Positions 1 to 64,000 of a stretch of 64,000 bases of DNA are shown here, piece after piece. The notes beneath the pieces were generated by a model, which saw only the letters and a program-made list of their open reading frames with translations, was not told where the DNA came from and ran no database searches. Source of the stretch: Bacteroidales bacterium (GTDB lineage: Bacteria; Bacteroidota; Bacteroidia; Bacteroidales; UBA3824); the NCBI GenBank assembly GCA_045628165.1, contig JAZQPB010000156.1, positions 17,367 to 81,366 on the forward strand. The letters run 5' to 3'. The translations under genes and the position numbers were made by a program. The first letter of the stretch is position 1. Each line of letters opens with the position of its first letter.

Positions 1-1685
1 CTGCTGCCGTCTTCCAGGCCCGACACGCTGATATCGCCGTTATAATCAGGGCGCACGGGATTTGGGTACACCAATACATTATTCATATCAGCTGATGGCT
101 CCTGCACATCCGACATATACGACGCGAGTCCGTTTCTGGTGCTGAAAAACACATCGCCTGTCTGCTGAACTATGCGCAGACTATATACAGTGTCGCTCGG
201 CAGAGGCGAGTTGCGCTCGTTGTAGCGGGCTATCTCCTTGTCGGTATCAGCTGATACGAGAAAAACACCGGCCCCCATTGTGGAGATCCATTTCCTGTTG
301 GCGGCATCTATATCTATGGCGGTGATATGCTTGCCGTGCAGCAGATGCTGTGCATACTGGTCGCTTGTGCCCAGAGGCTCCACCACCACAGGATTGGCGA
401 ATACGGCAGTGCCTTCCATTATCCGCTCGGTGCGCGCGCAGGCCACCACTCCCCTGTCGGTGCCCAGCAGAAGCATTCCATGCATATCCATGGCCATGCA
501 CGTAACCATGCCGCCGGCCTTGGCGCCGCCCACCATGGGATAGAACGAGACGTGCCTGTCGTCGGAAAAATCGAGCGGAGTGCCGCCCAGATCCACGGCA
601 AAGATTCCGGCCTGTCCCATATTTACAAGGAACACATAATCGGACATCCGCAGCAATCCAAGAGGCGATGCGCAATTCATTGACTGGAAAGACGATGCGC
701 TATGCCAGTTGCCGTTGTGGTCGAATATGGTTACGGGATTGGCTCTATCGGCCGATAGTATCAGCAGATCGCCCTCGGGAGTGCAGTCCATGTCCACAAT
801 GCGTCCCCTTGCCCGTCCGGCGTAGCGCGCCTTTAGATTGTGGCCTATGTATTCGAAAACAGTTCCATTTTCATCGCCCAGAAATACGTGCTGGGGATTG
901 TAGGGATTATGAAACACGGCTGTAAAATCCACGCCGTCAGGATTTTCTGTATAGAAGATTCCGCTCCTCTGTACCTCTGTATAGTATCGCGAGGCCATGG
1001 ACAGCACACCTGATGCCTGCGCCATCCGATGGGCATAGTCGCACGGCACCGACCTCGGTACGGGACCGCCGTATGCAGTTTTTTCCGCCATCAGCTGATA
1101 CAATCCATCATAGCTCCACTGCCCGGGGTCCTGGAGGTTTGGGCAGCTGATGGCGGCAGAATATGCACCATGAGCGGTAAGGGCAAATATCTCGTCATTA
1201 GCTACAAGACACATTTCCACACCCGGCAGAGGACACGAGGCCAGCACCTCGCCCCTGTACGAATCCACCACCGAGACTCCGAAATCTCCGCTGGCAAGTA
1301 TTAAAGAATTGCTGAAAGTGATATGGCGTATGCAGCTAATGGCGTGAGGTTTGCCGAGCGTGATATCCGGCAATGTGGTTCTGTGTCCGCCGCTGATGAT
1401 ATCGAGCGAGCCGTCCTCGTAGCCCACAGCTATCACCGAGCCTGAAGCCGCTCCAGCTGATACGTAAGAGCTGGACAGGCCGGTGGATTTGGCGAGAGTG
1501 GTAATCTCGCCCGAGCGGTCCACCACAAAAACTCCATTGCGGCATACGCAGAGAGTGCCTCCATCGTATTCGCAATGGGAGATTACATCGCTGAAACTCG
1601 GTCGCGGTGTCCACTGTCCGTATGCGGCCATGGCAGCTAACAGCGTGAAAATGAGAGCTGATATGTATCTAAGACTTCTTGACAC
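1..1685 (-). CDS. Secreted beta-propeller protein with T9SS C-terminal sorting domain (PorZ-like); 3' end runs off the window
   Basis: The minus-strand frame is uninterrupted from 1685 to the window edge. It is missing from the ORF track because no stop lies in the window. GTG at 1685-1683 gives a signal peptide MSRSLRYISALIFTLLAAMAAYGQ. Reg_prop-like blades are present (ITAIDIDAANRKWISTMGAGVF, VYSLRIVQQTGDVFFSTRNGL). The tail NVLVYPNPVRPDYNGDISV matches a type-A T9SS CTD. Confidence 0.6.
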   Translation of the reverse strand, partial: MSRSLRYISALIFTLLAAMAAYGQWTPRPSFSDVISHCEYDGGTLCVCRNGVFVVDRSGEITTLAKSTGLSSSYVSAGAASGSVIAVGYEDGSLDIISGGHRTTLPDITLGKPHAISCIRHITFSNSLILASGDFGVSVVDSYRGEVLASCPLPGVEMCLVANDEIFALTAHGAYSAAISCPNLQDPGQWSYDGLYQLMAEKTAYGGPVPRSVPCDYAHRMAQASGVLSMASRYYTEVQRSGIFYTENPDGVDFTAVFHNPYNPQHVFLGDENGTVFEYIGHNLKARYAGRARGRIVDMDCTPEGDLLILSADRANPVTIFDHNGNWHSASSFQSMNCASPLGLLRMSDYVFLVNMGQAGIFAVDLGGTPLDFSDDRHVSFYPMVGGAKAGGMVTCMAMDMHGMLLLGTDRGVVACARTERIMEGTAVFANPVVVEPLGTSDQYAQHLLHGKHITAIDIDAANRKWISTMGAGVFLVSADTDKEIARYNERNSPLPSDTVYSLRIVQQTGDVFFSTRNGLASYMSDVQEPSADMNNVLVYPNPVRPDYNGDISVSGLEDGS

Positions 1686-2217
1686 GGTCGGGATTGTTGG
1701 CAATAAAGGCGGCCCAGGAGTTGGAGCCCTTGCTGGCCACAGGCATACGTTTCTGATAATGATGGCAAACCGCGGCGGCCAGGGCGTCGGTGGCGTCCAG
1801 CTTGTCGGGAGCCTCGCTTATCTTCAGGGTCATGGCAAGCATGCGCGCCACCTGCTCCTTGGTGGCCGATCCGTTGCCCGCCACGGCGAGCTTTATCTTC
1901 CTTGGCTCATACTCGAAAATCTGAAGTCCGGCGTTTACGGCGGCGGATATCGCCACGCCCTGCGCACGGCCAAGCTTCAGCATGGATTGGGCGTTCTTCT
2001 CGTAGAACTGCGCCTCGATGCTCAGCTCAGTGGGATTGTAGCCCTTGATGAGACCGCTCACGCGCTCGTATATCATCTTCAGCTTCAAGTAAGAATCCTT
2101 AACGTTGTGAATATCAAGAATACCGATAGCGAGGCACTCTATCCTGGAGCCCTCGCTGCTGATAATGCCGTAACCCATAAAATTGGTTCCCGGGTCGATG
2201 CCTAATATTACTGCCAT
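1669..2217 (-). CDS. ruvC: Crossover junction endodeoxyribonuclease RuvC
   Basis: 182-aa ORF with N-terminal ILGIDPGT and RuvC-like length and layout. Its ATG overlaps the stop of the upstream gene (TAATG, plus-strand 2215-2219). Confidence 0.9.
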   Translation of the reverse strand: MAVILGIDPGTNFMGYGIISSEGSRIECLAIGILDIHNVKDSYLKLKMIYERVSGLIKGYNPTELSIEAQFYEKNAQSMLKLGRAQGVAISAAVNAGLQIFEYEPRKIKLAVAGNGSATKEQVARMLAMTLKISEAPDKLDATDALAAAVCHHYQKRMPVASKGSNSWAAFIANNPDRVKKS

Positions 2218-3188
2218 TAGCTGATACGTACTCTAAGTTTCTCGAGGAATGATTTCAGCACATCGGCCTTTCCGGCAGGAGCGGCTTTCTCAAGAAGTGC
2301 GAACGACTCGCTGTAATATTCGTCCACCATCTGCAGAACCTGCTTATCCACACCAAACTCGGCGAAATATTCACGTGCTTTGGCGAGCTTGGCCTCGAAT
2401 GTGTAATCCTTGTTGGCGTAGAATGTGCGCCACTCCTCTACCCTATCAGCTGGCATCAGCTCTATGATCTTGTGATAGAAAACGGTCTTCTTGCACTCAT
2501 TGACATCGCCACCAACGGGCTTGCCGAGAACCTCGGGAGTTGAGTACATATCAAGGAAGTCGTCCTGAATCTGGAACGCTATGCCGAACTTGATGCCGGC
2601 GTCGTAGAGCATCTGTGCCTGATTCTCGCTGGCTCCGCCTATGAGCGCGCCTATCTTGAGGCAGGCGGCAGGGAGCACGGCTGTCTTCAGGGTTATCATC
2701 CTGAGATAGTCCTGAAGGGAGACATCGTTGCTGGTCTCGAAATCCATATCGTACTGCTGACCCTCGCAAACCTCGATGGCGGTTTTCAGGTAGAGATCCA
2801 TGCACTGGAGGCGAACCTTCTCGGGAGCTGTCATCACGTACTTGGTGGCAATGTATGTCATGCCGTCGCCGGAGAGGATGGCCACGTTGTCGCCCCACTT
2901 GGCGTTTACGGTAGGCTTCTTGCGGCGGAGCTTGGAGTTGTCCATGATGTCGTCGTGCAGAAGAGTGAAGTTATGGAAAATCTCCATTCCCACAGATGGT
3001 TTCACGGCCTCAGCTACACTATCGCTGTACATATTGCAGGCCATGAGTCCGAAGACCGGACGCAGCCTCTTGCCACCCAATGAAAGGATATACTTGACAG
3101 GTTCGTAAAAATTCTTTGGCTCGGCAGGATACTGGATGTCAGCTATCTCCTGCTCCACTATGGATAGAAGTTCTTTGAAATCTTTCAT
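2217..3188 (-). CDS. Polyprenyl diphosphate synthase (trans-isoprenyl diphosphate synthase family)
   Basis: Two DDxxD motifs: LLHDDIMDNS and FQIQDDFLD. I moved the start to ATG 3188 (MKDFKELL) because a -7 box lies at 3218-3225, inside the longer track ORF. Confidence 0.85.
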   Translation of the reverse strand: MKDFKELLSIVEQEIADIQYPAEPKNFYEPVKYILSLGGKRLRPVFGLMACNMYSDSVAEAVKPSVGMEIFHNFTLLHDDIMDNSKLRRKKPTVNAKWGDNVAILSGDGMTYIATKYVMTAPEKVRLQCMDLYLKTAIEVCEGQQYDMDFETSNDVSLQDYLRMITLKTAVLPAACLKIGALIGGASENQAQMLYDAGIKFGIAFQIQDDFLDMYSTPEVLGKPVGGDVNECKKTVFYHKIIELMPADRVEEWRTFYANKDYTFEAKLAKAREYFAEFGVDKQVLQMVDEYYSESFALLEKAAPAGKADVLKSFLEKLRVRIS

Positions 3189-3217
3189 GATGTTTTGGTA
3201 TGTTTGTTTATCTGACG

Positions 3218-3225
3218 CAAAATTA
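3218..3225 (-). promoter_or_regulatory. Bacteroides-type -7 promoter box (TAATTTTG on minus strand)
   Basis: Matches the TAnnTTTG consensus, 30 nt upstream of ATG 3188. Confidence 0.45.
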
Positions 3226-3270
3226 ATAAAAAAAGCCAAGCCCACATATTACAATCCCCAAAAAAATCCT

Positions 3271-3278
3271 TATATTTG
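3271..3278 (+). promoter_or_regulatory. Bacteroides-type -7 promoter box (TATATTTG)
   Basis: Matches TAnnTTTG, about 60 nt upstream of ATG 3337. Confidence 0.5.
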
Positions 3279-3285
3279 CAACAGC

Positions 3286-3315
3286 GAAACAGCGGTTTCG
3301 GAAACAGCGGTTTCG
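3286..3315 (+). repeat. Two tandem 15-nt hairpin units (GAAACAGCGGTTTCG x2) in the 5' leader of the ATPase gene
   Basis: Exact tandem duplication. Each unit is a GAAAC/GTTTC stem with an AGCG loop. It lies between the -7 box and the start codon. Confidence 0.7.
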
Positions 3316-3336
3316 GAAGTAAAAAAAATTGATACT

Positions 3337-4656
3337 ATGAAATTTTTCGACAGGAAAGAAGAGATAGCCAAACTCAGGGAGATTCAGCAAATGTCGCTGA
3401 GCAACGCCCAGTTTACAATAATAACAGGCCGACGCCGCATCGGCAAGACGAGCATGGTGCTGAAGGCGTTTGAGAACCAGCCACTTGTATATTTTTTTGT
3501 AAGCAGGAAGGCTGAGGCCGCACTGTGCGCGGATTTTCAGCAGGAACTGGAAAACAAGCTCAACATCGTAACCATGGGCAAGGCCACAAGCTTTGCCACC
3601 ATATTCGAGCAGCTGATGATAATATCAGAGAAACAGAACCTGACCTTGTTCATAGATGAGTTTCAAGAGTTTATCAACGTAAACAAATCCATCTACAGCG
3701 ACATGCAGAGAATCTGGGACCTCCACAAAAACAACAGCAGGCTAAACCTGATAGTATGCGGCTCGGTATATTCGCTGATGGGCAAGATTTTCAAGAACGA
3801 GAAAGAGCCTCTGTTTGGAAGAGAGACCGCGCAGATAAACCTGAAGCCATTCAGGCCATCCACCCTAAAGGAGATAATGCAGGAATACAATTCCGGATAC
3901 AGCAACGAGGACTTGCTGGCTCTATACACATTTACCGGAGGAGTGGCCAAATACGTAGAGATACTTGTAAACAGCAACGCCCTTACGCTGAACAAAATCC
4001 TAAACAAGATCTGCGAGAAGGATTCCATTTTCATCAGCGACGGCAAATCCACTCTGATAGAAGAATTCGGGCGAGACTATGGAATATATTTCTCGATATT
4101 ATCAGCCATTGCCAACGGACACAACTCAAGAAGCAAAATTGAGGAAATCATCGGAAAGGAAGTTAGCGGATATCTTACAAAATTAGATTCGGAATACGGC
4201 CTCATCAGCAAGCATCAGCCAATGTTCGAGAAAAGCGCAGGCACAAACCTCCGCTACAAGCTCGACGACAACTTCTTCATCTTCTGGTTTAGGTTCATAT
4301 ACAAGTACAATTACATGCTCGAGATTGGCGCATACGAGAAACTGCTTCAGATAATACAGCGCGACTACAATGTATTCAGCGGATTGGCTCTGGAGAAATA
4401 TTTCAAGGAGGTGATGATGGAATCCAGGAAATACACCAGAATAGGCAACTGGTGGAACCGCAAGGGCGATGTGGAGATAGACATAATATCCGCCGACGAA
4501 CTGGAAAACACAGCTGAATTCTACGAGGTGAAGCGCAAGAAGGAAAACTTCTCACCAAAACTTCTTGAAGAAAGGAAAGACGCTTTCCTAAGCGCCACAC
4601 ATCAATTCAAGAACTACAAAATAGAATGTAAGGGATTGTCGATAGAGGATATGTAA
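3337..4656 (+). CDS. AAA+ ATPase of the archaeal-ATPase/DUF234 type
   Basis: Walker A ITGRRRIGKTS and Walker B LFIDEFQ, with a long C-terminal region typical of DUF234 proteins. Start set at ATG 3337 (MKFFDRKEEI), downstream of the promoter box. Confidence 0.75.
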   Translation: MKFFDRKEEIAKLREIQQMSLSNAQFTIITGRRRIGKTSMVLKAFENQPLVYFFVSRKAEAALCADFQQELENKLNIVTMGKATSFATIFEQLMIISEKQNLTLFIDEFQEFINVNKSIYSDMQRIWDLHKNNSRLNLIVCGSVYSLMGKIFKNEKEPLFGRETAQINLKPFRPSTLKEIMQEYNSGYSNEDLLALYTFTGGVAKYVEILVNSNALTLNKILNKICEKDSIFISDGKSTLIEEFGRDYGIYFSILSAIANGHNSRSKIEEIIGKEVSGYLTKLDSEYGLISKHQPMFEKSAGTNLRYKLDDNFFIFWFRFIYKYNYMLEIGAYEKLLQIIQRDYNVFSGLALEKYFKEVMMESRKYTRIGNWWNRKGDVEIDIISADELENTAEFYEVKRKKENFSPKLLEERKDAFLSATHQFKNYKIECKGLSIEDM

Positions 4657-4663
4657 AAAAAAG

Positions 4664-4700
4664 TCCCGGAAGATAACATTATCTCCCGGGGCTTTCTATA
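4664..4700. terminator. Imperfect hairpin between convergent genes (possible bidirectional terminator)
   Basis: CCCGGAAGATAA/TTATCTCCCGGG arms followed by a T-rich stretch. Confidence 0.4.
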
Positions 4701-4739
4701 TTGTAAACGTAAATATCAGAAAACTAAAAAAACAACTTC

Positions 4740-7082
4740 CTACTTCTCCTCTATTGCCTCATCTTTCTTGTCCTTATTGAACTTCAGCTTGAATGTGAGC
4801 AGAAGCGATGGCAGGAAGAGCAGGTTGGTGAACATGGCCACAAACAATGTTATGGATATCAGCAGGCCGAGGGCTATTGTGCCGCCGAACTGTGATCCGC
4901 AGAACATGAGGAAGCCGCAGAGAAGTATCAGCGCCGAATAGATGATGGAAACGCCGGTCTCGCGGAGCGACTCTATCACCGACTTGCGTACATCGCCGAG
5001 GTTGTGGTCGATGGCCTGGCGGAACTTGGTGAAGAGGTGGATGGCGTTGTCCACAGAGATTCCGAACGCGATATTGAACACAAGGATTGTGGAGCTCTTG
5101 AGTCGGATATCAAAGAATCCCATTATGGCGGCGGTTACTATCAGCGGAATAAAGTTTGGAATCACTGATATGATAACCATTCTCCAGTTGCTGAAGAGAG
5201 CCATCATACAGAGCGATATCAGGATGATGGCCAAAACCAAAGACTGAACGAGATTGTCGATGAGCTTGAGCGAGCCCTTGGCAAAGATTACCGATGTTCC
5301 TGTAATATCCACAACATTGCCCTTATCAGCTGGGAAATACTTATCGATGATGGCGGCTATGCTGTCGGTAACATCAATCATGCGGATGGTGCCCACATCA
5401 GCTATTCGCATCTGAATGCGCGCGCGTGAGAATGTGGTATCCACCATGGCGGTCATCACATTGTTGGCTCCCTTCTGCGAGCGGTTGTTGTTCAGGTATT
5501 CCTGGAAGAAGAGAAGCTCGGCCTCGCTGTTTGGCAGACAGAAGAAATCGTTGTTGCCGTTGTAATAAGCGCGGTTGATGAGCTTGATGGCATCGGCGAA
5601 AGATGTGCCGTGGCTCAGACAGTTGAAGCTGGCCAGCGAATCCTCAATGGCCTCTATGTTGCGGATGGTCTTCATCTTCAGCAGGCCTTTCTTCTTCTTG
5701 GTATCGATGGAAATCTCCATAGGGAGAATACCCTTGAGCTCCTTCTCGAAATACTTGAGGTCGCTGTAGATAACATTGTGCTCCGGGAGGTCGTCCACCT
5801 GGAAACTCTCGTTGCGCATGAGTGTGAGACCGTATATTGCCACTGCCACTACCACGATGGTGGCGGTGAAGATAAGCTTGCGCTTGCGCTCCACAAGGTA
5901 CACGAACTTTTCAACGATGTTGGTCACAAACTTGGTATCGAGGTGCTTGAGCTCCTTCTCGGTAGGTGGAGCCACGTAGCTGAATATCGACGGCACCATA
6001 AGCACAGAGAGCACAAACATTGTGATAATGCCGAGAGTGGCCACCAGGCCAAACTCCATGAGCATTGCGTTGCCGGTGATGAGGAATGTGGCGAATCCGG
6101 CGGCGGTGGTAAGGTTGGTTAGGAATGTGGCCTTGCCTACCTTGGTGATTACCTCGAAGAGTGATTTCTCCTTGTCGCGGGTCTCGCGGTATACCACGTG
6201 ATATTTGTTGAGCAGATATATTGTATTAGGAATGCCTATCACTATGAGAAGCGGAGGCAGCATTCCCGACATCATGGTGAGCTCGTATCCGAACAGTGCC
6301 ATGAAGGCCATGGTCCAGATAACGCCCACAAATACTATAAGCACGCTCCAGAGCGTGGTCTTGATGCTGCGGAAGAATATCATGAAAATGATGGACACGA
6401 TAATGAGCGAGAGCACGGCAAAGAATATCAGCTCGTCCTTAATCATCTTCATGGAGCTGCTGCGGATGTATGGCAATCCGCTGCAATGAACCTTCACATT
6501 ATGGCGCTCGCCGTATCCGTATACAGCGCCCTTGATGCCGGCCACCAGCTGATCGAGGTCCTTGCACACGATGGTCTGCGGATCGCAGGTAATGGCCATC
6601 ACATAGCAGTTGTTGGGTGTGTAGAGCAGCTGATCGTAGAATTTGAAATCCTTTACGAGCTGAAACATAGAATCGAGCTCGGCCTGTGTGGTGGGCGCGG
6701 GATCAAAAATCTTGTTTATCACAAACTTCCTTTCCACGGTATCCTTTACCAGCGATACTGCATTGGTGTACGAGAGAATGCTCTTGACACCGATGATGCT
6801 CTTCATGCTGTCCTGAAGGCGCACGAGGTCGTTGTATTTATCGAGCGAGATGAAATTCTCGTCCTCGAAAGCCACGGCTATCATGGAAGCATCCTCACCG
6901 AAAGTTTTCTTGAAATCCATGAAACGCAGAAACGCGCTGTCGGACTCGTTGAGCAGCTGCGCGGCTGAATACTTCATGCGCAGGTTCTTCATATTGAAGC
7001 CCATGAACACGGTGATAATACCTATTGCTATAAGTATCATCCGCTTGTTCTTCAGTATGAAATTAGCTATACTATTCCACAT
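4740..7082 (-). CDS. MMPL/RND-superfamily exporter (COG1033-like putative lipid exporter)
   Basis: 780 aa with two hydrophobic multi-helix bundles (about aa 200-370 and 620-760), each preceded by a large soluble loop. This is the RND/MMPL architecture. Confidence 0.75.
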   Translation of the reverse strand: MWNSIANFILKNKRMILIAIGIITVFMGFNMKNLRMKYSAAQLLNESDSAFLRFMDFKKTFGEDASMIAVAFEDENFISLDKYNDLVRLQDSMKSIIGVKSILSYTNAVSLVKDTVERKFVINKIFDPAPTTQAELDSMFQLVKDFKFYDQLLYTPNNCYVMAITCDPQTIVCKDLDQLVAGIKGAVYGYGERHNVKVHCSGLPYIRSSSMKMIKDELIFFAVLSLIIVSIIFMIFFRSIKTTLWSVLIVFVGVIWTMAFMALFGYELTMMSGMLPPLLIVIGIPNTIYLLNKYHVVYRETRDKEKSLFEVITKVGKATFLTNLTTAAGFATFLITGNAMLMEFGLVATLGIITMFVLSVLMVPSIFSYVAPPTEKELKHLDTKFVTNIVEKFVYLVERKRKLIFTATIVVVAVAIYGLTLMRNESFQVDDLPEHNVIYSDLKYFEKELKGILPMEISIDTKKKKGLLKMKTIRNIEAIEDSLASFNCLSHGTSFADAIKLINRAYYNGNNDFFCLPNSEAELLFFQEYLNNNRSQKGANNVMTAMVDTTFSRARIQMRIADVGTIRMIDVTDSIAAIIDKYFPADKGNVVDITGTSVIFAKGSLKLIDNLVQSLVLAIILISLCMMALFSNWRMVIISVIPNFIPLIVTAAIMGFFDIRLKSSTILVFNIAFGISVDNAIHLFTKFRQAIDHNLGDVRKSVIESLRETGVSIIYSALILLCGFLMFCGSQFGGTIALGLLISITLFVAMFTNLLFLPSLLLTFKLKFNKDKKDEAIEEK

Positions 7083-7110
7083 AATCAGATATAAATATTT
7101 AAAAGTGTTA

Positions 7111-8013
7111 CTAATCGAGTTTTACGGTTACAGAGCCGATGTTCTTGCCCTCGCAGAACACATCAGCCTGATATATGCCAGCTGATAGCACCTCGCGTGA
7201 TATGGCGTATATTGTGGTATTCTGTGCACTGCCATCGTAGCTGATGGCCTTGCGCGCCGAATACGAAATCTCCTTGCCCTGATATTTGAAGAGGCCCGAG
7301 TTCTCGTTGATGAGGATGGCTCCGTCGGGTTTCACGATGCGCACGTACAGATCCTTGCTGCCGGTCTGGGTCATGCTGTTTTCGTTGATTACAAATGTAA
7401 CCTTAAACTTGTGGGTCTTCACGATTCTGGAAGTCTCGTTGTCGCGCTCGTTGAGTGCCACCATCTTCATCTGCACGGCCTTGAGGGCCTCGGCCTCCTT
7501 CACGCGGCCCTGAAGCGAATCCTTCACGTTGCTCAACTTGCGGTTCTGACGGTTGGCGTCGCTCAGCTGGTCGGTAAGGCGTGTGTTCTCCTCGGTAAGC
7601 TCAATGTTCTTGGTATTCAGGCTGTCGATCTGCACCACGAAACTGCGCATTATGGCGCGCAGGGTCTCCACCTCGGCATGGTATTTCTTGAGCGAGTCGC
7701 GGTTCTGGGCCTTCACCTTCTGGAGGTTTTCCATAAGCTCCGTAACCCTGGCCTTCTGCTCCTCGAGCTGGGCGTTTATAGTATCGTTGGTGGTCTGCAG
7801 CTGATTGTAGCTGTCCATTATGAAGGTCATCTCCCGGCTAAGCGAGTCTTTCTCCAGTGTACCCTTCTCTATCTGCGAGATCAGCATTTCTGCCTCGCGC
7901 TTGTTGTTGCCCATCATTACGAGCAGAGTGACGATAGCCACGGCCTCGAGTATAGCCGCTATCATCAGAAACTTGTTGATACCCGATGATTTGTTTTCCA
8001 TTGTATCTTCCAT
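7111..8013 (-). CDS. Membrane-anchored coiled-coil protein with beta-rich C-terminal domain (function unknown)
   Basis: N-terminal TM (FLMIAAILEAVAIVTLLV), about 150 aa of heptad-like Q/E/L/K-rich sequence, then a C-terminal domain. Start set at ATG 8013 because a -7 box (8062-8069) lies inside the TTG-extended track ORF. Confidence 0.6.
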   Translation of the reverse strand: MEDTMENKSSGINKFLMIAAILEAVAIVTLLVMMGNNKREAEMLISQIEKGTLEKDSLSREMTFIMDSYNQLQTTNDTINAQLEEQKARVTELMENLQKVKAQNRDSLKKYHAEVETLRAIMRSFVVQIDSLNTKNIELTEENTRLTDQLSDANRQNRKLSNVKDSLQGRVKEAEALKAVQMKMVALNERDNETSRIVKTHKFKVTFVINENSMTQTGSKDLYVRIVKPDGAILINENSGLFKYQGKEISYSARKAISYDGSAQNTTIYAISREVLSAGIYQADVFCEGKNIGSVTVKLD

Positions 8014-8061
8014 AATGCTTTGCTTAAAAACTTTGTAGCCAATATATAATAAAACTGGATA

Positions 8062-8069
8062 CAAAGTTA
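8062..8069 (-). promoter_or_regulatory. -7 promoter box (TAACTTTG on minus strand)
   Basis: TAnnTTTG match 49 nt upstream of ATG 8013. Confidence 0.45.
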
Positions 8070-8097
8070 ACAATTAAATTTCAAATAGTAAAATATG

Positions 8098-8676
8098 TTA
8101 TCTTTTGTAATTCAGCAAAAAATCGGCCATCTTGTTCAAAGCCATCGCCCGGTGCGAGATAGCGTTTTTCTGCTCCGAAGTCATCTCGGCCATAGTGATA
8201 TCGAAACCATCCGGCAGAAAAACCGGATCGTACCCGAAACCACCCTGTCCGCGCCTGTCCAGTGTGATTACGCCGTTCACATATCCCTCAAAATGGATAG
8301 GACTGCCGTCCATCACCAATACCATCTCGGTATGGAACCTCGCCCGGCGGTCGGTTACGCCTTCCAGATTCTTGAGCAGGAGATTCATATTGTCGTCGGA
8401 ATCTCTCTGAGGTCCTGCGTACCTTGCCGAATATACACCGGGAGCATTGTTGAGCGCTGTAACCTCAAGTCCTGTGTCATCGGAGAAACACGGCTGATGA
8501 TACTTGTTCCAAAGATACATAGCCTTCTCCTCGGCGTTCTCGTAGATGGTCTCGTGAGTTTCGGGAATTTCGTCACTACATCCTATCTCATTGAGCGACA
8601 CCACCTTAAAAGTCTTTATTATCTGCTGAGCTTCAGCAAGTTTCTTTGCATTATTAGTTGCAAAAATCATGTCCAT
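8098..8676 (-). CDS. rdgB: Non-canonical purine NTP pyrophosphatase (RdgB/HAM1 family)
   Basis: IFATNNAKKLAE at the N-terminus and FGYDPVF plus SHRA near the C-terminus; about 190 aa. Confidence 0.85.
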   Translation of the reverse strand: MDMIFATNNAKKLAEAQQIIKTFKVVSLNEIGCSDEIPETHETIYENAEEKAMYLWNKYHQPCFSDDTGLEVTALNNAPGVYSARYAGPQRDSDDNMNLLLKNLEGVTDRRARFHTEMVLVMDGSPIHFEGYVNGVITLDRRGQGGFGYDPVFLPDGFDITMAEMTSEQKNAISHRAMALNKMADFLLNYKR

Positions 8677-8743
8677 TTTTATATATGTATTTTTTTGTTT
8701 ACTTCAATCACTTCATCACTTCAACACTTCATCACTTCAACAC

Positions 8744-10681
8744 TTAATCCTCCGCTCCCTGCTCCGATATTATCACGGTCTCTATTACGGCGCACCCGTT
8801 TTTGTCCACAAGTTTCACCGAATAGCTGCCCGGCTTCAGGCGCTCTATTATGGGAGTCTTCTCCTTGCCGTTCAGGGTAATGGTGTAAGGAGCCACTCCG
8901 CCGTAGGGCACCACATTAATCTTACCGTTGCCGGCGCCGTGAGCCGTTACATGTGTAACATCGCACCTCATGGTAAGCTCTATGGCGGGCGCCGACACAG
9001 TAAAGCTTTCAGCTGATACACACTGAGTACGGTCCTTCACGGTAACCGTGTAAGTTCCGCCCGGCAGGTGCGACACATCGCGCGAATCCTGGTCGTGGCT
9101 CCATGAATAAGTGTATCCTGGATTTCCGCCCGACACTTTCAGTGAAATCTGTCCGTCGTTTCCGCCCGTGCAGGTCACATTCTTCACCTGGCCCTCCACC
9201 ACGATAGGCTTTTCGGGCTGGTGGATTTCAGCTGAACGCACTATCTCGCATCCCCAGCTGTCCACGGCCTTCATGGTGTATGTGCCGGCCATCACATTAT
9301 CCACCTCCTGCCCCACCAGCGAATCGTTGAGCCAGAACTTGTAAGGCTTGTCGCCGCCCGACACCGCAAACGAGAGCGCGCCCCTGGCCTGTCCGTGGCA
9401 TGGCGAGTGATACACCTCGGGGCTGAATGTGAACGGAACCTTGGGCGCGGTAATCTCCACCGAATCCCAAGTGTAGCATCTGTTGGCATCGCGCACTACA
9501 CATCCGTAAACACCTGTTCCCTGGTTCACGATTTCGGGAGCCTCGGTCTCGTCGCTCCATATTATATAATAAGGTGCCGTGCCGCCGGTAACATTTGCCT
9601 TTAGATAAGCGTCGTGCTCGGCATAGCAGCGGATGTTCCTGTAATCTATCTTCAGGCTCAGTTCGCTATCAGGCTCGCTGATAGTAACACTCTGTGTCAT
9701 AGAGTTTCCCTTGCAGTCGGTTACAGTTACGGTGTATTGGCCAGCTGATAGGTTATCTATCCGGGCAGTCTTCTTGCCGTTGCTCCAGAGATACTTGTAG
9801 TCGGGAGTTCCGCCCGAAACCACTGCCGTGGCCGATCCCGTGCTCTTGCCGTGGCATTTCACATCTTCCTTCTCGATAGTAAGATCCATGGGCGCACGGT
9901 ACTGATACCTGATGTAGCGCACATTGTCGTAGATATCGGCCTCGGCCTCCAGCACGGCTATTCCGCCACCCTTGGCAAACCAGCGGTAATATACGGCATT
10001 GGTCTTGCTGCCGAACTCCGGTGCGGGCCTCCAGCCCATCATGTGGCTGTTCTTGTAAGCCACCATCCTCTTGTTCACGGTATTGCGCTCGCGCAGGGCC
10101 ATGTATGTATCCTGTGGCGTCTTGATGGTCATGCAGGTATCGAAATACGACTCGCTGCTCATATCGAGGTCTATTCTCACCGAATCGGCAAACTGTGTGA
10201 GGCCGTAGCTCGATACGAATTTCTTGCTGATGCTGTCGCTGATGTAGCGTCCCTGCCTGAGCGGAAACTTGTACAGCACGAGGTCGGTAGGGAACACTAT
10301 CACCACCGCGGCCTTGAGCCCCAGATAATCGTTGATGAGTCCCTGCATCCTCACCTTCGACGAATCCATGGACAAGAACTCCATGTTTTTCTTGGTCTGA
10401 AACTTCACCAGCTCCGAATTAGGGAACAGATTGCCGTATTTGCTCCTTCGCTTGGAGTAATACCTTACCGTATCGTACGTATCAGGCTTTATATCAGATA
10501 CATCCCAACCTCGGCGATTGAGCTCCTGAAGATTGAGCTCGCCCACCCGGTACGTCTTTACGGCATATATGAAACCATCGCCGTCTTTGGCCATATCCGA
10601 ATAATCGATCTCTATCTGCGCCGATACTTCCGATACGCACATCAGCAGAAATGCAAGCCACAATATATATAAACTACGCAT
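8744..10681 (-). CDS. Secreted protein with five SprB-type repeats
   Basis: Signal peptide MRSLYILWLAFLLMCVSEVSAQ. Five units of about 80 aa follow the pattern C.G...G......VSGGT.PY.Y.W, for example CHGKSTGSATAVVSGGTPDYKYLWS. I could not find a T9SS CTD. Confidence 0.7.
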   Translation of the reverse strand: MRSLYILWLAFLLMCVSEVSAQIEIDYSDMAKDGDGFIYAVKTYRVGELNLQELNRRGWDVSDIKPDTYDTVRYYSKRRSKYGNLFPNSELVKFQTKKNMEFLSMDSSKVRMQGLINDYLGLKAAVVIVFPTDLVLYKFPLRQGRYISDSISKKFVSSYGLTQFADSVRIDLDMSSESYFDTCMTIKTPQDTYMALRERNTVNKRMVAYKNSHMMGWRPAPEFGSKTNAVYYRWFAKGGGIAVLEAEADIYDNVRYIRYQYRAPMDLTIEKEDVKCHGKSTGSATAVVSGGTPDYKYLWSNGKKTARIDNLSAGQYTVTVTDCKGNSMTQSVTISEPDSELSLKIDYRNIRCYAEHDAYLKANVTGGTAPYYIIWSDETEAPEIVNQGTGVYGCVVRDANRCYTWDSVEITAPKVPFTFSPEVYHSPCHGQARGALSFAVSGGDKPYKFWLNDSLVGQEVDNVMAGTYTMKAVDSWGCEIVRSAEIHQPEKPIVVEGQVKNVTCTGGNDGQISLKVSGGNPGYTYSWSHDQDSRDVSHLPGGTYTVTVKDRTQCVSAESFTVSAPAIELTMRCDVTHVTAHGAGNGKINVVPYGGVAPYTITLNGKEKTPIIERLKPGSYSVKLVDKNGCAVIETVIISEQGAED

Positions 10682-10750
10682 AAATCCCTATTTAAAAGTA
10701 ATTGAATAATCTAAAAAGTTTTTGATATGCGAAATAAACAAAAAAAATCC

Positions 10751-10758
10751 TAAATTTG
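10751..10758 (+). promoter_or_regulatory. -7 promoter box (TAAATTTG)
   Basis: TAnnTTTG match in the divergent spacer, 117 nt upstream of ATG 10875. Confidence 0.35.
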
Positions 10759-10874
10759 CCACTAATTTTCAATAAATGTAAAAAAAACGAAAAAAAATTT
10801 CTCCGATAGGAAAAAATGAATAATATTTGTATTCAATTGAAAACAAAAATACGAATAAAAAAAAGGATATAAAA

Positions 10875-12875
10875 ATGCGCAGTATACTCATAGCCACGGC
10901 TATTGCCGCAGCATCAATGATGGCAAGTCCGGCACTGGCCCAGAACAAGAAAATCGACAAGGCACTCACATACTACAACAGTGGGGAGTACACCAAATGC
11001 CGCGACATGCTCGTAAAGTATTTCCCAAAAGTGAAAGACCGCCCCACCAAGGGACAGGTATCATTCTACATAGGAGAATGCAGCCGCAACCTAAGCGACT
11101 CGCGCAATGCGGCGCAGTGGTACCGCAAGGCCGTGCAAAACAAATACTCGAATCCGCTGGCTACTCTCTACCTGGCCGACGCGCTGAAGATGAGGGGCAA
11201 CTACGAGGACGCCTCGGTGCAATACAGCGCATATCAGGACCTGATGCCCCAGGACGTAAGGGGCGAGCAGGGAGTAAACGACTGTGAGCAGGCCCTCCAG
11301 TGGATGAAGAATCCCACAAGACACATAGTATTCCCGGCCAGATGGCTCAACGACAAGGAATCGGACTTTGCGCCGTGTTTCGGCACCGACAGCACCACGA
11401 TATATTTCACATCGGCGCGCGAGGCCGCTACCGGCAACGTGAAAAACACAAGCTCCGATATGCACTACACCGACATTTTCTATGCCGAGAAAGACAAGAA
11501 AGGCAAATGGAGCGTGCCGGTGCCTATACAGGGCTCGGTAAACACTCCGTACGACGAGGGATCGCCGTTTGTAACTCCCAACGGAAACACGATGTACTAC
11601 ACATCGTGCAAGAACTTCAAGAACCAGTCGTTGGGATGCAGAATATATGTTGCCAGCCTGGAGGACGGCCAGTGGACCAATCCCGAGGAGGTGGTGCTAT
11701 TCAAGGACAGCACCGTATCGGTGGGGCATCCATGCCTGAGCCCCGACGGCAAGACCCTCTATTTCTCATCAGACTACAAGGAGGGAGGAATGGGCGGCCG
11801 CGACATCTGGAAATCCACCCGCACCGGCAAGAACTCATGGAGCGATCCTGTAAACATGGGCGCAGATGTAAACACCGCCGCCGACGAGGTTTATCCTTTT
11901 GCAGCTGATGACGGCAGTTTCTACTTCTCATCCAACGGACGCGGAGGCATGGGCGGTCTCGACATTTTCAGGAACTACAAGAAAGACGGACAGACCAAGA
12001 CCGAAAACCTGAAGTATCCGCTCAACTCGGCCGGCGACGATTTCGGATTCCACCAGTTCAAGAACTATCAGCGAGGCTTCCTGTCGTCAAACAGAGAGGG
12101 ATCGCGCGGCGACGATATCTACGGATTCTTCCTCCCTCCTATAGAGGTAAGCATAGAGGGAGTATGCAAAAACGAGGAGACCACCGTGGTGATACCAGAT
12201 GCGAATGTTCAGCTCACAGGATCCGACGGCAATCAGCTGGACACCAAGACCGACAAGAACGGCCAGTTCAGATTCAAGCTCAACGAGAACATCGACTACA
12301 TGTTTGTGGCATCCAAGAGCGGATACCTGAAGGGCATCGGCAAGGAGACCACCAAGGGCCTCACCGAGAATACGGTGCTGCATATCGAGATACTCCTTAC
12401 TCCTATAGCCCAGGTAGTTGAGATAGAGAACATAGAGTACGACTTCAACAAGGCCAACCTCCGCGAGGAGAGCAAGGTGAGCCTCGATCAGCTGGTGGAA
12501 CTGCTGAACGTGAACAACAACATCACCATAGAGCTGAGGGCCAACACCGACTTCCGAGGCAGCGACGAGGACAACATGAAACTATCGGAGGCGCGCGCCG
12601 CGTCGGTAGTGGAATACCTCGTAAGCAAGGGCATCAACCCCGACCGCCTTACATCACGAGGCATGGGCGAGAGCAACCCCGTAAAGGTGACCAAGAAGAT
12701 AGCCAACAAGTATCCGTTCCTGAAGGAGGGCGATGTGCTGAGCGAGGATTTCATCAACAGCCTGACCACCAATCAGGACAAGGAGATTTGCCATCAGCTG
12801 AACCGACGCTCGGAATTTGCCGTAACACGCACCGACTTCCGCGAGCACGGCATAAAGTTCGGCGAGGAGGAATAG
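10875..12875 (+). CDS. PorE-like T9SS-associated protein: TPR + TolB-like propeller + CarboxypepD_reg-like + OmpA_C domains
   Basis: Signal peptide MRSILIATAIAAASMMASPALAQ. TPR-like N-terminus. PD40 motifs (SPDGKTLYFSSD). A CRD-like segment (IPDANVQLTGSDGNQLDTKTDKNGQFRF). OmpA_C signature (ANTDFRGSDEDNMKLSEARAASVVEYL). This domain order matches P. gingivalis PorE (PG1058). Start set at ATG 10875. Confidence 0.75.
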   Translation: MRSILIATAIAAASMMASPALAQNKKIDKALTYYNSGEYTKCRDMLVKYFPKVKDRPTKGQVSFYIGECSRNLSDSRNAAQWYRKAVQNKYSNPLATLYLADALKMRGNYEDASVQYSAYQDLMPQDVRGEQGVNDCEQALQWMKNPTRHIVFPARWLNDKESDFAPCFGTDSTTIYFTSAREAATGNVKNTSSDMHYTDIFYAEKDKKGKWSVPVPIQGSVNTPYDEGSPFVTPNGNTMYYTSCKNFKNQSLGCRIYVASLEDGQWTNPEEVVLFKDSTVSVGHPCLSPDGKTLYFSSDYKEGGMGGRDIWKSTRTGKNSWSDPVNMGADVNTAADEVYPFAADDGSFYFSSNGRGGMGGLDIFRNYKKDGQTKTENLKYPLNSAGDDFGFHQFKNYQRGFLSSNREGSRGDDIYGFFLPPIEVSIEGVCKNEETTVVIPDANVQLTGSDGNQLDTKTDKNGQFRFKLNENIDYMFVASKSGYLKGIGKETTKGLTENTVLHIEILLTPIAQVVEIENIEYDFNKANLREESKVSLDQLVELLNVNNNITIELRANTDFRGSDEDNMKLSEARAASVVEYLVSKGINPDRLTSRGMGESNPVKVTKKIANKYPFLKEGDVLSEDFINSLTTNQDKEICHQLNRRSEFAVTRTDFREHGIKFGEEE

Positions 12876-12905
12876 CGCCATCAGCTGCACAAAAAAAAAA
12901 ATATA

Positions 12906-13397
12906 ATGCCATTAGCTGAAAAAAAACATACACAAGCAATGATAGACGAAAAGCTAATACGTTTTATCCGCGAGCACCACGTGCTTACACTGGCCACCTG
13001 CGCCAACGGACAGCCGTACTGCTGCAGCTGTTTCTACGCCTACAACGAGGAGCAAAACATCTTTGTGGTGAAGACCAACGACAACACCAGGCACAATGCC
13101 GAGATAGAAGCAAACCCTCAGATAGGCGCATCGATAGTGCTGGAGACCAAGGAGATAGGCAAGATACAGGGACTGCAGCTGACAGGCCGGGCGGTATACT
13201 ACCACGGCGACCAGCTGGGCCCGGCCCGCAAGACCTACCTGAAACAGTACCCGTATGCCATAGCATCGCCGGGAGAATACCTGGCCATAGAGCCCGATTT
13301 CATGAAGCTGACCGACAACAGGTTCGGATTCGGCAAGAAGCTCATCTGGCGCGCCGGCGAAAACGGGGAACAAATAAAATTGCCGGATACAAAATAA
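12906..13397 (+). CDS. Pyridoxamine 5'-phosphate oxidase-like FMN-binding family protein (YhbP-like)
   Basis: 163 aa. The segment HHVLTLATCANGQPYCCSCFYAY and the overall size resemble PNPOx-like split-barrel proteins. Confidence 0.55.
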   Translation: MPLAEKKHTQAMIDEKLIRFIREHHVLTLATCANGQPYCCSCFYAYNEEQNIFVVKTNDNTRHNAEIEANPQIGASIVLETKEIGKIQGLQLTGRAVYYHGDQLGPARKTYLKQYPYAIASPGEYLAIEPDFMKLTDNRFGFGKKLIWRAGENGEQIKLPDTK

Positions 13398-13401
13398 AAT
13401 G

Positions 13402-13409
13402 TATCTTTG
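13402..13409 (+). promoter_or_regulatory. -7 promoter box (TATCTTTG)
   Basis: TAnnTTTG match 77 nt upstream of ATG 13486. Confidence 0.45.
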
Positions 13410-13485
13410 CAACGTATTCAGCTAATGGGGCCGGCCAGGCTCCAATACACAGAAACAGAATAATTACACAATAAAACCACACCAA

Positions 13486-14391
13486 ATGAAACTGATATCA
13501 AAATCTATCGCAGCAGCTATCTCGATAGCCGCATTTGCAGCACTGCAAGCCTGCTCGGGCAACGGTGGCAACAATCAGAACATCACCAACGACCAATTGG
13601 ACGAAATGGAGGAATTGGACGAAATGGAGCAGACCACATTCTATCTGCTGCCATCGCCTGAGGACATTTTCGCTTTCTCGGCCGAGAAAATGAAATACTC
13701 GTCGGCTCTGCTGAACCCCACAGAGAAGGCCGACTCCTACATGGACATCAAGACCCAGGAGATCAACTTCGGAGTATACACCGCCGACATGGCGTACGCC
13801 GCAGCTTTCGGCGAATACAACGACGCCGGCAAGTACCTGAAGACCATAAAGGGCGTAAGCTCCAAGCTCGGCCTCGAGTCGATATTCACACAGGCACTCG
13901 CCGCCAGGGTAGACCAGTTTATCTCCAACAAGGACTCGCTGAAGGAGATAGCCAACGACACATACTACGACATCAAGAAATCGCTGGAGAGCCACAACCG
14001 CAACTCCACAATAGCACAGATCTCGGCCGGCGGCTGGGTAGAGTGCATGTACATAATCACCAACTCGATAGAGACATTCTCGGAGAGCGACCCCAACATC
14101 CAGCACATAGCCGGCGAGAAACAGGTGTTCACCAGCCTGATGCAGTATCTCGAGCAGCTGAAGGACAAGCCAGGCATAAGCGCCACCATCAACGACCTGA
14201 AGCCTATAGAGGACGCATACGCACAGCTCGGATATGAGGACGTGGCTCCCGCGGCCAAGCCTGCCAGCGACGACGAGGACGCTCCAATAGTAATAGGCGG
14301 CAGCAAGAAGCTGAAAATCACCGAGGAGAACTTCAACCTCCTGAAGGAGAAAATAGCCGGTGTACGTCAGGTGCTCACCAACAACAAGTAA
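13486..14391 (+). CDS. Lipoprotein, function unknown
   Basis: Lipobox-like AALQAC|SG after a signal peptide; helical and acidic; no family recognised. Confidence 0.6.
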   Translation: MKLISKSIAAAISIAAFAALQACSGNGGNNQNITNDQLDEMEELDEMEQTTFYLLPSPEDIFAFSAEKMKYSSALLNPTEKADSYMDIKTQEINFGVYTADMAYAAAFGEYNDAGKYLKTIKGVSSKLGLESIFTQALAARVDQFISNKDSLKEIANDTYYDIKKSLESHNRNSTIAQISAGGWVECMYIITNSIETFSESDPNIQHIAGEKQVFTSLMQYLEQLKDKPGISATINDLKPIEDAYAQLGYEDVAPAAKPASDDEDAPIVIGGSKKLKITEENFNLLKEKIAGVRQVLTNNK

Positions 14392-14481
14392 GCCGGACAG
14401 TCCCCATAAAAATTGAATCGCAAAAAAATAATCTGAAAGAAACTACGTTTCTAAATACAGAAAGAATAAGATTATTGGAAT

Positions 14482-15075
14482 ATGAAAACACTCAAGAAAA
14501 TAATACTAGGACTCGCGATGGCGGCCATGCTGCCCATTGCATCGGAGGCTCAAAACTGCGCAAACTTCTTCAACAACAGAAAGCCTGAGGCCCCATACCG
14601 ATACAACACCGCATCCAAGAGCGCTACCGTATGGTCGGGCAAGAAATATGAGTTTGTGCTCCCGCTAACAGCCGGCAACGAATACCGCGTAAGATTCTAC
14701 GCCGCATCGGTCTTCAACAACGACCTCCAGATAAAAATCGTGGACCTGAACTCCGGCGAGACAGTAGTGGACCTGCCGGGCGCAGTAGAGGAGCCCAAGA
14801 AGGGCAACACTTGTCTCCAGGACTACATGGATACCAAAACCAACAAGCTCATCCACCCATACTTCGACTTTGCCCCACAGCAGGCCACATCCATCAAGAT
14901 AATGATAGATGTAAAAGACCACATGGAATACGTGGAAGAGCCCATCCTTGACGAGGACGGCTACCCAACCGGCGAGATGAAGAAAACCGCTGTTATCCCC
15001 GAGGGCGGCATCGAGCAGGTGAAAGGCTGTTTTACAGTTTACGTATCCGACAAGCCGGGTGAGGCCGCTTGGTAA
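14482..15075 (+). CDS. Secreted protein, function unknown
   Basis: Signal peptide MKTLKKIILGLAMAAMLPIASEAQ; 197 aa; no family recognised. Confidence 0.6.
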   Translation: MKTLKKIILGLAMAAMLPIASEAQNCANFFNNRKPEAPYRYNTASKSATVWSGKKYEFVLPLTAGNEYRVRFYAASVFNNDLQIKIVDLNSGETVVDLPGAVEEPKKGNTCLQDYMDTKTNKLIHPYFDFAPQQATSIKIMIDVKDHMEYVEEPILDEDGYPTGEMKKTAVIPEGGIEQVKGCFTVYVSDKPGEAAW

Positions 15076-15110
15076 CAGAGCCATTATCACACAATCAACA
15101 AAAATTCAAG

Positions 15111-15150
15111 AAGGCGAATCCCAGTCACAAAATGGAATTCGCCTTTTATT
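15111..15150 (+). terminator. Intrinsic terminator
   Basis: AAGGCGAAT/ATTCGCCTT stem followed by TTTTATT. Confidence 0.6.
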
Positions 15151-15156
15151 ATTTCA

Positions 15157-15206
15157 CGCCATTAGCTGACAAGGGAAAAAGTATTTTTTATCATATCAGC
15201 TAATGG
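15157..15206. repeat. Inverted pair of the abundant 12-mer (GCCATTAGCTGA ... TCAGCTAATGGC), 26-nt spacer, followed by an A-run
   Basis: Exact 12-nt inverted repeat read directly from the sequence. Confidence 0.85.
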
Positions 15207-15227
15207 CAAAAAAAACTGAAAAAACCG

Positions 15228-15500
15228 ATGAAAATATTTCTTCTATACATGCTTGCAATAGGAATAATCGGCGTGATATTCCTGAGGATAGACAAATACA
15301 AGGCCACCCACGAGAAATGGCGCATCAAGGAGCGCACACTCCACATACTGGAGTTTCTGGGCGGAATATTCATGATGCTGCCCGCCATGTACATTATCCG
15401 CCACAAAAACCGCAAAACATCATACAACTGGATATCGTATGCCGCGCTCACGGTATGGATAGCCGGATTGTGGTATTTTGGCAATAGTTATTTTAAATAA
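15228..15500 (+). CDS. DUF1294-family small membrane protein
   Basis: 90 aa. DKYKA...RIKERTLHILEFLGG followed by a RHKNRK motif and hydrophobic segments, as in DUF1294. Confidence 0.6.
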   Translation: MKIFLLYMLAIGIIGVIFLRIDKYKATHEKWRIKERTLHILEFLGGIFMMLPAMYIIRHKNRKTSYNWISYAALTVWIAGLWYFGNSYFK

Positions 15501-15540
15501 TATTAATAAACACCCGTCCTATATTTGATAAATTTTTGTG

Positions 15541-15548
15541 TATCTTTG
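15541..15548 (+). promoter_or_regulatory. -7 promoter box (TATCTTTG)
   Basis: TAnnTTTG match 37 nt upstream of ATG 15585. Confidence 0.5.
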
Positions 15549-15584
15549 CACTCGATTATTACACACACGCAGGGATACACAAAA

Positions 15585-18500
15585 ATGGACAATAAACAGG
15601 AAAGATACCAGCTTGGAATCGACATAGGTTCCACCACGGCCAAGATTGTTGTCTTCAACAGTCATGGAGATATTGTATTCCATCAGTACGGCAAGCACAA
15701 TACATATATCTATCAATCGCTTACGCAAGCGCTGAAAAACGCCCAGGAGAAGCTCGGCAATATCAGTGTATCCTGCGCCATCACGGGAACAGCCGGAATG
15801 GGCGTAAGCGAGCGCAACGGCATCAAATTCATACAGGAGGTGATAGCGGCCACAAATGTTGTGGAGCTAAAATTCCCTGAGGTTCACACATTGGTGGATA
15901 TCGGCGGCGAGGACACCAAGATGATATTCTTTGAAAAAGGCAAGAGTCCCGACATCCGTATGAACGGCAACTGCGCCGGTGGCACGGGCGCTTTCATAGA
16001 GCAGATGGCGCAACTCCTCAATGTGAAGATAGAGGATATGAACGCGCTGGCCGCCGAGAGCAAGAACCACTACCCTATCGCATCGCGCTGCGGAGTTTTC
16101 GCCAAGACAGATATTCAGAACCTCCTTGCAAGAAAAGTGGAGAAGGCTGATATCGCCGCATCGATTTTCCACGCCGTGGGAATCCAGACCCTCAATACAT
16201 TATCGCGCGGATACGAGGTTTTGCCCAAGGTAATGTTTATCGGCGGACCTCTCACCTTTATGCCCGAACTCCGCAACAAAATGCTCAAGGCTATGCACCT
16301 GACTGAGCAGGATATGATAATTCCACCATATTCGGAGTATTTTCCTGCGCAGGGAGCCGCCTACGAGGCCGAGGGTGAGCCTTCGCACTCGCTCGACGAA
16401 CTTATAGAGCAGTTTCAGAAATCTCAGAACATCGTAATAGAGCCCAAGGACCGCCTTACTCCCCTCTTCAAAGACGAGACGGAATATCAGACCTGGCTCA
16501 AGGAAAGAAATATCATAAATCCTCAACGCGTTGAGTTGAAGGATTATAACGGCAGTCACCTCTACCTTGGCATCGACTCGGGAAGCACCACGAGCAAGGT
16601 GATAATTATGGGCGACAATCACGAGATAATCTTCTCGCACTACGTAAACAACGGCGGAAACACGCTGGAAAAAATCCACGACGCGATAAAGGAATTCTTT
16701 GAGGAGAACAGGACTGTTTTGCAACAGAAATCCCTTGCCATATCGGCCTCTGCCGTCACAGGCTACGGCGAGGACCTCGTGAAGGCCGCTCTCGGTATCG
16801 ACTACGGTATCGTGGAGACATTGGCACATTTCAGCGCCGCACAGTTCCTGAACCCGAAGGTGGATTTCATTATGGATATCGGCGGTCAGGATATGAAGGC
16901 AATCTTCATTCAGAACGGCGTTATCAACAGAATAGAACTGAACGAGAGTTGCTCGGCAGGTTGCGGAAGTTTCATCGAGACATTCGCAAAGACATTAGGA
17001 CTCTCCACACCCGATTTCGCGCAGATAGCCTGCACATCAAGCGCGCCCTGCGACCTCGGCACACGTTGCACCGTGTTTATGAACAGCAAGGTGAAGCAGA
17101 GCCTCAGGGAAAACGCCTCAGTGGGCGACATCTCGGCAGGACTGGCGTATTCGGTGATAAAGAATGCCCTGTTCAAGGTTCTGAAACTTAAAAACTTCAA
17201 CGAACTGGGCGAGACAATCGTGGTTCAGGGCGGAACATTCAAGAATCCGGCCGTTTACCGTGCCCTGGAACTCCTTACGGGCAAGAAACTCACCTCCACC
17301 GAAATTCCCGAGATGATGGGCGCCTTCGGCGCGGCTATCTATGCCAAGACCAAACTCGAACAGGACGGCAAGAACTCAGGAAACTTTGTGGGGCTCGACA
17401 ACATCGACAAGGCATTGGAATACACCAACAAGCAAATACTCTGCAAGGGTTGCGAGAACAACTGCCTTGTAACATCCTTCAAATTCAACAACAAGCAGAC
17501 CTACTACTCGGGCAACAAGTGTCAGAAGGTTTTCAACAGCAAGGGCGAGAAAGTGGAGAAGGGCGAGAATCTCTTCGCCGTCCGCTACAAAATGCTCTTC
17601 GACAGGGAACTGTCTTTGTCTGAAAACCCAAGAATGACGATAGCGATTCCCCGTGTATTGAACCAATACAGCAATTATCCATTCTGGCACGCGCTCTTCA
17701 CGGCCTGCAACATCAAGGTATTGCTGACACCGCCCACCACAATGGGAATGTACGAGACCGGAGCGGGAACCATTATGAGCGACAACATCTGTTTCCCTGC
17801 CAAGATAGTGCACGGCCACATAATGTGGGCATTGGAGCAGAAACCCGACAGAATATTCTATCCGATAGTCACTTACGAGAAAAACGAGTTCAAGAACACC
17901 GAGAACTGTTTCAACTGTCCGATAGTATCAGGATACAGCGACGTTATAAAATCGTCGATAGACCCCAAGGAGAAATACGGAATCCCGTTCGACAATCCTG
18001 TGGTGAACTTCAACGATGAAGAATTGCTATTCAAGACCTGCAAGAAGTACCTGAAATCATTGGGAGTTGAATCGTCTGTGATAAAGAAAGCCTTCAAGCA
18101 GGCGGTGCTTGCTCAGACCGAATACAGATCGCAGATAGCGGTGAAGGCAATGGAGATAATAGAGAACGCCAAAAACAACAACAAACTCCTCGTTGTATTG
18201 GCAGGACGACCATATCACGCCGATCCGCTCATCAATCAGAAGACTCCCGACATCATAGCCGACCTTGGAGCCAACGTAATCAGCGAGGACTCGTTGGCAA
18301 CCTACCTCGACGCTATGGAGTTGCAGGTGATTCCGCAATGGGCATATCCAAACCGAATCCTGAACGCCGCGCAATGGGTGGCCCAGCAGGACCAGAACAT
18401 CACATTCGTGCAGTTGAACTCGTTCGGCTGTGGCCCCGACGCAGTTTTGGTGGACGAGGTTACAGACATTCTGCGAGCATCAGGAAAGAGCAACACCGTA

Positions 18501-19847
18501 ATCCGCATCGACGAGATAAACTCCACGGGAAGCATCCTTCTGCGCATCCGCTCGCTTATGGAATCATACAAGGTAATGGACCTGAAAAACCGCCCCGCAC
18601 GCCGTGAGAGGGAGAAAGTAAGGCCTTTTGAGAGCGAAGACAGGAAGAGGACGATCCTCGCGCCCCACTTCGCCGACGGATACAGCGAGGTATTGGAGGT
18701 TTTGTTCCAGATGAGCGGATACAACTACAAAACCCTGCCAATGCCCGACAAGCGTAGCGTGGAATGGGGCCTCAGGTACGCAAACAACGAGATTTGCTAT
18801 CCGGCCACTATCGTAATCGGCGATATGATAAAGGCGATAAAGGAAGGCCAGTACGACCGGCACAAGATAGCCTTCGCAATCACTCAGACGGGCGGACAGT
18901 GCAGGGCCTCATCGTACATAGCGCTTATGAAGAAGGCGCTGATATCGGCAGGCTACCCCGACATCCCGATAGTGTCGATAGGCACGGCGGGCAAGACGAT
19001 AAACGAACAGCCGGGTTTCGAGATCAACTGGATGAAACTTCTGCCCACGGTATTGCCGTCGGCCATTTTCACTGATACGCTTCTCAGGTTCTACTATATC
19101 CTGGCCGTCAGGGAAAAGAACAAGGGCGAAACCCTCAGATTCAAAGAGAAATATATGGCCCTACTTAAAGCGGAAATGCCATACCGTCAGCCAAAGAAGA
19201 TCTACGAACTTATGGCTCAAATGGTGGACGAGGCCAACAAGATAGAGACCATAGAGAAAGACATCCCGAAGATAGGAATCGTGGGCGAGATTTACGTGAA
19301 GTACAACAAATTCGGCCACAGATTCATCTCCGACAAGTTGGTGGAGGAAGGTGTGGAAGTAGTCTTCCCCCCTATCCTGGAGTTCTTCACTCAGGAAATA
19401 GTGAACGTTAAGAAGAACTGGGAGATGAACCTCAGCCACAGGAAGTTCTCAGTATGGGTATTGCTGGAATTCTTCAAGCACTACATCAACAATGCTATCT
19501 CCAAATCGCAGAAGATACTCGCAAAATCCAAGTATCCATTTGTGTTTGAGAACATTAAGCACATAGCCGAAGACGCCGAGCAGACCCTGAGCCTCAGCAA
19601 CCAATTCGGCGAAGGCTGGCTGATAAGCGCCGAGATATCATCATTCGCCAAGCAAGGCATCAAAAACGTGATATCCGTACAGCCATTCGGTTGCATAGCC
19701 AACCAGATAATCAGCAAGGGAATCGAGAAAAACCTCAGGAAGAAATATCCCGACCTCAATCTCCTTTTCCTGGATTACGACGACGGCGCATCGGACGTAA
19801 ACATTACAAACAGATTGTATTTTATGATTAAGAATTTAGATAAATAG
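15585..19847 (+). CDS. Fused double BcrAD/BadFG-type ATPase (acyl-CoA dehydratase activase-like) with large C-terminal DUF2229-like region
   Basis: Two ASKHA ATPase modules begin LGIDIGSTTAKI and LGIDSGSTTSKV. Each is followed by a cysteine-containing segment (MNGNCAGGTGAF, LNESCSAGCGSF). About 750 aa of C-terminal extension. Start set at ATG 15585. Confidence 0.8.
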   Translation: MDNKQERYQLGIDIGSTTAKIVVFNSHGDIVFHQYGKHNTYIYQSLTQALKNAQEKLGNISVSCAITGTAGMGVSERNGIKFIQEVIAATNVVELKFPEVHTLVDIGGEDTKMIFFEKGKSPDIRMNGNCAGGTGAFIEQMAQLLNVKIEDMNALAAESKNHYPIASRCGVFAKTDIQNLLARKVEKADIAASIFHAVGIQTLNTLSRGYEVLPKVMFIGGPLTFMPELRNKMLKAMHLTEQDMIIPPYSEYFPAQGAAYEAEGEPSHSLDELIEQFQKSQNIVIEPKDRLTPLFKDETEYQTWLKERNIINPQRVELKDYNGSHLYLGIDSGSTTSKVIIMGDNHEIIFSHYVNNGGNTLEKIHDAIKEFFEENRTVLQQKSLAISASAVTGYGEDLVKAALGIDYGIVETLAHFSAAQFLNPKVDFIMDIGGQDMKAIFIQNGVINRIELNESCSAGCGSFIETFAKTLGLSTPDFAQIACTSSAPCDLGTRCTVFMNSKVKQSLRENASVGDISAGLAYSVIKNALFKVLKLKNFNELGETIVVQGGTFKNPAVYRALELLTGKKLTSTEIPEMMGAFGAAIYAKTKLEQDGKNSGNFVGLDNIDKALEYTNKQILCKGCENNCLVTSFKFNNKQTYYSGNKCQKVFNSKGEKVEKGENLFAVRYKMLFDRELSLSENPRMTIAIPRVLNQYSNYPFWHALFTACNIKVLLTPPTTMGMYETGAGTIMSDNICFPAKIVHGHIMWALEQKPDRIFYPIVTYEKNEFKNTENCFNCPIVSGYSDVIKSSIDPKEKYGIPFDNPVVNFNDEELLFKTCKKYLKSLGVESSVIKKAFKQAVLAQTEYRSQIAVKAMEIIENAKNNNKLLVVLAGRPYHADPLINQKTPDIIADLGANVISEDSLATYLDAMELQVIPQWAYPNRILNAAQWVAQQDQNITFVQLNSFGCGPDAVLVDEVTDILRASGKSNTVIRIDEINSTGSILLRIRSLMESYKVMDLKNRPARREREKVRPFESEDRKRTILAPHFADGYSEVLEVLFQMSGYNYKTLPMPDKRSVEWGLRYANNEICYPATIVIGDMIKAIKEGQYDRHKIAFAITQTGGQCRASSYIALMKKALISAGYPDIPIVSIGTAGKTINEQPGFEINWMKLLPTVLPSAIFTDTLLRFYYILAVREKNKGETLRFKEKYMALLKAEMPYRQPKKIYELMAQMVDEANKIETIEKDIPKIGIVGEIYVKYNKFGHRFISDKLVEEGVEVVFPPILEFFTQEIVNVKKNWEMNLSHRKFSVWVLLEFFKHYINNAISKSQKILAKSKYPFVFENIKHIAEDAEQTLSLSNQFGEGWLISAEISSFAKQGIKNVISVQPFGCIANQIISKGIEKNLRKKYPDLNLLFLDYDDGASDVNITNRLYFMIKNLDK

Positions 19848-19928
19848 AACACGGATGACGCAGATCAGGCGGATAGGCGCGGATTTTTTTATCTGCGAAA
19901 ATCCGCTCAATCAGCGTAATCCGCGTTC
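19847..19928. terminator. Nested imperfect palindrome (REP-like / terminator hairpin)
   Basis: Outer arms GAACACGGATGACGC / GCGTAATCCGCGTTC (13 of 15 positions match). Inner stem GCGGATTTT / AAAATCCGC with a T-run in the loop. Confidence 0.5.
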
Positions 19929-19949
19929 AATACCAAACACGATAAAACA

Positions 19950-21182
19950 ATGTTTTTTTACACTTTAGGCATCAGAGTATATAATGCCGCAGCAAAATTG
20001 ATTTCGCCTTTCAACGAGAAGGCCAAAGACTACACACAAGGAAGAAAGAATCTTTTCCAGAATCTTGCCAAGGGAGTAAATCCCAACGACAAGAACGTAT
20101 GGTTTCACGTAAGTTCGCTCGGAGAGTTTGAGCAGGCGCGTCCCGTAATGGAGAAAATGCGCACTCTCTACCCCGACCACAAGATAATTCTCACATTCTT
20201 CTCGCCCTCGGGCTACAACGTGCGCCACAACTACCAGGGCGCCGACTACGTTTGCTATATGCCGGCAGACACTCCCTCCAACGCCAGGAAGTTTCTCGAC
20301 ATAGTGAACCCCAAGGTGATTTTCTTCGTGAAATACGACTTCTGGTACAATTTCCTAAGCGAAGCCCACCGCCGAGCCATTCCGCTGTATATCTTCTCAA
20401 CGATTTTCCGCAAAGAGCAGGTATTCTTCAAGTGGTACGGCAAGAAATACAAGGAGGTCCTCAACTTCTTCACACACTTTTTCGTGCAGGACGAGAACAG
20501 CGTGAAACTACTTGCCGAAAACGGTATCACCAACGTAACCATAGCCGGCGACACCCGTTTCGACCGCGTTTGTCAGATTACTCAGAACGCCAAGAACATT
20601 CCCCTTGTGGATAAGTTTGTGGGTGACAGCAGGGTAATCGTGGCTGGCTCAAGCTGGCCTCCCGACGAGAAAATCATCTTCGAGGCAATGGACCGTCTGA
20701 AATCCAAGCACAACATAAAACTGATAATCGCTCCCCACGAAATCCACGAGGGCCACCTCTCCTCTATCGAGAAAATGCTCTCGGTAAAGAACGTCCGCTT
20801 CAGCAAGGCCGACGAGAGCACCGTATCAGAAAACCAAGTTCTCATCATCGACAATTTCGGAATGCTATCGTCGCTCTACAAGTACGCCGAGATAGCATAC
20901 GTGGGCGGAGGCTTCGGCGTAGGAATCCACAACATCCTTGAGGCCGTAAGTTACTCAATCCCCGTAGCCTTCGGTACCAACTACAAGAAATTCAAGGAAG
21001 CCGTAGATCTCGTATCCCTCGGAAGCGCCTGCACAGTCCGCGACGCCGAGGAACTCTACTCGGTATTCGACAGATATCTCTCAGACAAGGCCCTTCTTGA
21101 GCGCGCAGGCAAGATTTCGTTAGAATACGTTCAGAAGAATCTGGGCGCAGCGGATACGATACTGAAGGAGGCGAAGTGGTAA
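19950..21182 (+). CDS. waaA: 3-deoxy-D-manno-octulosonic acid (Kdo) transferase
   Basis: 410 aa. The N-terminal glycosyltransferase-N motif WFHVSSLGEFEQARPV is typical of KdtA/WaaA. Confidence 0.8.
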   Translation: MFFYTLGIRVYNAAAKLISPFNEKAKDYTQGRKNLFQNLAKGVNPNDKNVWFHVSSLGEFEQARPVMEKMRTLYPDHKIILTFFSPSGYNVRHNYQGADYVCYMPADTPSNARKFLDIVNPKVIFFVKYDFWYNFLSEAHRRAIPLYIFSTIFRKEQVFFKWYGKKYKEVLNFFTHFFVQDENSVKLLAENGITNVTIAGDTRFDRVCQITQNAKNIPLVDKFVGDSRVIVAGSSWPPDEKIIFEAMDRLKSKHNIKLIIAPHEIHEGHLSSIEKMLSVKNVRFSKADESTVSENQVLIIDNFGMLSSLYKYAEIAYVGGGFGVGIHNILEAVSYSIPVAFGTNYKKFKEAVDLVSLGSACTVRDAEELYSVFDRYLSDKALLERAGKISLEYVQKNLGAADTILKEAKW

Positions 21183-21193
21183 ATTTGAATACA

Positions 21194-21243
21194 TTAACCC
21201 ATAGTGCTACGACGACCTTGGCGTCGGGAGTACTATGGGTTAA
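21194..21243. repeat. Hairpin repeat, copy 1 (TTAACCCATAGTGCTACGACGACCTTGGCGTCGGGAGTACTATGGGTTAA)
   Basis: Long imperfect stem-loop. A near-identical copy in the same orientation lies at 25189-25234. Confidence 0.8.
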
Positions 21244-21333
21244 TCTCTCTTTTTCAAAAAATTTCACCCAAATCTCTTGCTATTATCAAAACAATATTGC
21301 ATTTTTGCACATACAAACAACCTACTTGCGACA

Positions 21334-22233
21334 ATGGAAGGAAAAAGAATACCGAAATTTATGAATCCTGTCATCGACCTCGCCTTCAAGAAGATATTCG
21401 AGGTGGAGGAAGTGATGATAGAGTTTCTAAACGACTTGATACAAACCAAGTTGCCTGGTGTAACAATCACAAAGGTTACATACCTGAAAAAGGACGTCAA
21501 CGGCGACAGGCGAGACGAGCGTGGCGTAATCTACGACCTCCGCTGCAAGACCAATACCGACGAGGAATTCATAATAGAAATGCAGAACGACCCACAGGAC
21601 TTTTTCGAAAAGCGAATTCGTTACTACATCTCGAAAGCCATAGTGGACCAGGGCGTGAAACCTGCCAAGACAAGCGTGAAAGACCATTACGTGCCTTGGG
21701 ACTACAACACGCATCCCGTACTCGGGGTTTTCTTTATGAACTTCTACGACAAGAAGGACCTCAAACCAATCTGTCACAAGGCGTGGGTGGATACCGACGA
21801 CAAGACAAAATGCACTCCCGAGGATCCTATGTATTGGAAAATCCAGTTGCCATACTACCGCAATATGCAAGAGAGCGACTGCAAAAGCGACATTGATTAT
21901 TGGATATACAACTTAGCGAATATGGAAACATTTACCGACACATTGGCCTTCACCGACAAGAAGCCGATCTTCAAGAAAGTAGGCGACATAGCCGAGTACC
22001 TCAATCTCTCGCAGACTGAGCAGGAACGCTATTGGTACGAATGGGACCGTATGAACCAGGAGTACAACAAAAAGCAATATCAGATAAAGGAAGGAATCGA
22101 GAAAGGCAGAACCGAGGAACTCAGAAACAACATCCAGGCTCTTATGGAAAATGGGTTCAATTTCGACCAAGCAGTCAAAATGCTTAAAGTGTCAAACGAT
22201 AGATTGGAAATCATACGTCCATTCTTCAATTAA
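21334..22233 (+). CDS. Rpn-family PD-(D/E)XK nuclease (recombination-promoting nuclease / putative transposase family)
   Basis: N-terminus NPVIDLAFKKIF, then VIYDLRCKTNTDEEFIIEMQ (D...E.Q core) and a helical C-terminal tail. Start set at ATG 21334. Confidence 0.75.
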   Translation: MEGKRIPKFMNPVIDLAFKKIFEVEEVMIEFLNDLIQTKLPGVTITKVTYLKKDVNGDRRDERGVIYDLRCKTNTDEEFIIEMQNDPQDFFEKRIRYYISKAIVDQGVKPAKTSVKDHYVPWDYNTHPVLGVFFMNFYDKKDLKPICHKAWVDTDDKTKCTPEDPMYWKIQLPYYRNMQESDCKSDIDYWIYNLANMETFTDTLAFTDKKPIFKKVGDIAEYLNLSQTEQERYWYEWDRMNQEYNKKQYQIKEGIEKGRTEELRNNIQALMENGFNFDQAVKMLKVSNDRLEIIRPFFN

Positions 22234-22486
22234 AGGAATCCCAAATTTTTCCAACAAAAAAATTTTTGATTATAAAAAATAAATATCATATTTGCATACA
22301 ACAAACACCCCTATTCACTAACCATTAAAGAAAGGAGAAAAAAGAAACAGACATTACAAAGTTTACGCAAAACAGAAGACCTTCTTGCCGAGACAAGAAA
22401 CTTCGCAGATAATTTACAGTTAAAATAAATTACTAACTTGCGTAACTGACTTTATAACATATACTTGAACTTGTTAGTTCTTGTTC

Positions 22487-22622
22487 TCTCATCATAAATT
22501 ACCGCCAATAATTTGTAAACGAGAACAAGTACGAAGAAAGGTTCACGCCCTACAACGGCGTGGACTGTTTCGTGCTTTATATTCGTTTGCAGGGCGTGCT
22601 TGGCGGTAAGCCTATGATGAGA
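22487..22622 (+). ncRNA. Candidate structured RNA / leader (family not recognised)
   Basis: A 19-bp interrupted closing stem: TCTCATCATA + TACCGCCAA (22487-22508) pairs with TTGGCGGTA + TATGATGAGA (22600-22622). Internal hairpin CACGCC/GGCGTG. Alternative pairings exist (CACGCCCT with AGGGCGTG; CTTGTTCTC at 22480-22488 with GAGAACAAG at 22521-22529). Confidence 0.35.
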
Positions 22623-22669
22623 ATATTATATAGCATAGAGCAGTTCCGCCGTTAATTTTTTGTTCAGAA

Positions 22670-23077
22670 ATGACAGAAGAAGTAGAAAAATTAAAAACTG
22701 CCCTTGAAAAAGATGATTGGAGAGGCTTTTGGAGACTACTAGACTTCAAAGAAGTTATAGAGTTAGCAGACGCATTCCACCTAGGGAAAGTCTATGAACT
22801 ATATGGATACTATACATTAGCAGTAAAAAACATCGAAATTTATAACTGCAAGGAATTACTAAACGTATTACAGGCAGAAAGTTACGAAGAAATTCCTACA
22901 ATAAACACTACACTAATTCCAAAAGAAATTAAATCATTCTTAGGAATTATTATGAAAGTAGGAATCGAGACCGCTCACAAAATGTCAAACGAATGTACAG
23001 GAACCAATATAATTCTTTTGGATCTATTCAAGGACTTTGAAAGAAGATTTGAAAATGTACAAAACTGTTTAAAATAA
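22670..23077 (+). CDS. Small cytoplasmic helical protein, function unknown
   Basis: 135-aa ORF in the AT-rich island; no signal peptide; no family recognised. Confidence 0.5.
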   Translation: MTEEVEKLKTALEKDDWRGFWRLLDFKEVIELADAFHLGKVYELYGYYTLAVKNIEIYNCKELLNVLQAESYEEIPTINTTLIPKEIKSFLGIIMKVGIETAHKMSNECTGTNIILLDLFKDFERRFENVQNCLK

Positions 23078-23087
23078 AACACAGACT

Positions 23088-23870
23088 ATGAAAAAACTGA
23101 TTGTATCGATAATCTGTGCTTTCATTAGTCTTTCGGCCATAGCACAGGCAGACCTAGGACGTATGGAGAAATATGGTAACCACTTTCCATACAATCTCCA
23201 ACCGTCGGAACTTAACATCAATGGCAAAATCAGTCAAGTCACGTATGAGAATTACAGAGCGCAATACAGATTTGGCGAACTGGAGATTGGTAATCGTGTA
23301 ATTGGATCTGCGTTGTATAAATACAACGAAAAAGGACAATTAATACAATTCCAAAAAAATGGAGAAGGATGGTTTTGGTATTTTGGAAACAACGAATGGA
23401 ATTTGCAATATAATACCAACGGCAACATAGAATCTCCAAACCATATTTATGAGAACGGGAAATTATCCAAAGTAATTTGGGGAGGTAGCGTATATCGAAT
23501 ATTCTATTCGAATGGAACATTAAGCAAGGTTACCAAGTACAATTCAGACGGAGAAGAATCATACACTTCGTATTTCCAAAATGGAGATATGACAAAAGAA
23601 GTGACAACACCTTCTCGCTTCGGAGGATACAGTGGAGAAACCCGTCTGTACACATACACAAACCATAAAATCATAAATGGTGACGGTTGCAAATATTCAT
23701 ACAACAACAAGGGGTTAGTATCCAAAATAATATGCAGAGGTACACCATACGAATATCAATATGAGTATGACACCAAAGGCAATTGGGTAAAAAGAATTCG
23801 TATCGAAAAAGACAAAAACGGATACACTTCAGGAATTGTCTTAACCATTCGAAAAATCGAGTATCAGTAG
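23088..23870 (+). CDS. Secreted repeat protein (MORN-variant / YD-like short repeats), function unknown
   Basis: Signal peptide MKKLIVSIICAFISLSAIAQ. Recurrent Y.(E/S)NG.LSKV and YEYD.KGNWVKR motifs. Confidence 0.55.
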   Translation: MKKLIVSIICAFISLSAIAQADLGRMEKYGNHFPYNLQPSELNINGKISQVTYENYRAQYRFGELEIGNRVIGSALYKYNEKGQLIQFQKNGEGWFWYFGNNEWNLQYNTNGNIESPNHIYENGKLSKVIWGGSVYRIFYSNGTLSKVTKYNSDGEESYTSYFQNGDMTKEVTTPSRFGGYSGETRLYTYTNHKIINGDGCKYSYNNKGLVSKIICRGTPYEYQYEYDTKGNWVKRIRIEKDKNGYTSGIVLTIRKIEYQ

Positions 23871-24006
23871 AATCCAAAGTTAACGATGACAGTTATGACC
23901 AAGTAGGAATATACCACAAAAACATATTTCCGCTTGTTTTAAACATCAACAAAAGGATCTCATAATCGTAATTTACAATTCGCGAATCGTGAATTGGATA
24001 AAAGAT

Positions 24007-24053
24007 AAGCCGTGCGCCGAAGCCAACAACTTCCGCGCACGGCTTTGTTTATT
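24007..24053. terminator. Bidirectional intrinsic terminator between convergent genes
   Basis: AAGCCGTGCGC/GCGCACGGCTT stem followed by TGTTTATT. Confidence 0.65.
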
Positions 24054-24077
24054 ATAGCATCAGAGGAAGTAGGAAAA

Positions 24078-24926
24078 CTAAATCTCCTCGGTCATAAGAC
24101 CCGTATATTTCAATATTAAATCTAATGGCATACCGTCAGCCTTCATCTTCCGGGCCATTTCTATTTTTTCAGCGTGGGCTTGGGCTTCGGCCTCTGCCTT
24201 ACCCTCTTCCCTACTCTGAGACATCGCGGAACGCTCTGTTATCTCATCAAGTTTGGATTTCTCATAGGCGGCTAACTCAGCCTCGGTATATGCTGAACGC
24301 TTAACTATATCGAGAGCCTCGGCAATGTCGGGGTTATCAAGAAGGTCGTCGTCGGCCTCCTGCGTGCTCTCGTCAATCTCGGTGAAATATTTCATCCAAA
24401 GATCCTTCAACGCACGCTGACCTTTATCAACAGGTTTGTATTTAGGAAGTTCAACAAAAATAAGAGCCAGATCGTCGTGGATATCAGTGGGATGATTCTT
24501 GTTGATAACGTAATACTCCTGAATGTACTCGTCGGTATTCTTGTATTTGGAGAATGCGTGGTCGTCTACAATACTGAGCGCATAAACGCTCTTCAAGTCC
24601 TTGAAATCCTGAGCCTTCTCCAGTTGCGACGAATATACCTTTGTGGTATTGTGGAGGGTGCGCACAAAGAAAGCATTGTTCCAATAAGTCTGCATTTCCA
24701 CGATGAAAATGCGGTTCTCGTTGTCCTTGCACTTAACATCCACAATGGAATACTTCTTGGCGGGATTCTCGGGAATCTGTTCAGGAGTAAGGTACGAAAC
24801 CTCTCTGATGAAACGACCCGCCGGCAATGGCAAAAGCGCATTAAGAAGGCTCTTGACCAGATTCTCGTGCTGACCAAAAACTTTCTTGAAAGTAAGATCT
24901 ACCTTGGGATTAAGATACTTGGACAT
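24078..24926 (-). CDS. Rpn-family PD-(D/E)XK nuclease (second, divergent copy)
   Basis: NPKVDLTFKKVF, then YSIVDVKCKDNENRIFIVEMQ and a helical A/E/K-rich tail. Only distantly similar to the copy at 21334-22233. Confidence 0.75.
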   Translation of the reverse strand: MSKYLNPKVDLTFKKVFGQHENLVKSLLNALLPLPAGRFIREVSYLTPEQIPENPAKKYSIVDVKCKDNENRIFIVEMQTYWNNAFFVRTLHNTTKVYSSQLEKAQDFKDLKSVYALSIVDDHAFSKYKNTDEYIQEYYVINKNHPTDIHDDLALIFVELPKYKPVDKGQRALKDLWMKYFTEIDESTQEADDDLLDNPDIAEALDIVKRSAYTEAELAAYEKSKLDEITERSAMSQSREEGKAEAEAQAHAEKIEMARKMKADGMPLDLILKYTGLMTEEI

Positions 24927-24949
24927 AATGCTTTCAATTTATTAATGCG

Positions 24950-24957
24950 CAAAGATA
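24950..24957 (-). promoter_or_regulatory. -7 promoter box (TATCTTTG on minus strand)
   Basis: TAnnTTTG match 24 nt upstream of ATG 24926. Confidence 0.45.
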
Positions 24958-25045
24958 GTTATTTTTCTGATATTTTCCTACACCAGCCCAACAAACTCCC
25001 AATAATTTTCTGGAGTAATAGTCTTAAAAATTGTGTTAGGATAAT

Positions 25046-25148
25046 CCAAATCCCCAAATTCCTACCGAATTTAGTGATTACACTCTCCAAATTTATACCG
25101 AATTTGGGGAATTGACTCTCCGAATTCCTACCGAAATTGGGGATTTGG
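25046..25148. repeat. Three degenerate ~35-nt tandem units with nested 10-nt inverted repeats
   Basis: Units share the pattern (C)TCC(A/G)AAT-T...TACCGAA(A)TTGGGG. TCCCCAAATT (25051-25060) is the exact complement of AATTTGGGGA (25101-25110). CCAAATCCCC (25046-25055) is the exact complement of GGGGATTTGG (25139-25148). Confidence 0.7.
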
Positions 25149-25188
25149 GTATTTCACCCGTCCCCGGAGGGGACAAGCAAAGCATACG

Positions 25189-25234
25189 TTAACCCATAGT
25201 GCGACGACGCCTTGGCGTCGGGAGTACTATGGGG
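25189..25234. repeat. Hairpin repeat, copy 2 (TTAACCCATAGTGCGACGACGCCTTGGCGTCGGGAGTACTATGGGG)
   Basis: Same orientation as the copy at 21194-21243, with about 3 differences. Confidence 0.8.
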
Positions 25235-25353
25235 ATTCACGAAACGCAAAAAACCGCTTTCGTGGAGAAATAAGACGATTCAAAACTTCGTCAAATTGAG
25301 CAAAAAATGATGATTTTGGCGGACTTTTGCAGGTGAAACAGAATAAAAATCCT

Positions 25354-25361
25354 TATCTTTG
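25354..25361 (+). promoter_or_regulatory. -7 promoter box (TATCTTTG)
   Basis: TAnnTTTG match 27 nt upstream of ATG 25388. Confidence 0.5.
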
Positions 25362-25387
25362 CAGTCCACAAAATCCGAAAAACAAAA

Positions 25388-26464
25388 ATGATAAACATAA
25401 ACACTCAAGACCTTATAAAGGTGCTGGATATGACTCCGGCATCTCAGAATATAATGCTTGTGGGAAAGCACGGAATCGGTAAATCCGAAATTCTCACCGA
25501 CTATTTCTCCAAAAAGGGAATGAAGGTAATCGCGCTCTTTCTCGGTCAGATGAGCGACCCTGGCGACCTCATCGGTCTGCCCAACAAGGACGAGAAAACA
25601 GGCAAGACCACCTTTATGCCTCCCTATTGGTTCCCAATGGACGGCGAGCCGATAGTATTGTTTCTGGACGAACTCAACCGAGCAAGGCCAGAGGTTTTGC
25701 AGACCATTATGGACCTCGCGCTCAATAGGAAACTCGCCGGACGATCTCTGCCTGACGGAAGCCGTATTATATCCGCTGTAAACGACGGTCAGGAATACCA
25801 GTTGACCGACCTCGACCCAGCGTTGGTATCAAGATTCAATATCTACGGATTCCGACCCACAAGCGAGGAATGGCTTCTCTGGGCCGCGCAGAATAAGGTT
25901 GACAACCGCGTCATCAACTTCATACAGGAGAATCCAGAGTATCTCGACGGCAAGGTTTCGGCAAATCCTGCCCAAATCGACAACGGTCTCGAGAAATCGC
26001 CCGACCGCCGCGCGTGGAAAAAGGTCTCTGACATTATGCAGAATATCGGAAATATTGAGGACTTCCATAAGAGACTGATATCAGGAGTGATAGGCGTGCA
26101 GGCTTCAAGCAAATTCTGCAATTTCGTGAGCGAGAACAGCATCGTATCAGCAAAGGACGTATTGCTGAAATTCAGCAAGGTGGCCCCTACCCTGGAGCAT
26201 TACCACGTTCACCAGTTCGCACAGGTAAACGAATCGATCTACCGTCATCTGGAAACCGCAAAGATTTCCGAGAAAGACAAGCCAGTAATTGCCAAGAACC
26301 TTCCCGAATATCTCGACCTGATGCTCGATACCAAAAACAAGGAATCTGTGGCGCATTTCGCTACACTCTGGCAAAACGGCAACTACCCCAAGGCGGTTAC
26401 ATTCATGATGATGAACTGCGCCAACATTTACGAGAAGATAATCGACTACATAGAAAACATTTAG
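25388..26464 (+). CDS. AAA_5-type (MoxR/McrB-like) ATPase
   Basis: Walker A VGKHGIGKSE and Walker B VLFLDELNRA, with sensor/arginine region DPALVSRF and a helical C-terminal half. Confidence 0.75.
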   Translation: MININTQDLIKVLDMTPASQNIMLVGKHGIGKSEILTDYFSKKGMKVIALFLGQMSDPGDLIGLPNKDEKTGKTTFMPPYWFPMDGEPIVLFLDELNRARPEVLQTIMDLALNRKLAGRSLPDGSRIISAVNDGQEYQLTDLDPALVSRFNIYGFRPTSEEWLLWAAQNKVDNRVINFIQENPEYLDGKVSANPAQIDNGLEKSPDRRAWKKVSDIMQNIGNIEDFHKRLISGVIGVQASSKFCNFVSENSIVSAKDVLLKFSKVAPTLEHYHVHQFAQVNESIYRHLETAKISEKDKPVIAKNLPEYLDLMLDTKNKESVAHFATLWQNGNYPKAVTFMMMNCANIYEKIIDYIENI

Positions 26465-26470
26465 CGGGAA

Positions 26471-27763
26471 ATGGCGAAAAAGAAGTCCGTCGATACAATC
26501 CCCATAAGGGAGCGCATACAGAAGATTGTGGAAGGCTGGTTCCTGAGCGAGCCCGCCCTCTTCGAGATATACTGTAGCCATCAGTTGAAGGAGAACCCTA
26601 AGATGGCCTGCTGTGCCCGCACTGGAAAAGGCCTCATCGAATACAATCCCGCACTTCTCGAAAACTGGAAAGACGACCACATAGAGTCGGCCCTCAGGAT
26701 AGAGGTGATCAGGATAATGCTGAAGCATCCATACGAGCGTCAGCCAGAGAACGTTAGCGCCGAGGCGAAAACTCTCGGTAGCGACTGCACCATCAGCAAC
26801 TACTACCCTGGGATAATGGCATCCAACATTCTCGATATGGCCACTCCAGAGCAATTCGACCTCCCCGGCGACCAATACTTTGAATGGTACGCGCGCGAGA
26901 TCTACAAGAAGTTGCAGACCGACAAATCTCAGCAGAAAACTCAAGCCGAGGACAACAACAGCCCTGACCGTCAGGAACAAAATGACTCTGACTCGCCCTC
27001 CAGCAACTCCACCTCCGAGCAGAGCAACAAGCAAGCCAAGGGCGGTAGCCAGTACGACGAAGAGTCAGACGGCCAAAACCAGGACAATGCCAAATCTCAG
27101 CAGTCGGGCCTTTGGGAAGAGGACGAGATGAGACAACAGGAGATAAACGAAACTATCTCTAAGATAAAGAATTGGGGCAACATACCTGGAGATATGGTTG
27201 AATACATAAAAGCCTCCACCAAGGCCAAGATCGACTACAGGAAAATACTCCAGGGATTCCGCGCCAGCATAATATCGAGCCGACGCTCACTCACACGAAT
27301 GCGTCCCAACCGAAGGACAGGATTCCAGAACATGGGAAGCATTTACAAGTTCTCGACCTCGGTCTTGGTGGCCGTTGACGTGAGCGGATCTGTAAACGAC
27401 CGCACTCTCGCCAACTTCTACGGCGTGATAAACAACGCCTTCAAATACGGAATAGAGCGGATAGACGTGATGCAGTTCGACTGCGTGGCCCACGAGATTG
27501 TGGAGTTCCGCAAGAGGAAAAATACTGTGGAGATTCACGGACGCGGTGGCACGAGTTTCCAATGCGTGATAGATGTCGCAGCCAGCCATGTGCCAGCATA
27601 CGACGGCCTGATAATACTGACCGACGGATACGCCCCTATACCAAACATACCCTCCCATTTCCCGACCAAGATACTCTGGGTGCTTCAGGACGAGGATTCG
27701 TACAAGAGCAAGGCCGAGGGTCTGTCCGCAACGGGCCGAGTCTGTGTCATGAACTTAGGATAA
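26471..27763 (+). CDS. VWA-domain protein with DUF2201-like N-terminal (degenerate metallopeptidase-like) region and an acidic low-complexity linker
   Basis: C-terminal MIDAS motif VAVDVSGSVND followed by ILTDGYA. The N-terminal segment EVIRIMLKHPYERQ sits where this family usually has HExxH. The linker is rich in Q/S/D/N. Confidence 0.7.
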   Translation: MAKKKSVDTIPIRERIQKIVEGWFLSEPALFEIYCSHQLKENPKMACCARTGKGLIEYNPALLENWKDDHIESALRIEVIRIMLKHPYERQPENVSAEAKTLGSDCTISNYYPGIMASNILDMATPEQFDLPGDQYFEWYAREIYKKLQTDKSQQKTQAEDNNSPDRQEQNDSDSPSSNSTSEQSNKQAKGGSQYDEESDGQNQDNAKSQQSGLWEEDEMRQQEINETISKIKNWGNIPGDMVEYIKASTKAKIDYRKILQGFRASIISSRRSLTRMRPNRRTGFQNMGSIYKFSTSVLVAVDVSGSVNDRTLANFYGVINNAFKYGIERIDVMQFDCVAHEIVEFRKRKNTVEIHGRGGTSFQCVIDVAASHVPAYDGLIILTDGYAPIPNIPSHFPTKILWVLQDEDSYKSKAEGLSATGRVCVMNLG

Positions 27764-27770
27764 TAAAAAA

Positions 27771-27810
27771 AATGCGCAACCCTGTATCCTGCAGAGTTGC
27801 GCATTTCTAT
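27771..27810 (+). terminator. Intrinsic terminator
   Basis: AATGCGCAAC/GTTGCGCATT stem followed by TCTATT. Confidence 0.6.
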
Positions 27811-27817
27811 TAGTTGG

Positions 27818-27847
27818 TATCAGCTGAAATGATATCAGCTGAAATGA
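27818..27847. repeat. Exact 15-nt tandem duplication TATCAGCTGAAATGA x2 carrying the abundant motif
   Basis: Read directly from the sequence. It is flanked by the 8-nt direct repeat TTAGTTGG at 27810-27817 and 27855-27862. Confidence 0.85.
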
Positions 27848-27854
27848 AAAAAAC

Positions 27855-28454
27855 TTAGTTGGAAGATGGCATAAGTCTGTTGCCGCCGATGGTGATGTAG
27901 CCGGGGTAACGAACCACTGAGTTGCCGATGGCGAGATAAGGCTTCAGGGAGAGTTTTACGCGGCTCTTGGCCTTATCGTTGCCGGCAAGACCGCAGGCTG
28001 TACTTACGAGCTTGTCTTTACCGTTTGAGGATAGAATCTCGTAGAGATCGAATGTGAAGGTAACAGGCATCACGGTCTGCTCGTTGGCGGAGAGCTGGAT
28101 TCGCTTGGTCATGGATCCGGCTGTCATCTTCATATCATCTATCCAGAGAATGTACTCGAAACCATCGAGACGGGCTATCGACTGATTGGGATTCCTGACA
28201 TCCACATTCACATTCAGGGAGAGAGGAAAAGATTTTGATGCAAAAGCGTTGGCAATCTTGAGGCCGTCCTGAAGATTGAAGTCCTTGAGGCCCTTCTTGT
28301 TGCCCACCACAATATTGCAGAGCGACACATCCGACACGCTGTTGTAATCGAAATCGCACTTGGCGAAATTGGCAATGCCCGAGATGGCCTTGCAGCCCAC
28401 AAAGGCAAACATGATAACGGCTGCAAGAGCCAAAAGTGTAAGTCTTTTTGTCAT
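27855..28454 (-). CDS. Lipoprotein, LEA_2/WHy-like fold suspected
   Basis: Lipobox FVGC after a signal peptide. The beta-rich segment LSLNVNVDVRNPN...FEYILWIDD resembles LEA type-2 proteins. Confidence 0.5.
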   Translation of the reverse strand: MTKRLTLLALAAVIMFAFVGCKAISGIANFAKCDFDYNSVSDVSLCNIVVGNKKGLKDFNLQDGLKIANAFASKSFPLSLNVNVDVRNPNQSIARLDGFEYILWIDDMKMTAGSMTKRIQLSANEQTVMPVTFTFDLYEILSSNGKDKLVSTACGLAGNDKAKSRVKLSLKPYLAIGNSVVRYPGYITIGGNRLMPSSN

Positions 28455-28490
28455 AATTCTGTCGTGTTTAATATTAATAATAATGGGATT

Positions 28491-29465
28491 CTATTTGTCG
28501 CGGTTTACCACGTATTCAGCTAATAGTATAAGCGCACGGCGGGCCTCTGTATCAGGAAATTCCTTGATGATGGCTACTGCCTTGTCTTTCAGCTCGTTCA
28601 TCTTGGCCACCGAATATTCTACTCCACCTGAGTTTTTCACGAAATCCACTATCTGCTTGATATCGGCCGACGATTTGGATTTCTTCCTGAAGAGCGAGTA
28701 TATGCTCTTGCGCTCCATAAACTTTGCGTTGTTTACCGAGTATATTACGGGCAATGTAAGCTTGCGCTCCTGTATGTCGTTGTATTTCGGCTTGCCTATA
28801 ATGCCGGTGTGCTGATAGTCAAAGAGGTCGTCCTTTATCTGGAATGCTATTCCTATCAGAATGCCGAATTCCTTGAACTTAGCCACCACATCGGGGCCGG
28901 CTCCGCTGCTGAAGGCTCCGGCCTCGCAGCAGGCCGAGATAAGCGCGCCGGTCTTCTTGCGTATTATCTCGAAATACGATTCCTCATCTATATTCAGTTT
29001 GTTGGCCTTTTCCAGCTGATCGAGCTCGCCCTCGCTCATATCGCGCACGGCCTGCGATACTATCCTCAGGATATCGGTCTGATTGGTATCGAGGCTCAGC
29101 AGCAGGCCCCGCGAGAGAAAATAATCTCCCGTAAGCACTGCCGTCTTGGCCTTCCACAATGCGAATATCGAGAAAAATCCGCGGCGGTAGAAACTCTCAT
29201 CCACCACATCATCGTGGATGAGGGTAGCGGTATGCAGCAGCTCTATGAGCGCGGCGGCCACCATCGTGGAATCGGTGGAGCCTCCTGCCACCTTGGAGCA
29301 CAGGAATACAAGCATAGGCCTCATCTGCTTGCCTTTGGTCTTCAGCGAATACCTGATGACAAAATTGAGCAGACGGCTCTTGGAACGCATCACGTTCTCG
29401 AAATATGGGACGAATCTTTCCATCTCGTCCTTTATGGGTGCTTTTATCTGGTCTATTACCGCCAT
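28491..29465 (-). CDS. Polyprenyl diphosphate synthase (octaprenyl-diphosphate-synthase-like, second paralogue)
   Basis: Two DDxxD motifs: LIHDDVVDES and FQIKDDLFD; 324 aa. Confidence 0.85.
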   Translation of the reverse strand: MAVIDQIKAPIKDEMERFVPYFENVMRSKSRLLNFVIRYSLKTKGKQMRPMLVFLCSKVAGGSTDSTMVAAALIELLHTATLIHDDVVDESFYRRGFFSIFALWKAKTAVLTGDYFLSRGLLLSLDTNQTDILRIVSQAVRDMSEGELDQLEKANKLNIDEESYFEIIRKKTGALISACCEAGAFSSGAGPDVVAKFKEFGILIGIAFQIKDDLFDYQHTGIIGKPKYNDIQERKLTLPVIYSVNNAKFMERKSIYSLFRKKSKSSADIKQIVDFVKNSGGVEYSVAKMNELKDKAVAIIKEFPDTEARRALILLAEYVVNRDK

Positions 29466-29508
29466 CTTTTTTTTGAAATGTATGAAAAAAATATTTGAAA
29501 TCAGAAAA

Positions 29509-29524
29509 CAAAGTTATAAATTTG
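29509..29524. promoter_or_regulatory. Back-to-back divergent -7 boxes (CAAAGTTA | TAAATTTG)
   Basis: The minus-strand TAACTTTG lies 44 nt from ATG 29465. The plus-strand TAAATTTG lies 42 nt from ATG 29566. Confidence 0.45.
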
Positions 29525-29565
29525 TTGTTACAAAAAAATTAAAACAAGCCAAAAAAAGTTAAGGC

Positions 29566-30174
29566 ATGAAAAAAAAGTTTTTCAGGCCGTCGCAGGGCAA
29601 GATTATCTCGCCGCTGCCGATAGACGGGGACGAATTTGCCGATATGGTTTGCGCCCGGCTCGATGCAGAGAGCGTACGGCATCTGCCCGGCGGAAGCATC
29701 AGGATATCGGTGCGCGGCAAGATCCTGCCCATCGGCTACAATGTGGATATCAGGCTCAGGCACAGACGAATACAATACAGTTTCGGCACCGAGAATATAT
29801 TCATGGCCGTAATAGTGGCCACATTTGCCGGTCTGCTGATATACAAGGGCCGGCTCGACACCTACATATTCTGGGCCGGCGCAATATCGGGCCTCATATT
29901 CTGGATCCACAATGTACTCACCCACGGCAGGATATCGGCCGCCATAAGGTCGGTATTGCCCAGTGCAGCTAATGGCGTGAATACATCAGGCAGCAATTCC
30001 GGATGCAGCATTACGTATCAGAAGCGCTGCCCGGCGTGCGGAAGTCCCGTTACAGGATTCGGGTCGGCGTGCGGCGACTGCGGAATATCGCTAAGGGCCT
30101 CACAGGAAAGCAGTTCACGTTTTCCGGGATACAGGCTCAAGTATTTTTACAAAAAAAATACGGAAAATTCTTAG
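29566..30174 (+). CDS. Small membrane protein with C-terminal zinc ribbon, function unknown
   Basis: Two hydrophobic helices (IFMAVIVATFAGLLIY, IFWAGAISGLIFWI) and CPACG...CGDCG. It has its own -7 box. Confidence 0.5.
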   Translation: MKKKFFRPSQGKIISPLPIDGDEFADMVCARLDAESVRHLPGGSIRISVRGKILPIGYNVDIRLRHRRIQYSFGTENIFMAVIVATFAGLLIYKGRLDTYIFWAGAISGLIFWIHNVLTHGRISAAIRSVLPSAANGVNTSGSNSGCSITYQKRCPACGSPVTGFGSACGDCGISLRASQESSSRFPGYRLKYFYKKNTENS

Positions 30175-30288
30175 GGTAAACGCAGAATTGCGTGTTACAT
30201 ATATAAAATCACAGATTTGGCTGACTTACTTAATACCTAATATTGAAAAAGGGAACCCGCAGTGATGCGCGTTCCCTTTATTTTTTTG

Positions 30289-30693
30289 CTATGCCTTAGG
30301 ATTCTTTTTCCTGATGATGCTCTCTATCTGGGCCAGAATGTTCCTCATAGAGTTTTCGATAGTGGCAAAATCTATCAGGTTTCTCGACTTGTATACAAAG
30401 CCGATATTGAAATTGAGTCCCGTATCGGCGGCGGCCTGCATTATGGAGTGCTTGTTGATGCGGTAAGCCTCGCGGATTACCCTCTTCATCCTGTTGCGGT
30501 CCACAGCATGCTTGAAATAGTGCTTGCCTACGGATACAAGAATCTGCGGGGCCGGTATGTCGTCCGGTCCTGCTATGCGGTAATATACCGTGCACGGAAA
30601 CACCCAGAGGCTCTTGCCCTTGGTGAACAGTTTCTCGGTACGTACCACACTCTTGAGCTTCTCCTCGCGTGGGAGTCCGTTACGTTTCTGCAA
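30289..30693 (-). CDS. rnpA: Ribonuclease P protein component
   Basis: LPREEKLKSVVRTEKLFTKGKS N-terminus and basic KHAVDRNRMKRVIREAYR segment. The ORF track implies a TTG start. Confidence 0.75.
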   Translation of the reverse strand: MQKRNGLPREEKLKSVVRTEKLFTKGKSLWVFPCTVYYRIAGPDDIPAPQILVSVGKHYFKHAVDRNRMKRVIREAYRINKHSIMQAAADTGLNFNIGFVYKSRNLIDFATIENSMRNILAQIESIIRKKNPKA

Positions 30694-30711
30694 TTCTTGG
30701 TTATTGATAGA

Positions 30712-31470
30712 TTATTTCTTCTTGTTGTTGGCCACGATGTATTTCTCGAGGGCCATTGTCATGCTCTTGCACTCCTCGGTAGGGGCCTCGATGTCGAGAC
30801 GGTATCCGAGTTTCTTAACCTCGTCCTGGGTGGACGGGCCGAAAGCCGCAATCCTGGTATCGCCCTGCTCCCACTCCGGGAAATTCTCGTGGAGGCTTCT
30901 GATACCTGCCGGGGTAAAGAATACAAGCACGTGCGAGTTCTGGAATGTATCCTTGATGTCGGAGAGATCGTCGCTTACAGTCTTGTAGAGCACTATCTCC
31001 TTGTGCTTCACCTTCAGCTTGTCGAAAAACTTGGGAATCTCGTCGCTCGATACGTCGCCGTGCACCACGAGAGTAGGCGCATCAAGATGCTTCTTGATAG
31101 TGTCGGTAAGCTCGGTAACATTCTTGGTTCCGTAGAATATCTTACGCTTGCGGAATATGATGTATCTCTGCAGATAGAGCGCTATCGACTCTGTGGAGCA
31201 GTAATACAGCATATCCTCGGGAACTTGGAACTTGGTTTCCTTGGCAAACTGGAAGTAAGTATCTATGCCGATCTTGCTGGTGAATACTACGGCCTTGAAG
31301 TCTGAAAGCACAATATGCTGGGCTCTGAACTCCTTGGAGGTAACACCCTCTACCTTGATGAACTTGCGGAACTCAAGGTTCAGTTTCAACTTTTCTGCCA
31401 ATGCAACGTATGGGTTGCCTTTGGGCTCTGCTGGCTTTGGCTGCGACACCAATAGACTTGAAATCTTCAA
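30712..31470 (-). CDS. Uroporphyrinogen-III synthase-like (HemD family) protein
   Basis: The N-terminus KISSLLVSQPKP and the two-lobe layout with AVVFTS are typical of the Bacteroidales HemD-like gene that sits next to rnpA. TTG start. Confidence 0.65.
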   Translation of the reverse strand: MKISSLLVSQPKPAEPKGNPYVALAEKLKLNLEFRKFIKVEGVTSKEFRAQHIVLSDFKAVVFTSKIGIDTYFQFAKETKFQVPEDMLYYCSTESIALYLQRYIIFRKRKIFYGTKNVTELTDTIKKHLDAPTLVVHGDVSSDEIPKFFDKLKVKHKEIVLYKTVSDDLSDIKDTFQNSHVLVFFTPAGIRSLHENFPEWEQGDTRIAAFGPSTQDEVKKLGYRLDIEAPTEECKSMTMALEKYIVANNKKK

Positions 31471-31538
31471 AATTCTGCTTGTTTAAGTAAATAATTATCT
31501 CTCTACCCCACCCTCCGTGGATGCTACCTAACTCATTA

Positions 31539-32732
31539 TCAAAGGGATAGGATTTTGATAGCGAGTAATACCGGCAAAATTTCCACGCCGCAAAGGTACA
31601 AAAACAAATAAAAATATGAAAAATGTTTATCAAATATAATTTTAATTAGCCTAAAAATTTTTAAAAACTCGGCTACAGCACATCCTACGAGGGTTGCCAC
31701 GAACACAAAATCGTGGATTCCCTGCTTGTTTATGTAAAAACTCATGATATTAGCTACCAGGAGAAACACTCCCGTGGCCTGCATCAGATACGATACATTG
31801 TGGTAATAGCTCGTAAAAACATCCTTGCAGCCGAAGAGCTGTGCCATGAAAAACGATATCACCGACTTTACGGCGTATACGGCCAGCACCAGCACTATGA
31901 GCGCCACAAAAGACAGCGCAAAATCCATGGGCAGCTGATAGCCGTATCTATACACGGCCACTATCACCAGCAGGGATACGCTCAGCAGATAGTTTATGAA
32001 CAGGAGGGCTCCGCTGCGGTCGGCATTCATGTTGCGCTCGCGCTGACGGTTGAGGAATGCGTTGTGGAACACCGTAACGCTGAATATCCTGGATATGTAG
32101 CCCTCGTGATTGAACATGGCGAGCAATACCAGCACTATGCCAAGCGCTATCGGCACTATCACACCCCACGGATACTGCTCCTGTATGGGGTCGGTGTTCA
32201 GGTCGATATGGAAATGCGGAGGCAGCGGCTTGCGGAGGTCTATGTTCCTGGCCCTGATGCCGAACTGTTTTACGGTGTAGTCGTCGAGATTGCGTGTGTC
32301 GAACGGCAGAAACATCGACATGGAATCGCGCCGGGACAGCCGGTGGAGATCGCCGGAGAGATACATGGGCGATGTAACATCGGGCCTCATCTTTACGTAA
32401 AACTCCAGCTTGTCGCTCTTAACCAACGGAGGCACAGGATTCTGCGCATTCAGATAATTGGCCGGCAATGTGAAGAGACGCCGCTGCGGAGCCCTCGGCA
32501 CTCCGGACGGGCGGATATCAGAGTTTTCGCCATCAGCTGAAATGGATGATGATATATTGCCATCAGCTGAAACAAAAAATCCATACCGCTCCCAGAATGG
32601 GACGGCGCAATCATGGCCGGATGTGTAATAGACAAACGATGTGGAATCGCACGGCACGGGCTGCCAGCTAATAGCAAGACCAAGCCTGCTAATGGCCAGT
32701 ATAAGCAAAATCATTACCGCTAATTTCCTCAT
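31539..32732 (-). CDS. DUF4271-like polytopic membrane protein
   Basis: Signal/TM at the N-terminus and about 6 TM helices in the C-terminal half. Its position upstream of the HemD-like gene and rnpA matches the Bacteroidales synteny I recall. Confidence 0.6.
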   Translation of the reverse strand: MRKLAVMILLILAISRLGLAISWQPVPCDSTSFVYYTSGHDCAVPFWERYGFFVSADGNISSSISADGENSDIRPSGVPRAPQRRLFTLPANYLNAQNPVPPLVKSDKLEFYVKMRPDVTSPMYLSGDLHRLSRRDSMSMFLPFDTRNLDDYTVKQFGIRARNIDLRKPLPPHFHIDLNTDPIQEQYPWGVIVPIALGIVLVLLAMFNHEGYISRIFSVTVFHNAFLNRQRERNMNADRSGALLFINYLLSVSLLVIVAVYRYGYQLPMDFALSFVALIVLVLAVYAVKSVISFFMAQLFGCKDVFTSYYHNVSYLMQATGVFLLVANIMSFYINKQGIHDFVFVATLVGCAVAEFLKIFRLIKIIFDKHFSYFYLFLYLCGVEILPVLLAIKILSL

Positions 32733-32764
32733 CGTTTGACTATTTTGGTAAAAAAATCAGAGTA

Positions 32765-32772
32765 CAAATATA
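32765..32772 (-). promoter_or_regulatory. -7 promoter box (TATATTTG on minus strand)
   Basis: TAnnTTTG match 33 nt upstream of ATG 32732. Confidence 0.45.
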
Positions 32773-32802
32773 TTAATCTATTTTGTATAGTGCAAAATTA
32801 TT

Positions 32803-33700
32803 TTATTCCGGCTCGTAATAATTGGCCTGAGGCGTCTCCTGAGACTGCTCCGGCTCCGGGTAACGCTCCTGGTAATTGAGCAGGCAGACTACAGCCTCCA
32901 CATCGTCGATACTGCATACTGCGGTGTTGCCGTTGTCGTATTTTGCAAACTTGGTCTTGAATTCGTACCGGCCCGTAAGCATGTTTTTCTCGTAGAGTCC
33001 GGCGCGGAGCACTTCCCGGTGGCCGGTAACCACGCGGCGCATCTTGTGCTTGCCTATATTGTATCCTATCTCCTCAGTTACGGTCTTGTAATAGAGTGGA
33101 CGCTTGGGCTGATACTGCGGAAACTCGCGGTATTCCTTCTCCACGGTGCCGTTTACATCGCGTTTCATGAATCCGAATGCCGACTTGCGGATATCATCGC
33201 TGGTACCGTATGCCACACGGCCGGTCTGTCCGTTGATTACGAGCCACTTGCCATCAGCTCCATCTATCCTCATTACATACATGGGCAGATACACAGTATT
33301 GAAAATGAGGCTGGTCTCGGTCTCGTATTCATGCGAGAGGCTGAATTTTCTGTTCTCTTTGCCGAAAGTCTCGGCCACAAACGGGGAGTATACGCTGCCG
33401 GTCTCCTCCACGGTGCGGCTCATCACGTCATCCATGGTGATATCGGGCAGGAGCATCCGCTGTCCGGCTGTATATGCGAAATCGAACGGCACTACGTCTG
33501 AAGTGTCGAACGGTTCGGCGCTTGGTGAGCTTTATCTTCTGGTCGGCATCAAACTCGGCGTTGCGCTTATTGGCCGACTTGGTGACCTCCGATGCCAGAG
33601 TATCGCTGCCGCACGATGCGCAATGGTAGTTTTGATATATTATATTGTATTCCAGCGGATATCCGCACTTGGAACAGTGTAATGAGAAAAAGTCGTTCAT
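32803..33700 (-). pseudogene. Decayed paralogue of the double-zinc-ribbon family (internal deletion plus frame change)
   Basis: The N-terminal fragment (33700-33428) keeps the first ribbon, CSKCG...CASCG, and ...DQKIKLTKR. At about 33518-33523 the reading frame switches, and the second fragment (33492-32803) resumes in another frame at AEPFDTSDVVPFDFAY. About 150 aa present in the two neighbours are missing, and there is no C-terminal TM segment. Confidence 0.7.
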
Positions 33701-33728
33701 ATTTTTTTTACAGTTTGTTATTTATTAC

Positions 33729-33790
33729 GTTATCAGCTGATATACAAATAAATGTTATCAGCTGATATACAAATAAATGATATCAGCTGA
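33729..33790. repeat. 25-nt tandem duplication GTTATCAGCTGATATACAAATAAAT x2 plus a partial third copy
   Basis: Exact repeat read directly from the sequence. The partial third copy overlaps the stop codon of the 488-aa gene. Confidence 0.85.
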
Positions 33791-35249
33791 AAGCACCCAT
33801 GATCCAACATACCAGCAACGCTACCACGGTCAGGAACACCACTACCACAATGGAATATGTGATAATCTCGCGCTTGCGTTTCTTCTCGGAATAATAGGTC
33901 TCGCTGTCGCCATTAGCTCCGCCATACCTGTACTTGGGCACCACCTCCTCGAATTCGGGCTCCTTGATCCAGCCATGTATGGATAGAAGTATTATAAGCG
34001 CAAACAGCGATACGGCGATAATGATGCCGTGGAGCTCCGACATCAAGACCTCGGTGGGATGCGCAAGTCCGCTGCCGAAAAAATCCTTGAAGAATACGAT
34101 GGTGTAATACAATGCGCCTATCACGAAGCAAGGCTTGGCAAACTTGGAGGCGCGTTTCATGATGTTGGCGCTGTACAGTCCGGCCTTCTCCCTGGGCTTG
34201 CCATCCAGCCCCGTCACCATCTTGTAGAAGAGCGGATGCTGCGGCCTGTACTGTGGAAACTCGTGCAAAACCCTGGCAAGGGCGCCATCATTCCTGCGCT
34301 TGAGGAATCCGTGGGTAGACTTTTGGAAATTCTTGTTGCGTCCGCAGGCCACGCGTCCGGTCTGCCCGTTTACCACGCACCAGGTATACTTGTCGATATT
34401 GAATATATACATGGGCAGATACACGGTATTGGTAATAAGCATCTGGCCCTCCTCCCTGGTATCGCCTGATGAGCTCATAACCATGGGCCGGTCGCCCACA
34501 TGAAACATCTTGCTGATATATGGCTGATACTGCTGTGATACCTCCTCCGCTATCCTGCGGTTGAGCTCCTCGGTCTCGATATCGGGCATCAGGGCCTTGT
34601 GGCCTGCCATGTAGCTGAAATCGAAAGGCACAAGATCGGATGTGTTGAAAGGCTCGGCGGCATCGAGCACGAGATTGGGCGCATTGCCCGACTGGCTTAT
34701 GAATATTCCGTCGAGGTATCCGCCGCAGGTGTACTTGCGGTCGTAGGCCAGAAAATCGAGGCGCAATGGTCCGCTCACCATCTTGAACGGCATGTAATAT
34801 CCTTCGAGATTGTCGCGGACTTTTTTTATTTTGACAGCTTTCTGGGGAACATTCCAGTTGCGCTCGGCCCAGGCGGCGAATATATTTACGGCCTCGTCGC
34901 GAGTGATATAGAACGGTATCACAGCCTGAGGAAACTGCGCATCCGAAAAATGCGACTTGGTGACCGATGTGCCGCAAAAGCTGCAGGTTTTCATAAGCTC
35001 GTTGCCGGCCAGCATCACGCTGGCGCCGCAGCTGCGGCACTTGTATAGCGAGTGGGCGCTGCCCGACCTAGTAAGCCTTATCTTCTGCTCGGCGTCGAAA
35101 GCCTCGTTGAGCTTCCTTGCTTTTTCGGTGACCTCGGCGGCCGGCATATCGCATCCGCACGAGGCGCAGTGATAGTTCTGTGTGAGGATGTCGAACCTGA
35201 GCGGACTTCCGCACTGCGAGCATTTTATCGAAAATATGTTTTGCTGCAT
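33783..35249 (-). CDS. Double-zinc-ribbon membrane protein, uncharacterised family (paralogue 2)
   Basis: Ribbons CSQCG..CASCG and CRSCG..CSFCG, then a central domain ending in LPMYIF...VVNGQTGRVA. Three C-terminal TM helices. Confidence 0.75.
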   Translation of the reverse strand: MQQNIFSIKCSQCGSPLRFDILTQNYHCASCGCDMPAAEVTEKARKLNEAFDAEQKIRLTRSGSAHSLYKCRSCGASVMLAGNELMKTCSFCGTSVTKSHFSDAQFPQAVIPFYITRDEAVNIFAAWAERNWNVPQKAVKIKKVRDNLEGYYMPFKMVSGPLRLDFLAYDRKYTCGGYLDGIFISQSGNAPNLVLDAAEPFNTSDLVPFDFSYMAGHKALMPDIETEELNRRIAEEVSQQYQPYISKMFHVGDRPMVMSSSGDTREEGQMLITNTVYLPMYIFNIDKYTWCVVNGQTGRVACGRNKNFQKSTHGFLKRRNDGALARVLHEFPQYRPQHPLFYKMVTGLDGKPREKAGLYSANIMKRASKFAKPCFVIGALYYTIVFFKDFFGSGLAHPTEVLMSELHGIIIAVSLFALIILLSIHGWIKEPEFEEVVPKYRYGGANGDSETYYSEKKRKREIITYSIVVVVFLTVVALLVCWIMGAFS

Positions 35250-35264
35250 ATTGTTATATTTTTT

Positions 35265-37097
35265 TCAGTCGTTGCAACGCAATTTGTAGTTATGGAGAAA
35301 AATTCTGCCCTTTTCGTCGGAACTGTCGATGGGACTCAGAGTTTTTCCCCGTTTCCTTACGAGCGGATTGCCGGGGTCGAGTTTTAGTCCCGGTGCTATC
35401 ACCACACGCCAACGGGAGTTTCGGTAATCGTCGGTGGCAATATTGCGGCATGCATATACATCGCCATCAGCTGGCACCTCGCCCAATGTCTGATATGTGA
35501 GCTCGCGGATACTGCCGTCGATATCGCGGAATTTGAGAGTAATCACCTTAAGCTCTGTTCCTGAAACCGAAATCTCATCCACCATGAATGCCACGCCGTA
35601 ATTGAAGTCGGTGGATTCGGTACGGACTGATGCGACGTTTCCAGTTCCGGTGCGCCTGGGCTCGGGCTCGCAATCGTAGCCGTTGCGGTAATAGGATATC
35701 CACAATCCCACAATCAGAATCAGGATGGCGAGCAATACTATTATTATCAGCTCATTTACGGTGCGCACACGTTTCTCGCTGGATTTCTGCAGCCAGTATA
35801 CCTCGTCGTCGTTGCCCGATCCGCCGTTCTTGTATTTGGGATACACTTCCCTGAATGTAACTCCGTATTCATGATTGCAGAAAAGGTATACAATTACAAA
35901 CGCGAGTGTAATTGTAAATGTGAAGAAGAGCATGGGCAATCCGCTGAGATCCACCGCCACACCCACCAATGCACTCAACAACCAAACCATAGGGCACAAC
36001 CCAAAGAGCAAAAGCTGCAGCTTGACGTCCTGCCTCTCCTCGTATACACCCGGCACCTCCCTGGTTTCTCCACTGCGGTCGGTCTGGGTCTCATAGAAGA
36101 GCGGTTTCTTGGGTTTGTATTTCGGGAACTCGTGAAGCTCGCGGATAAGAGTGCCGTCGTGGGCGCGGGCGAGAAATCCGTGTGTAGATTTATGCACATC
36201 GAATGGCTTGCCGTATGCCACCCGGCCTGTCTGACCATTAACTACCAGCAGCCTATCTCCCACCCTGAGCACATACATTGGCAAATATACAGTATTGGAG
36301 AGGATGTTTTCCATAAAGCTTCCGCCCATAGAGCTGAAAACCACGCTCCTATCGAACAGGGCCTCGCTTACATCGGCGCGGTAAACCTCCGAAACCTCGC
36401 TCAGGATCCTAAGTTTCATATCGCTGCCGCTGATGTTGGGAATCAGCGCCTTGTGACCTGCCACGAAAGAAAAATCGAACTCCACGAGATCTGTAATGTC
36501 GAAAGGCTCGGCGGCATCGAGCACCTCGTTGCTCAGATTATGATTCTGGCTCACAAAAATACCTTCCAGATAGCCTCCGCATTTGTATTGTCCCCTCGAC
36601 GAGGATACATCGAGCCTCAGCGGGCCTCTCAGCATCTCGAATGGGAGATAATATCCCACAAGGCCGTCCACACCGCGCTTTACCGCATCGATATCCGGAA
36701 GTGCGGGATTATCAGCTGACCACTTCCTGACTATATCCACGGCCTCGTGCCGGGTGATGAAGAAGGGAATAATTCCCTGCGGAAATTCGGCGGCATGGAA
36801 ATCTGACTTGGTAATGCTTGTGCCGCAAAAGTCGCATTGCGAAACCAGCTCATTATCAGCCATCATCACATTGGCGCCGCAACTTCTGCATGAATACACC
36901 TGCTGGGTGTTTCGGCTGCGGGTAAGCCTCACAACGTGTTCCTCGTTGAACTTTTCATTAAGCTCCCTGGCAGACTTGGTAACCTCGGCGGCCGGCATAT
37001 TGCATCCGCACGCAGAACAGTGATAGTTCTGAGTGAGGATATTGAATTCCACCGGGCTTCCGCACTGCGAGCAGCGGATGGCAAAAACATCGTTCAT
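35265..37097 (-). CDS. Double-zinc-ribbon membrane protein, uncharacterised family (paralogue 3, with extra C-terminal domain)
   Basis: Same layout and by eye more than half of residues identical to paralogue 2 over the N-terminal about 130 aa. TM helices, plus about 150 extra C-terminal residues. Confidence 0.75.
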   Translation of the reverse strand: MNDVFAIRCSQCGSPVEFNILTQNYHCSACGCNMPAAEVTKSARELNEKFNEEHVVRLTRSRNTQQVYSCRSCGANVMMADNELVSQCDFCGTSITKSDFHAAEFPQGIIPFFITRHEAVDIVRKWSADNPALPDIDAVKRGVDGLVGYYLPFEMLRGPLRLDVSSSRGQYKCGGYLEGIFVSQNHNLSNEVLDAAEPFDITDLVEFDFSFVAGHKALIPNISGSDMKLRILSEVSEVYRADVSEALFDRSVVFSSMGGSFMENILSNTVYLPMYVLRVGDRLLVVNGQTGRVAYGKPFDVHKSTHGFLARAHDGTLIRELHEFPKYKPKKPLFYETQTDRSGETREVPGVYEERQDVKLQLLLFGLCPMVWLLSALVGVAVDLSGLPMLFFTFTITLAFVIVYLFCNHEYGVTFREVYPKYKNGGSGNDDEVYWLQKSSEKRVRTVNELIIIVLLAILILIVGLWISYYRNGYDCEPEPRRTGTGNVASVRTESTDFNYGVAFMVDEISVSGTELKVITLKFRDIDGSIRELTYQTLGEVPADGDVYACRNIATDDYRNSRWRVVIAPGLKLDPGNPLVRKRGKTLSPIDSSDEKGRIFLHNYKLRCND

Positions 37098-37150
37098 AAT
37101 AGTTCACTTCAATTATTTCAACACTTCAATCACTTCAACACTTCAATCAC

Positions 37151-40100
37151 TTAATCCAGACTCATGCTCACCGTAAAGCCGAACTTGATGTGGGATGTGC
37201 GGTAGGCGGTGGATATCAGCGGATTTGTGATGGCGTGGTTGTAATAGAATCTCACCTTGAATCGCTCCGATACCTGATAATCAGCTGTAGTCTTCAGGGA
37301 GAAGCTTCTCTGTCCGGCCGAGATCTCGTTGTAGAGTTCCTCTATCTCGCGGAGTATGGTCTTGTCGTTGTTGATAACGAAATCGCAGCGGAGGTCGAGG
37401 TCGCTCTTGGTGCGCTTGCTTCCGCTGGCGGTCTTGATGGCAAAGGGCAGCTGTGCAAACTTGTAGCCAAGGCCTATCACCCACTCCCTCTTGTATGCCT
37501 CGGATATCTGCGAATTGGCAAACGACAATGTGATGAGCCTCTGCCGGCGGTATTCCAGCTTGGTGCTCAGCATGTTGATCCACGATACATCCAGGCCGAA
37601 GAGAGGATTGAACCGCTCCTCGAGGGTTACCGAGCCTATCTCGTATTTCGGGATAAAGAGGTTGCTGGCGTCGTATCGCTCGAAACTGCTGCCGAACTCC
37701 CGCTCGTCGTCAAACGAGTAGTTGGCGTTGGTCTTGTAGTTGCTCACCGAATATGTGCTCTGATACTGATGTGTGAGCAATGCCGAGCGCACTGAGCTTT
37801 TGAGCATCGGAATGTTGGAAAGGCCCTTGTATTTGAGGCTCCAGTTTGGCAACGGCATCTTCGGGAATGGCGATGTTGAGACTTTTTCAGCTGATGTTCC
37901 TGCGTATGCGGCCAGGAATGCCGGCAGCAATACGTCCTGATGCGTGGCCGAATATCCGTCGGGGTAACCGCCGTTCAGTGGATTGCCGTCGGCATCCAGA
38001 CGCGGGGCTCCGGTGTATCCGCCCTGCCCAATTCTGCGGTCGGCCTGGCGATGTGCCACCACCTCGCGGGCTTTCAGAAATTCGTTGTAGGTATCCAGCG
38101 AATAGTCGTCGCCCACCTTGTGGAATGCTGTGCGCAGCATATTGTAGCTCATGCGGAAGTTTCCGCTCTGGATCTTGTTGGTGGACTGGTATCCGTCGCC
38201 CATCCAGTAATAGAAGTCCTCGGTGTTCATGAGCATTGTGCGGTCCAGGCTTACATCCACTCTGAATGTGTTGATAGGCTCCACAGAGATGCGGACTCCA
38301 AAGTTATTGCCCCGTGTGTATTTTACCGGGTCGGCAATGGTGGTGTCCTTAACGAGCCATCCCCTGTCGGATGCCATCTCGTGGAAGTTTTCGCCATTAG
38401 CTGCAAAAATATAACCAAAACCTGGGGCCCAGTATCCTCCGTTCTGCTCCATGCCCAAAAATCTGCTGTTGGGGTCGAAGCCCGGGAGCGTGTTGGCACG
38501 CTGGTTTTTGTATGACACGGATGCGCTGCGGATGCTGAGCAGGGCCATGGTGAGGTAGTCGGAGGCCACGAGCAACGGACTGTCGCTCACTTCCTTCTTG
38601 CCGGTAATGATGACTGTGCATCCCACGATATCTTCGGCGGTTGTGAATTTTATCCTGTTCTTATCCACGATGTCCACGTCGCCCTTCACCTCGTTGCCGT
38701 CGATATCGGTAACGGAGACCGTAACATCGGATGTGCCGAGATTGTGGCTGATGCTGCGCGGTGTGCCGCCGTTGAAACGGATTCCGGATTTGGTATAGCG
38801 GACCTCTTTCTTGTCGTGGTTGGCCTTCTTGCGGCCGTCCTTGCCGAAACGGCCCATCACATTCTTGAAGTAGGGAATGTTCTTGTAGAGCCGCTCGAAG
38901 TTGAGCGATCCGTTAAGTGTGAGGATGCCGGAATTGTTGATGATGTTGCCGTGGTCTATGGTCATTACATCTGATGACATTCCCGATGCCACCTGCAGAG
39001 GGTCGATACCGCGGTTCCACTCATAGTCGGCATTGTAGATGGCGTTAAGCGATGTCCAGCCGAGGCCCGGAATCTTGTTGACAGGTGTCTGCCAGTTGAG
39101 CTTGATGTTCTGGGTGTAGCGTGTATTGTATCCGAGGTCGAAGTAGCGCATGAAGATGGTGTCGCGGTCGCGGGCCTTCTCGGTTGCGTAGTTGTCGATC
39201 TTGCCGTCGGGGTTTACACGGCTCTCGTTATTAGCTGAAAAATCGAGCTTGAGATTCTGCGAGAGCTTGTAGCGGAGCTCGTAGCGGCGGGTCCAGTTGA
39301 AGTCCTTCCGGTATGTGGGATCGAGGTAAGTATCGTTGGCGTTCACGTTTCGGTATTGTATCTGCGAATAGTTGCGGTCTATGTTTCCATTGAAGGCTAT
39401 CATAGTGGGCAGCAGATAGAAATTGAAATCGCGGATAATGGCGAGATACTTGTTTTTGAGGAAGCCGATCCTGCTGAACGGCTTGTAGTTTTTGGGATTG
39501 TAGGTGTAGTTGTATTCCAGAGTAGACTGCAATATCTTCTCGAGCTGGCTCTGCACTGTGATGTCGTGCATGTAATATTCGCTGTAGGCCATTCCCGCCG
39601 TAAAGTTGGATATGTGGTAGAACGGCTTCTGCTTGGCCTTTGGCTCCTCGAGCTTTATCTCCGAAGGGTCCTTGTCGGGATTCTGGCGGATGGCTTTCTG
39701 GAGGCGCGCGTTCTGCTTGGCCTCGTCGCTGCGGCCCTCCATGTGTACATTGGTGAGGTTTAGGCTCTTGCGGCGCTCGTATGTTATTGAGCGGTCGCGC
39801 ACTTCGTCTTTCTCCTCTTTGCTCAGTAATGGATCCTTGAGAGTGGTGTTAAGCTCGATATCCGGATCCAGCGGATTGTATTTGGGAAGCTCGTAGCTCT
39901 CTGAGTATCCGTAATAGAATGGCATTCGCACGTTGTAGTCGCTGTTGAAGAATTTGCCCAGCTGAACCAGGGTATTCACATCGTACTGATATACAGTTTC
40001 CTGATGGCGCTCCTGCACACGCTTCTCTATGCTGCCGAATCCCGGAGTGTGCATGTATCCGGTCATGGTGACAGTGGCGAGGTCGGCCAGCTGAAGCTCT

Positions 40101-43100
40101 GCCTTTCCGCGGGCCGCCCATCCGCCCTGCTCGTCAAAATCGGTGAGTCTCAGCTCGTTAACCCAGATTTCAGCTGACTTGGGCATTCCATCGTCTTCCA
40201 TCACATTGGACGACTGGGCCGGATTTCTTACACCAATCATTATGGTGCGTATATTGCTCACATTGGGATTTCCCATTATCGTGATACGGCTGCCGTCGCC
40301 GTTCTCCATTGTAAACGGCATGGTGACAGCCACATTGTGACCAAGCTCTCGGGCGGCATTGTTGCGCTGCTGTTTTACGAGCTGAAGCTGCTCGAATATT
40401 ATCTCCACATTGTTTTGCAGAGGCCATACAGCCAGGCGTCCGTTGTCGTCGTCGGCATAGTAGCCCTCGGGAGTCACGGATATAGGCATCTCGTATTCGT
40501 AGTAGTTTTCCTTGTAGTCGCTGCCCAGGCGCACAAAGATGTGGAGGTCGTCGTCGTTCAGGATTTCGCCTGCCTTCTCCTCGGCGTGCACATACATCTT
40601 GAGCTTGCGGTACTGCCGGAGGTCGAGCATGGCGGTCTTGTATGCGGCCACGGCCTGTCCGTCGGGAAGGTTGGTTACATGGAGCGCCATTGCCTTCTCG
40701 TCCTGCTCCACTATCTGATTGGTCATGTAGTCGCGCTCGCGCTCTATGCCCGGAGGCAGCAGATAGTTAACAGGCTGTTTGCTTCCGTTCTCCTCCAGGC
40801 CCACGTTGGTGATGTCGAGGATTCCCTGGTCGAACTGGGTATCGGTTACAAACTCTCCGGCCTCGGTCATGGTGGCGTTGTATTTTCGCCAGTCGCCTCG
40901 CACAAGGTTCATCTCGGCAAAACGGAGTATTATGTTTTTCTGCGCATTGGTAAGGTACATACGCAAGAACCTTATCGACTTGAAGTCGGAGATTGCACCC
41001 ACTGTGCTATCAGGCTCGTATACAGGTACTTTGAACTGATACCATTTAACCACTTCCTGCTCGCCGTTTACGGTTTTCACATTGCTCTCCACGATATCGG
41101 TGATGTAGTTGGAACCTATTCTCATATCAGCTGGGCTCAGGTGAACCTTGTACTGATAGTACGATTCGGTCTCGGAGAGAGTGTTGTCGAGGTTGATATC
41201 CTCCACGTCGGGATAGCGGTCCTTTATGGTGGAGTAGCTGGAGCTGCCGCCGAGGTCGGAAGAGTTGCCCTCCGATCCGTTGTAATGCTTGTACCTCTCC
41301 TCTATCGAGAGACGCTGCTCGTCGTAGTCGGATCCGCGGAAATAGTGGTAGTTGTCAGCTGAAGGGTCATTGTATGCCTGCTGATAAGCCTCCGAATCTG
41401 TGCCGTACATCCTGGCGATGCGGTCCAGATATTTCTGGTGGAAGATACGCTCCTCATCGTCGTCCAGACCGTCGAAACCCTTGTCCTGAGCCTCCTTGGC
41501 GCCGTTGGTGTTGTCGAAGGCGTTTACGAGGAATGTCTTGGTGGATACCACACCCCAGGCCGTGGTGTCTATGTAGCTCTCGTCCATGGGATACGGAATA
41601 CCGTTCTCGAATGATTTTCTGGAATCCTTGAGCACATCCTCGCTCACGTGTCCGAGGTTGAAGTAGAGGTCGGCGCCCATGCCTTCCTGCTCGTAGATGA
41701 AGGGGTCGAGCATCCAGAATTCGAGATACTCGATGTTTGAGGTCTCGAAATCGGTGGTTGTAAGCTCCCTCATTATACCGCCCCATCTGCTGGAAGGATT
41801 ATTGAGCGTGCCATCGGCATTGATACCAGCTGATATGCCTGTCTCGCCCTCCACATCAAAGTTGTAAGGGCCTCGCTCCTGAGGATAGTATGCAAGATTA
41901 AGCACCGTAAGCTGAGTGCTTATACCGCTGATGGACTGCGCGTTTGGGAAAATCTCGCGCTCATATACGGCGCGTACGTAGTGGTTGCTCTGGTCGTCCT
42001 TGGTGATATGGCCCGGAGTAATTCCCGAACTTGAAATAGATGTGCCCTGGAGATCGCTCAAAACATTGTACCACGCCAGGAGCGAACGGTTGTATCCGTA
42101 GCGGAGGTCGTTGTTTAGCGATGCCTCGGCAAATCTCTTGGTGCCGCCCGGTGTGGATGCGAGCACCCATTTGGAGAGCGACTTTACGTCGATCTTGGTC
42201 TGCGCGCTCTCAAAATCATCTATGTAGCAAGTGCCGGCCTTATCCACGCTACGGCTGTGGCCCGGCAGAAGCTGTGCAAACTCGCCCTCGAGACTCAGCT
42301 TGCTGTCGGCCTTGGTGGATATCAGCGGAAGCTTGTCGATTAGGGTGGTGAGAAAGGGCAGCGGAGTAGAGTATCTGGTATCGAGTCCCCAGATGGTGTT
42401 TTTGATAGGCTCGCTGCCCACCGATACCTTGTTGGTCATGGTTTTCTCTGAAAGCCTCATCACGGTACCGCCGATGTTGAAATTGTCGCTGAACTGGTAA
42501 TTGAGGTGGGTTCCCATGAGCGACTTGGTGGTGCTGTTGAATGTAGTATTGCTCTCTACTGATACCAGTATCTTGTTGCCTCCCTGAAGGATAGACTCGT
42601 TGACAATCTTGACCGAGCCCAGCAGATAATCCACCACGTAGTCGGAGCCTTCGGTGAGGGTCATGCCTCCGCAGGTAACCTTTACGGAGCCTTCCTCTAT
42701 GTTCATGGCGTTCAGAGAGATCTCGCTACCCGAACTGCTCTTGTACGATCCTGTGATGTAGAATTTGTCTTTTTCGGCATTCTGCTTGGCCACGGTCTTG
42801 GTGCTGTCATACAGCTGAGGGAATGTGTATTTGGCGGCGGCCGATGGGTCGTTGATTCTCTCGGCCAGATAGTCGCCGAATGGTTCCAGCTGAGGGAGAT
42901 AGATTTTGGCCTTCTCGCTGTTTATCGTTACGCCTTCTATGAAATCGAATACACCATCAGGCATGCGCTCGAGCTTGGTATTTGCATTATCGAGGTTGAG
43001 CACCTTGATGAGCATCTTGCCGTCTATGTCGCCGGCCTCCAGATAGTTGAGGTCGGTGCCGGTCTTGTCGTTGCGGTATTTTATCTGAAGGCGGAAGTCC

Positions 43101-44680
43101 TCGCTCTGCACCTGGTAGGCATTGAGCGAATACACGTTTTTCATCATGAGCTTCCAGTTGGGGAGCTTGGGCGAGAATGCCGTGCCGCGCAGAAGCTTCA
43201 GGATGAGTGTCTCCGATGTATTGATTTCGGTGGAAAACTCTCCTACTTTGTAGGTCTTGCCCTTGTATGTATATTCGTATGCCACGGCCAGCACCTCGTC
43301 GTCCTGCAGTGAAGTATTTAGCGATATGAAACCGAGCTGAGGATTCAGCGTGTATTCCGACTGCGAGAGCATTCTTGCGTTTCCAATCTTCTCGTAGTCG
43401 GTGCCGGTCTCAAAACGTCCGTTCAGTGTGCTTGTTACAGAGTTGATGTCGCGGATGGCCTTGTAGCTGTTGGTAATGAGGGCGTAGAGAGAATTTGCGC
43501 CATTAGCTGGAAAATCCCCTACCGACTTCTTGACGGCCGACTGATTGTATATCATATCAGGCTCGCCCAGGTCGAGAAATGCCACCGAGTTTCTGGAATT
43601 GTCGGTGGAGAGTTTTGTGTTGGTAACCCAGACTTCTATCTTGGTGATATTGATGCCCGATGTAATGGTGGGCAGATTCTGGAGCGCGGTCTCGTAATTG
43701 TTGCGGAAGTAGTGGTTTAGGAAGAAGTGGCGGTTGGCCTCATAATCAGATGCTTGTATCGAGAATTCCTGCTGAACCGCTCCGGCGTTTACCTCTATGG
43801 TTTTGGTTTCGCCCTTCTGCTGCGAGAGTACAGCTGATGCGGTAAGCCGCCCGAACTTGAGGTCGGTTTTTACTCCGAAGAGCGTGGTGCTTCCCTGTAT
43901 GAGTGTGCCGTTGAGCGGCATGGATACGTTTCCGAACTCTATGCGCTGGATAATCTCGTCGCTGTGGCCTATGTACTCCACCTTCTGGTCGTTCTCGAAT
44001 TCGAATGTGGACTCGGTGTTGTAGTTGAGGCCCACTTTCATCTTGTCGCCTATGGTGCCCGTTACGCCCACCTGGAGTTTCATGTCGAAATCGAACGATA
44101 CGTCGTTGCGCTGTTTCTTGGGCAGGGTAAAGTTGTCTACCTTGCTGATATCCACACCCATAGACACCTCCACGTTTCCCTGCGGCTTGATGTCGATTAC
44201 GTTGCTGCCAAACACGCGGTCGAAACCCTGGAGATTAACATTGATACGCGGATTCAGGTATCTGCTGAGCCCCGACTGATTGTTCTTGTCGCTGAGAGTG
44301 TAGAGGTCCATCATCTGACGGCGCCAGTATTCCCTGAGCTCGGTGCGGCTCTGCACCGAGTCGTGCTCACGGGCTGATATCAGCTGAGGTCTCGAAATCT
44401 CCAGATCGCCCACCTTGCGCACAGTGGTGTACTGGCCTGATGCGTTGTCGTATCTGGTCTCGGTGGTTATATTGTCAGGGTCTTTGAGCTGAACAGGGAA
44501 ATGCCTGCGCTCCCTGTTGGTGGGGATACCTGAATCGGACTCAACTCTTGGTTTCGCCATCAGCTCCCTATACGGCACAGCATTATCGGAGTCGGAGCTG
44601 CGGGCTCCCGACGAGAAAAACGAAGACGCAATAATAGCGAATGTTCCTGCGAAACCTATAGTTCGGGTAAATTTTTTCAT
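37151..44680 (-). CDS. sprA: T9SS translocon SprA/Sov
   Basis: 2509-aa signal-peptide-bearing beta-rich protein immediately downstream of ruvA. Both the size and the ruvA-sprA synteny are characteristic of SprA/Sov. Confidence 0.85.
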   Translation of the reverse strand: MKKFTRTIGFAGTFAIIASSFFSSGARSSDSDNAVPYRELMAKPRVESDSGIPTNRERRHFPVQLKDPDNITTETRYDNASGQYTTVRKVGDLEISRPQLISAREHDSVQSRTELREYWRRQMMDLYTLSDKNNQSGLSRYLNPRINVNLQGFDRVFGSNVIDIKPQGNVEVSMGVDISKVDNFTLPKKQRNDVSFDFDMKLQVGVTGTIGDKMKVGLNYNTESTFEFENDQKVEYIGHSDEIIQRIEFGNVSMPLNGTLIQGSTTLFGVKTDLKFGRLTASAVLSQQKGETKTIEVNAGAVQQEFSIQASDYEANRHFFLNHYFRNNYETALQNLPTITSGINITKIEVWVTNTKLSTDNSRNSVAFLDLGEPDMIYNQSAVKKSVGDFPANGANSLYALITNSYKAIRDINSVTSTLNGRFETGTDYEKIGNARMLSQSEYTLNPQLGFISLNTSLQDDEVLAVAYEYTYKGKTYKVGEFSTEINTSETLILKLLRGTAFSPKLPNWKLMMKNVYSLNAYQVQSEDFRLQIKYRNDKTGTDLNYLEAGDIDGKMLIKVLNLDNANTKLERMPDGVFDFIEGVTINSEKAKIYLPQLEPFGDYLAERINDPSAAAKYTFPQLYDSTKTVAKQNAEKDKFYITGSYKSSSGSEISLNAMNIEEGSVKVTCGGMTLTEGSDYVVDYLLGSVKIVNESILQGGNKILVSVESNTTFNSTTKSLMGTHLNYQFSDNFNIGGTVMRLSEKTMTNKVSVGSEPIKNTIWGLDTRYSTPLPFLTTLIDKLPLISTKADSKLSLEGEFAQLLPGHSRSVDKAGTCYIDDFESAQTKIDVKSLSKWVLASTPGGTKRFAEASLNNDLRYGYNRSLLAWYNVLSDLQGTSISSSGITPGHITKDDQSNHYVRAVYEREIFPNAQSISGISTQLTVLNLAYYPQERGPYNFDVEGETGISAGINADGTLNNPSSRWGGIMRELTTTDFETSNIEYLEFWMLDPFIYEQEGMGADLYFNLGHVSEDVLKDSRKSFENGIPYPMDESYIDTTAWGVVSTKTFLVNAFDNTNGAKEAQDKGFDGLDDDEERIFHQKYLDRIARMYGTDSEAYQQAYNDPSADNYHYFRGSDYDEQRLSIEERYKHYNGSEGNSSDLGGSSSYSTIKDRYPDVEDINLDNTLSETESYYQYKVHLSPADMRIGSNYITDIVESNVKTVNGEQEVVKWYQFKVPVYEPDSTVGAISDFKSIRFLRMYLTNAQKNIILRFAEMNLVRGDWRKYNATMTEAGEFVTDTQFDQGILDITNVGLEENGSKQPVNYLLPPGIERERDYMTNQIVEQDEKAMALHVTNLPDGQAVAAYKTAMLDLRQYRKLKMYVHAEEKAGEILNDDDLHIFVRLGSDYKENYYEYEMPISVTPEGYYADDDNGRLAVWPLQNNVEIIFEQLQLVKQQRNNAARELGHNVAVTMPFTMENGDGSRITIMGNPNVSNIRTIMIGVRNPAQSSNVMEDDGMPKSAEIWVNELRLTDFDEQGGWAARGKAELQLADLATVTMTGYMHTPGFGSIEKRVQERHQETVYQYDVNTLVQLGKFFNSDYNVRMPFYYGYSESYELPKYNPLDPDIELNTTLKDPLLSKEEKDEVRDRSITYERRKSLNLTNVHMEGRSDEAKQNARLQKAIRQNPDKDPSEIKLEEPKAKQKPFYHISNFTAGMAYSEYYMHDITVQSQLEKILQSTLEYNYTYNPKNYKPFSRIGFLKNKYLAIIRDFNFYLLPTMIAFNGNIDRNYSQIQYRNVNANDTYLDPTYRKDFNWTRRYELRYKLSQNLKLDFSANNESRVNPDGKIDNYATEKARDRDTIFMRYFDLGYNTRYTQNIKLNWQTPVNKIPGLGWTSLNAIYNADYEWNRGIDPLQVASGMSSDVMTIDHGNIINNSGILTLNGSLNFERLYKNIPYFKNVMGRFGKDGRKKANHDKKEVRYTKSGIRFNGGTPRSISHNLGTSDVTVSVTDIDGNEVKGDVDIVDKNRIKFTTAEDIVGCTVIITGKKEVSDSPLLVASDYLTMALLSIRSASVSYKNQRANTLPGFDPNSRFLGMEQNGGYWAPGFGYIFAANGENFHEMASDRGWLVKDTTIADPVKYTRGNNFGVRISVEPINTFRVDVSLDRTMLMNTEDFYYWMGDGYQSTNKIQSGNFRMSYNMLRTAFHKVGDDYSLDTYNEFLKAREVVAHRQADRRIGQGGYTGAPRLDADGNPLNGGYPDGYSATHQDVLLPAFLAAYAGTSAEKVSTSPFPKMPLPNWSLKYKGLSNIPMLKSSVRSALLTHQYQSTYSVSNYKTNANYSFDDEREFGSSFERYDASNLFIPKYEIGSVTLEERFNPLFGLDVSWINMLSTKLEYRRQRLITLSFANSQISEAYKREWVIGLGYKFAQLPFAIKTASGSKRTKSDLDLRCDFVINNDKTILREIEELYNEISAGQRSFSLKTTADYQVSERFKVRFYYNHAITNPLISTAYRTSHIKFGFTVSMSLD

Positions 44681-44684
44681 GTGG

Positions 44685-45284
44685 CTACTTAACGTTTCTT
44701 AAAGCAAATTTTATGAGGTCCTCGGTGCTCATTCTCGGGTTGGAAGCCAAAGCCTGGTCTATTGCCTTGTCGGCCTGGGCCTTCTGGTATCCGAGCATTA
44801 CGAGAGCAGCCAGAGCCTCCTCGCGGTGGGTGCCGGTGGCCTGAATGCTGGCAGTACCGGCGGCTCCGTCCGCTACATCGGCCTTGGCTATCTTGTCCTT
44901 GAGCTCTATTACCACACGCTGGGCGGTCTTTGGGCCAATGCCCTTAACCTTGCCTATGAGCTTGGCGTTTTCCTGGAGGATGGCGGCCTGCAGCTCTGCC
45001 GGACTCATAGACGAGAGTATCACCCTCGCCGTATTTGGGCCTATGCCCGATACATCTATCAGCATGCGGAATATCTCGCGCTCGCTCTTATCGGCAAAAC
45101 CGTAGAGCTGCTGTGTGTCTTCCCTCACAACGTGGTGGACATATAATTTTGCTTTTTCCTGATTCTCGAGCTGAGAATAGGTGTTCAATGATATGTTGAT
45201 GAGCCAGCCAATGCCGCCGCCATTTTCCACAACGGCGTACGACGGATTGAGCTCGGCCAAAATTCCTGATATGTATTCGTACAT
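44685..45284 (-). CDS. ruvA: Holliday junction branch migration complex subunit RuvA
   Basis: MYEYISGIL...GIGWLINIS N-terminal OB domain, HhH motifs (VSGIGPNTA, VKGIGPKTA) and a C-terminal domain III. Confidence 0.9.
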   Translation of the reverse strand: MYEYISGILAELNPSYAVVENGGGIGWLINISLNTYSQLENQEKAKLYVHHVVREDTQQLYGFADKSEREIFRMLIDVSGIGPNTARVILSSMSPAELQAAILQENAKLIGKVKGIGPKTAQRVVIELKDKIAKADVADGAAGTASIQATGTHREEALAALVMLGYQKAQADKAIDQALASNPRMSTEDLIKFALRNVK

Positions 45285-45299
45285 GGTATTATTGATTAC

Positions 45300-45920
45300 T
45301 TACAATTCTCCATTCTCTATCCTTATGATGATATCCTCTATCATGCGGTCCTCCAGGGTGGCATCGTATTCGGATTTCAGGTTGCTGCCAAAGAGACGGG
45401 CAATTCCCTGAAACAGAAACGCGTTGAAACCGCCCTTCAGGTCCTTGAGCACCTCGTAGGTAGTGCTGCCGGTCTCGCGGTCCACCAGCTTTATGAGTAT
45501 ACGTCCCTGAGTGATGCTCAGGTGCACGAGCTCGTCCTCAAACTGGGCGCGGAGCTTTTTCTCCTGGGCTTTCACAAACTCCTTCTGCTGTTTCTCGGTA
45601 GGAATCTTGGATATCGAATCGGTAAGCTCGCGGTATACTTTCTTGATGAGCCTGGCGTATGGCCAAACTTTCTTTACATTGTAAGTAAGCCTGTCGTAAG
45701 CCTGCTTCTGACGCTTGGTGCGCAGGTTCAGCTTCGGCTTTATCACAACAGGATAATGCTGCACCAAGATTATGGTATCCTGATTCTCTATCCTTGCGGC
45801 GTATGTCCTGGCCCTTGCTACACGCTCCGGATCCTTGAGCTCATCGCCCTGGAGTATTATCTGCGCACGGCCAGCCGCCGACATCAAAAACATAATCGCC
45901 AACAATAGCAATTTTTTCAT
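45300..45920 (-). CDS. DUF4294-like secreted protein
   Basis: Signal peptide MKKLLLLAIMFLMSAAGRAQ. The segment LTYNVKKVWPYA resembles DUF4294. Confidence 0.55.
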   Translation of the reverse strand: MKKLLLLAIMFLMSAAGRAQIILQGDELKDPERVARARTYAARIENQDTIILVQHYPVVIKPKLNLRTKRQKQAYDRLTYNVKKVWPYARLIKKVYRELTDSISKIPTEKQQKEFVKAQEKKLRAQFEDELVHLSITQGRILIKLVDRETGSTTYEVLKDLKGGFNAFLFQGIARLFGSNLKSEYDATLEDRMIEDIIIRIENGEL

Positions 45921-45967
45921 ACTTATTCTCGATTAATTACAATAATCCTAATTTATAAAATTTGATA

Positions 45968-45975
45968 CAAAAGTA
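45968..45975 (-). promoter_or_regulatory. -7 promoter box (TACTTTTG on minus strand) for the DUF4294-ruvA-sprA transcription unit
   Basis: TAnnTTTG match 48 nt upstream of ATG 45920. Confidence 0.45.
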
Positions 45976-46010
45976 AGGTAATATCGGCACTTAACAATGT
46001 TAAATATTTG

Positions 46011-46018
46011 TATTTTTG
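46011..46018 (+). promoter_or_regulatory. -7 promoter box (TATTTTTG)
   Basis: TAnnTTTG match 49 nt upstream of ATG 46067. Confidence 0.45.
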
Positions 46019-46066
46019 AAAAAAAATCTGAAATTTGCAGGCCTAATAACAAAAAAACACAAAGAA

Positions 46067-46981
46067 ATGATAGCTCCACACCTACATCACGGCGATACAA
46101 TAGGCATCATAGCGCCCGCCGGCCCCATCAGCGAGGCACAGCTCCACAGCGCCGAGGGCAAGATACTCCATGCCGGATACAAGCCATTGGCAGCTGATGG
46201 CGTTTTGTTGCGCAACGGCTATCTCGCCGGCAGCGACGAGGCCCGCGCCCATCAGATAAACACCATGTTTGCAAATCCCGACGTAAAGGCAATTATCTGT
46301 GCGCGAGGCGGATACGGAACCACACGCATACTGGACCTCCTGGATTACGACCTCATAGCCCGCAACCCCAAAATCATAGGCGGATACTCCGACATCACCG
46401 CGCTCACAATGGCCATCTGGAAGAAAACCAACCTCGTGACATTCCACTCATCAATGCTGGTGCCCGAGGACACCGAATATACGCGAACCTCAATGTGGAA
46501 TATTTTCAGCCACGGATCCCGCGGATACAAGATACTGTGCGAGCCTGATACCGGCGACGGCGTGGTGATGAAAGCCGGACGCGCTCAGGGCACCCTCATA
46601 GGCGGCAATCTTACATTACTGGAGCAGCTGATAGGCACAAAATACGACTACACCCTCCACAACAAGATCCTCTTTGTGGAAGAGATAAACGAACCGCCCT
46701 ACAAGGTGGACCGTATGCTCACACACATCCGCAACACCAAAAACATGAGCGGACTCAAGGGAATAATCTTCGGCAAGATGCAGGGATGCGAGGCCCAGGG
46801 CGACAACAGCCTTGCCCTCCAGGAAGTTCTCAACGATTTTGTATCAGGACTCGATATCCCGGTAGTAAAAGATTTCAGCTTCGGCCACGTAAAATCGCGA
46901 TGCACCCTTCCCGTTGGAGCCAAAGTGTCTCTTCGCACCGACAAGATGGAAATCCGCCTGCTGGAAGACGTGGTGATGTAA
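46067..46981 (+). CDS. LD-carboxypeptidase (peptidase S66, muramoyltetrapeptide carboxypeptidase-like)
   Basis: GDTIGIIAPAGP, ARGGYG and GYSDITAL motifs. Start set at ATG 46067, because the track's TTG start overlaps the promoter box. Confidence 0.8.
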   Translation: MIAPHLHHGDTIGIIAPAGPISEAQLHSAEGKILHAGYKPLAADGVLLRNGYLAGSDEARAHQINTMFANPDVKAIICARGGYGTTRILDLLDYDLIARNPKIIGGYSDITALTMAIWKKTNLVTFHSSMLVPEDTEYTRTSMWNIFSHGSRGYKILCEPDTGDGVVMKAGRAQGTLIGGNLTLLEQLIGTKYDYTLHNKILFVEEINEPPYKVDRMLTHIRNTKNMSGLKGIIFGKMQGCEAQGDNSLALQEVLNDFVSGLDIPVVKDFSFGHVKSRCTLPVGAKVSLRTDKMEIRLLEDVVM

Positions 46982-47005
46982 AGAGTAAAGCTTAAAGTGT
47001 AAAGT

Positions 47006-48109
47006 TTAAAGACTCTCCTCCCATTCGTATCTTGAATTTCTGCGGCAAGGGATAAAGCCTGCCTCGCGGATGGCCACCACCATCTCGTTTTTATCGAGCG
47101 AATAGTTGGCTCCGGCCGACGACACCACGTGCTCCTCCATCATTATGGACCCGAAGTCGTTGGCGCCCGAGTGCAGGCAAACCTGTGCCACACCCTTTCC
47201 CACCGTAAGCCACGAGGCTTGTATATTCTTGATATTGGTAAGCATAATTCTCGATATCGCAATCATGCGGACATATTCGTCGCCCGAGATTCTGGCAAAC
47301 GCGCCCATTTCCTTCTCCAGGCGAGTGCCCTCGCTCCAGAAGGGCCAGGGAATAAAGGTAATGAAGCCCTCGGAATAGTCAGGCTTGCGGCTCTGAGTAT
47401 CGCGGAGAGCCACAAGGTGCTCTATGCGTTCACGCACGGTCTCCACGTGGCCGAACATCATAGTGGCCGAAGTGGCGAGGTTTAGCACATGAGCCTGATG
47501 CATTACCTCAAGCCATTCGGAGGCAGAGCATTTGGCCGGCGATACTATTCTGCGCACTCTGTCTACAAGAATCTCGGCCCCCGCGCCCGGCAGACTGTCG
47601 AGTCCCGATTCGTGAAGTGCCTTCAATGTATCATAATACGAGAGATTGCTTGTCTTGCTCAGATAAGCCACCTCGGCCGGGCCCAAAGCATGAAGTATCA
47701 GGCCGGGAAATTCACGTTTCAGCTGATAAAAAAGATTTGTATAGAAATCGAGACCCATATCCTTGTTCATGCCGCCCTGAAGCAGAATCTGACGTCCTCC
47801 GGCGGCGAATAGCTCGTTAATCTTCTGCTTGTATTCGTCCATGGTAGTTACGTAAGCATCAGGCGCATTCTTGCTTCTCGAAAAATTACAGAACTTGCAT
47901 CTCGTGGAGCAGATATTCGATAGGTTGATGTTGCGGTCTATTATCCAGCCCACCTTCCGGCGGTCGGCCTCGGGACGCAACTTGTTCTTGATCTCGTTGG
48001 CCACATACGACAGCGCGGCCAACGGCGCGTGGTTATACAAATATTCGCCCTCATCCACTGAGAGGGGCTCCAGATTCAATGCTCTTGAAAGTAATTCTTC
48101 GATATTCAT
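47006..48109 (-). CDS. Radical SAM enzyme of the CofH/MqnC/MqnE family
   Basis: CSTRCKFCNF cluster motif (CxxxCxxC) and about 367 aa with the layout of futalosine-pathway MqnC/MqnE-type enzymes. Start set at ATG 48109 (MNIEELL). Confidence 0.65.
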   Translation of the reverse strand: MNIEELLSRALNLEPLSVDEGEYLYNHAPLAALSYVANEIKNKLRPEADRRKVGWIIDRNINLSNICSTRCKFCNFSRSKNAPDAYVTTMDEYKQKINELFAAGGRQILLQGGMNKDMGLDFYTNLFYQLKREFPGLILHALGPAEVAYLSKTSNLSYYDTLKALHESGLDSLPGAGAEILVDRVRRIVSPAKCSASEWLEVMHQAHVLNLATSATMMFGHVETVRERIEHLVALRDTQSRKPDYSEGFITFIPWPFWSEGTRLEKEMGAFARISGDEYVRMIAISRIMLTNIKNIQASWLTVGKGVAQVCLHSGANDFGSIMMEEHVVSSAGANYSLDKNEMVVAIREAGFIPCRRNSRYEWEESL

Positions 48110-48132
48110 GGCTGCTGTAATAAAATTTGGGA

Positions 48133-48159
48133 CAAATTTACAAAAAGTTTGTAAATTTG
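48133..48159. promoter_or_regulatory. Divergent -7 boxes (CAAATTTA for the minus gene, TAAATTTG for the plus gene)
   Basis: TAnnTTTG matches 24 nt upstream of ATG 48109 (minus) and 24 nt upstream of ATG 48183 (plus). Confidence 0.45.
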
Positions 48160-48182
48160 TAACCAAATAAAAAAAACTACAA

Positions 48183-48917
48183 ATGCTGAAAAAATTTGCA
48201 CTATTAGCTGCCACAGTAACAATGCTGCTGACATCTTGCGGAAACCAGAATCCGCCGCTATCGGAGGACGAATGCGCCCAGGCGATATTCGAGATTCACC
48301 GCGCCGACGCCATAATGACCCTTAAGGGACTCAGCGACAGCAATCTGAACAACGATTCGCTATCGTACTACAACTACGTATTCGCCAAACTGGGTATCAG
48401 CCGGAGGGATTTTATGGATGCCATCCGCTGGTACATAAACCATCCCGAAAAATACAAAAGAGTATACAAAAAGGCCATAAAGATAACAAGCCAATACGAG
48501 CAGAGCGAGCGCGCAAGATACGAGATAAATACCGAGCGCGAGCCCAACGACATCTGGGACATGAAGAAGAACTGGAACCTTCCGCTGGACGGCGAAAAAA
48601 ATCCTATCTCGTTCAATATCAAGGCCAACGGCCCCGGACTCTACACTCTGGGCGCCGACATCACGTATTACAAGGACGACCAAACCATAGAGCCGGCCAT
48701 GACCCTGATAGTGGAATACGAGGACGGATCGATAACCCGCAACTCGGTAATCGACATCCTGAAAGACGGCAAGGAACGCCACATAGAGGTAATGCTGGAG
48801 GCCGACTCAAGCAAAAAAATCAACTGCCTGCGCGGCTGGGTGCTCGACCACTCGAGCGAGACCGAGAGCAAGCACATAGACTGCTACAACATTACCCTGA
48901 AGCGCACCAAAGAATAA
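48183..48917 (+). CDS. Lipoprotein, function unknown (DUF4296-like N-terminus suspected)
   Basis: Lipobox LLTSC after a signal peptide; 244 aa. Confidence 0.55.
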   Translation: MLKKFALLAATVTMLLTSCGNQNPPLSEDECAQAIFEIHRADAIMTLKGLSDSNLNNDSLSYYNYVFAKLGISRRDFMDAIRWYINHPEKYKRVYKKAIKITSQYEQSERARYEINTEREPNDIWDMKKNWNLPLDGEKNPISFNIKANGPGLYTLGADITYYKDDQTIEPAMTLIVEYEDGSITRNSVIDILKDGKERHIEVMLEADSSKKINCLRGWVLDHSSETESKHIDCYNITLKRTKE

Positions 48918-48920
48918 TAG

Positions 48921-49643
48921 ATGGAGAAAACCGAAGCCATAGTACTGCACGTCTCTAAATTCGGCGACAACAAGCTGATAGTAAACACTTTCAGCAAGCA
49001 TCACGGCAGAATGTCGTTTTCGGTGGTGATACCATCATCCAGAAACAAGGCATCTGCCCTGCCCTACTGCCAGCCGCTGTTCCAAAACGAGATAGAATAC
49101 ACCGGAGCCAACGGCGCGGGCATACGCAAGGCCAGCAAGATAACGCCAAGCCGCACGTATTCCACGATACCGTTCAGCATGGGGAAGACTGCCGTAGTGA
49201 TGTTTTTAGCTGAAATGCTATCGAGAGTGCTCTCCTACTCGGAGGAAAACGAGACCATGTACGAATACATAGCCACCAGCCTCAAGATACTGGACCAGCC
49301 CGAATACAGCGGAAAAAACTTCCATCTGAAATTTCTGATGCAGCTGGCCAAGTACATGGGTTTCTATCCGGGCAACAGATACTCGGAACAGAGGCCGAGT
49401 TTCGATCTCGCCAAATCGATGTTTGTGGAAGACAACATTGGAGTTCCGCATCTGATAAGGCCACCTTACGGCAAGATTTTCAGCCAGATGCTTGACACCG
49501 ACATTATCAGCTGCGAAAACATCGACCTAAGCGGCGGCGAGAGAAGTTTTCTGCTGGAAAAAATCATAGAGTATTACGCCTACCGCTTCGACAACCTGAG
49601 CAACATCCGGAGCCTGGACGTACTGCAAACAGTATTTCATTAA
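48921..49643 (+). CDS. recO: DNA repair protein RecO
   Basis: 240 aa. The N-terminal OB-like segment EAIVLHVSKFGDNKLIVNTFSKHHGRMSF is typical of RecO. Confidence 0.8.
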   Translation: MEKTEAIVLHVSKFGDNKLIVNTFSKHHGRMSFSVVIPSSRNKASALPYCQPLFQNEIEYTGANGAGIRKASKITPSRTYSTIPFSMGKTAVVMFLAEMLSRVLSYSEENETMYEYIATSLKILDQPEYSGKNFHLKFLMQLAKYMGFYPGNRYSEQRPSFDLAKSMFVEDNIGVPHLIRPPYGKIFSQMLDTDIISCENIDLSGGERSFLLEKIIEYYAYRFDNLSNIRSLDVLQTVFH

Positions 49644-49670
49644 ACAACAAAACATAAAAATCGACAAACC

Positions 49671-50129
49671 ATGAAAATGAACTTGGTAATCGGACAGGGC
49701 ATCGGCCCTGCCAAATTCCTCATGACAGAGGAGGAAATAGTAGACCTGTTCGGCAATCCGGACGACAGAGAAGTAGAAGACTACGGCGACGGCAAGACCC
49801 TCACCCTATTCTACGACACAATGATGACAGACTTCAGCTTTGAGCTCGATGAGGACGAAAACGGCAACGAACTCTACAAGCTGAGCTCGATACTCTGCGT
49901 AAATCCCGAATACACTCTCGACAACAAGATAAAATTCGGAGACAGCGAGGAGCAGTTCATCAAATACACGCACAACCTCAAAGCCGCCGACCCGCAGGTG
50001 GAAATCGACCAGGAAACCAAGGAAAGAATCCTGTATTTCGACGATCTGAGCCTGATGGCAATTTTTGACGACGAGGGCCTTTCCACCATCCAGATAGGCT
50101 ACTGGGAAGAGGAAGACGAAGACGAGTAG
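49671..50129 (+). CDS. Small acidic protein, function unknown
   Basis: 152-aa ORF, D/E-rich, no signal peptide. Confidence 0.5.
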   Translation: MKMNLVIGQGIGPAKFLMTEEEIVDLFGNPDDREVEDYGDGKTLTLFYDTMMTDFSFELDEDENGNELYKLSSILCVNPEYTLDNKIKFGDSEEQFIKYTHNLKAADPQVEIDQETKERILYFDDLSLMAIFDDEGLSTIQIGYWEEEDEDE

Positions 50130-50169
50130 ACATCCTGCACTAAAGGTTAAATAAAACACTCAAAAGCCA

Positions 50170-51840
50170 ATGAAAATCAAAAAAATATTCAAAACGGCAA
50201 TAGTTGGAATATTGGCTCTTATTATCGCCATCAGGCCAGCTAAAAGCCATGCCCAGGGGTTCGACGACGAAGACGATTTTGAGCTGATAAAGAATCTCGA
50301 GATTTTCCACACGCTGATGCAGAATGTAAGGATAATGTACGTAGACGAGGTATCGAGCGGCGAGCTGATAAAGACCGCCATGGACAAGATGCTGGAAAGC
50401 ATCGACCCATACACAGTATACTATCCCGAATCGCTGGTGGAGGATGTAAGATTCATGCACACAGGCGGATACGCCGGCGTAGGAATAGAGGTGATACGCA
50501 TAGGCGACGACGTGACGATAAACGCCGTGCACAAAGACTCGCCGGCCGACAAAGCGGGCCTGATGATAGGCGACAAGATAATCTCCATAAACGGCAAGGA
50601 CACCAGGGGAAAATCGCACGACGACCTGGACCTCATAATAAAAGGACAACCGGGCACCAATGCCAACTTCACAATAGAGCACAACGGCAAGATAACGACG
50701 GTGCCCATGAAGCGCGCCATCATCAAAATCCCGGACATCCCTTATTATGGTCTGGCAGCTGATGGGGTTGGATACATCAACCTGTCGAGTTTCACACAGG
50801 ACTGCAGCAAGGAATTCCAAAACGCATTCATGGAACTGAAAAACGACAAGAAGATACAGAAACTTATCATCGACCTAAGAAACAATCCCGGCGGACTTCT
50901 CGTGGAGGCTGTCAAGATAATAAACATATTCATCAACAAGGGCGAATCAGTTGTGGATATGAGAGGTAGAGTAAGCGAATGGAACAAACTCTTCAAGACC
51001 GAGAGCGCACCGCTCGATACCGAAATCCCCATCGTAGTATTGGTGAACGGGCACTCGGCATCAGCTTCCGAGATAGTATCGGGCGCACTGCAGGATCTGG
51101 ACCGCGCGGTAATCCTCGGCGAAAAAACTTACGGCAAGGGATTGGTGCAGACCACAAGAGATCTCGTATTCAATTCCAAGATGAAAATCACCACCGCCAA
51201 ATACTACATCCCGTCGGGACGCTGCATACAGAAACTCGACTACTCGCACAAGGATTCCACCGGCAAGGCAAGCCAAATATCAGAATCGCAGGAACAGACA
51301 TTCAAGACAAAAAATGGCAGACCTGTAAAAGATGCAGGCGGCATAATGCCTGACATACTTATCAATTCTGACACTTTGTCATACTTTGTGGAAAATTTGA
51401 TGAACACACATCAGCTCTTCCACTACGCCAATGCCTACAGGCAGAAACATCCTGAAGCCCTAAGCCCGGAGGAATTCAATGTAACTGACAGCGACCTGGC
51501 AGATTTCAGACAATGGGCCGGAAACAAGATTTTCGACTACAAGACACCTGCCGACGAGGCGCTTGACGAATTGGAAAAACAAATTAAGGACGAGTACAAC
51601 GTTCCCGAAATAAAAAACAACATCAAAAGCCTCCGAGGACAGATATCAGCTCAGAAACAGAAAGAATTAGAGAACAACAGAGAAGAGCTCCGCATGGCCC
51701 TCGGCAGCGAGATTATCCGCCGGTACTATTACGACGAAGGAGTGCTGAGATACACATTGAAGCACGACCCCTTCATAGACCGGGCGCTGGAGATACTCAA
51801 CAACCCAGTTCTCTATAAAAAAACTTTATCGGTGAAATAG
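50170..51840 (+). CDS. S41-family C-terminal processing peptidase
   Basis: Signal peptide, a PDZ-like segment (SPADKAGLMIGDKIISING), DLRNNPGGLL, and catalytic-region motifs SASASEI and GEKTYGKG. Confidence 0.85.
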   Translation: MKIKKIFKTAIVGILALIIAIRPAKSHAQGFDDEDDFELIKNLEIFHTLMQNVRIMYVDEVSSGELIKTAMDKMLESIDPYTVYYPESLVEDVRFMHTGGYAGVGIEVIRIGDDVTINAVHKDSPADKAGLMIGDKIISINGKDTRGKSHDDLDLIIKGQPGTNANFTIEHNGKITTVPMKRAIIKIPDIPYYGLAADGVGYINLSSFTQDCSKEFQNAFMELKNDKKIQKLIIDLRNNPGGLLVEAVKIINIFINKGESVVDMRGRVSEWNKLFKTESAPLDTEIPIVVLVNGHSASASEIVSGALQDLDRAVILGEKTYGKGLVQTTRDLVFNSKMKITTAKYYIPSGRCIQKLDYSHKDSTGKASQISESQEQTFKTKNGRPVKDAGGIMPDILINSDTLSYFVENLMNTHQLFHYANAYRQKHPEALSPEEFNVTDSDLADFRQWAGNKIFDYKTPADEALDELEKQIKDEYNVPEIKNNIKSLRGQISAQKQKELENNREELRMALGSEIIRRYYYDEGVLRYTLKHDPFIDRALEILNNPVLYKKTLSVK

Positions 51841-52008
51841 AGAAACAAGCCCATGACGGGCACAAAACAAGGCGACCGCCACGATTTAACCCAAAATGTG
51901 AAATATTCTTAGAATCAAAAGATTATTCACGATAGCAAATATAAATTACAAAGAAAAAAGTTGTAAAAATATTCGCTTAAAGTTTTGCTTTATATAATAT
52001 TTTTTTCA

Positions 52009-52016
52009 TAACTTTG
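52009..52016 (+). promoter_or_regulatory. -7 promoter box (TAACTTTG)
   Basis: TAnnTTTG match 44 nt upstream of ATG 52060. Confidence 0.45.
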
Positions 52017-52059
52017 GGCAGTGAAAGTTTTTGGTATAATTTAACTATCACATTAAGTT

Positions 52060-52449
52060 ATGAGAGCAAAACTATTGATGATGTTCGTAGCGATTGTTCT
52101 TATTGCCAGTGCTTGTCAAATAAAGAGAGAAATGCTAACATTAGACATCCCTTCCATCACGATCAAGGAAGTCAACGTTATCAATTCTGACAAGGGCAAA
52201 GTAATCTGCTACACAATTAATCTTTATTCGCCTTCATCGCTTAGTGAGTTTGTTGCCATACCAAATATCGCAACGGAAGAAGAGGATGAAATCACCACAT
52301 TCAAGTTCGACAACCACACACGCCGGGCTACAGTCTACTATTTCCTGCCCGTATCGGAAATGGTGAACCCAGATGAGGTAAGCATCCGATTCCTGCTTAA
52401 CAACTCGACCACAGAGGTAAGCAACATGGCATTATTTTGCTCACTCTAA
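52060..52449 (+). CDS. Small lipoprotein, function unknown
   Basis: Signal peptide with IASAC lipobox; 129 aa. Confidence 0.5.
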   Translation: MRAKLLMMFVAIVLIASACQIKREMLTLDIPSITIKEVNVINSDKGKVICYTINLYSPSSLSEFVAIPNIATEEEDEITTFKFDNHTRRATVYYFLPVSEMVNPDEVSIRFLLNNSTTEVSNMALFCSL

Positions 52450-52565
52450 CGCGATTTTGGTAAAAAAATAACTTAAAAATTGCAAGTTTGGCATAATTTT
52501 TATTACATTTAAGGGTAGTAAAATTTAAGATTACGAACAGCAATAAAGCATAAACTCAATAAGCC

Positions 52566-52958
52566 ATGATAGATCACTTGATTTTAGAACAGTCGGTAGA
52601 CACCCCGGGTGTAGATATGGACCCAAACACAGGTGTTTGCGAATTTACAGGTAAGTCGTTCCCTGCGGACGTCACTGCATTCTATCAGCCAGTAATCGAC
52701 TGGATTGATGAATACAGCAAGAATCCTTGTGCAAAAACAGTCGTAAATCTCAAGTTGGACTATTTCAACACAGCATCGTCGAAGATTCTTCTCGAAATGT
52801 TCAACATGTGGGAAACTTTGTACAAAAACGGCAATGACGTTACTATCAACTGGCATTACCCAGATGACGATGAGGATATGGAGCAGACCGGTCAGGAATA
52901 CTCCGAGCTGCTGATGCTGCCTTTCAACAAGATTGGCTACACAGTACAGTTCTTCTAA
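52566..52958 (+). CDS. DUF1987 / SiaC-like partner-switch phosphoprotein
   Basis: 130 aa. The segments TPGVDMDPNTGVCEFTGKSFP and LDYFNTASSKILLEMF are typical of DUF1987. It lies directly upstream of a SpoIIE-type phosphatase. Confidence 0.65.
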   Translation: MIDHLILEQSVDTPGVDMDPNTGVCEFTGKSFPADVTAFYQPVIDWIDEYSKNPCAKTVVNLKLDYFNTASSKILLEMFNMWETLYKNGNDVTINWHYPDDDEDMEQTGQEYSELLMLPFNKIGYTVQFF

Positions 52959-53018
52959 TATCCCCAAAACATAAGATATTTTTTTTGTTTTTCCTTGTAC
53001 GTTTGATTTTTGAGTAGT

Positions 53019-53050
53019 AAGACCGGCCTAAGTGCCGGTCTTTTTTTTTA
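53019..53050 (+). terminator. Intrinsic terminator
   Basis: AAGACCGGC/GCCGGTCTT stem followed by T9. Confidence 0.75.
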
Positions 53051-53092
53051 TTTTTTTGTACAAGTTTCATTGGGTTTTACGCCAAATATAAA

Positions 53093-53100
53093 TATATTTG
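53093..53100 (+). promoter_or_regulatory. -7 promoter box (TATATTTG)
   Basis: TAnnTTTG match 26 nt upstream of ATG 53126. Confidence 0.5.
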
Positions 53101-53125
53101 CAGTTTAGCTAATAACACTTTAAAT

Positions 53126-55354
53126 ATGAGAAAACATATAAACATAAAGAAATTATTACTAAAGGGCGGAATATTGATGCTGTCTGCGTCATTATTTATA
53201 CCAGCCTGCAAACCTCCCGACGACGAGTTTGACATTCAGCTGGCCAATAGCAAGCCTGTAAAGTTCATTACCGACGATATACACAGCCGATATACCAACC
53301 TGGACTCGCTATCTTTCGCCTACAACGAGGCCATGCAGCAGGCAAGGCAATACAACGACGAGACGGCATTAGCTAAAATATACCACAAGTATTTTGACAG
53401 CTACCTGCAGCGCGGAATGCTCCAGGACGCCTACAACTACGCCGACAGCCTCGACAAACTGGGCCTGCGCACCGAAAACATTTACATACAGGCGCGGGGA
53501 TATCTCGATCTCTGTATAATACTGGCCAGGATGAACAACTACTCCATAGCCAGCAAAAACTATTTTGAGGCACTGGGAATATACGCGCGCCTGGGCGACA
53601 CCGCCAATATGGCCCGGGCTTTCCTGTCAATGGGAAACGCAAGCTACAATGCAATGGTTTACGATTCGGCGGCCACGTATCTCGACAGGGCTACTGGACT
53701 ATCCAAGAAGATGAATCTCGACATGGAGTTTGCAAGGTCATTCGCATACAAGGGAGAGATGGAACTGCAGAAATTCACCAGCGACCTCGCCAATCCCGAC
53801 ATCACGCTCATAAGGAAAAGCAAGGAACTGCTGGAAGCCGCCAAAAACCTCAACAACAAAGCTCCAAACAACAATACCGAAGAGATTATAAATCTGGCGC
53901 TTACCGAGACCAATTATTTTCTGGCGCAGGGCATTCCAAATCCCATGGCCAAGCGTGACCTACAGAACAATGTACTGGAAAACATAGAGGACGCATTGGA
54001 ATACACAAAATTCAGCAATCAGCCCGAAAAAGCCAAGCTTCTCCGCCTGATTCAGGTAAACACGCTCGTAGACCTGAACAGAATAGCCGAAGCCAAGGAG
54101 ATAGTGGAGCTGATACACAAGAAATCGATTGAGGATTCAGCATACATCTATCAGGAGGCATACTATACCACCAAGGCGGTAATAGCCGAGGCCGAGGGCA
54201 GATATCAGGATGCAATGGTCTACGGCAAGAAGGCAAGCCTCTACAAGAGCAGTCAGGATATACACGACGACTCGTACACTAAGAGCCTTCAGCTGGCCCG
54301 AAACCAAAACCAGGGCGAGAAAATGCGCGCCAAGATGGAGATACGCGGACAGCAGCAGGCCAAACGCACGATTACGATAATCGGAATAACAGTATTGCTT
54401 TCGATAACGATAATCACAATACTCATTTACCGAAACTTGCGCAGGAGCAAGATTCTCAATGACAAGATTACCGCGCAGAACGACGAGATAAAAAGCATAA
54501 ACAACGAGGTAATAAAACAGAACAAGGAGATAACCGACGGAATCAATTATGCGAGCCTGATACAGACTGCTATTCTGCCGAGCGCCGAGAAGATGCAGAA
54601 CACATTCGGCGATCATCTGGTAATCTACAAGGCCAAGGAGATTGTATCAGGCGATTACTTCTGGAGTTACGAGACCGCACGGCAGAAACTCATCGCAGTA
54701 TGCGACTGTACAGGCCACGGAGTACCCGGCGCAATGCTCAGCATGCTCGGCATCAATATCCTGGAGCACGCCACCAGAAGAATTTCGTTTCAGCCCAAGA
54801 CCGCAGCTGAAATCCTGGACGATGCGCGCACCGAGTTCAAGAAAATTCTAAACCAGACTCACTATTCCGCCAAGGGAGCCAAGGACAGCATCGACATGGC
54901 CATAATAGTATACAACAAGCCAACCAAGACACTGGACTATGCCGGCGCACAGCGTCCGCTCTACATAATCCGCAACGGCGAGCTGATAAGGTACAAGGCC
55001 GACCCGATGCCTATTGGAGTTTATCCGATAGAGAAAGAGCATTTTACAAACCACCTCGTGAAACTGGAAGACAACGACTACATCTACATGTTTTCCGACG
55101 GAATACAGGATCAGTTTGGATGGATGGCCGAAAGACCAACTCCGGCATCATTCTCATCAAGACGATTGAACGAGATGCTGCTGAACAATTACACCAAACC
55201 ATTCAGCGAGCAGAAGGAGATTTTCCTGAAGGAAATAGAGGAATGGAAGAAGGGCAAAACCGAAGGCCAGGCCAACTGCTCACAGACCGACGACAACATA
55301 ATAATCGGAATTTCGGTCAAAAATATGATGGAAGCCAACAACCGCTCAAAATAA
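53126..55354 (+). CDS. TPR-containing membrane PP2C/SpoIIE-family phosphatase (SiaA-like)
   Basis: N-terminal signal/lipobox, TPR-like helical repeats, a TM helix (ITIIGITVLLSITIITILIY) and a C-terminal SpoIIE domain (VSGDYFW, CDCTGHGVPGAMLS, SDGIQDQ). Confidence 0.8.
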   Translation: MRKHINIKKLLLKGGILMLSASLFIPACKPPDDEFDIQLANSKPVKFITDDIHSRYTNLDSLSFAYNEAMQQARQYNDETALAKIYHKYFDSYLQRGMLQDAYNYADSLDKLGLRTENIYIQARGYLDLCIILARMNNYSIASKNYFEALGIYARLGDTANMARAFLSMGNASYNAMVYDSAATYLDRATGLSKKMNLDMEFARSFAYKGEMELQKFTSDLANPDITLIRKSKELLEAAKNLNNKAPNNNTEEIINLALTETNYFLAQGIPNPMAKRDLQNNVLENIEDALEYTKFSNQPEKAKLLRLIQVNTLVDLNRIAEAKEIVELIHKKSIEDSAYIYQEAYYTTKAVIAEAEGRYQDAMVYGKKASLYKSSQDIHDDSYTKSLQLARNQNQGEKMRAKMEIRGQQQAKRTITIIGITVLLSITIITILIYRNLRRSKILNDKITAQNDEIKSINNEVIKQNKEITDGINYASLIQTAILPSAEKMQNTFGDHLVIYKAKEIVSGDYFWSYETARQKLIAVCDCTGHGVPGAMLSMLGINILEHATRRISFQPKTAAEILDDARTEFKKILNQTHYSAKGAKDSIDMAIIVYNKPTKTLDYAGAQRPLYIIRNGELIRYKADPMPIGVYPIEKEHFTNHLVKLEDNDYIYMFSDGIQDQFGWMAERPTPASFSSRRLNEMLLNNYTKPFSEQKEIFLKEIEEWKKGKTEGQANCSQTDDNIIIGISVKNMMEANNRSK

Positions 55355-55356
55355 GG

Positions 55357-55373
55357 CCGAAAATTTCGGTTTT
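55357..55373 (+). terminator. Short hairpin plus T-run directly after the stop codon
   Basis: CCGAAA/TTTCGG stem followed by TTTT. Confidence 0.45.
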
Positions 55374-55411
55374 CAGCCACCGCAGCGATAAAGTTACCGC
55401 AACTAATAGCC

Positions 55412-55462
55412 AACACCCCGGAATCGCCTTAAAAACGGGCAATTTCGGGGTGTTTTGTTTTT
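55412..55462 (+). terminator. Strong hairpin plus T-run (second of three in this spacer)
   Basis: AACACCCCG/CGGGGTGTT stem followed by TTGTTTTT. Confidence 0.55.
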
Positions 55463-55627
55463 ATGACGTTGTTGGGTTTTATTTCTCGCGCCTACGTTCC
55501 TCGCGCCTACGGCGCTTCGATTTTTTTTAAACAAAATATCCCGTTTTCCTTGAAACGAGCTGTCCGGTTGATGGCGCTTACAAATCTCATGGAAAGGAAA
55601 TCGGGATATTATATTATCCAAAACTTT

Positions 55628-57514
55628 CTAATTTTCTGATTCAGAAATACTTGAATCAATTTCTTGGCCATTAGCTGAAACCGACAAATCGTGAAGAATT
55701 TCCTCGTCGGGATGAAAATGTTGGTAAATTTTCACCGCCTTGCCCAAATCGACAACTTTTCGCAGTTCAAGAATCGGAAGTTCCGAAATTTTGCTCACCG
55801 AGCCGAAAGTTGTGAGAAGTTTTCCGATGGTCTTGTCGCCGATGCCGGGAATATCCTCGAGCACCGAATGAATCATTCCCTTCGATCTCTTGTTTCGGTG
55901 GAAGGTGATTCCGAAACGGTGGGCCTCGTCGCGGAGATGCTGAATAACTTTCAGAGTCGGCGAGGCTCTGTCGAGATAGAGCGGAATAGGATCTTCGGGA
56001 TAGAAAATTTCCTCGAGTCGCTTGGCCAAACCGACAACAGCAATTTTGGTATCGAGCCCGAGAGCCTGGAGAGTTTCGTAAGCGCATCTCAGCTGACCCT
56101 TGCCACCATCTATCACTATCAGCTGAGGCAATTCCTTACCTTCTTCCGAGAGGCGTTTGTATCTGCGGTAAACAACCTCGCGCATGGTGGCAAAGTCGTC
56201 GGCGCCCACCACGGTTTTCACATTGAACAAACGGTAATCTTTCTTGTAAGGTTTGCCGTTGCGGAAAACCACGCAGCTGGAAACGGGATTTGTTCCCTGA
56301 ATATTTGAGTTGTCGAAACACTCGATATGGCGCGGTTCCACACTCAGCTGAAGGTCGTCCTTCATGCGTTTCATCAGATTGTTGGTGGATGCATCGGGAT
56401 CCACAAGCGAGCGCTGTCTCTGCTGCTGGTCCATAAAGAGACGGCAGTTTCTGAGCGACCAATCCAAGAGCTGTTTCTTGTCGCCGTACTTGGGAACGGT
56501 GATTTTGAAATCGGCAAATTCGAAATCTATCTCCATCGGCAGAATAAGCTCCTCGGCATCGTCGCCGATATTTAGCTCGGAGAAATGAATGTCGGTGATA
56601 GTGGTTGTGAGAATGTCGACAGGGTCCTCCTCTACCCTATCCTTGATTTCGCGGGTAAAGGAACGGATAATTACCGAATTGGAAACCTTCATGAAATTCA
56701 CATAATAGAAATCGTCGCGCTCGTCCTTCAGGATCGAATAAACCTCCACCGTATTGAAAACCTTCACAGAGATTACATTCTTGGCGTGGTAATTATCGAG
56801 CACGTCGTATTTTTCCTTTATCAGCTGGGCCTTCTCAAACTCCAGATTCTCGGCAAGCTGCATCATCTGAGCGCGCATATTGTTGAGCACGTCAGTAGTG
56901 CGCCCGCTGAGAATCTTGCGGATGTTTTCGATATAGGCATTGTACTCCACTTTCGAAACCTTTCCGATGCATGGCGCGCAGCAGTTCTTGATATGGTAAT
57001 CGAGGCACACATCATGCTTGCCGGCCTGAACATTGCTCTCTACGAAAGAAGTTCTGCACGTTCTCAGCTGATATAAGCGTCGGAACATCTCGAGAATTTC
57101 CTTCATCTGGAAAACCGAAGTGTAGGGTCCGAAATATTGCGCGCCGTCCTTGAGCTTGGTCCTCGTGAAAAACACACGCGGGAAATCCTCCTTGCTGATA
57201 CAAATCCACGGATAAGTTTTATCGTCCTTGAGCAGGATATTATATCTCGGCTGAAACTTCTTTATGAGTTTGTTTTCCAGCAGAAGCGCATCAGTTTCGG
57301 TATCCACGCAAATATGGAGCAGGTCCTTGATATGCTTGACGAGGATCGCAGTCTTGCCTACTTGATTCTTTTCGCGGAAATAACTCGACACGCGGTTCCG
57401 CAAATTCTTGGCCTTGCCCACATAAATCACAGTGCCGTTCTCGTCGAGAAAATTATAAACCCCCGGCGAAAGCGGCAATGTCTTCACTTTGTATTCAAGA
57501 GATTTTTCATCCAT
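55628..57514 (-). CDS. uvrC: Excinuclease ABC subunit C
   Basis: GIY-YIG N-terminus (GVYNFLDENGTVIYVGKAKNLRNRVSSY), a UVR domain, an endonuclease V-like domain and a C-terminal HhH (IPGIGDKT). Confidence 0.9.
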   Translation of the reverse strand: MDEKSLEYKVKTLPLSPGVYNFLDENGTVIYVGKAKNLRNRVSSYFREKNQVGKTAILVKHIKDLLHICVDTETDALLLENKLIKKFQPRYNILLKDDKTYPWICISKEDFPRVFFTRTKLKDGAQYFGPYTSVFQMKEILEMFRRLYQLRTCRTSFVESNVQAGKHDVCLDYHIKNCCAPCIGKVSKVEYNAYIENIRKILSGRTTDVLNNMRAQMMQLAENLEFEKAQLIKEKYDVLDNYHAKNVISVKVFNTVEVYSILKDERDDFYYVNFMKVSNSVIIRSFTREIKDRVEEDPVDILTTTITDIHFSELNIGDDAEELILPMEIDFEFADFKITVPKYGDKKQLLDWSLRNCRLFMDQQQRQRSLVDPDASTNNLMKRMKDDLQLSVEPRHIECFDNSNIQGTNPVSSCVVFRNGKPYKKDYRLFNVKTVVGADDFATMREVVYRRYKRLSEEGKELPQLIVIDGGKGQLRCAYETLQALGLDTKIAVVGLAKRLEEIFYPEDPIPLYLDRASPTLKVIQHLRDEAHRFGITFHRNKRSKGMIHSVLEDIPGIGDKTIGKLLTTFGSVSKISELPILELRKVVDLGKAVKIYQHFHPDEEILHDLSVSANGQEIDSSISESEN

Positions 57515-57551
57515 ACTCCTACCCTATTTCAGTTTCACACGAAACATTTTT

Positions 57552-59405
57552 TCAACGTCCAAGATGAATCAACAATGTATTGATATCAGCTGGACTGACA
57601 CCAGGAATCCTGGAAGCCTGGCCAATATTTGCAGGTCTGATTCTCGAAAGTTTTTGTCTGCATTCAGTTGAGAGCGATTTCAAAGATTCGAAATCCATAC
57701 TTTCAGGAATCTTTACATAATCGAGACGAGAGAGCTTTTCAGCTGTCTGCTCCTCCCTATCGATGTAGCCCTGGTATTTTAGTTTTATTTCAGCTGATTC
57801 AATTTCATGATGGCTGAACTTTTTCAGGAACGGAAAAACATCCTTGAGTTCCTCAAGAGCAACCTCGGTTCTAAGCACAACCGCGCTCAATTTATTTCCC
57901 TGAGTCATCGGCTTGCTGCCTTTCGATTCAAGATAACCGTTGATTTTTTCACATGAAACAGAAGTATTCTTACAGAATTCAAGAATCCGCTCCACGTTAT
58001 CAGCCTTAGACTTATACGTCTCGTAGCGTTCCTCGTCGGCCAAACCGAGATCGAAACCTCGCTTAGTTAAACGCTCGTCGGCATTATCCTGACGGAGAAG
58101 AATTCTATATTCGGAGCGAGAGGTAAACATACGGTAAGGCTCATCTACGCCTTTTGTAACGAGGTCGTCGATAAGCACACCGATATAGGCATCTTTTCTG
58201 GAAAGTACAAGCTCTTCCCTACCCTGGAAAGACAGCGCGGCATTGATTCCGGCCACCAAACCCTGACAGGCAGCCTCCTCATATCCGGTGGTTCCATTCA
58301 CCTGACCCGCGAAATAGCATCCGCTGACAACCTTGGATTCCAAAGTATGAAGCAGCTGAGTAGGATCAAAATAGTCATATTCTATCGCATATCCCGGTCT
58401 GAAAATTTTGCATTTTTCCAATCCCGGAATCTTTCGGATAGCGGAATATTGAACCTCGAAAGGAAGCGAAGAAGAGAAACCATTGAGATAATATTCGCAA
58501 GTACCAGTCCCTTCAGGCTCAAGAAAAACAGGATGCGAGCTCTTATCGGCGAAAGTCACAATCTTGGTTTCCACCGAAGGACAATATCTCGGACCTGTAG
58601 ATTTGATGGTTCCATTGAAAAGCGGACTGCGGTCAAATCCCTTTTTCAGCTCCTCATGAACCTCAGGATTGGTATATGAAATATAACATTCCCTTTGCGG
58701 AAGCTTTGTAATTTTATGAGCCATGTACGAGAAAGAGTCTTCAGCTGAATCACCAGCCTGTGGCGTCATAGCCGAAAAATCTATTGTACGGCCGTCGATT
58801 CTCGCAGGCGTTCCGGTTTTCATTCTGCCTGTTTTCACTCCAGCTGATAGCAAAGTCTCTGTAAGTCCATGCGCAGGAATCTCGCCTATTCTGCCACCTT
58901 GGTACTGACTTGTGCCGACATGCATAAGTCCGTTGAGGAAAGTTCCGGCAGTAATCACAACTTTCTTGCACTTAAACTGGACGCCGAAAACAGTTTCGAT
59001 ACCCACTACCCTACCCTCTTCTACGCAGATTTTGCTTACAGTATCTTGCCAGAAATAGAGATTCGGAATCAGCTCCAACTGATCGCGCCAGAAAATCGAG
59101 AACTTCACACGGTCGCACTGAGCGCGCGGCGACCACATAGCAGGACCCTTAGAACGGTTAAGCATACGGAACTGAATAGAGCTCATATCCGTAACAATTC
59201 CAGTAAGACCGCCAAGCGCATCTATCTCACGGACAATCTGTCCTTTCGCAATTCCGCCGATCGCAGGATTGCAGGACATCTGTCCGAACTTTGCCATATC
59301 CATTGTAATGAGCAAAGTACGCACGCCAAGCTTAGCCGAAGCGGCCGCAGCCTCACATCCGGCATGCCCCGCTCCTATCACAATTACATCATACTCTTCT
59401 ATCAT
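57552..59405 (-). CDS. mnmG: tRNA uridine 5-carboxymethylaminomethyl modification enzyme MnmG (GidA)
   Basis: FAD motif [16 protein letters not shown]; 617 aa with GidA-like sequence throughout. Confidence 0.9.
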
Positions 59406-59833
59406 TTCGCAAAATCCTTATAGAAAATATCAATATAAAAGTTCTCCATTTTATGAATCTCAGCCTCCTGCTCGTCGGTCAAATCATCATAACCTACAAG
59501 ATGCATCACGCCGTGAATCATAACTCTCAGGAGTTCGTTCTCGAAAGAAACGCCGAAAGAATTCGCATTATCCCGCAATCTATCGGAGCTGATGAACATA
59601 TCACCGCTTATCACATCATCCTTCACATAATCGAAAGTTATGATATCGGTATAGTAGTCATGATTCAAATATTGCTTGTTCACATTAAGCAAATATTCAT
59701 CTGAGCAGAAAATATAAGTCACGTTTCCCGTGAAACAGCCCTCGTTTTTAATAGCATAATCTATCCATTTTTCGAGTTTCGACTGCTCTGGAAGCTGGAA
59801 TTCTACATCCTCAAAATTGAAACTAAAAGCCAT
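59402..59833 (-). CDS. ybeY: rRNA maturation RNase YbeY
   Basis: The zinc motif [11 protein letters not shown]; 143 aa; 4-nt overlap with mnmG. Confidence 0.85.
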
Positions 59834-59836
59834 ATT

Positions 59837-60232
59837 TTAAAGTTTAAAAGTCATTTTCAACAAAGTTCCACCTTCCAAAAACTCCAATCCATCCGACAAA
59901 CTCTTGATGAGATATATACCTCTACCGCTAAACTTCAGGATATTTTCAGGCAAAGTTGGGTCAGGAAGAGTCGAAAAATCAAATCCCATACCCTCGTCCT
60001 TAACATCAATTTCGAGAGTATTTCCCTTCAAAACCGCGTCAAGGAAAACGAATTTAGTTGAATCGAGACGGTTGCCGTGCTTTACAGCATTAACCACAGC
60101 CTCGGTTGTCGCTATAAGAATATTGCCATAAATCTCCTCGGAGATGTTGTTCTCCGAACTGATAGAGTCGATAAAATTCTCCGCAAGGACAATATTATCG
60201 ATACTTGTCTGGAAAGATAAAGACTTTTTCAT
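59837..60232 (-). CDS. RsbW/SpoIIAB-type HATPase_c serine kinase (SiaB-like / anti-sigma-factor-like)
   Basis: N-box EAVVNAVKHGN and G-box DEGMGFD, about 130 aa. Start set at ATG 60232 rather than the track's GTG at 60241. Confidence 0.7.
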   Translation of the reverse strand: MKKSLSFQTSIDNIVLAENFIDSISSENNISEEIYGNILIATTEAVVNAVKHGNRLDSTKFVFLDAVLKGNTLEIDVKDEGMGFDFSTLPDPTLPENILKFSGRGIYLIKSLSDGLEFLEGGTLLKMTFKL

Positions 60233-60240
60233 GTGAAACA

Positions 60241-63200
60241 CTAATCTAAGTTTTGTATGTAATTGTTGTATTTTTCTTGGTAATAAAGATTGAGATTCAG
60301 TGGCGAGGAATGTATAAATTCCTTGACGCCGAAATCCTTCAACTTCAGGTTTAGATTCTGAGAATTGTTGTTCTGAAAATCAAAACCTTGTTTACTTTCT
60401 CGTTTGTCGTCATAATCCTGTTCTTTCTCGGCTTTTTCCAAGTCCAAAAGTTTGTTGAAAACGAGATTCTGACGGTCAACAAGGCGCTTTGTAATGTTCT
60501 TGTTTACAATATCACGCTTGTTTTCTTCCATCATCTGCTGAATTTGATTCATCAGCTGCTGTTCCTGCTGAGAAACTCCCTTGCCATTTTGGATTTCCTG
60601 AAGCTGTTGCATCATCATTTCCTGCTGACGCAAAGCCTCGGCCAACTGCTGAGAAGACATCTTGTCGCCATTCTGCAACTGCTGGAGCATCTTTTGAAGT
60701 TGTTGTTTAAGCATCTGCTGCTGAGACTTCATCTGCTGAGTGCGTTGCTGTCGCCGCTGATTTTCCTTCTTGTTGCGGGTTTCAACGGATTCTTCGGAGT
60801 CCTCACCCTCCTCCCCTTCCTGCTGCTGCTTCTGCATATCGTCAGAAATTTGATTGAAAATAAGACTCAAATCATTGAAATAAGTCAGCAAGGTTTGCAT
60901 ATAAGCTGAAACATTGGCACGAGATCCGCCGTCAACAGCCTTGGTTACGAGTCCAAATTGGGTATGAATATGGTCAATCTTTGTATAAACCTCATGACCG
61001 AACTCCGGAGAACGCTTTGCCAAAGCATATATAGAATCCTGAACCAACGCAAAATCTTTCGAAATCGCATTTTGATCACGAAGCAAATCTGTTTGCATAT
61101 AAACAGTTTGAGTATTCTTGTTCAAGTTATCAATCAACTTCTCCTGATTGAATGAAATAGCAACCAAATTATCAAGAATCTGACGAATGTCATTCAAGTT
61201 TTCCTGACGTTTCTTTTGCTGATTTTTCTTTTTCAGACCATTCATTTCCTTAGACAAATCCTCCATTTCCTCGGAAGTTTGCTCCATTTGCTGAGAAATA
61301 TTTTGACGGCGTTGCTTCTCATTGGCGTTATTTGAGCCATTTTTATTGGAATCTGAACCCGATTTTTGGTCGTTTTTATTGAAATCTGAACCCGATTTTT
61401 GGTCATTTTTGTCGGAATTGTCTCCTGATTTTTGGTTATTTTTATCAGAAGAGTCGCCAGATTTTTGGTTCTTATCGCTTGAATTTTGCATATTCTGACC
61501 AGCTGAATCGCTTTTGTCAGAATCCGAATCGCCAGAATTTGCATCATTTTGCGCATCAGAATCATTAGAATCGGAGCCTTTTTCAGTCTGTTGTTCGGCT
61601 ATTTTTTTGTTTTCAGCTGATATATTTCCGTCTTTATCCTCGTTAGAATTGGACGAATTTTGGTCTGCATTAGCTCTGTCAGGATTAGACAAATCTGAAT
61701 TCTCTGGCTTCAAACCAAGATCCTTTTCCAGATTTTCAACTTCATTTTTTTGGAAATCCAGTTCCTTCGTAAGCTGTTCGAACTGCTTTTCCAAGTCCTG
61801 AAGATCCAATTTATTGTTGCCAAGTTGCTCATTCTGCTTCAGCAAATTGCTATATTCTTTATCAAGTTTATTGAAATCCTTACTGAATTCCTGCATTTTT
61901 TCAGACAAAGATTCACTTTTTGAACCCTTTTGCGACTTCATTTCATTGGCCAAATCTTTGTATTTTTCAGACATTTTCTTCAAATCATCGCTCAGATTAT
62001 GAAGCTTGTTGTCGATATTATACATTTTCATCAGCTCGCTGTTACGGTCGAGCTGTTCCGAAATCTGATTGAAATCAAATCTCAGCTCCTGAATATTGTC
62101 ACGAAGATTCTTTTCAGAAAGAACCTCCTTCATCTCTTCGATTCTATCGAGCAATTCCTTGATGTCTTCTGTCATCAAACCTTCCCACATTTCCTGCAAT
62201 TGCTTTTGTTTTTCGAGCAATTCCTGCGAGAGATTCTGATTCAGCTGATTCTCGAAAGCGTTTTTCGACATATTATCCTGAGAAAGATCATTCATCAAGT
62301 CCGACAATTTCTCCTGCTTTTGCATCAAATTATCAATTTTCAACTGTTTTTCCCAGTCTGAAATCTGATCATTTGATGTAACATTTTTCTGAAAATCATT
62401 CAAATCTGAATTCAATTCACGCAAAAGACGTTGAGCTTGGTCAATTTTATCAAAAATTGAAGAATTCAAATTTTCAACACGCTCCTGTTTTTCCTCGTTT
62501 GTAATTGTAGTGTAGACCGAAAGTGGCGTTTTAGCTGACTTGAAACCTGAGATTGGATCATTATCGCGAACCTCAAAATAATAAGAAACAGACTTAGAAA
62601 GATTGCTGAAATCAAAATAATAATAAAAATCCTGCGATACGCCTTTACGTAATTCTATATCAGCTGAATGAATATCCTTGGGATTATTGGAATCGAAATA
62701 TTTAAAACACAAACTATGGAAACCATAGTCATCAGAAATGTGCCCGGAAAAGAAAACGCCATTAGCTGAACTTGAATCAACCGCCGAAACTGCCACAATC
62801 TGAGGAGAATAGTCAGGCAAAAGATTCACGTGAAACAAATTTGAATTCATCAAAAATCCGCCCTCTCCCACTGCTGAGTAATAATAATCAAACGGTTTCA
62901 AGGCTCTCGTAACAACATTCAAGTTTTCAACAGCTTGTTTTACTTCCTGAGAAGTGCTGTCGATGTAAAAATTGAAAATTGTTGCATGTGAAACATTGAA
63001 AGCCCAAGTAAGCGTAGAGCCGAATGGTGCTGTAAAGTCGCTGAAGTTTTCAGTTGAAATCACATCCAATCCAGTATACTCAGGAGGACAGATTACCAAA
63101 TTGGAATAAGTTACATTAGGTCTATGAACCACGGAAATTTGATGTTTCTCAGATACAAAGTCAAGGTAATTGAAAGAGAATTCGATATCGGAAGTTACAT

Positions 63201-63951
63201 TCCGTAAAGTATAAGAAAAACAATCTGCGGAATCCGAATTCATACGAACGCTAAAGTTATCAGCTGATATGAAAATATCCTGCAAAATTGACGGTCCGGA
63301 AGATTTTAGACGGAGAGTAAAGTCATCACCATAAGCACAATAGAGGCTGTCGTTCAAAATTTCGATTGAATATGGATTTTCGGGAACATAATATGTGGAA
63401 TAATCCCAAAATCTATGAGATCCCTGAGAGAAATTTCGGTTGAAAATAGAACCAAAGGCAATCAGCAAAGCCAAAATTCCCAAAGAAACAAACAAAAACT
63501 TTGATGTTTTTTTGAAATTGATGGCATTTACAAAGTTCAAAGGACTTATAAGCGAAATCTTCTGATTGATAGCGGCGACTAAAATATCCGATTGATTGTT
63601 GGAATTAAGCTGGAGAATATTTATCAGCAAATCCTGAGACTCCGGGAAATGGTTCGAGATAATTTCCGCAGCTTCTTCCTGTGTGAGGAATGGAATAATT
63701 TTCAGATACTTGAAAAGCGGTATCAAAACAAAAAATATAAATATGGAAGCTAATATAAAAACCAAGAAATAGAAGACCAAAGTCTTGGTAAATGGTGACA
63801 TGAAAGCTACAGATTCCACCATCGAAACAGTGAAAAACGACACTATTGCAAACAATAATGACAAAACAACTCCAATAACAATTCTATTGAGATAGAACTT
63901 GTTAATAAAATCGTTTAATTTACCTTCTATGACACTAAAATTTGACTGCAT
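60241..63951 (-). CDS. Large membrane-anchored coiled-coil / low-complexity protein (DUF4175-like)
   Basis: Two or three N-terminal TM helices, a central beta-rich region, then about 600 aa of Q/E/K/N/S/D-rich coiled-coil and low-complexity sequence. Confidence 0.65.
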   Translation of the reverse strand: MQSNFSVIEGKLNDFINKFYLNRIVIGVVLSLLFAIVSFFTVSMVESVAFMSPFTKTLVFYFLVFILASIFIFFVLIPLFKYLKIIPFLTQEEAAEIISNHFPESQDLLINILQLNSNNQSDILVAAINQKISLISPLNFVNAINFKKTSKFLFVSLGILALLIAFGSIFNRNFSQGSHRFWDYSTYYVPENPYSIEILNDSLYCAYGDDFTLRLKSSGPSILQDIFISADNFSVRMNSDSADCFSYTLRNVTSDIEFSFNYLDFVSEKHQISVVHRPNVTYSNLVICPPEYTGLDVISTENFSDFTAPFGSTLTWAFNVSHATIFNFYIDSTSQEVKQAVENLNVVTRALKPFDYYYSAVGEGGFLMNSNLFHVNLLPDYSPQIVAVSAVDSSSANGVFFSGHISDDYGFHSLCFKYFDSNNPKDIHSADIELRKGVSQDFYYYFDFSNLSKSVSYYFEVRDNDPISGFKSAKTPLSVYTTITNEEKQERVENLNSSIFDKIDQAQRLLRELNSDLNDFQKNVTSNDQISDWEKQLKIDNLMQKQEKLSDLMNDLSQDNMSKNAFENQLNQNLSQELLEKQKQLQEMWEGLMTEDIKELLDRIEEMKEVLSEKNLRDNIQELRFDFNQISEQLDRNSELMKMYNIDNKLHNLSDDLKKMSEKYKDLANEMKSQKGSKSESLSEKMQEFSKDFNKLDKEYSNLLKQNEQLGNNKLDLQDLEKQFEQLTKELDFQKNEVENLEKDLGLKPENSDLSNPDRANADQNSSNSNEDKDGNISAENKKIAEQQTEKGSDSNDSDAQNDANSGDSDSDKSDSAGQNMQNSSDKNQKSGDSSDKNNQKSGDNSDKNDQKSGSDFNKNDQKSGSDSNKNGSNNANEKQRRQNISQQMEQTSEEMEDLSKEMNGLKKKNQQKKRQENLNDIRQILDNLVAISFNQEKLIDNLNKNTQTVYMQTDLLRDQNAISKDFALVQDSIYALAKRSPEFGHEVYTKIDHIHTQFGLVTKAVDGGSRANVSAYMQTLLTYFNDLSLIFNQISDDMQKQQQEGEEGEDSEESVETRNKKENQRRQQRTQQMKSQQQMLKQQLQKMLQQLQNGDKMSSQQLAEALRQQEMMMQQLQEIQNGKGVSQQEQQLMNQIQQMMEENKRDIVNKNITKRLVDRQNLVFNKLLDLEKAEKEQDYDDKRESKQGFDFQNNNSQNLNLKLKDFGVKEFIHSSPLNLNLYYQEKYNNYIQNLD
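61348..61479. repeat. Four 33-bp in-frame tandem repeats inside the 1236-aa gene
   Basis: The units are GGAATCTGAACCCGATTTTTGGTCGTTTTTATT, then GAAATCTGAACCCGATTTTTGGTCATTTTTGTC, then two more diverged copies. They encode (K)SGSD(F/S)NKNDQ-type 11-aa repeats. Confidence 0.8.
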
Positions 63952-64000
63952 TATTTACTTGGTAATTTTATTAGCCATTTTTGCGGATCCAAAGTCTCTG
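63951..64000 (-). CDS. 3' end of an upstream ORF (partial), stop overlapping the next start (TAATG)
   Basis: Open minus-strand frame ...ETLDPQKWLIKLPSK* ending at 63951-63953. Only 16 codons are visible. Confidence 0.3.
   Translation of the reverse strand, partial: ETLDPQKWLIKLPSK

Follow-up and report, generated by a model that had tools for sequence, protein, structure and literature searches.

Genomic context

The window analysed here, 64 kb of DNA from an uncultured gut Bacteroidales species, consists of resident DNA rich in the palindromic word (T)CAGCTG(A), which occurs at about one copy per kb in genes and spacers alike, on both sides of a block that lacks it (Table 1). The left part codes for a PorZ-like protein, a polyprenyl synthase, an MMPL transporter, a SprB-repeat protein and an OmpA-family protein, among others. 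The word-free block contains most of a BcrAD/BadFG activase gene, KdtA, two PDDEXK_2 genes and an AAA_5 plus DUF2201 pair. The right part includes SprA, UvrC (55628-57514, as correctly called in an earlier note made from the sequence), MnmG and a 1236-aa protein, with 13, 6, 6 and 6 CAGCTG sites, respectively, as well as a 610-aa gene (35265-37097) without family assignment. Neither the 64-kb window nor the loci of relatives that we examined contained methyltransferase, restriction, Vsr or competence genes; the last had been named in the earlier note as something to look for, and the window held none.

We read the 12-kb block as a putative recombination import from an AGCT-avoiding relative. 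In the sister species, the resident allele of the block's gene carries four word copies, and the absence of the word from imported DNA is seen directly, the sole foreign import observed having carried zero copies on entry. The block also serves as an internal negative control for the word.

Table 1. Word-rich and word-free segments of the window and individual word sites and pairs.
Position	Strand	Feature	Observations
1..15865		Word-rich resident DNA, left	28 CAGCTG sites, in unrelated genes and spacers
1087..1154		Inverted pair CGCCATCAGCTG / CAGCTGATGGCG in PorZ-like gene	
12877..12919	+	Direct pair GCCATCAGCTG ... GCCATTAGCTGA, 31 nt apart, A-run between	First copy directly after the OmpA-family stop; second overlaps ATG of PNPOx-like gene (MPLAEKK)
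15158..15206		Inverted pair GCCATTAGCTGA / TCAGCTAATGGC	Near left edge of the putatively imported block; possible 12-bp stem, 26-nt loop (-21 kcal/mol, z -4.9)
15866..27819		Word-free block	0 CAGCTG; 1 AGCT against about 50-90 expected
27820..64000		Word-rich resident DNA, right	52 CAGCTG sites
27820..27849		Convergent-gene spacer, two tandem copies of 15-nt unit TATCAGCTGAAATGA	Close strain L001: GCCATCAGCTAAAAT GCCATTAGCTGATAT
32529..32570	+	Direct pair GCCATCAGCTGAAA, 30 nt apart	Probably upstream of the true DUF4271 gene start; second copy is the T variant in L001
33733..33790		Three TCAGCTGA copies, 25-nt spacing, in tandem 25-nt unit TATCAGCTGATATACAAATAAATGT	Last copy provides the stop codon of gene 33783-35249 (minus strand); two variant copies in L001
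38393..38403	+	T variant GCCATTAGCTG in SprA; gene strand GCAGCTAATGGC, encodes AANG	Relative L002: unrelated sequence, aligned without gap
55667..55678	+	T variant GCCATTAGCTGA in UvrC, encodes SANG	Sister species: GGGCGTTAGCTGA
56089..56126		Two TCAGCTGA copies, 30 nt apart, in UvrC, both in Gln-Leu frame	Outgroups write this dipeptide CAACTG, CAATTG or CAGCTT
62758..62769	+	T variant GCCATTAGCTGA in 1236-aa gene, encodes SANG	Sister species: GCCGTTAGCTGC; outgroups: GCCGTTTGCAGC or GGCGTTTGCCGC

Abundance of the word

The window contains 80 CAGCTG sites, 29 TCAGCTGA sites and 19 copies of GCCAT[CT]AGCTG or its complement. CAGCTGA (56) and TCAGCTG (45) together mark 72 distinct sites, in line with the more than 60 copies counted by eye in the earlier note; all 18 of the 11-mer copies that it listed were recovered within 1-2 nt, with an additional one at 12790. 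The word does not span the whole window as that note described, since there are no copies between 14156 and 27820. Dinucleotide shuffles yielded 1.31 +/- 1.13 TCAGCTGA sites (maximum 6), and an order-2 Markov model predicted about 22 CAGCTG sites. The earlier note had asked for a codon-aware test, and the enrichment persisted when synonymous codons were shuffled gene by gene, with 74 CAGCTG against 27.7 +/- 4.4 expected, 25 TCAGCTGA against 2.4 +/- 1.3, 91 of the 7-mers against 14.9, and 15 GCCATYAGCTG against 1.1. The 10- to 20-fold excess is therefore still there under codon-aware nulls, and the enrichment is a direct observation.

Biased use of codons, amino acids or dinucleotides could in principle generate such a word, since Gln-Leu slightly exceeds its expected number (77 against 63) and CAG and CTG are preferred codons. 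This compositional explanation has a negligible probability and is refuted by several results. Core words reach z values of 10-20 in synonymous and 12-27 in codon-order shuffles, and the 11-mer scores higher still; Gln-Leu is written CAG-CTG 34 times against 17.8 expected, and the strongest excess falls in the frame xCA-GCT-Gxx (33 against 4.2), where GCT and TCA are rare codons. Moreover, relatives that encode orthologous proteins lack the word, as does the putatively imported block of the same window. The excess occurs in two reading frames and on both gene strands, with 75 of the 80 CAGCTG sites inside genes in several frames, and the peptides AANGENF and PANGANS (SprA), VSANGQEI (UvrC) and SSANGVF (1236-aa protein) are encoded as previously noted. 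These observations support the earlier proposal that the excess belongs to the DNA word, neither to codons nor to peptides, a DNA-level nature that we observe directly.

The hexamer is about equally dense in genes (1.5 per kb) and spacers (1.8 per kb), whereas spacers carry the long forms at 3-6 times the density seen in genes, as would be predicted if coding constraint held genes back from an optimum set at the DNA level. CAGCTG spacing in the window is Poisson-like (CV 0.98), with no regularity.

Shape of the motif

In contrast with the 12-mer and palindromic core proposed earlier, the invariant part of the motif is a hexamer, CAGCTG (PvuII site), rather than an 8-mer or 12-mer, and the flanks are soft. 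This follows from the spectrum of one-off variants, which are tolerated at outer positions (CCAGCTGA, 22 copies; GCAGCTGA, 16; about 2.7 expected each), while most inner variants occur at expectation. Information content falls to zero beyond about 3-4 nt from the core. Directly visible flank dialects distinguish the window species, with TATCAGCTGATA and (C)GCCATYAGCTGA, from its sister species, with CAGCTGA(A).

Dyad symmetry reaches 12-16 nt (GATATCAGCTGATATC with up to three mismatches, 13 observed against 0.29 expected), as would suit sites of an abundant dimeric chromosome-organising protein, nucleoid-associated or a ParB/Noc-like paralogue. Selection would then act on how dense such sites are overall, an idea put forward for the periodicity of HIP1. 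Only the central dinucleotide separates TTTCAGCTGAAA from the parS core TTTCACGTGAAA; relatives devoid of the full palindrome show a 2- to 6-fold excess of the half-site TATCAG, evenly on both strands, which would fit a half-site preference predating the word; and spacer copies come in pairs 15-31 nt apart. However, such pairs are at chance level (7 gaps below 50 nt against 5.9 expected), spacing is not regular, sister-species flanks lack a parS-like extension and no candidate protein is in hand. An intragenic density of one per kb also far exceeds that of every known system of specific sites, with tens of sites per genome for Noc and parS. We consider this explanation improbable.

The earlier note had attributed the T variant to deamination of a methylated C, for which we find partial support. 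In agreement with it, five of the six single-base differences between the window and strain L001 at CAGCTG sites exchange C and T at the outer C. By contrast, the scarcity of the mirror product (GCCATTAGCTG, 10 copies; GCCATCAGCTA, 1) and the coding sites 55667 and 62758, where T is the older state common to the sister species and outgroups, count against it.

Origin, distribution and turnover

We found the word in the window genome, a near-identical MAG and the sister species (about 82% nucleotide identity), at 0.66-1.5 per kb across the window, L001, L003, L004 and L012; these word-bearing genomes were sampled over about 85 kb in total from a single chromosomal neighbourhood. The next relative, whose UvrC is 90% identical in amino acids, lacks it, as does every further relative examined: CAGCTG counts match expectation in L005, L013 and L002, and in more distant relatives they match it or fall short, two of these having purged AGCT almost completely. 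The comparison with related genomes proposed in the earlier note finds the word in two sister species and no further. The word is confined to one narrow lineage, a limit observed directly, and is no general Bacteroidales trait.

Orthologous sites in relatives align gap-free, reading TCGGCTGA, TCGGCCGA or CAACTG, and the point changes that set them apart are synonymous in about half of the cases; among sites missing in an outgroup, 15 show only synonymous differences and 19 change amino acids. At 62758..62769, intermediates in the sister species and outgroups indicate that the word was built stepwise by point substitutions. Copies arose through point substitution, and only in this lineage, as the alignments directly show. 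In a three-way alignment, ten sites are common to the window and sister species, ten are window-only and eight sister-only, a split that indicates continuing turnover, itself directly apparent. Site conservation against the sister species (12/23, compared with 0.38 for all hexamers) is not clearly above background; against L001 it is 8/15, the 0.38 background applying to the sister comparison only.

The earlier note had considered a MITE or REP family as the alternative. An ordinary dispersed repeat of this kind, or a peptide-encoding insertion element, with the word as its conserved core would account for the short spacer tandem arrays (27820-27849, 33733-33790) and their cassette-like variation between strains, and for a 21-nt consensus, (A)GTTTTCGCCATYAGCTGAAA, that joins several copies (family D4). 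It is refuted for the bulk of copies, and thus highly improbable: every orthologous comparison is indel-free with substitutions only, intermediates are visible at 62758, information is gone 3-4 nt from the core, so that flanks are unconserved, and nearly all sites lie within genes. Word-containing repeat families are just 21-28 nt long.

Discussion

Comparison with Neisseriaceae DUS, Pasteurellaceae USS and cyanobacterial HIP1, already made in the earlier note, proves to be the right one in density (about 1/kb), occurrence in genes and spacers and build-up by substitution. HIP1 (GCGATCGC) and the alternate cyanobacterial palindromes are likewise palindromic octamers on a 6-nt site of type II methylase type, in more than 15-fold excess, spread by nucleotide substitutions, with lineage-specific replacement words and one-off variants deviating mainly at outer bases, as around the methylase site CGATCG (PMC4390886). 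Sequence and phylum differ, and the HIP1 literature describes high abundance as limited to cyanobacteria (PMC5861425). HIP1 is nearly phylum-wide and has documented methylation, cognate methylases, above-background conservation and long-range periodicity; the CAGCTG word occurs in just two sister species and has an additional asymmetric 12-mer form. Like DUS (GCCGTCTGAA and its dialects) and USS, it is a word of 9-12 nt in both orientations, in coding and non-coding DNA, accumulated by point mutation at tolerant codons, with spacer-dense longer forms, dialects among related species and absence from horizontally acquired islands. Unlike them, it has a perfectly palindromic core and no family-level sharing. 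We found no inverted-pair terminators as in DUS/USS; the single spacer hairpin (15158..15206) is followed by an A-run rather than a U-run and was rejected as a canonical terminator.

More distant parallels exist. Helicobacter pylori CCGG, an over-represented restriction-modification target (Rusinov et al. 2015, PMC4687349), is also a type II palindrome in excess in a naturally recombining lineage with no accepted explanation, but its excess is about 1.4- to 1.5-fold (about 3-fold for the CAGCTG hexamer, 20-fold for the octamer), it lacks extended flanks and its restriction-modification system is known. Chi, KOPS and AIMS octamers are similarly short, over-represented, species-specific marks for DNA-processing machines, but they are non-palindromic, replication-strand-skewed and several-fold less dense.

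We tentatively favour, with a probability of about 0.42, the view that CAGCTG is a HIP1/DUS-like self-recognition word maintained by DNA-level drive and probably tied to a CAGCTG-specific methyltransferase. In favour of this view are the DNA-level enrichment, the shape of the motif, its origin by substitution with continuing turnover, the flank dialects and the word-free block opposite a word-bearing resident allele. There is also precedent: in Synechococcus, methylated HIP1 boosts natural transformation more than 100-fold (bioRxiv 10.1101/2024.09.10.611283), and DNA-uptake genes correlate with how abundant HIP1 is (bioRxiv 10.64898/2026.06.24.733823). Several observations count against self-recognition: the lack of methyltransferase, restriction, Vsr and competence genes in the window and examined loci, conservation near background, Poisson-like spacing, the wordless import, and the palindromic core and narrow distribution. 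Known uptake sequences are non-palindromic and common to whole families, whereas a relative whose UvrC is still 90% identical already lacks this one.

Alternatively, the word might have no function of its own and accumulate neutrally, through a bias in repair or mutation linked to a methyltransferase for CAGCTG (or AGCT). New mutations creating a site for methylation would then tend to be retained, much as in the ratchet by methyl-directed mismatch repair that Elhai described for HIP sequences. Soft outer positions on a classic type II site, as seen here, are what Elhai takes as the signature of the ratchet (PMC4390886), and the near-background conservation, random spacing, gains and losses in both sister lineages and outer C as a hot spot of strain differences, fitting a modified, mutable base, all agree with it. 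Nevertheless, C-deamination products are not depleted, CAGTTG/CAACTG occurring 29 times where 25-28 are expected and TAGCTG being in excess, so there is no very-short-patch signature; a hexamer ratchet leaves the long species-specific flanks (GCCAT..., TAT...) and their spacer density unexplained; about half of the sites change amino acids, implying a force that can overcome the constraint on proteins; and the nicking enzyme required is hypothetical even in cyanobacteria (PMC5861425). We regard this ratchet as possible but unlikely.

Our literature search found neither such a word described in Bacteroidales, of which the earlier note was likewise unaware, nor uptake specificity in Bacteroidota; the word thus appears undescribed in this phylum, and we know of no Bacteroidota species with uptake specificity. 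If CAGCTG is a self-recognition word, the lineage would have acquired a sequence-specific DNA protein recognising it, most likely a methyltransferase specific for CAGCTG, either an orphan or a component of a restriction-modification system, that may methylate it. Conspecific DNA carrying the (marked) word would then be favoured during uptake or recombination, and word alleles would displace wordless ones by molecular drive until gains are offset by losses through mutation, at a density near one site per kb.

Abundance and form of the CAGCTG word

The palindrome CAGCTG occurs 80 times in the window, and its heptameric extensions CAGCTGA (56) and TCAGCTG (45) fall on 72 distinct sites. The earlier note had reported by eye a hyper-abundant word present about once per kb in genes and spacers, and our counts agree with it (1.5 per kb in coding sequences versus 1.8 per kb in spacers outside a 12-kb imported block). 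The octamer TCAGCTGA is found 29 times, compared with 1.3 in dinucleotide-preserving shuffles (shuffle maximum 6), and the 11-mer GCCATYAGCTG or its complement 19 times, that is, the 18 copies already noticed plus one more, with an orientation split (13:6) too small in sample for a clear bias. The decisive control was a codon-aware null model in which synonymous codons were shuffled inside each gene. The enrichment in coding sequences survives this check, which the earlier note had proposed, for CAGCTG (74 observed versus 27.7 +/- 4.4), TCAGCTGA (25 versus 2.4 +/- 1.3), the 7-mers (91 versus 14.9) and the 11-mer (15 versus 1.1), and z values are still larger under codon-order shuffling. A compositional artefact, in which the word would merely reflect the make-up of the sequence, was rejected and is effectively excluded, its probability being practically nil.

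Within genes, 34 sites on both gene strands lie in the frame CAG-CTG (Gln-Leu; 17.8 expected from codon frequencies) and 33 in the frame xCA-GCT-Gxx (Ser/Pro/Thr/Ala-Ala-Asp/Glu/Gly; 4.2 expected), despite GCT and TCA being minor codons. Only 7 use the third frame, which contains a TGA stop when the 3' A is present; every peptide that had been quoted as a product of the word is present in the window. The hexamer is about equally dense in genes and spacers, and longer versions favour spacers by a factor of 3-6, as expected if the long form is a DNA-level optimum limited by coding constraint. Locally, sites are spaced in a Poisson-like manner across the 64 kb (CV 0.98), and patterns with multiple word copies amount to only about one per 64 kb; a single 14-16-nt pattern would match metagenome and viral collections by chance hundreds to thousands of times. 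Regular or clustered spacing was rejected: with the imported block left out, neither the largest gap nor the frequency of close pairs departs from random placement.

Next to CAGCTG, information amounts to 0.5 bit for A at +1, 0.2 bit for T or A at +2 and 0.1 bit for A at +3, and is nil further out. Extended versions most often take the form of the 12-nt palindrome TATCAGCTGATA, of TTTCAGCTGA or of the asymmetric (C)GCCATYAGCTGA. The window species carries the asymmetric 12-mer GCCATYAGCTGA besides the palindromic core. Among words one base away from the octamer, computed outside the imported block, those deviating at outer bases are enriched 6- to 8-fold (CCAGCTGA, n=22, and GCAGCTGA, n=16, versus about 2.7 expected each), whereas inner ones stay near expectation except for TTAGCTGA (9 versus 0.95) and TCTGCTGA (10 versus 2.6). 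This identifies CAGCTG, the PvuII-type site, as a hard hexameric core with soft flanks. Copies in spacers, which had been described as direct or inverted pairs, often form short tandem arrays or direct pairs, at four places, and only one pair is inverted. No Rfam family matched in the window.

The half-site TATCAG/CTGATA is itself in excess in the window (132 versus ~42-49), as is GATATC (58 versus ~25-32), without strand bias. The same 2- to 6-fold excess occurs in the close strain L001, in the relatives L002, L005 and L013 and in the imported block, including the block and relatives without CAGCTG enrichment. These excesses are an older, broader signature, and TATCAGCTGATA is the exact palindromic doubling of the half-site. 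GATATC is nearly absent from L006 to L010.

Positions of features (window coordinates unless another genome is named)
Genome	Position	Strand	Feature
Window	8691-8747	minus	Tandem 8-9-nt repeats, (TGAAGTGNT)n
Window	12790		Additional copy of the 11-mer
Window	12877-12919		Tandem array or direct pair of spacer copies
Window	14156-27820		CAGCTG absent
Window	15158-15206		Inverted spacer pair; folds well
Window	15866-27819		Word-free block
Window	15866-27821		One AGCT versus ~50-90 expected
L013	5300-16400		Block region
L012	5678-11233		Block region
Window	22244-24068		Low-GC (~35%) segment with two small ORFs of unknown function
Window	25046-25148		33-nt tandem repeats, three copies, intergenic beside PDDEXK_2 gene; also imperfect 48-nt inverted repeat
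Window	27820-27849		Tandem array or direct pair of spacer copies
Window	32529-32570		Tandem array or direct pair of spacer copies
Window	32803-37097	minus	Three adjacent genes without Pfam/NCBIfam family
Window	33733-33790		Tandem array or direct pair of spacer copies
Window	37104-37153	minus	Tandem 8-9-nt repeats, (TGAAGTGNT)n
Window	57531-62995		parS-like cluster
L003	4201-6266		parS-like cluster
Window	61331-61429		33-nt tandem repeats, three copies, inside the 1236-aa gene

Origin and turnover of the copies

Alignments of orthologous positions in relatives contain no gaps and only point differences. TCAGCTGA in the window aligns with TCGGCTGA, TCGGCCGA or TCTGCCGA, and CAGCTG with CAACTG, CAATTG, CAGCTT or CAGTTG, while site 62758 was built stepwise, from GCCGTTTGCAGC in outgroups through GCCGTTAGCTGC in the sister species to GCCATTAGCTGA in the window. 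Like HIP1, the highly iterated palindrome of cyanobacteria, the word thus spreads by substitution and not by insertion. The gap-free alignments exclude a MITE, REP or insertion origin. Elements of that kind would measure 20-30 nt or more, have conserved flanks or terminal repeats, lie mostly between genes and be polymorphic for presence and absence. Repeat finding yielded families of only 21-28 nt with 75-90% identity, and the flanks, devoid of information beyond +3, do not correspond to the single longer repeat family that the earlier note had considered. A dispersed repeat is therefore effectively excluded as well, with a probability barely above zero.

Among window sites missing from an outgroup, 15 involve synonymous changes only and 19 also changed a residue (for example EL, SL, RL or ML to QL). 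The force responsible acts at the DNA level on a dyad-symmetric, type II-like site, is specific to one young lineage, and prevails over codon preference and, at about half of the sites, over the identity of the encoded residue. A three-way alignment that adds L005 to the window and the sister species shows 10 sites common to the two word-bearing species alone, 10 exclusive to the window, 8 exclusive to the sister species, and 2 in all three. Build-up began before the split of the two species and goes on in both. Gain and loss are continuing, and flank preference differs by species. Site conservation does not differ significantly from that of all hexamers in the comparison with the sister species (12/23 versus 0.378), and is 8/15 with L001.

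The T variant of the 11-mer (GCCATT) had been attributed to deamination of a methylated C, a proposal that is only partly supported. In its favour, when CAGCTG sites of the window and L001 are compared, the outer C is flipped between C and T in five of the six single-base differences, and all five lie in spacer copies. Against it, GCCATTAGCTG occurs 10 times and its mirror product GCCATCAGCTA once, T is older than the word at 55667 and 62758, and there is no shortage of the products that deamination of either C would leave. The C/T flips predict 5mC at the outer C; a PvuII-type enzyme would predict N4mC at the inner C. A methylation-linked repair ratchet, in which the word would arise as a by-product without function, is a rival that we consider rather unlikely. 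A very-short-patch signature was rejected, since CAGTTG/CAACTG show no depletion and TAGCTG is in excess. Searches with Pfam and NCBIfam in the window and the fetched loci retrieved no methyltransferase, restriction or Vsr genes, nor the competence genes that the earlier note had suggested looking for.

Distribution among relatives

The host is an uncultured Bacteroidales lineage. Its close relatives derive from ENA, Logan and NCBI and not from JGI, a scan of a genome collection contributed at least two related loci, and exact-protein searches with RuvC and the 1236-aa protein retrieved no record. UvrC homologues of graded similarity provided syntenic 22-kb loci for word counts, and in word-bearing genomes the sequence covered comes to some 85 kb from a single chromosomal neighbourhood. 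Word-bearing genomes further include the bin of ERZ27280648 k141_153269 and a genome with an identical KdtA on an 89.5-kb contig; GCA_045597465.1 and GCA_017417315.1 are word-free. Word density divides the genomes cleanly into the window, L001 and the sister species versus all others.

CAGCTG in the window and its relatives
Genome	Relatedness	CAGCTG
Window		1.25 per kb
L001, close strain (JAZUEG010000270)	89-96% nt identity to window; UvrC outside locus	0.67 per kb
L003 / L004 / L012, sister species	UvrC 96% aa; ~82% nt	1.23 / 1.51 / 0.66 per kb
L005 / L013, next relative	UvrC 90% aa; ~76% nt	At expectation (5 vs 6.6; 8 vs 6.4)
L002, other relative	UvrC outside locus; SprA ~80% nt	At expectation (6 vs 5.0)
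L006 to L011, other relatives	UvrC 84-67% aa	At or below expectation

The sister species uses the core with a CAGCTGA(A) flank, GCCATYAGCT being absent from L003 and L004 and present twice in L012, so the two word-bearing species have already split in dialect.

In two of the word-free relatives (L007 and L008, with UvrC 79-82% identical) AGCT, the inner part of the word, occurs once and not at all in 22 kb, versus ~45-50 expected, and L010 is partly affected. Such near-total purging is what would be expected under an AluI-type restriction system. The window strongly avoids other words, as GATC (88 versus 203 in synonymous shuffles), GTAC (90 versus 184) and the 6-nt palindromes AGTACT (1 versus 17), TGATCA (3 versus 19), CGATCG (1 versus 13), CATATG (0 versus 7) and CTTAAG (2 versus 14); words containing TTCGA are also depleted. 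These avoided palindromes are the usual footprint of restriction systems, opposite to CAGCTG.

A parS-like cluster (TGTTTCACGTGAAACA, up to 3 mismatches) comprises 6 sites in 5.5 kb, versus 0.25 expected per whole window, in mnmG, ybeY and the 1236-aa gene, and recurs in L003 and at orthologous places in L006-L010. Most window copies are without the central CG (CACATG, CATGTG) and relatives keep CACGTG. This cluster, at 57.5-63 kb and separate from the word, suggests an origin-proximal region. A second word in relatives, TTCACGTGAA, hinted at by a k-mer screen, was rejected: what the screen had picked up are orthologous sites of the parS-like type, confined to the surroundings of mnmG and the 1236-aa gene and not genome-wide. 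The (TGAAGTGNT)n arrays start directly after GGATTAA, which contains the TAA stop, and follow type IX secretion/gliding-related genes (for a SprB-repeat protein and SprA), the SprA array filling the spacer to the next gene's ATG. The three adjacent genes without family share several 40-150-nt segments with 60-80% identity and form a tandem paralogous trio adjoining SprA.

A word-free, probably imported block

The word-free block retains other signatures of the lineage, namely GATC and GTAC avoidance and TATCAG and GATATC excess. Its BcrAD-KdtA segment is 91.6% identical to L013 (the L005/L013 genome), which is AGCT-poor there as well, with flanks at only 76-81%. By contrast, the sister species has a resident allele of the region with normal AGCT and 4 CAGCTG, and AGCT is present in the part that L001 covers. 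This pattern of identity and AGCT content indicates that the block most probably entered by recombination between species, from a donor that avoids AGCT, with its left breakpoint inside the BcrAD/BadFG activase gene; an assembly chimera is a less likely alternative. The word marks DNA long resident in the lineage, foreign DNA being without it, and the block serves as an internal control. Its low-GC segment, flanked by PDDEXK_2 (Rpn-type) genes in the window, is 98.7-99.5% identical in L012 and L013 in surroundings of 76-90%, and is a cassette exchanged very recently.

Discussion

The phenomenon is robust and unexpected. In agreement with the earlier note, which knew of no such word in Bacteroidales, we found no report in the literature on Bacteroidota of a CAGCTG word or a Bacteroidetes uptake sequence, nor of a hyper-abundant palindrome outside cyanobacteria; according to the HIP1 literature, no comparable abundance is known beyond that phylum (PMC5861425). 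Systematic surveys of restriction-modification sites list as notable over-represented site CCGG in Helicobacter, at only ~1.4-fold (PMC4687349). The word shares with HIP1 its fold excess (a palindromic octamer at least 15-fold over-represented), density, substitution origin and core/flank pattern, HIP1 one-offs deviating likewise at outer bases around CGATCG (Elhai; PMC4390886). It differs in phylum and sequence, GCGATCGC or a near variant in cyanobacteria versus TCAGCTGA in Bacteroidales, and is thus an analogue and not a member of HIP1. For HIP1, a cognate methyltransferase with methylated sites, conservation between genomes above background and periodicity at the 10-90 kb scale are also documented. 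With the DUS/USS uptake sequences of Neisseriaceae and Pasteurellaceae it shares density (9-12 nt, ~1 per kb, in either orientation, in genes and spacers), dialects and absence from horizontally acquired islands (0 copies in the block). Unlike them, its core is palindromic, though accompanied by an asymmetric 12-mer in the window species, it is not family-wide, being missing from relatives with UvrC at 90% and lower, and it forms no terminator-type pairs, the one spacer hairpin having no U-run.

Binding sites for a chromosome-organising protein are a further explanation, which is quite improbable. Among other word classes, Chi, KOPS and AIMS are non-palindromic and strand-skewed, whereas the core is palindromic and the half-site TATCAG shows no strand bias inside genes (60 versus 61). 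Sites of parS/Noc-type ParB proteins are 16-bp palindromes like TGTTNCACGTGAAACA, numbering tens per genome, whereas the word has another central dinucleotide, a density at least 100-fold too high and non-matching flanks; parS-like flanks were not found in the sister-species dialect either.

We favour, at a probability of roughly 0.4, a self-recognition word of the HIP1/DUS type. A lineage-specific protein, probably a CAGCTG methyltransferase, would mark the word, and marked conspecific DNA would be favoured at uptake or recombination, resulting in molecular drive. Work on HIP1 points the same way, since methylated HIP1 increases transformation more than 100-fold (bioRxiv 10.1101/2024.09.10.611283) and HIP1 abundance co-varies with uptake genes (bioRxiv 10.64898/2026.06.24.733823). 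More tentatively, it may be a recently born word of this type, the first outside cyanobacteria and Proteobacteria, caught in only two sister species already split in dialect, next relatives having none and some purging the AGCT sub-core.

How uptake sequences and HIP1 arise, and whether selection for a signal, selfish drive or a side effect of repair lies behind them, is hard to trace, partly because the examples described so far are old and have become fixed throughout whole families or a phylum. In the present case about half of the sites are common to the sister species, each species gains and loses sites, their flanks have diverged, and the nearest word-free genome is still 76% identical in nucleotides and syntenic. 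Given this youth, comparing the gene content of a few MAGs could name the protein, and substitutions counted by direction could tell drive and mutation bias apart. In practice, the word offers a sharp marker with which to bin sequences and to recognise imported DNA and chimeric assemblies in the lineage. Near-total AGCT purging in some members of the same clade and the 12-kb site-free segment moving between species connect the word with gene flow among gut Bacteroidales and the restriction barriers to it. If a newly acquired CAGCTG methyltransferase and biased uptake or recombination are indeed responsible, this clade would be a natural time series for the birth of such words.

Follow-up and report, generated by a model that had tools for sequence, protein, structure and literature searches.

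A site-poor tract around a Kdo transferase gene in a Bacteroidales genome, probably recombined in from an unsampled palindrome-avoiding relative or gene pool

Introduction

How does a segment of chromosome come to lack a word that is abundant on both of its sides? The palindrome ATCAGCTGAT/TATCAGCTGATA, which is built on AGCT, is lineage-specific and hyper-abundant in two genomes, the one analysed here (G000) and its sister G005. In the G000 assembly the motif occupies 3040 sites (0.71 per kb), within and between genes, far above expectation. The 12-mer TATCAGCTGATA was counted 262 times in G000, 144 times in G005 and nine times in G010, with 0-1 copies in each of the other 22 congeners. An orphan C5 methyltransferase gene (C43:30865-32067) shares the distribution of the word, being found, among 25 congeners, in the two word-carrying genomes only. 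The window, that is, the whole 64-kb stretch of DNA analysed, contains 101 strand matches to CAGCTGA/TCAGCTG, which merge into 72 sites (about nine strand matches are expected from shuffles), and a preliminary description had reported a 12.6-kb block without any of them. As argued below, this desert is quite probably a tract recombined in from an unsampled relative, or gene pool, that avoids AGCT and CATG.

The comparison set comprised four species: G000, its sister G005, and the non-sisters G010 and G032, all with AGCT-rich chromosomes. All compared genomes are metagenome-assembled genomes (MAGs), and that of G000 is fragmented (375 contigs, 6.5% estimated contamination).

The Motif Desert and its Genes

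The desert exists as described: 24 of the 72 sites lie up to position 15206, none in 15207-27817, and 48 from 27818 onward. GCCATYAGCTG, with 19 matches in the window, has none within the block. The nearest motif on the left is at 14155-14161, and on the right the next one starts at 27820. Low GC had rightly been discounted as the cause, since 55.6-64 kb, at 41% GC, has 17 sites whereas the block, at 46% GC, has none. A Poisson model makes the gap improbable, although stretches of this kind are common in the assembly: 9.7% of its 12.6-kb windows are without any CAGCTGA/TCAGCTG site, 40 motif-free stretches of at least 10 kb make up 14% of it, and the present gap is the eighth largest among its internal motif gaps. 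AGCT-/CATG-free DNA represents ~9% of the assembly, and the desert share overall is about 9-14%. Common deserts of similar size, or relatives that have the same block in the same gene order with normal motif density, had been named as observations that would count against a separate history of the block. Deserts are indeed common and relatives do have the block, but neither fact defeats that reading, because the other deserts show the same AGCT-/CATG-free signature as the 15.8-27.8 kb tract and the block is motif-free in the relatives as well. The features of the locus are the following:

14162..27819, no strand: CAGCTGA/TCAGCTG-free gap (first described as 15207-27817)
15157..15207, no strand: inverted pair GCCATTAGCTGA...TCAGCTAATGGC, arms 15158-15168 (+) and 15197-15207 (-)
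15228..15500, + strand: DUF1294 gene, on the native side, ~80% identical to G010
15525..19847, + strand: CoA-enzyme activase, 1440-aa ORF with two BcrAD_BadFG ATPase domains and DUF2229
15700..15865, no strand: left recombination breakpoint (last AGCT 15865, last CATG 15663)
15866..27821, no strand: AGCT-poor tract, with a single AGCT (at 20652) in 11,956 bp
19950..21182, + strand: Kdo transferase (waaA-like), 96-97% aa identical in G005, G010 and G032
21189..21239, + strand: 51-nt hairpin direct repeat, left copy, bounding the cargo island
21277..22233, + strand: Rpn-family PD-(D/E)XK nuclease a, with a 96-100% identical counterpart in G032
22244..22661, + strand: non-coding segment of 418 nt, at 99.5% identity also in G010 but ahead of another gene there
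22670..23870, + strand: two ORFs of 135 and 260 aa, 35-40% GC, with no family match
24078..24926, - strand: Rpn-family PD-(D/E)XK nuclease b
25184..25233, + strand: 51-nt hairpin direct repeat, right copy, bounding the cargo island
25388..26464, + strand: AAA_5 (MoxR-like) ATPase, 97.5% aa identical to G010
26471..27763, + strand: DUF2201 protein (metallopeptidase-like and VWA-like); the G005 allele differs (83% aa)
27818..27847, no strand: tandem motif pair (starts 27820 and 27835) in the DUF2201/LEA_2 spacer
27855..29465, - strand: LEA_2 and polyprenyl synthase, with which native genes resume right of the tract

The gene labels first given to the block (DUF1294, the activase with its doubled BcrAD_BadFG domain and DUF2229, the Kdo transferase, two Rpn genes, AAA_5 and DUF2201) proved right; both Rpn genes have Rpn/PDDEXK_2 family matches. 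The motif pairs that were thought to mark both edges are incidental. The left one is a hairpin-like insertion of ~55 bp, which G000 and G005 share and which G010 and G032 lack at the corresponding intergenic position, and it sits 0.65 kb outside the left breakpoint, beyond the putatively imported tract. Such pairs are common, 22% of motif sites having another within 60 bp. On the right, AGCT resumes at the tandem pair, and the edge of the site-free tract is therefore placed there.

Depletion of Short Palindromes

The absence is deeper than was claimed, as it reaches the four-base core of the word. Where the AGCT-poor tract has a single AGCT, base frequencies predict 44.8 and the rate of the flanks predicts 69 (P about 2e-18), and CATG is missing across 10.7 kb (15664-26403). 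CCGG is ~2.7-fold depleted in the same tract; GGCC and GATC are normal. Per kb, the block has 0.13 AGCT, 0.51 CATG and 1.39 CCGG, compared with 5.80, 3.52 and 3.80 in the flanks, and its deviation is limited to these few palindromic words (CCGG in part). The avoidance profiles of short palindromes are species-specific among the congeners.

The loss of AGCT and CATG exceeds what amino-acid and codon usage predict, as is characteristic of restriction-site avoidance. For instance, the activase gene contains three AGCT, all at or before 15865, versus 16.2+/-3.0 expected from synonymous-codon shuffles, and the block genes together contain four versus about 32; flank genes are at or above the expectation of such shuffles. 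The depletion extends over the intergenic DNA and the unrelated accessory genes of the tract, and in G005, G010 and G032 the same tract is AGCT- and CATG-poor with flanks rich in both. Nonetheless, the block is not compositionally foreign in the general sense first proposed: in tetranucleotide distance it ranks at the 30th percentile among windows of the genome and its GC is 46%, only the 4-kb island at 21.2-25.3 kb being atypical (40% GC, tetranucleotide distance 0.318).

Identity to Relatives and Synteny

In the flanks, pairwise DNA identity is 95.0% for G000-G005, 98.5% for G010-G032 and 79.7-80.0% for the cross pairs. Inside the tract, all six pairs of the four species fall at 91.8-94.6%, in a star-like fashion, so that G010 and G032 are 91.8% identical inside versus 98.5% outside. 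For G000-G005 the two values are about equal (94.6% in the tract), and this pair taken alone fits one import before the split as well as it fits two. Sliding comparisons of G000 with G010 and G032 give 68-85% identity across the flanks. Identity reaches 90-97% over 16.0-21.0 kb and 99-100% over 21.3-22.7 kb, then 86-96% over 25.4-26.6 kb, and is back at about 75% beyond 27.9 kb. The left breakpoint is marked by a climb from 74% to 94-98% at ~15.8 kb; within the DUF2201 gene, identity to G010 drops from about 90% to about 80% past ~26.6 kb. Fourfold-degenerate sites are 77-83% identical in the activase and Kdo transferase genes versus 48-68% in flank genes, so protein constraint does not explain the jump.

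In the activase tree the four alleles group tightly at the end of a long stem (0.26), with G000 outside G005, G010 and G032 (support 90/95), in conflict with the flank relationships. Among the AGCT sites of the flanks, 88% are common to G000 and G005 and about 50% to G000 and G010, which indicates that the AGCT-rich state predates the split of these species. Judging from these sequences, the tract alleles coalesce much later than that state arose. The suggestion that the block has another evolutionary history than its flanks is thus borne out by the jump in identity to G010 and G032 (about 75-80% in the flanks, 92-100% inside the block), the star-like distances and the discordant tree, and the locus displays the marks of an introgression tract: higher identity to a non-sister taxon, localisable breakpoints, and incongruence that includes synonymous sites. 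A donor lineage was not found in the genome_contigs and metagenome_contigs, where the best matches beyond the four species are 84-86% identical at the amino-acid level. The pattern recurs in a second desert, on contig C250, whose gene we take by eye to be an HrpB-like helicase: identity to G010 is 86-91% inside versus 78% outside and identity to G005 falls to 87%, although identity there does not rise at exactly the positions where AGCT is lost.

The block had been described as a possible recent acquisition, and for the activase and Kdo transferase genes this is contradicted by synteny. The activase is present in most congeners, and in each of the six relatives outside the four-species group whose copy of this locus was examined the Kdo transferase comes after it, either immediately or no more than a few kb away; these backbone genes are syntenic across the genus. 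The Kdo transferase is single-copy in the G000 genome, where the proposed search for a second waaA gave none. In G002 the order is activase, Kdo transferase, LEA_2, polyprenyl synthase, with LEA_2 directly following the Kdo transferase and the 21.2-27.8 kb segment missing from this site. On this sequence comparison, what is foreign in the tract is the allele and not the gene, a replacement rather than an addition.

Origin of the Tract

The favoured explanation is that homologous recombination exchanged the segment at ~15.8-27.8 kb for the DNA of a source that has not been sampled. This source would be kin of the four-species group, with about 50% GC and normal GGCC and GATC, that avoids AGCT and CATG; it may be a sister lineage with an AGCT-avoiding chromosome, or else a persistent pool of DNA that passes from species to species. 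The crossovers would have taken place in conserved backbone, the left one at the 5' end of the activase gene and the right one in the DUF2201/LEA_2 spacer. Between them lies a cargo hotspot, hypervariable and set between the Kdo transferase and AAA_5 genes, and exchange of the cargo would drag the adjacent core genes along. The direction of transfer, presumably into G000, is suggested by the word signature rather than by an identified donor, and several independent imports probably occurred. Restriction, with putative AluI-like and NlaIII-like specificities, may keep the source DNA site-free. The lack of the long motif and the single AGCT of the imported tract would follow if this DNA has been only briefly in a genome where the motif is made or tolerated. 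Had the tract been in place ever since G000 and G005 split, three to five new motifs or AGCT would be expected against the 0-1 observed, an arithmetic that is suggestive only.

The cargo hotspot, at 21.2-25.2 kb, is of low GC, lies inside the tract and is flanked by the 51-nt hairpin repeats. Its content varies with the species: two Rpn genes and unknowns in G000, AbiEi/AbiEii and an ATPase in G005, and DUF3990 and unknowns in G010, while the G032 contig ends inside the island. The repeat bounds the cargo in G000 and G010, and one full copy was found in G005. These direct repeats and nuclease genes would suit a self-mobile element of 12 kb with its own activase and Kdo transferase, purged of AGCT and CATG by selection for escape from restriction during transfer, and so would the site-free fraction of the assembly, which includes whole AGCT-/CATG-free contigs with several C5 methyltransferases and Rpn genes. 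The two Rpn nucleases and the repeat belong to the inner 4 kb, and patchy presence among relatives is likewise seen for the inner part of the tract only. An element of 12 kb is improbable: no integrase, relaxase or tRNA was found in or beside the tract; the single-copy Kdo transferase and the activase keep their ancestral position; the left edge falls inside a gene rather than at an attachment site; and the right part declines gradually in identity, as is typical of recombination tracts.

Fragmentation and contamination of the G000 assembly could also produce a chimera, in assembly or binning, of two co-occurring related populations, AGCT-rich and AGCT-free, and the whole AGCT-free contigs could belong to another organism. 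This is very improbable, since the junction between AGCT-rich flank and AGCT-poor tract is at the same left position in four MAGs, which are filed in GenBank as separate records under isolate names of their own (one a MAG from horse faeces, two from differently numbered samples), and the right junction is seen in the three MAGs whose contigs reach that far. Moreover, the flanks differ by up to 20% between MAGs, every tract allele is distinct, and the left junction lies within one open reading frame that is kept intact. Least credible of all is a native and old tract in which local selection (on expression, RNA structure or protein) excludes the motif, AGCT and CATG and slows divergence: the activase and Kdo transferase are indeed highly conserved (97-98% aa identity), and HIP1 is absent from highly expressed genes in Synechococcus (PMC3025956), but synonymous sites too are far more alike than in the flanks, the words are depleted from intergenic DNA and from unrelated accessory genes too, G010 and G032 diverge more inside than outside, which is the opposite of slow evolution, and the equally conserved flank gene orf780 (100% aa to G005) has three sites and 21 AGCT.

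Relation to Known Systems and Biological Meaning

Replacement by recombination, as favoured here, is a kind of event already known, comparable to HIP1-poor or DUS-poor islands, of which the locus is a clean and unusually clear example. Short palindromes that are restriction sites are avoided in phages, plasmids and some chromosomes, an avoidance reportedly treated by Rusinov et al. in 2018. As in those cases, the palindromic 4-mers AGCT and CATG are depleted here far beyond the prediction from codon usage; unlike the usual cases, the signature appears in a housekeeping chromosomal tract of a site-rich genome, and is therefore usable as a tracer of ancestry. Hotspots of horizontal gene transfer are said, after Oliveira, Touchon, Cury and Rocha (Nat Commun, 2017), to be flanked by core genes with raised homologous recombination. 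The present locus resembles them in its variable, species-specific cargo at the same site between core genes and in recombination tracts that decay with distance in neighbouring core genes, but the exchange spans species ~20% divergent in DNA, with imported alleles in all four species sampled.

In Synechococcus elongatus PCC 7942, HIP1-poor genes mark recent xenologs (PMC3025956), and HIPs have been linked with orphan methyltransferases (PMC4390886). Like HIP1, the word is a hyper-abundant palindrome formed in situ genome-wide, whose absence flags newly arrived DNA, and like HIP it is lineage-specific with a candidate orphan C5 methyltransferase in the same two genomes. It differs in phylum and in the word itself (ATCAGCTGAT); furthermore, the desert consists of core syntenic genes with a congeneric allele and not of alien genes with odd codons, and the imported DNA avoids the four-base core of the host's word. 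In Neisseriaceae, according to two papers, gaps in an abundant short word (DUS/USS) locate horizontally acquired DNA and ICEs, and DUS dialects differ among close species (PMC2397512, PMC7371117). The likeness is in word gaps as a marker, with no uptake-signal role claimed for the word here, and the difference is that this desert would result from homologous allelic replacement and not from insertion of an element.

An LPS core gene present in one copy and another, large housekeeping gene would thus have been replaced by alleles common to four species of one uncultured gut Bacteroidales genus, probably as a side effect of the exchange of cargo at a hotspot for toxin-antitoxin and nuclease genes. 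Short-palindrome fingerprints (AGCT, CATG, GGCC, GATC) trace this exchange where GC and overall oligonucleotide usage fail, and the lack of ATCAGCTGAT in recently arrived DNA indicates that the word is made in situ after arrival, which gives a handle on timing. It is possible, although rather doubtful, that genomes of the clade have two compartments, an AGCT-tolerant resident chromosome and a mobile AGCT-/CATG-free pool. The resident chromosome, presumably protected by methylation, may tolerate and multiply AGCT, and the long word would arise from the joint action of a Vsr-type repair nuclease and the orphan C5 methyltransferase that is specific to G000 and G005. The site-free pool (~9%) may include housekeeping genes, among them those for the Kdo transferase, a helicase, glycoside hydrolases and efflux pumps, and may pass freely between species 20% divergent, with restriction as a sieve that lets in only site-free DNA. 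If genomes are so divided, palindrome fingerprints would provide an alignment-free map of interspecies gene flow in uncultured gut Bacteroidales.

The motif desert and its composition

The source assembly (4.3 Mb, 375 contigs) is a metagenome-assembled genome (MAG) of an uncultured gut Bacteroidales, and its nearest records are MAGs from horse faeces and other Bacteroidales MAGs. The window contains 101 strand matches to CAGCTGA/TCAGCTG, a motif of a hyper-abundant palindromic word, against about 9 expected. Merged, they form 72 sites, 24 of them at or before 15206, 48 beyond 27817 and none in 15207-27817; the longer motif GCCATYAGCTG, with 19 matches in the window, is equally missing from this block. 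Low GC is not the cause of the gap, as 55.6-64 kb has 41% GC and still bears 17 sites, and the gene labels given for the block in the preliminary description are all correct. The desert that it reported is therefore real. Deserts of this kind are not rare in the genome, which has 3040 motif sites, or 0.71 per kb with a median gap of 513 bp, and 14 internal gaps longer than 10 kb, among which this one ranks eighth; 9.7% of 12.6-kb windows lack any site, and motif-free stretches of at least 10 kb make up 14% of the assembly. The genes concerned are:

15525-19847, CoA-enzyme activase
19950-21182, Kdo transferase (KdoT, waaA-like)
about 21.2-25.2 kb, cargo island
25388-26464, AAA_5 gene
26471-27763, DUF2201 gene
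27855-29465, LEA_2 and polyprenyl synthase genes, beyond the right edge

The desert is also deeper than first stated, since AGCT and CATG are depleted as well. AGCT is found at 15865, then at 20652 and next at 27822, so the 11,956 bp of the tract 15866-27821 contain a single copy; base frequencies predict 44.8 and the flank rate 69 (P ~2e-18). CATG, with a flank density of 3.5 per kb, is absent from 15664-26403. CCGG is about 2.7-fold lower in the tract, while GGCC, GATC and the remaining four-nucleotide palindromes are normal. In synonymous-codon shuffles, 16.2+/-3.0 AGCT are expected in the activase gene, which has 3 (all at or before 15865), and about 32 in the block genes summed, which have 4; flank genes are at expectation or higher. 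Separately, CTAG is nearly absent genome-wide (0.13 per kb). It had been proposed that the block is compositionally foreign, but overall it is not: once motif sites are masked, its tetranucleotide distance ranks at the 30th percentile among windows of the genome, and AT-rich DNA is confined to a 4-kb island within it. A literature search on AGCT avoidance in Bacteroidales found nothing relevant.

Allele history of the tract

Of the 18 genomes of the genus covered by the first search, 15 have the activase (1440 aa), with 77-97% amino acid identity; the three genomes lacking it are 61-72% complete, except one at 93%. KdoT follows the activase, directly or within a few kb, in every relative examined at the locus, and the order in the congener G002 is activase, KdoT, LEA_2, polyprenyl synthase, hyp202, hyp347 and DUF4271, with nothing between. 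KdoT is single-copy here, so the second waaA copy sought in the genome does not exist. These observations together show that the backbone genes are ancestral at the locus; their alleles are not.

DNA identity to two same-genus genomes, G010 and G032, ranges over 68-85% in the flanks and then rises to 94-98% at about 15.8 kb; it is 90-97% up to 21.0 kb, 99-100% at 21.3-22.7 kb, 86-96% at 25.4-26.6 kb and about 75% past 27.9 kb; at fourfold-degenerate sites it is 77-83% vs 48-68% in the flanks. In the flanks, this genome and its sister species G005 are 95.0% identical, G010 and G032 98.5%, and the cross pairs 80%, whereas in the tract all six pairs of the four genomes fall at 91.8-94.6%, so that G010 and G032, near-identical outside, are 8% apart within. 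This matrix is decisive for an allele history unlike that of the flanks, most likely one of recombinational import. In a tree of the activase, a long stem leads to a tight cluster of the four alleles, with the present one placed outside the other three. In G005, G010 and G032 the tract is also poor in AGCT and CATG and the flanks rich in both, and the residual AGCT sites of the tract differ in position among the four genomes. Just left of the breakpoint, at 15400-15800, this genome is only 74-90% identical to G005 and also differs from G010 and G032; this 400-bp segment either stems from yet another source or evolves fast.

A self-mobile 12-kb element is conceivable for the source pool but unlikely, as it conflicts with the breakpoint inside the activase gene and with the ancestral synteny of the locus; neither a tRNA nor an integrase is present at the tract. 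Four MAGs with separate GenBank records, each carrying a distinct tract allele, have AGCT-rich flanks that meet the tract at one and the same position on the left, which makes an assembly chimera unlikely. Local constraint on a native tract is contradicted by synonymous sites, by the depletion of intergenic DNA and by the inverted G010/G032 distances.

The motif pairs had been proposed as marks of the block edges. However, the left inverted pair (15158/15197) is 0.65 kb outside the breakpoint, and 22% of the motif sites in the genome have a neighbour within 60 bp (10% expected). This intergenic left pair (15157-15207) is a unit of about 55 bp that this genome shares with G005 but that G010 and G032 lack. 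Attachment or boundary sites are thereby rejected, and such pairs are a common intergenic form with no boundary role. That the unit is inserted by comparison with G010 and G032 suggests that some intergenic copies arrive as small hairpin units, not as point mutations. Motif copies genome-wide favour spacings of about 15, 25 and 29-30 bp.

Proposed source of the imported alleles

Counts of CAGCTG, used as a stand-in for AGCT, range from 27 to 3561 per genome among 25 congeners, and from them AGCT is avoided by most species of the genus, the exceptions being this species, G005, G010 and G032. Loci sampled outside these four are all poor in GGCC and GATC too. The set of avoided palindromes is a fingerprint particular to each species. 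The spread of CAGCTG/AGCT within this one genus is about 100-fold, and one locus has a single AGCT in 40 kb. Since GGCC and GATC are at normal levels in the tract and its GC is about 50%, the source would belong with the four species in one group, yet avoid AGCT and CATG. A search for related loci in genome and metagenome contig collections yielded no such donor, with 84-86% amino acid identity as the best outside the four species. G010 shares half of the AGCT sites in this genome's flanks, so the AGCT-rich state predates their split, while the tract alleles coalesce far later. In G010 (C35, about 8000-23000) the CATG-free part runs some 4.5 kb past the AGCT-poor part, across LEA_2, polyprenyl synthase and the next genes, which implies a putative mosaic of imports with differing word signatures.

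In 40 stretches of at least 6 kb (391 kb, 9.1% of the assembly), AGCT and CATG together number no more than one per 2 kb, and about half of these stretches lie within AGCT-rich contigs. One 25-kb contig lacks both words, and CATG is missing from nearly all 10-kb windows that are poor in AGCT. Examples of the stretches are:

C38, whole contig
C268:16000-30500
C32:12500-26000
C250:10000-18000

The C250 stretch repeats the pattern of the tract, with identity to G010 of 86-91% inside vs 78% outside, and identity to G005 down to 87%. Judged by eye, the coding content of the stretches goes beyond mobile elements, with glycoside hydrolases, an HrpB-type helicase, an RND pump and defence-like ATPases. 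Metabolic and housekeeping genes occur in them as well as methyltransferase-rich contigs. Some whole contigs may be MAG contamination.

A cargo hotspot between KdoT and AAA_5

In this genome the low-GC cargo region between KdoT and AAA_5 is bounded by two copies of a 51-nt hairpin repeat, TTAACCCATAGTGCxACGACGCCTTGGCGTCGGGAGTACTATGGG, which is preceded in 3 of its 4 copies by a GTCCCC...GGGGAC hairpin. G005, G010 and G032 also have the repeat at this hotspot. Cargo differs from species to species:

21189-21239 and 25184-25233, 51-nt hairpin repeat bounding the cargo
C350:~2890-2970 and C228:~7747-7825, the same element elsewhere in the genome
cargo of this genome, two Rpn (PD-(D/E)XK family) nucleases and two unknown ORFs
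cargo of G005, DUF6088/AbiEi, AbiEii and an ATPase_2 protein
cargo of G010, DUF3990 and unknowns

Identity between species peaks beside the cargo and declines outward, as expected if cargo were exchanged by recombination in the conserved neighbours, which would be dragged along. PADLOC and NCBIfam recognize no defence system among the island proteins, the Rpn family being the sole match. A non-coding segment of 418 nt (22244-22661) matches G010 at 99.5% identity, against a divergence of about 20% between the two in core DNA; the genes immediately downstream of it are unrelated between the two genomes. The segment has a partial copy (71% identical) on C25 and is a possible leader, promoter or RNA common to both. 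Rfam gave no match in the whole window (gathering thresholds) or the island (E<=1), including the hairpin repeat and the 418-nt segment.

The word and an orphan methyltransferase

The word itself reads ATCAGCTG; TCAGCTGA and TATCAGCTGATA are its palindromic forms, and GCCATCAGCTG is an asymmetric one. It is lineage-specific: its 12-mer form has 262 copies here, 144 in G005, 9 in G010 and 0-1 in 22 other species of the genus. Flank sites are mostly common to this genome and its sister G005; at the shared positions, near-matches are usual in G010 and G032 (e.g., CGGCTGAC). Some sites are gained here alone, so the word arises in situ and is still being formed. Gains specific to this genome (9228, 9009, 37281) can involve substitution clusters; at 9228 it differs from both G005 and G010 at 5 places in 11 nt, which hints at patch-wise conversion over single mutations. 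Among one-mismatch variants, TTAGCTGA (C to T, position 2) is the most enriched and TCGGCTGA the most depleted.

Elsewhere in the genome, beyond the window, an orphan C5 cytosine methyltransferase gene (C43:30865-32067) lies, judged by eye, between an ABC-F ATPase and a solute symporter gene, and its homologues are named simply 'DNA cytosine methyltransferase'. Among 25 congeners it is found only here and in G005, at 95% identity, and these are exactly the genomes in which the ATCAGCTGAT word is hyper-abundant. A TATCAGCTGATA copy overlaps the 3′ end of the gene. A link to methyltransferases has been proposed for the HIPs of cyanobacteria (PMC4390886), which the co-occurrence of word and enzyme parallels. 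Vsr was rejected as the factor separating motif-bearing genomes: it is present in 13 of the 25 congeners, some without the motif.

Comparison with known cases

Restriction-site avoidance by mobile DNA is classical. The desert belongs to known kinds, which are this avoidance, HIP1 scarcity and DUS distribution. HIP1 scarcity flags xenologs in Synechococcus (PMC3025956), and DUS distribution is reported to serve likewise for finding acquired DNA in Neisseria (PMC2397512, PMC7371117). Unlike these cases, the replaced DNA here would be core and congeneric, the imported DNA would avoid the very tetranucleotide that underlies the iterated word of its host, and imported alleles would be present in all four sampled species.
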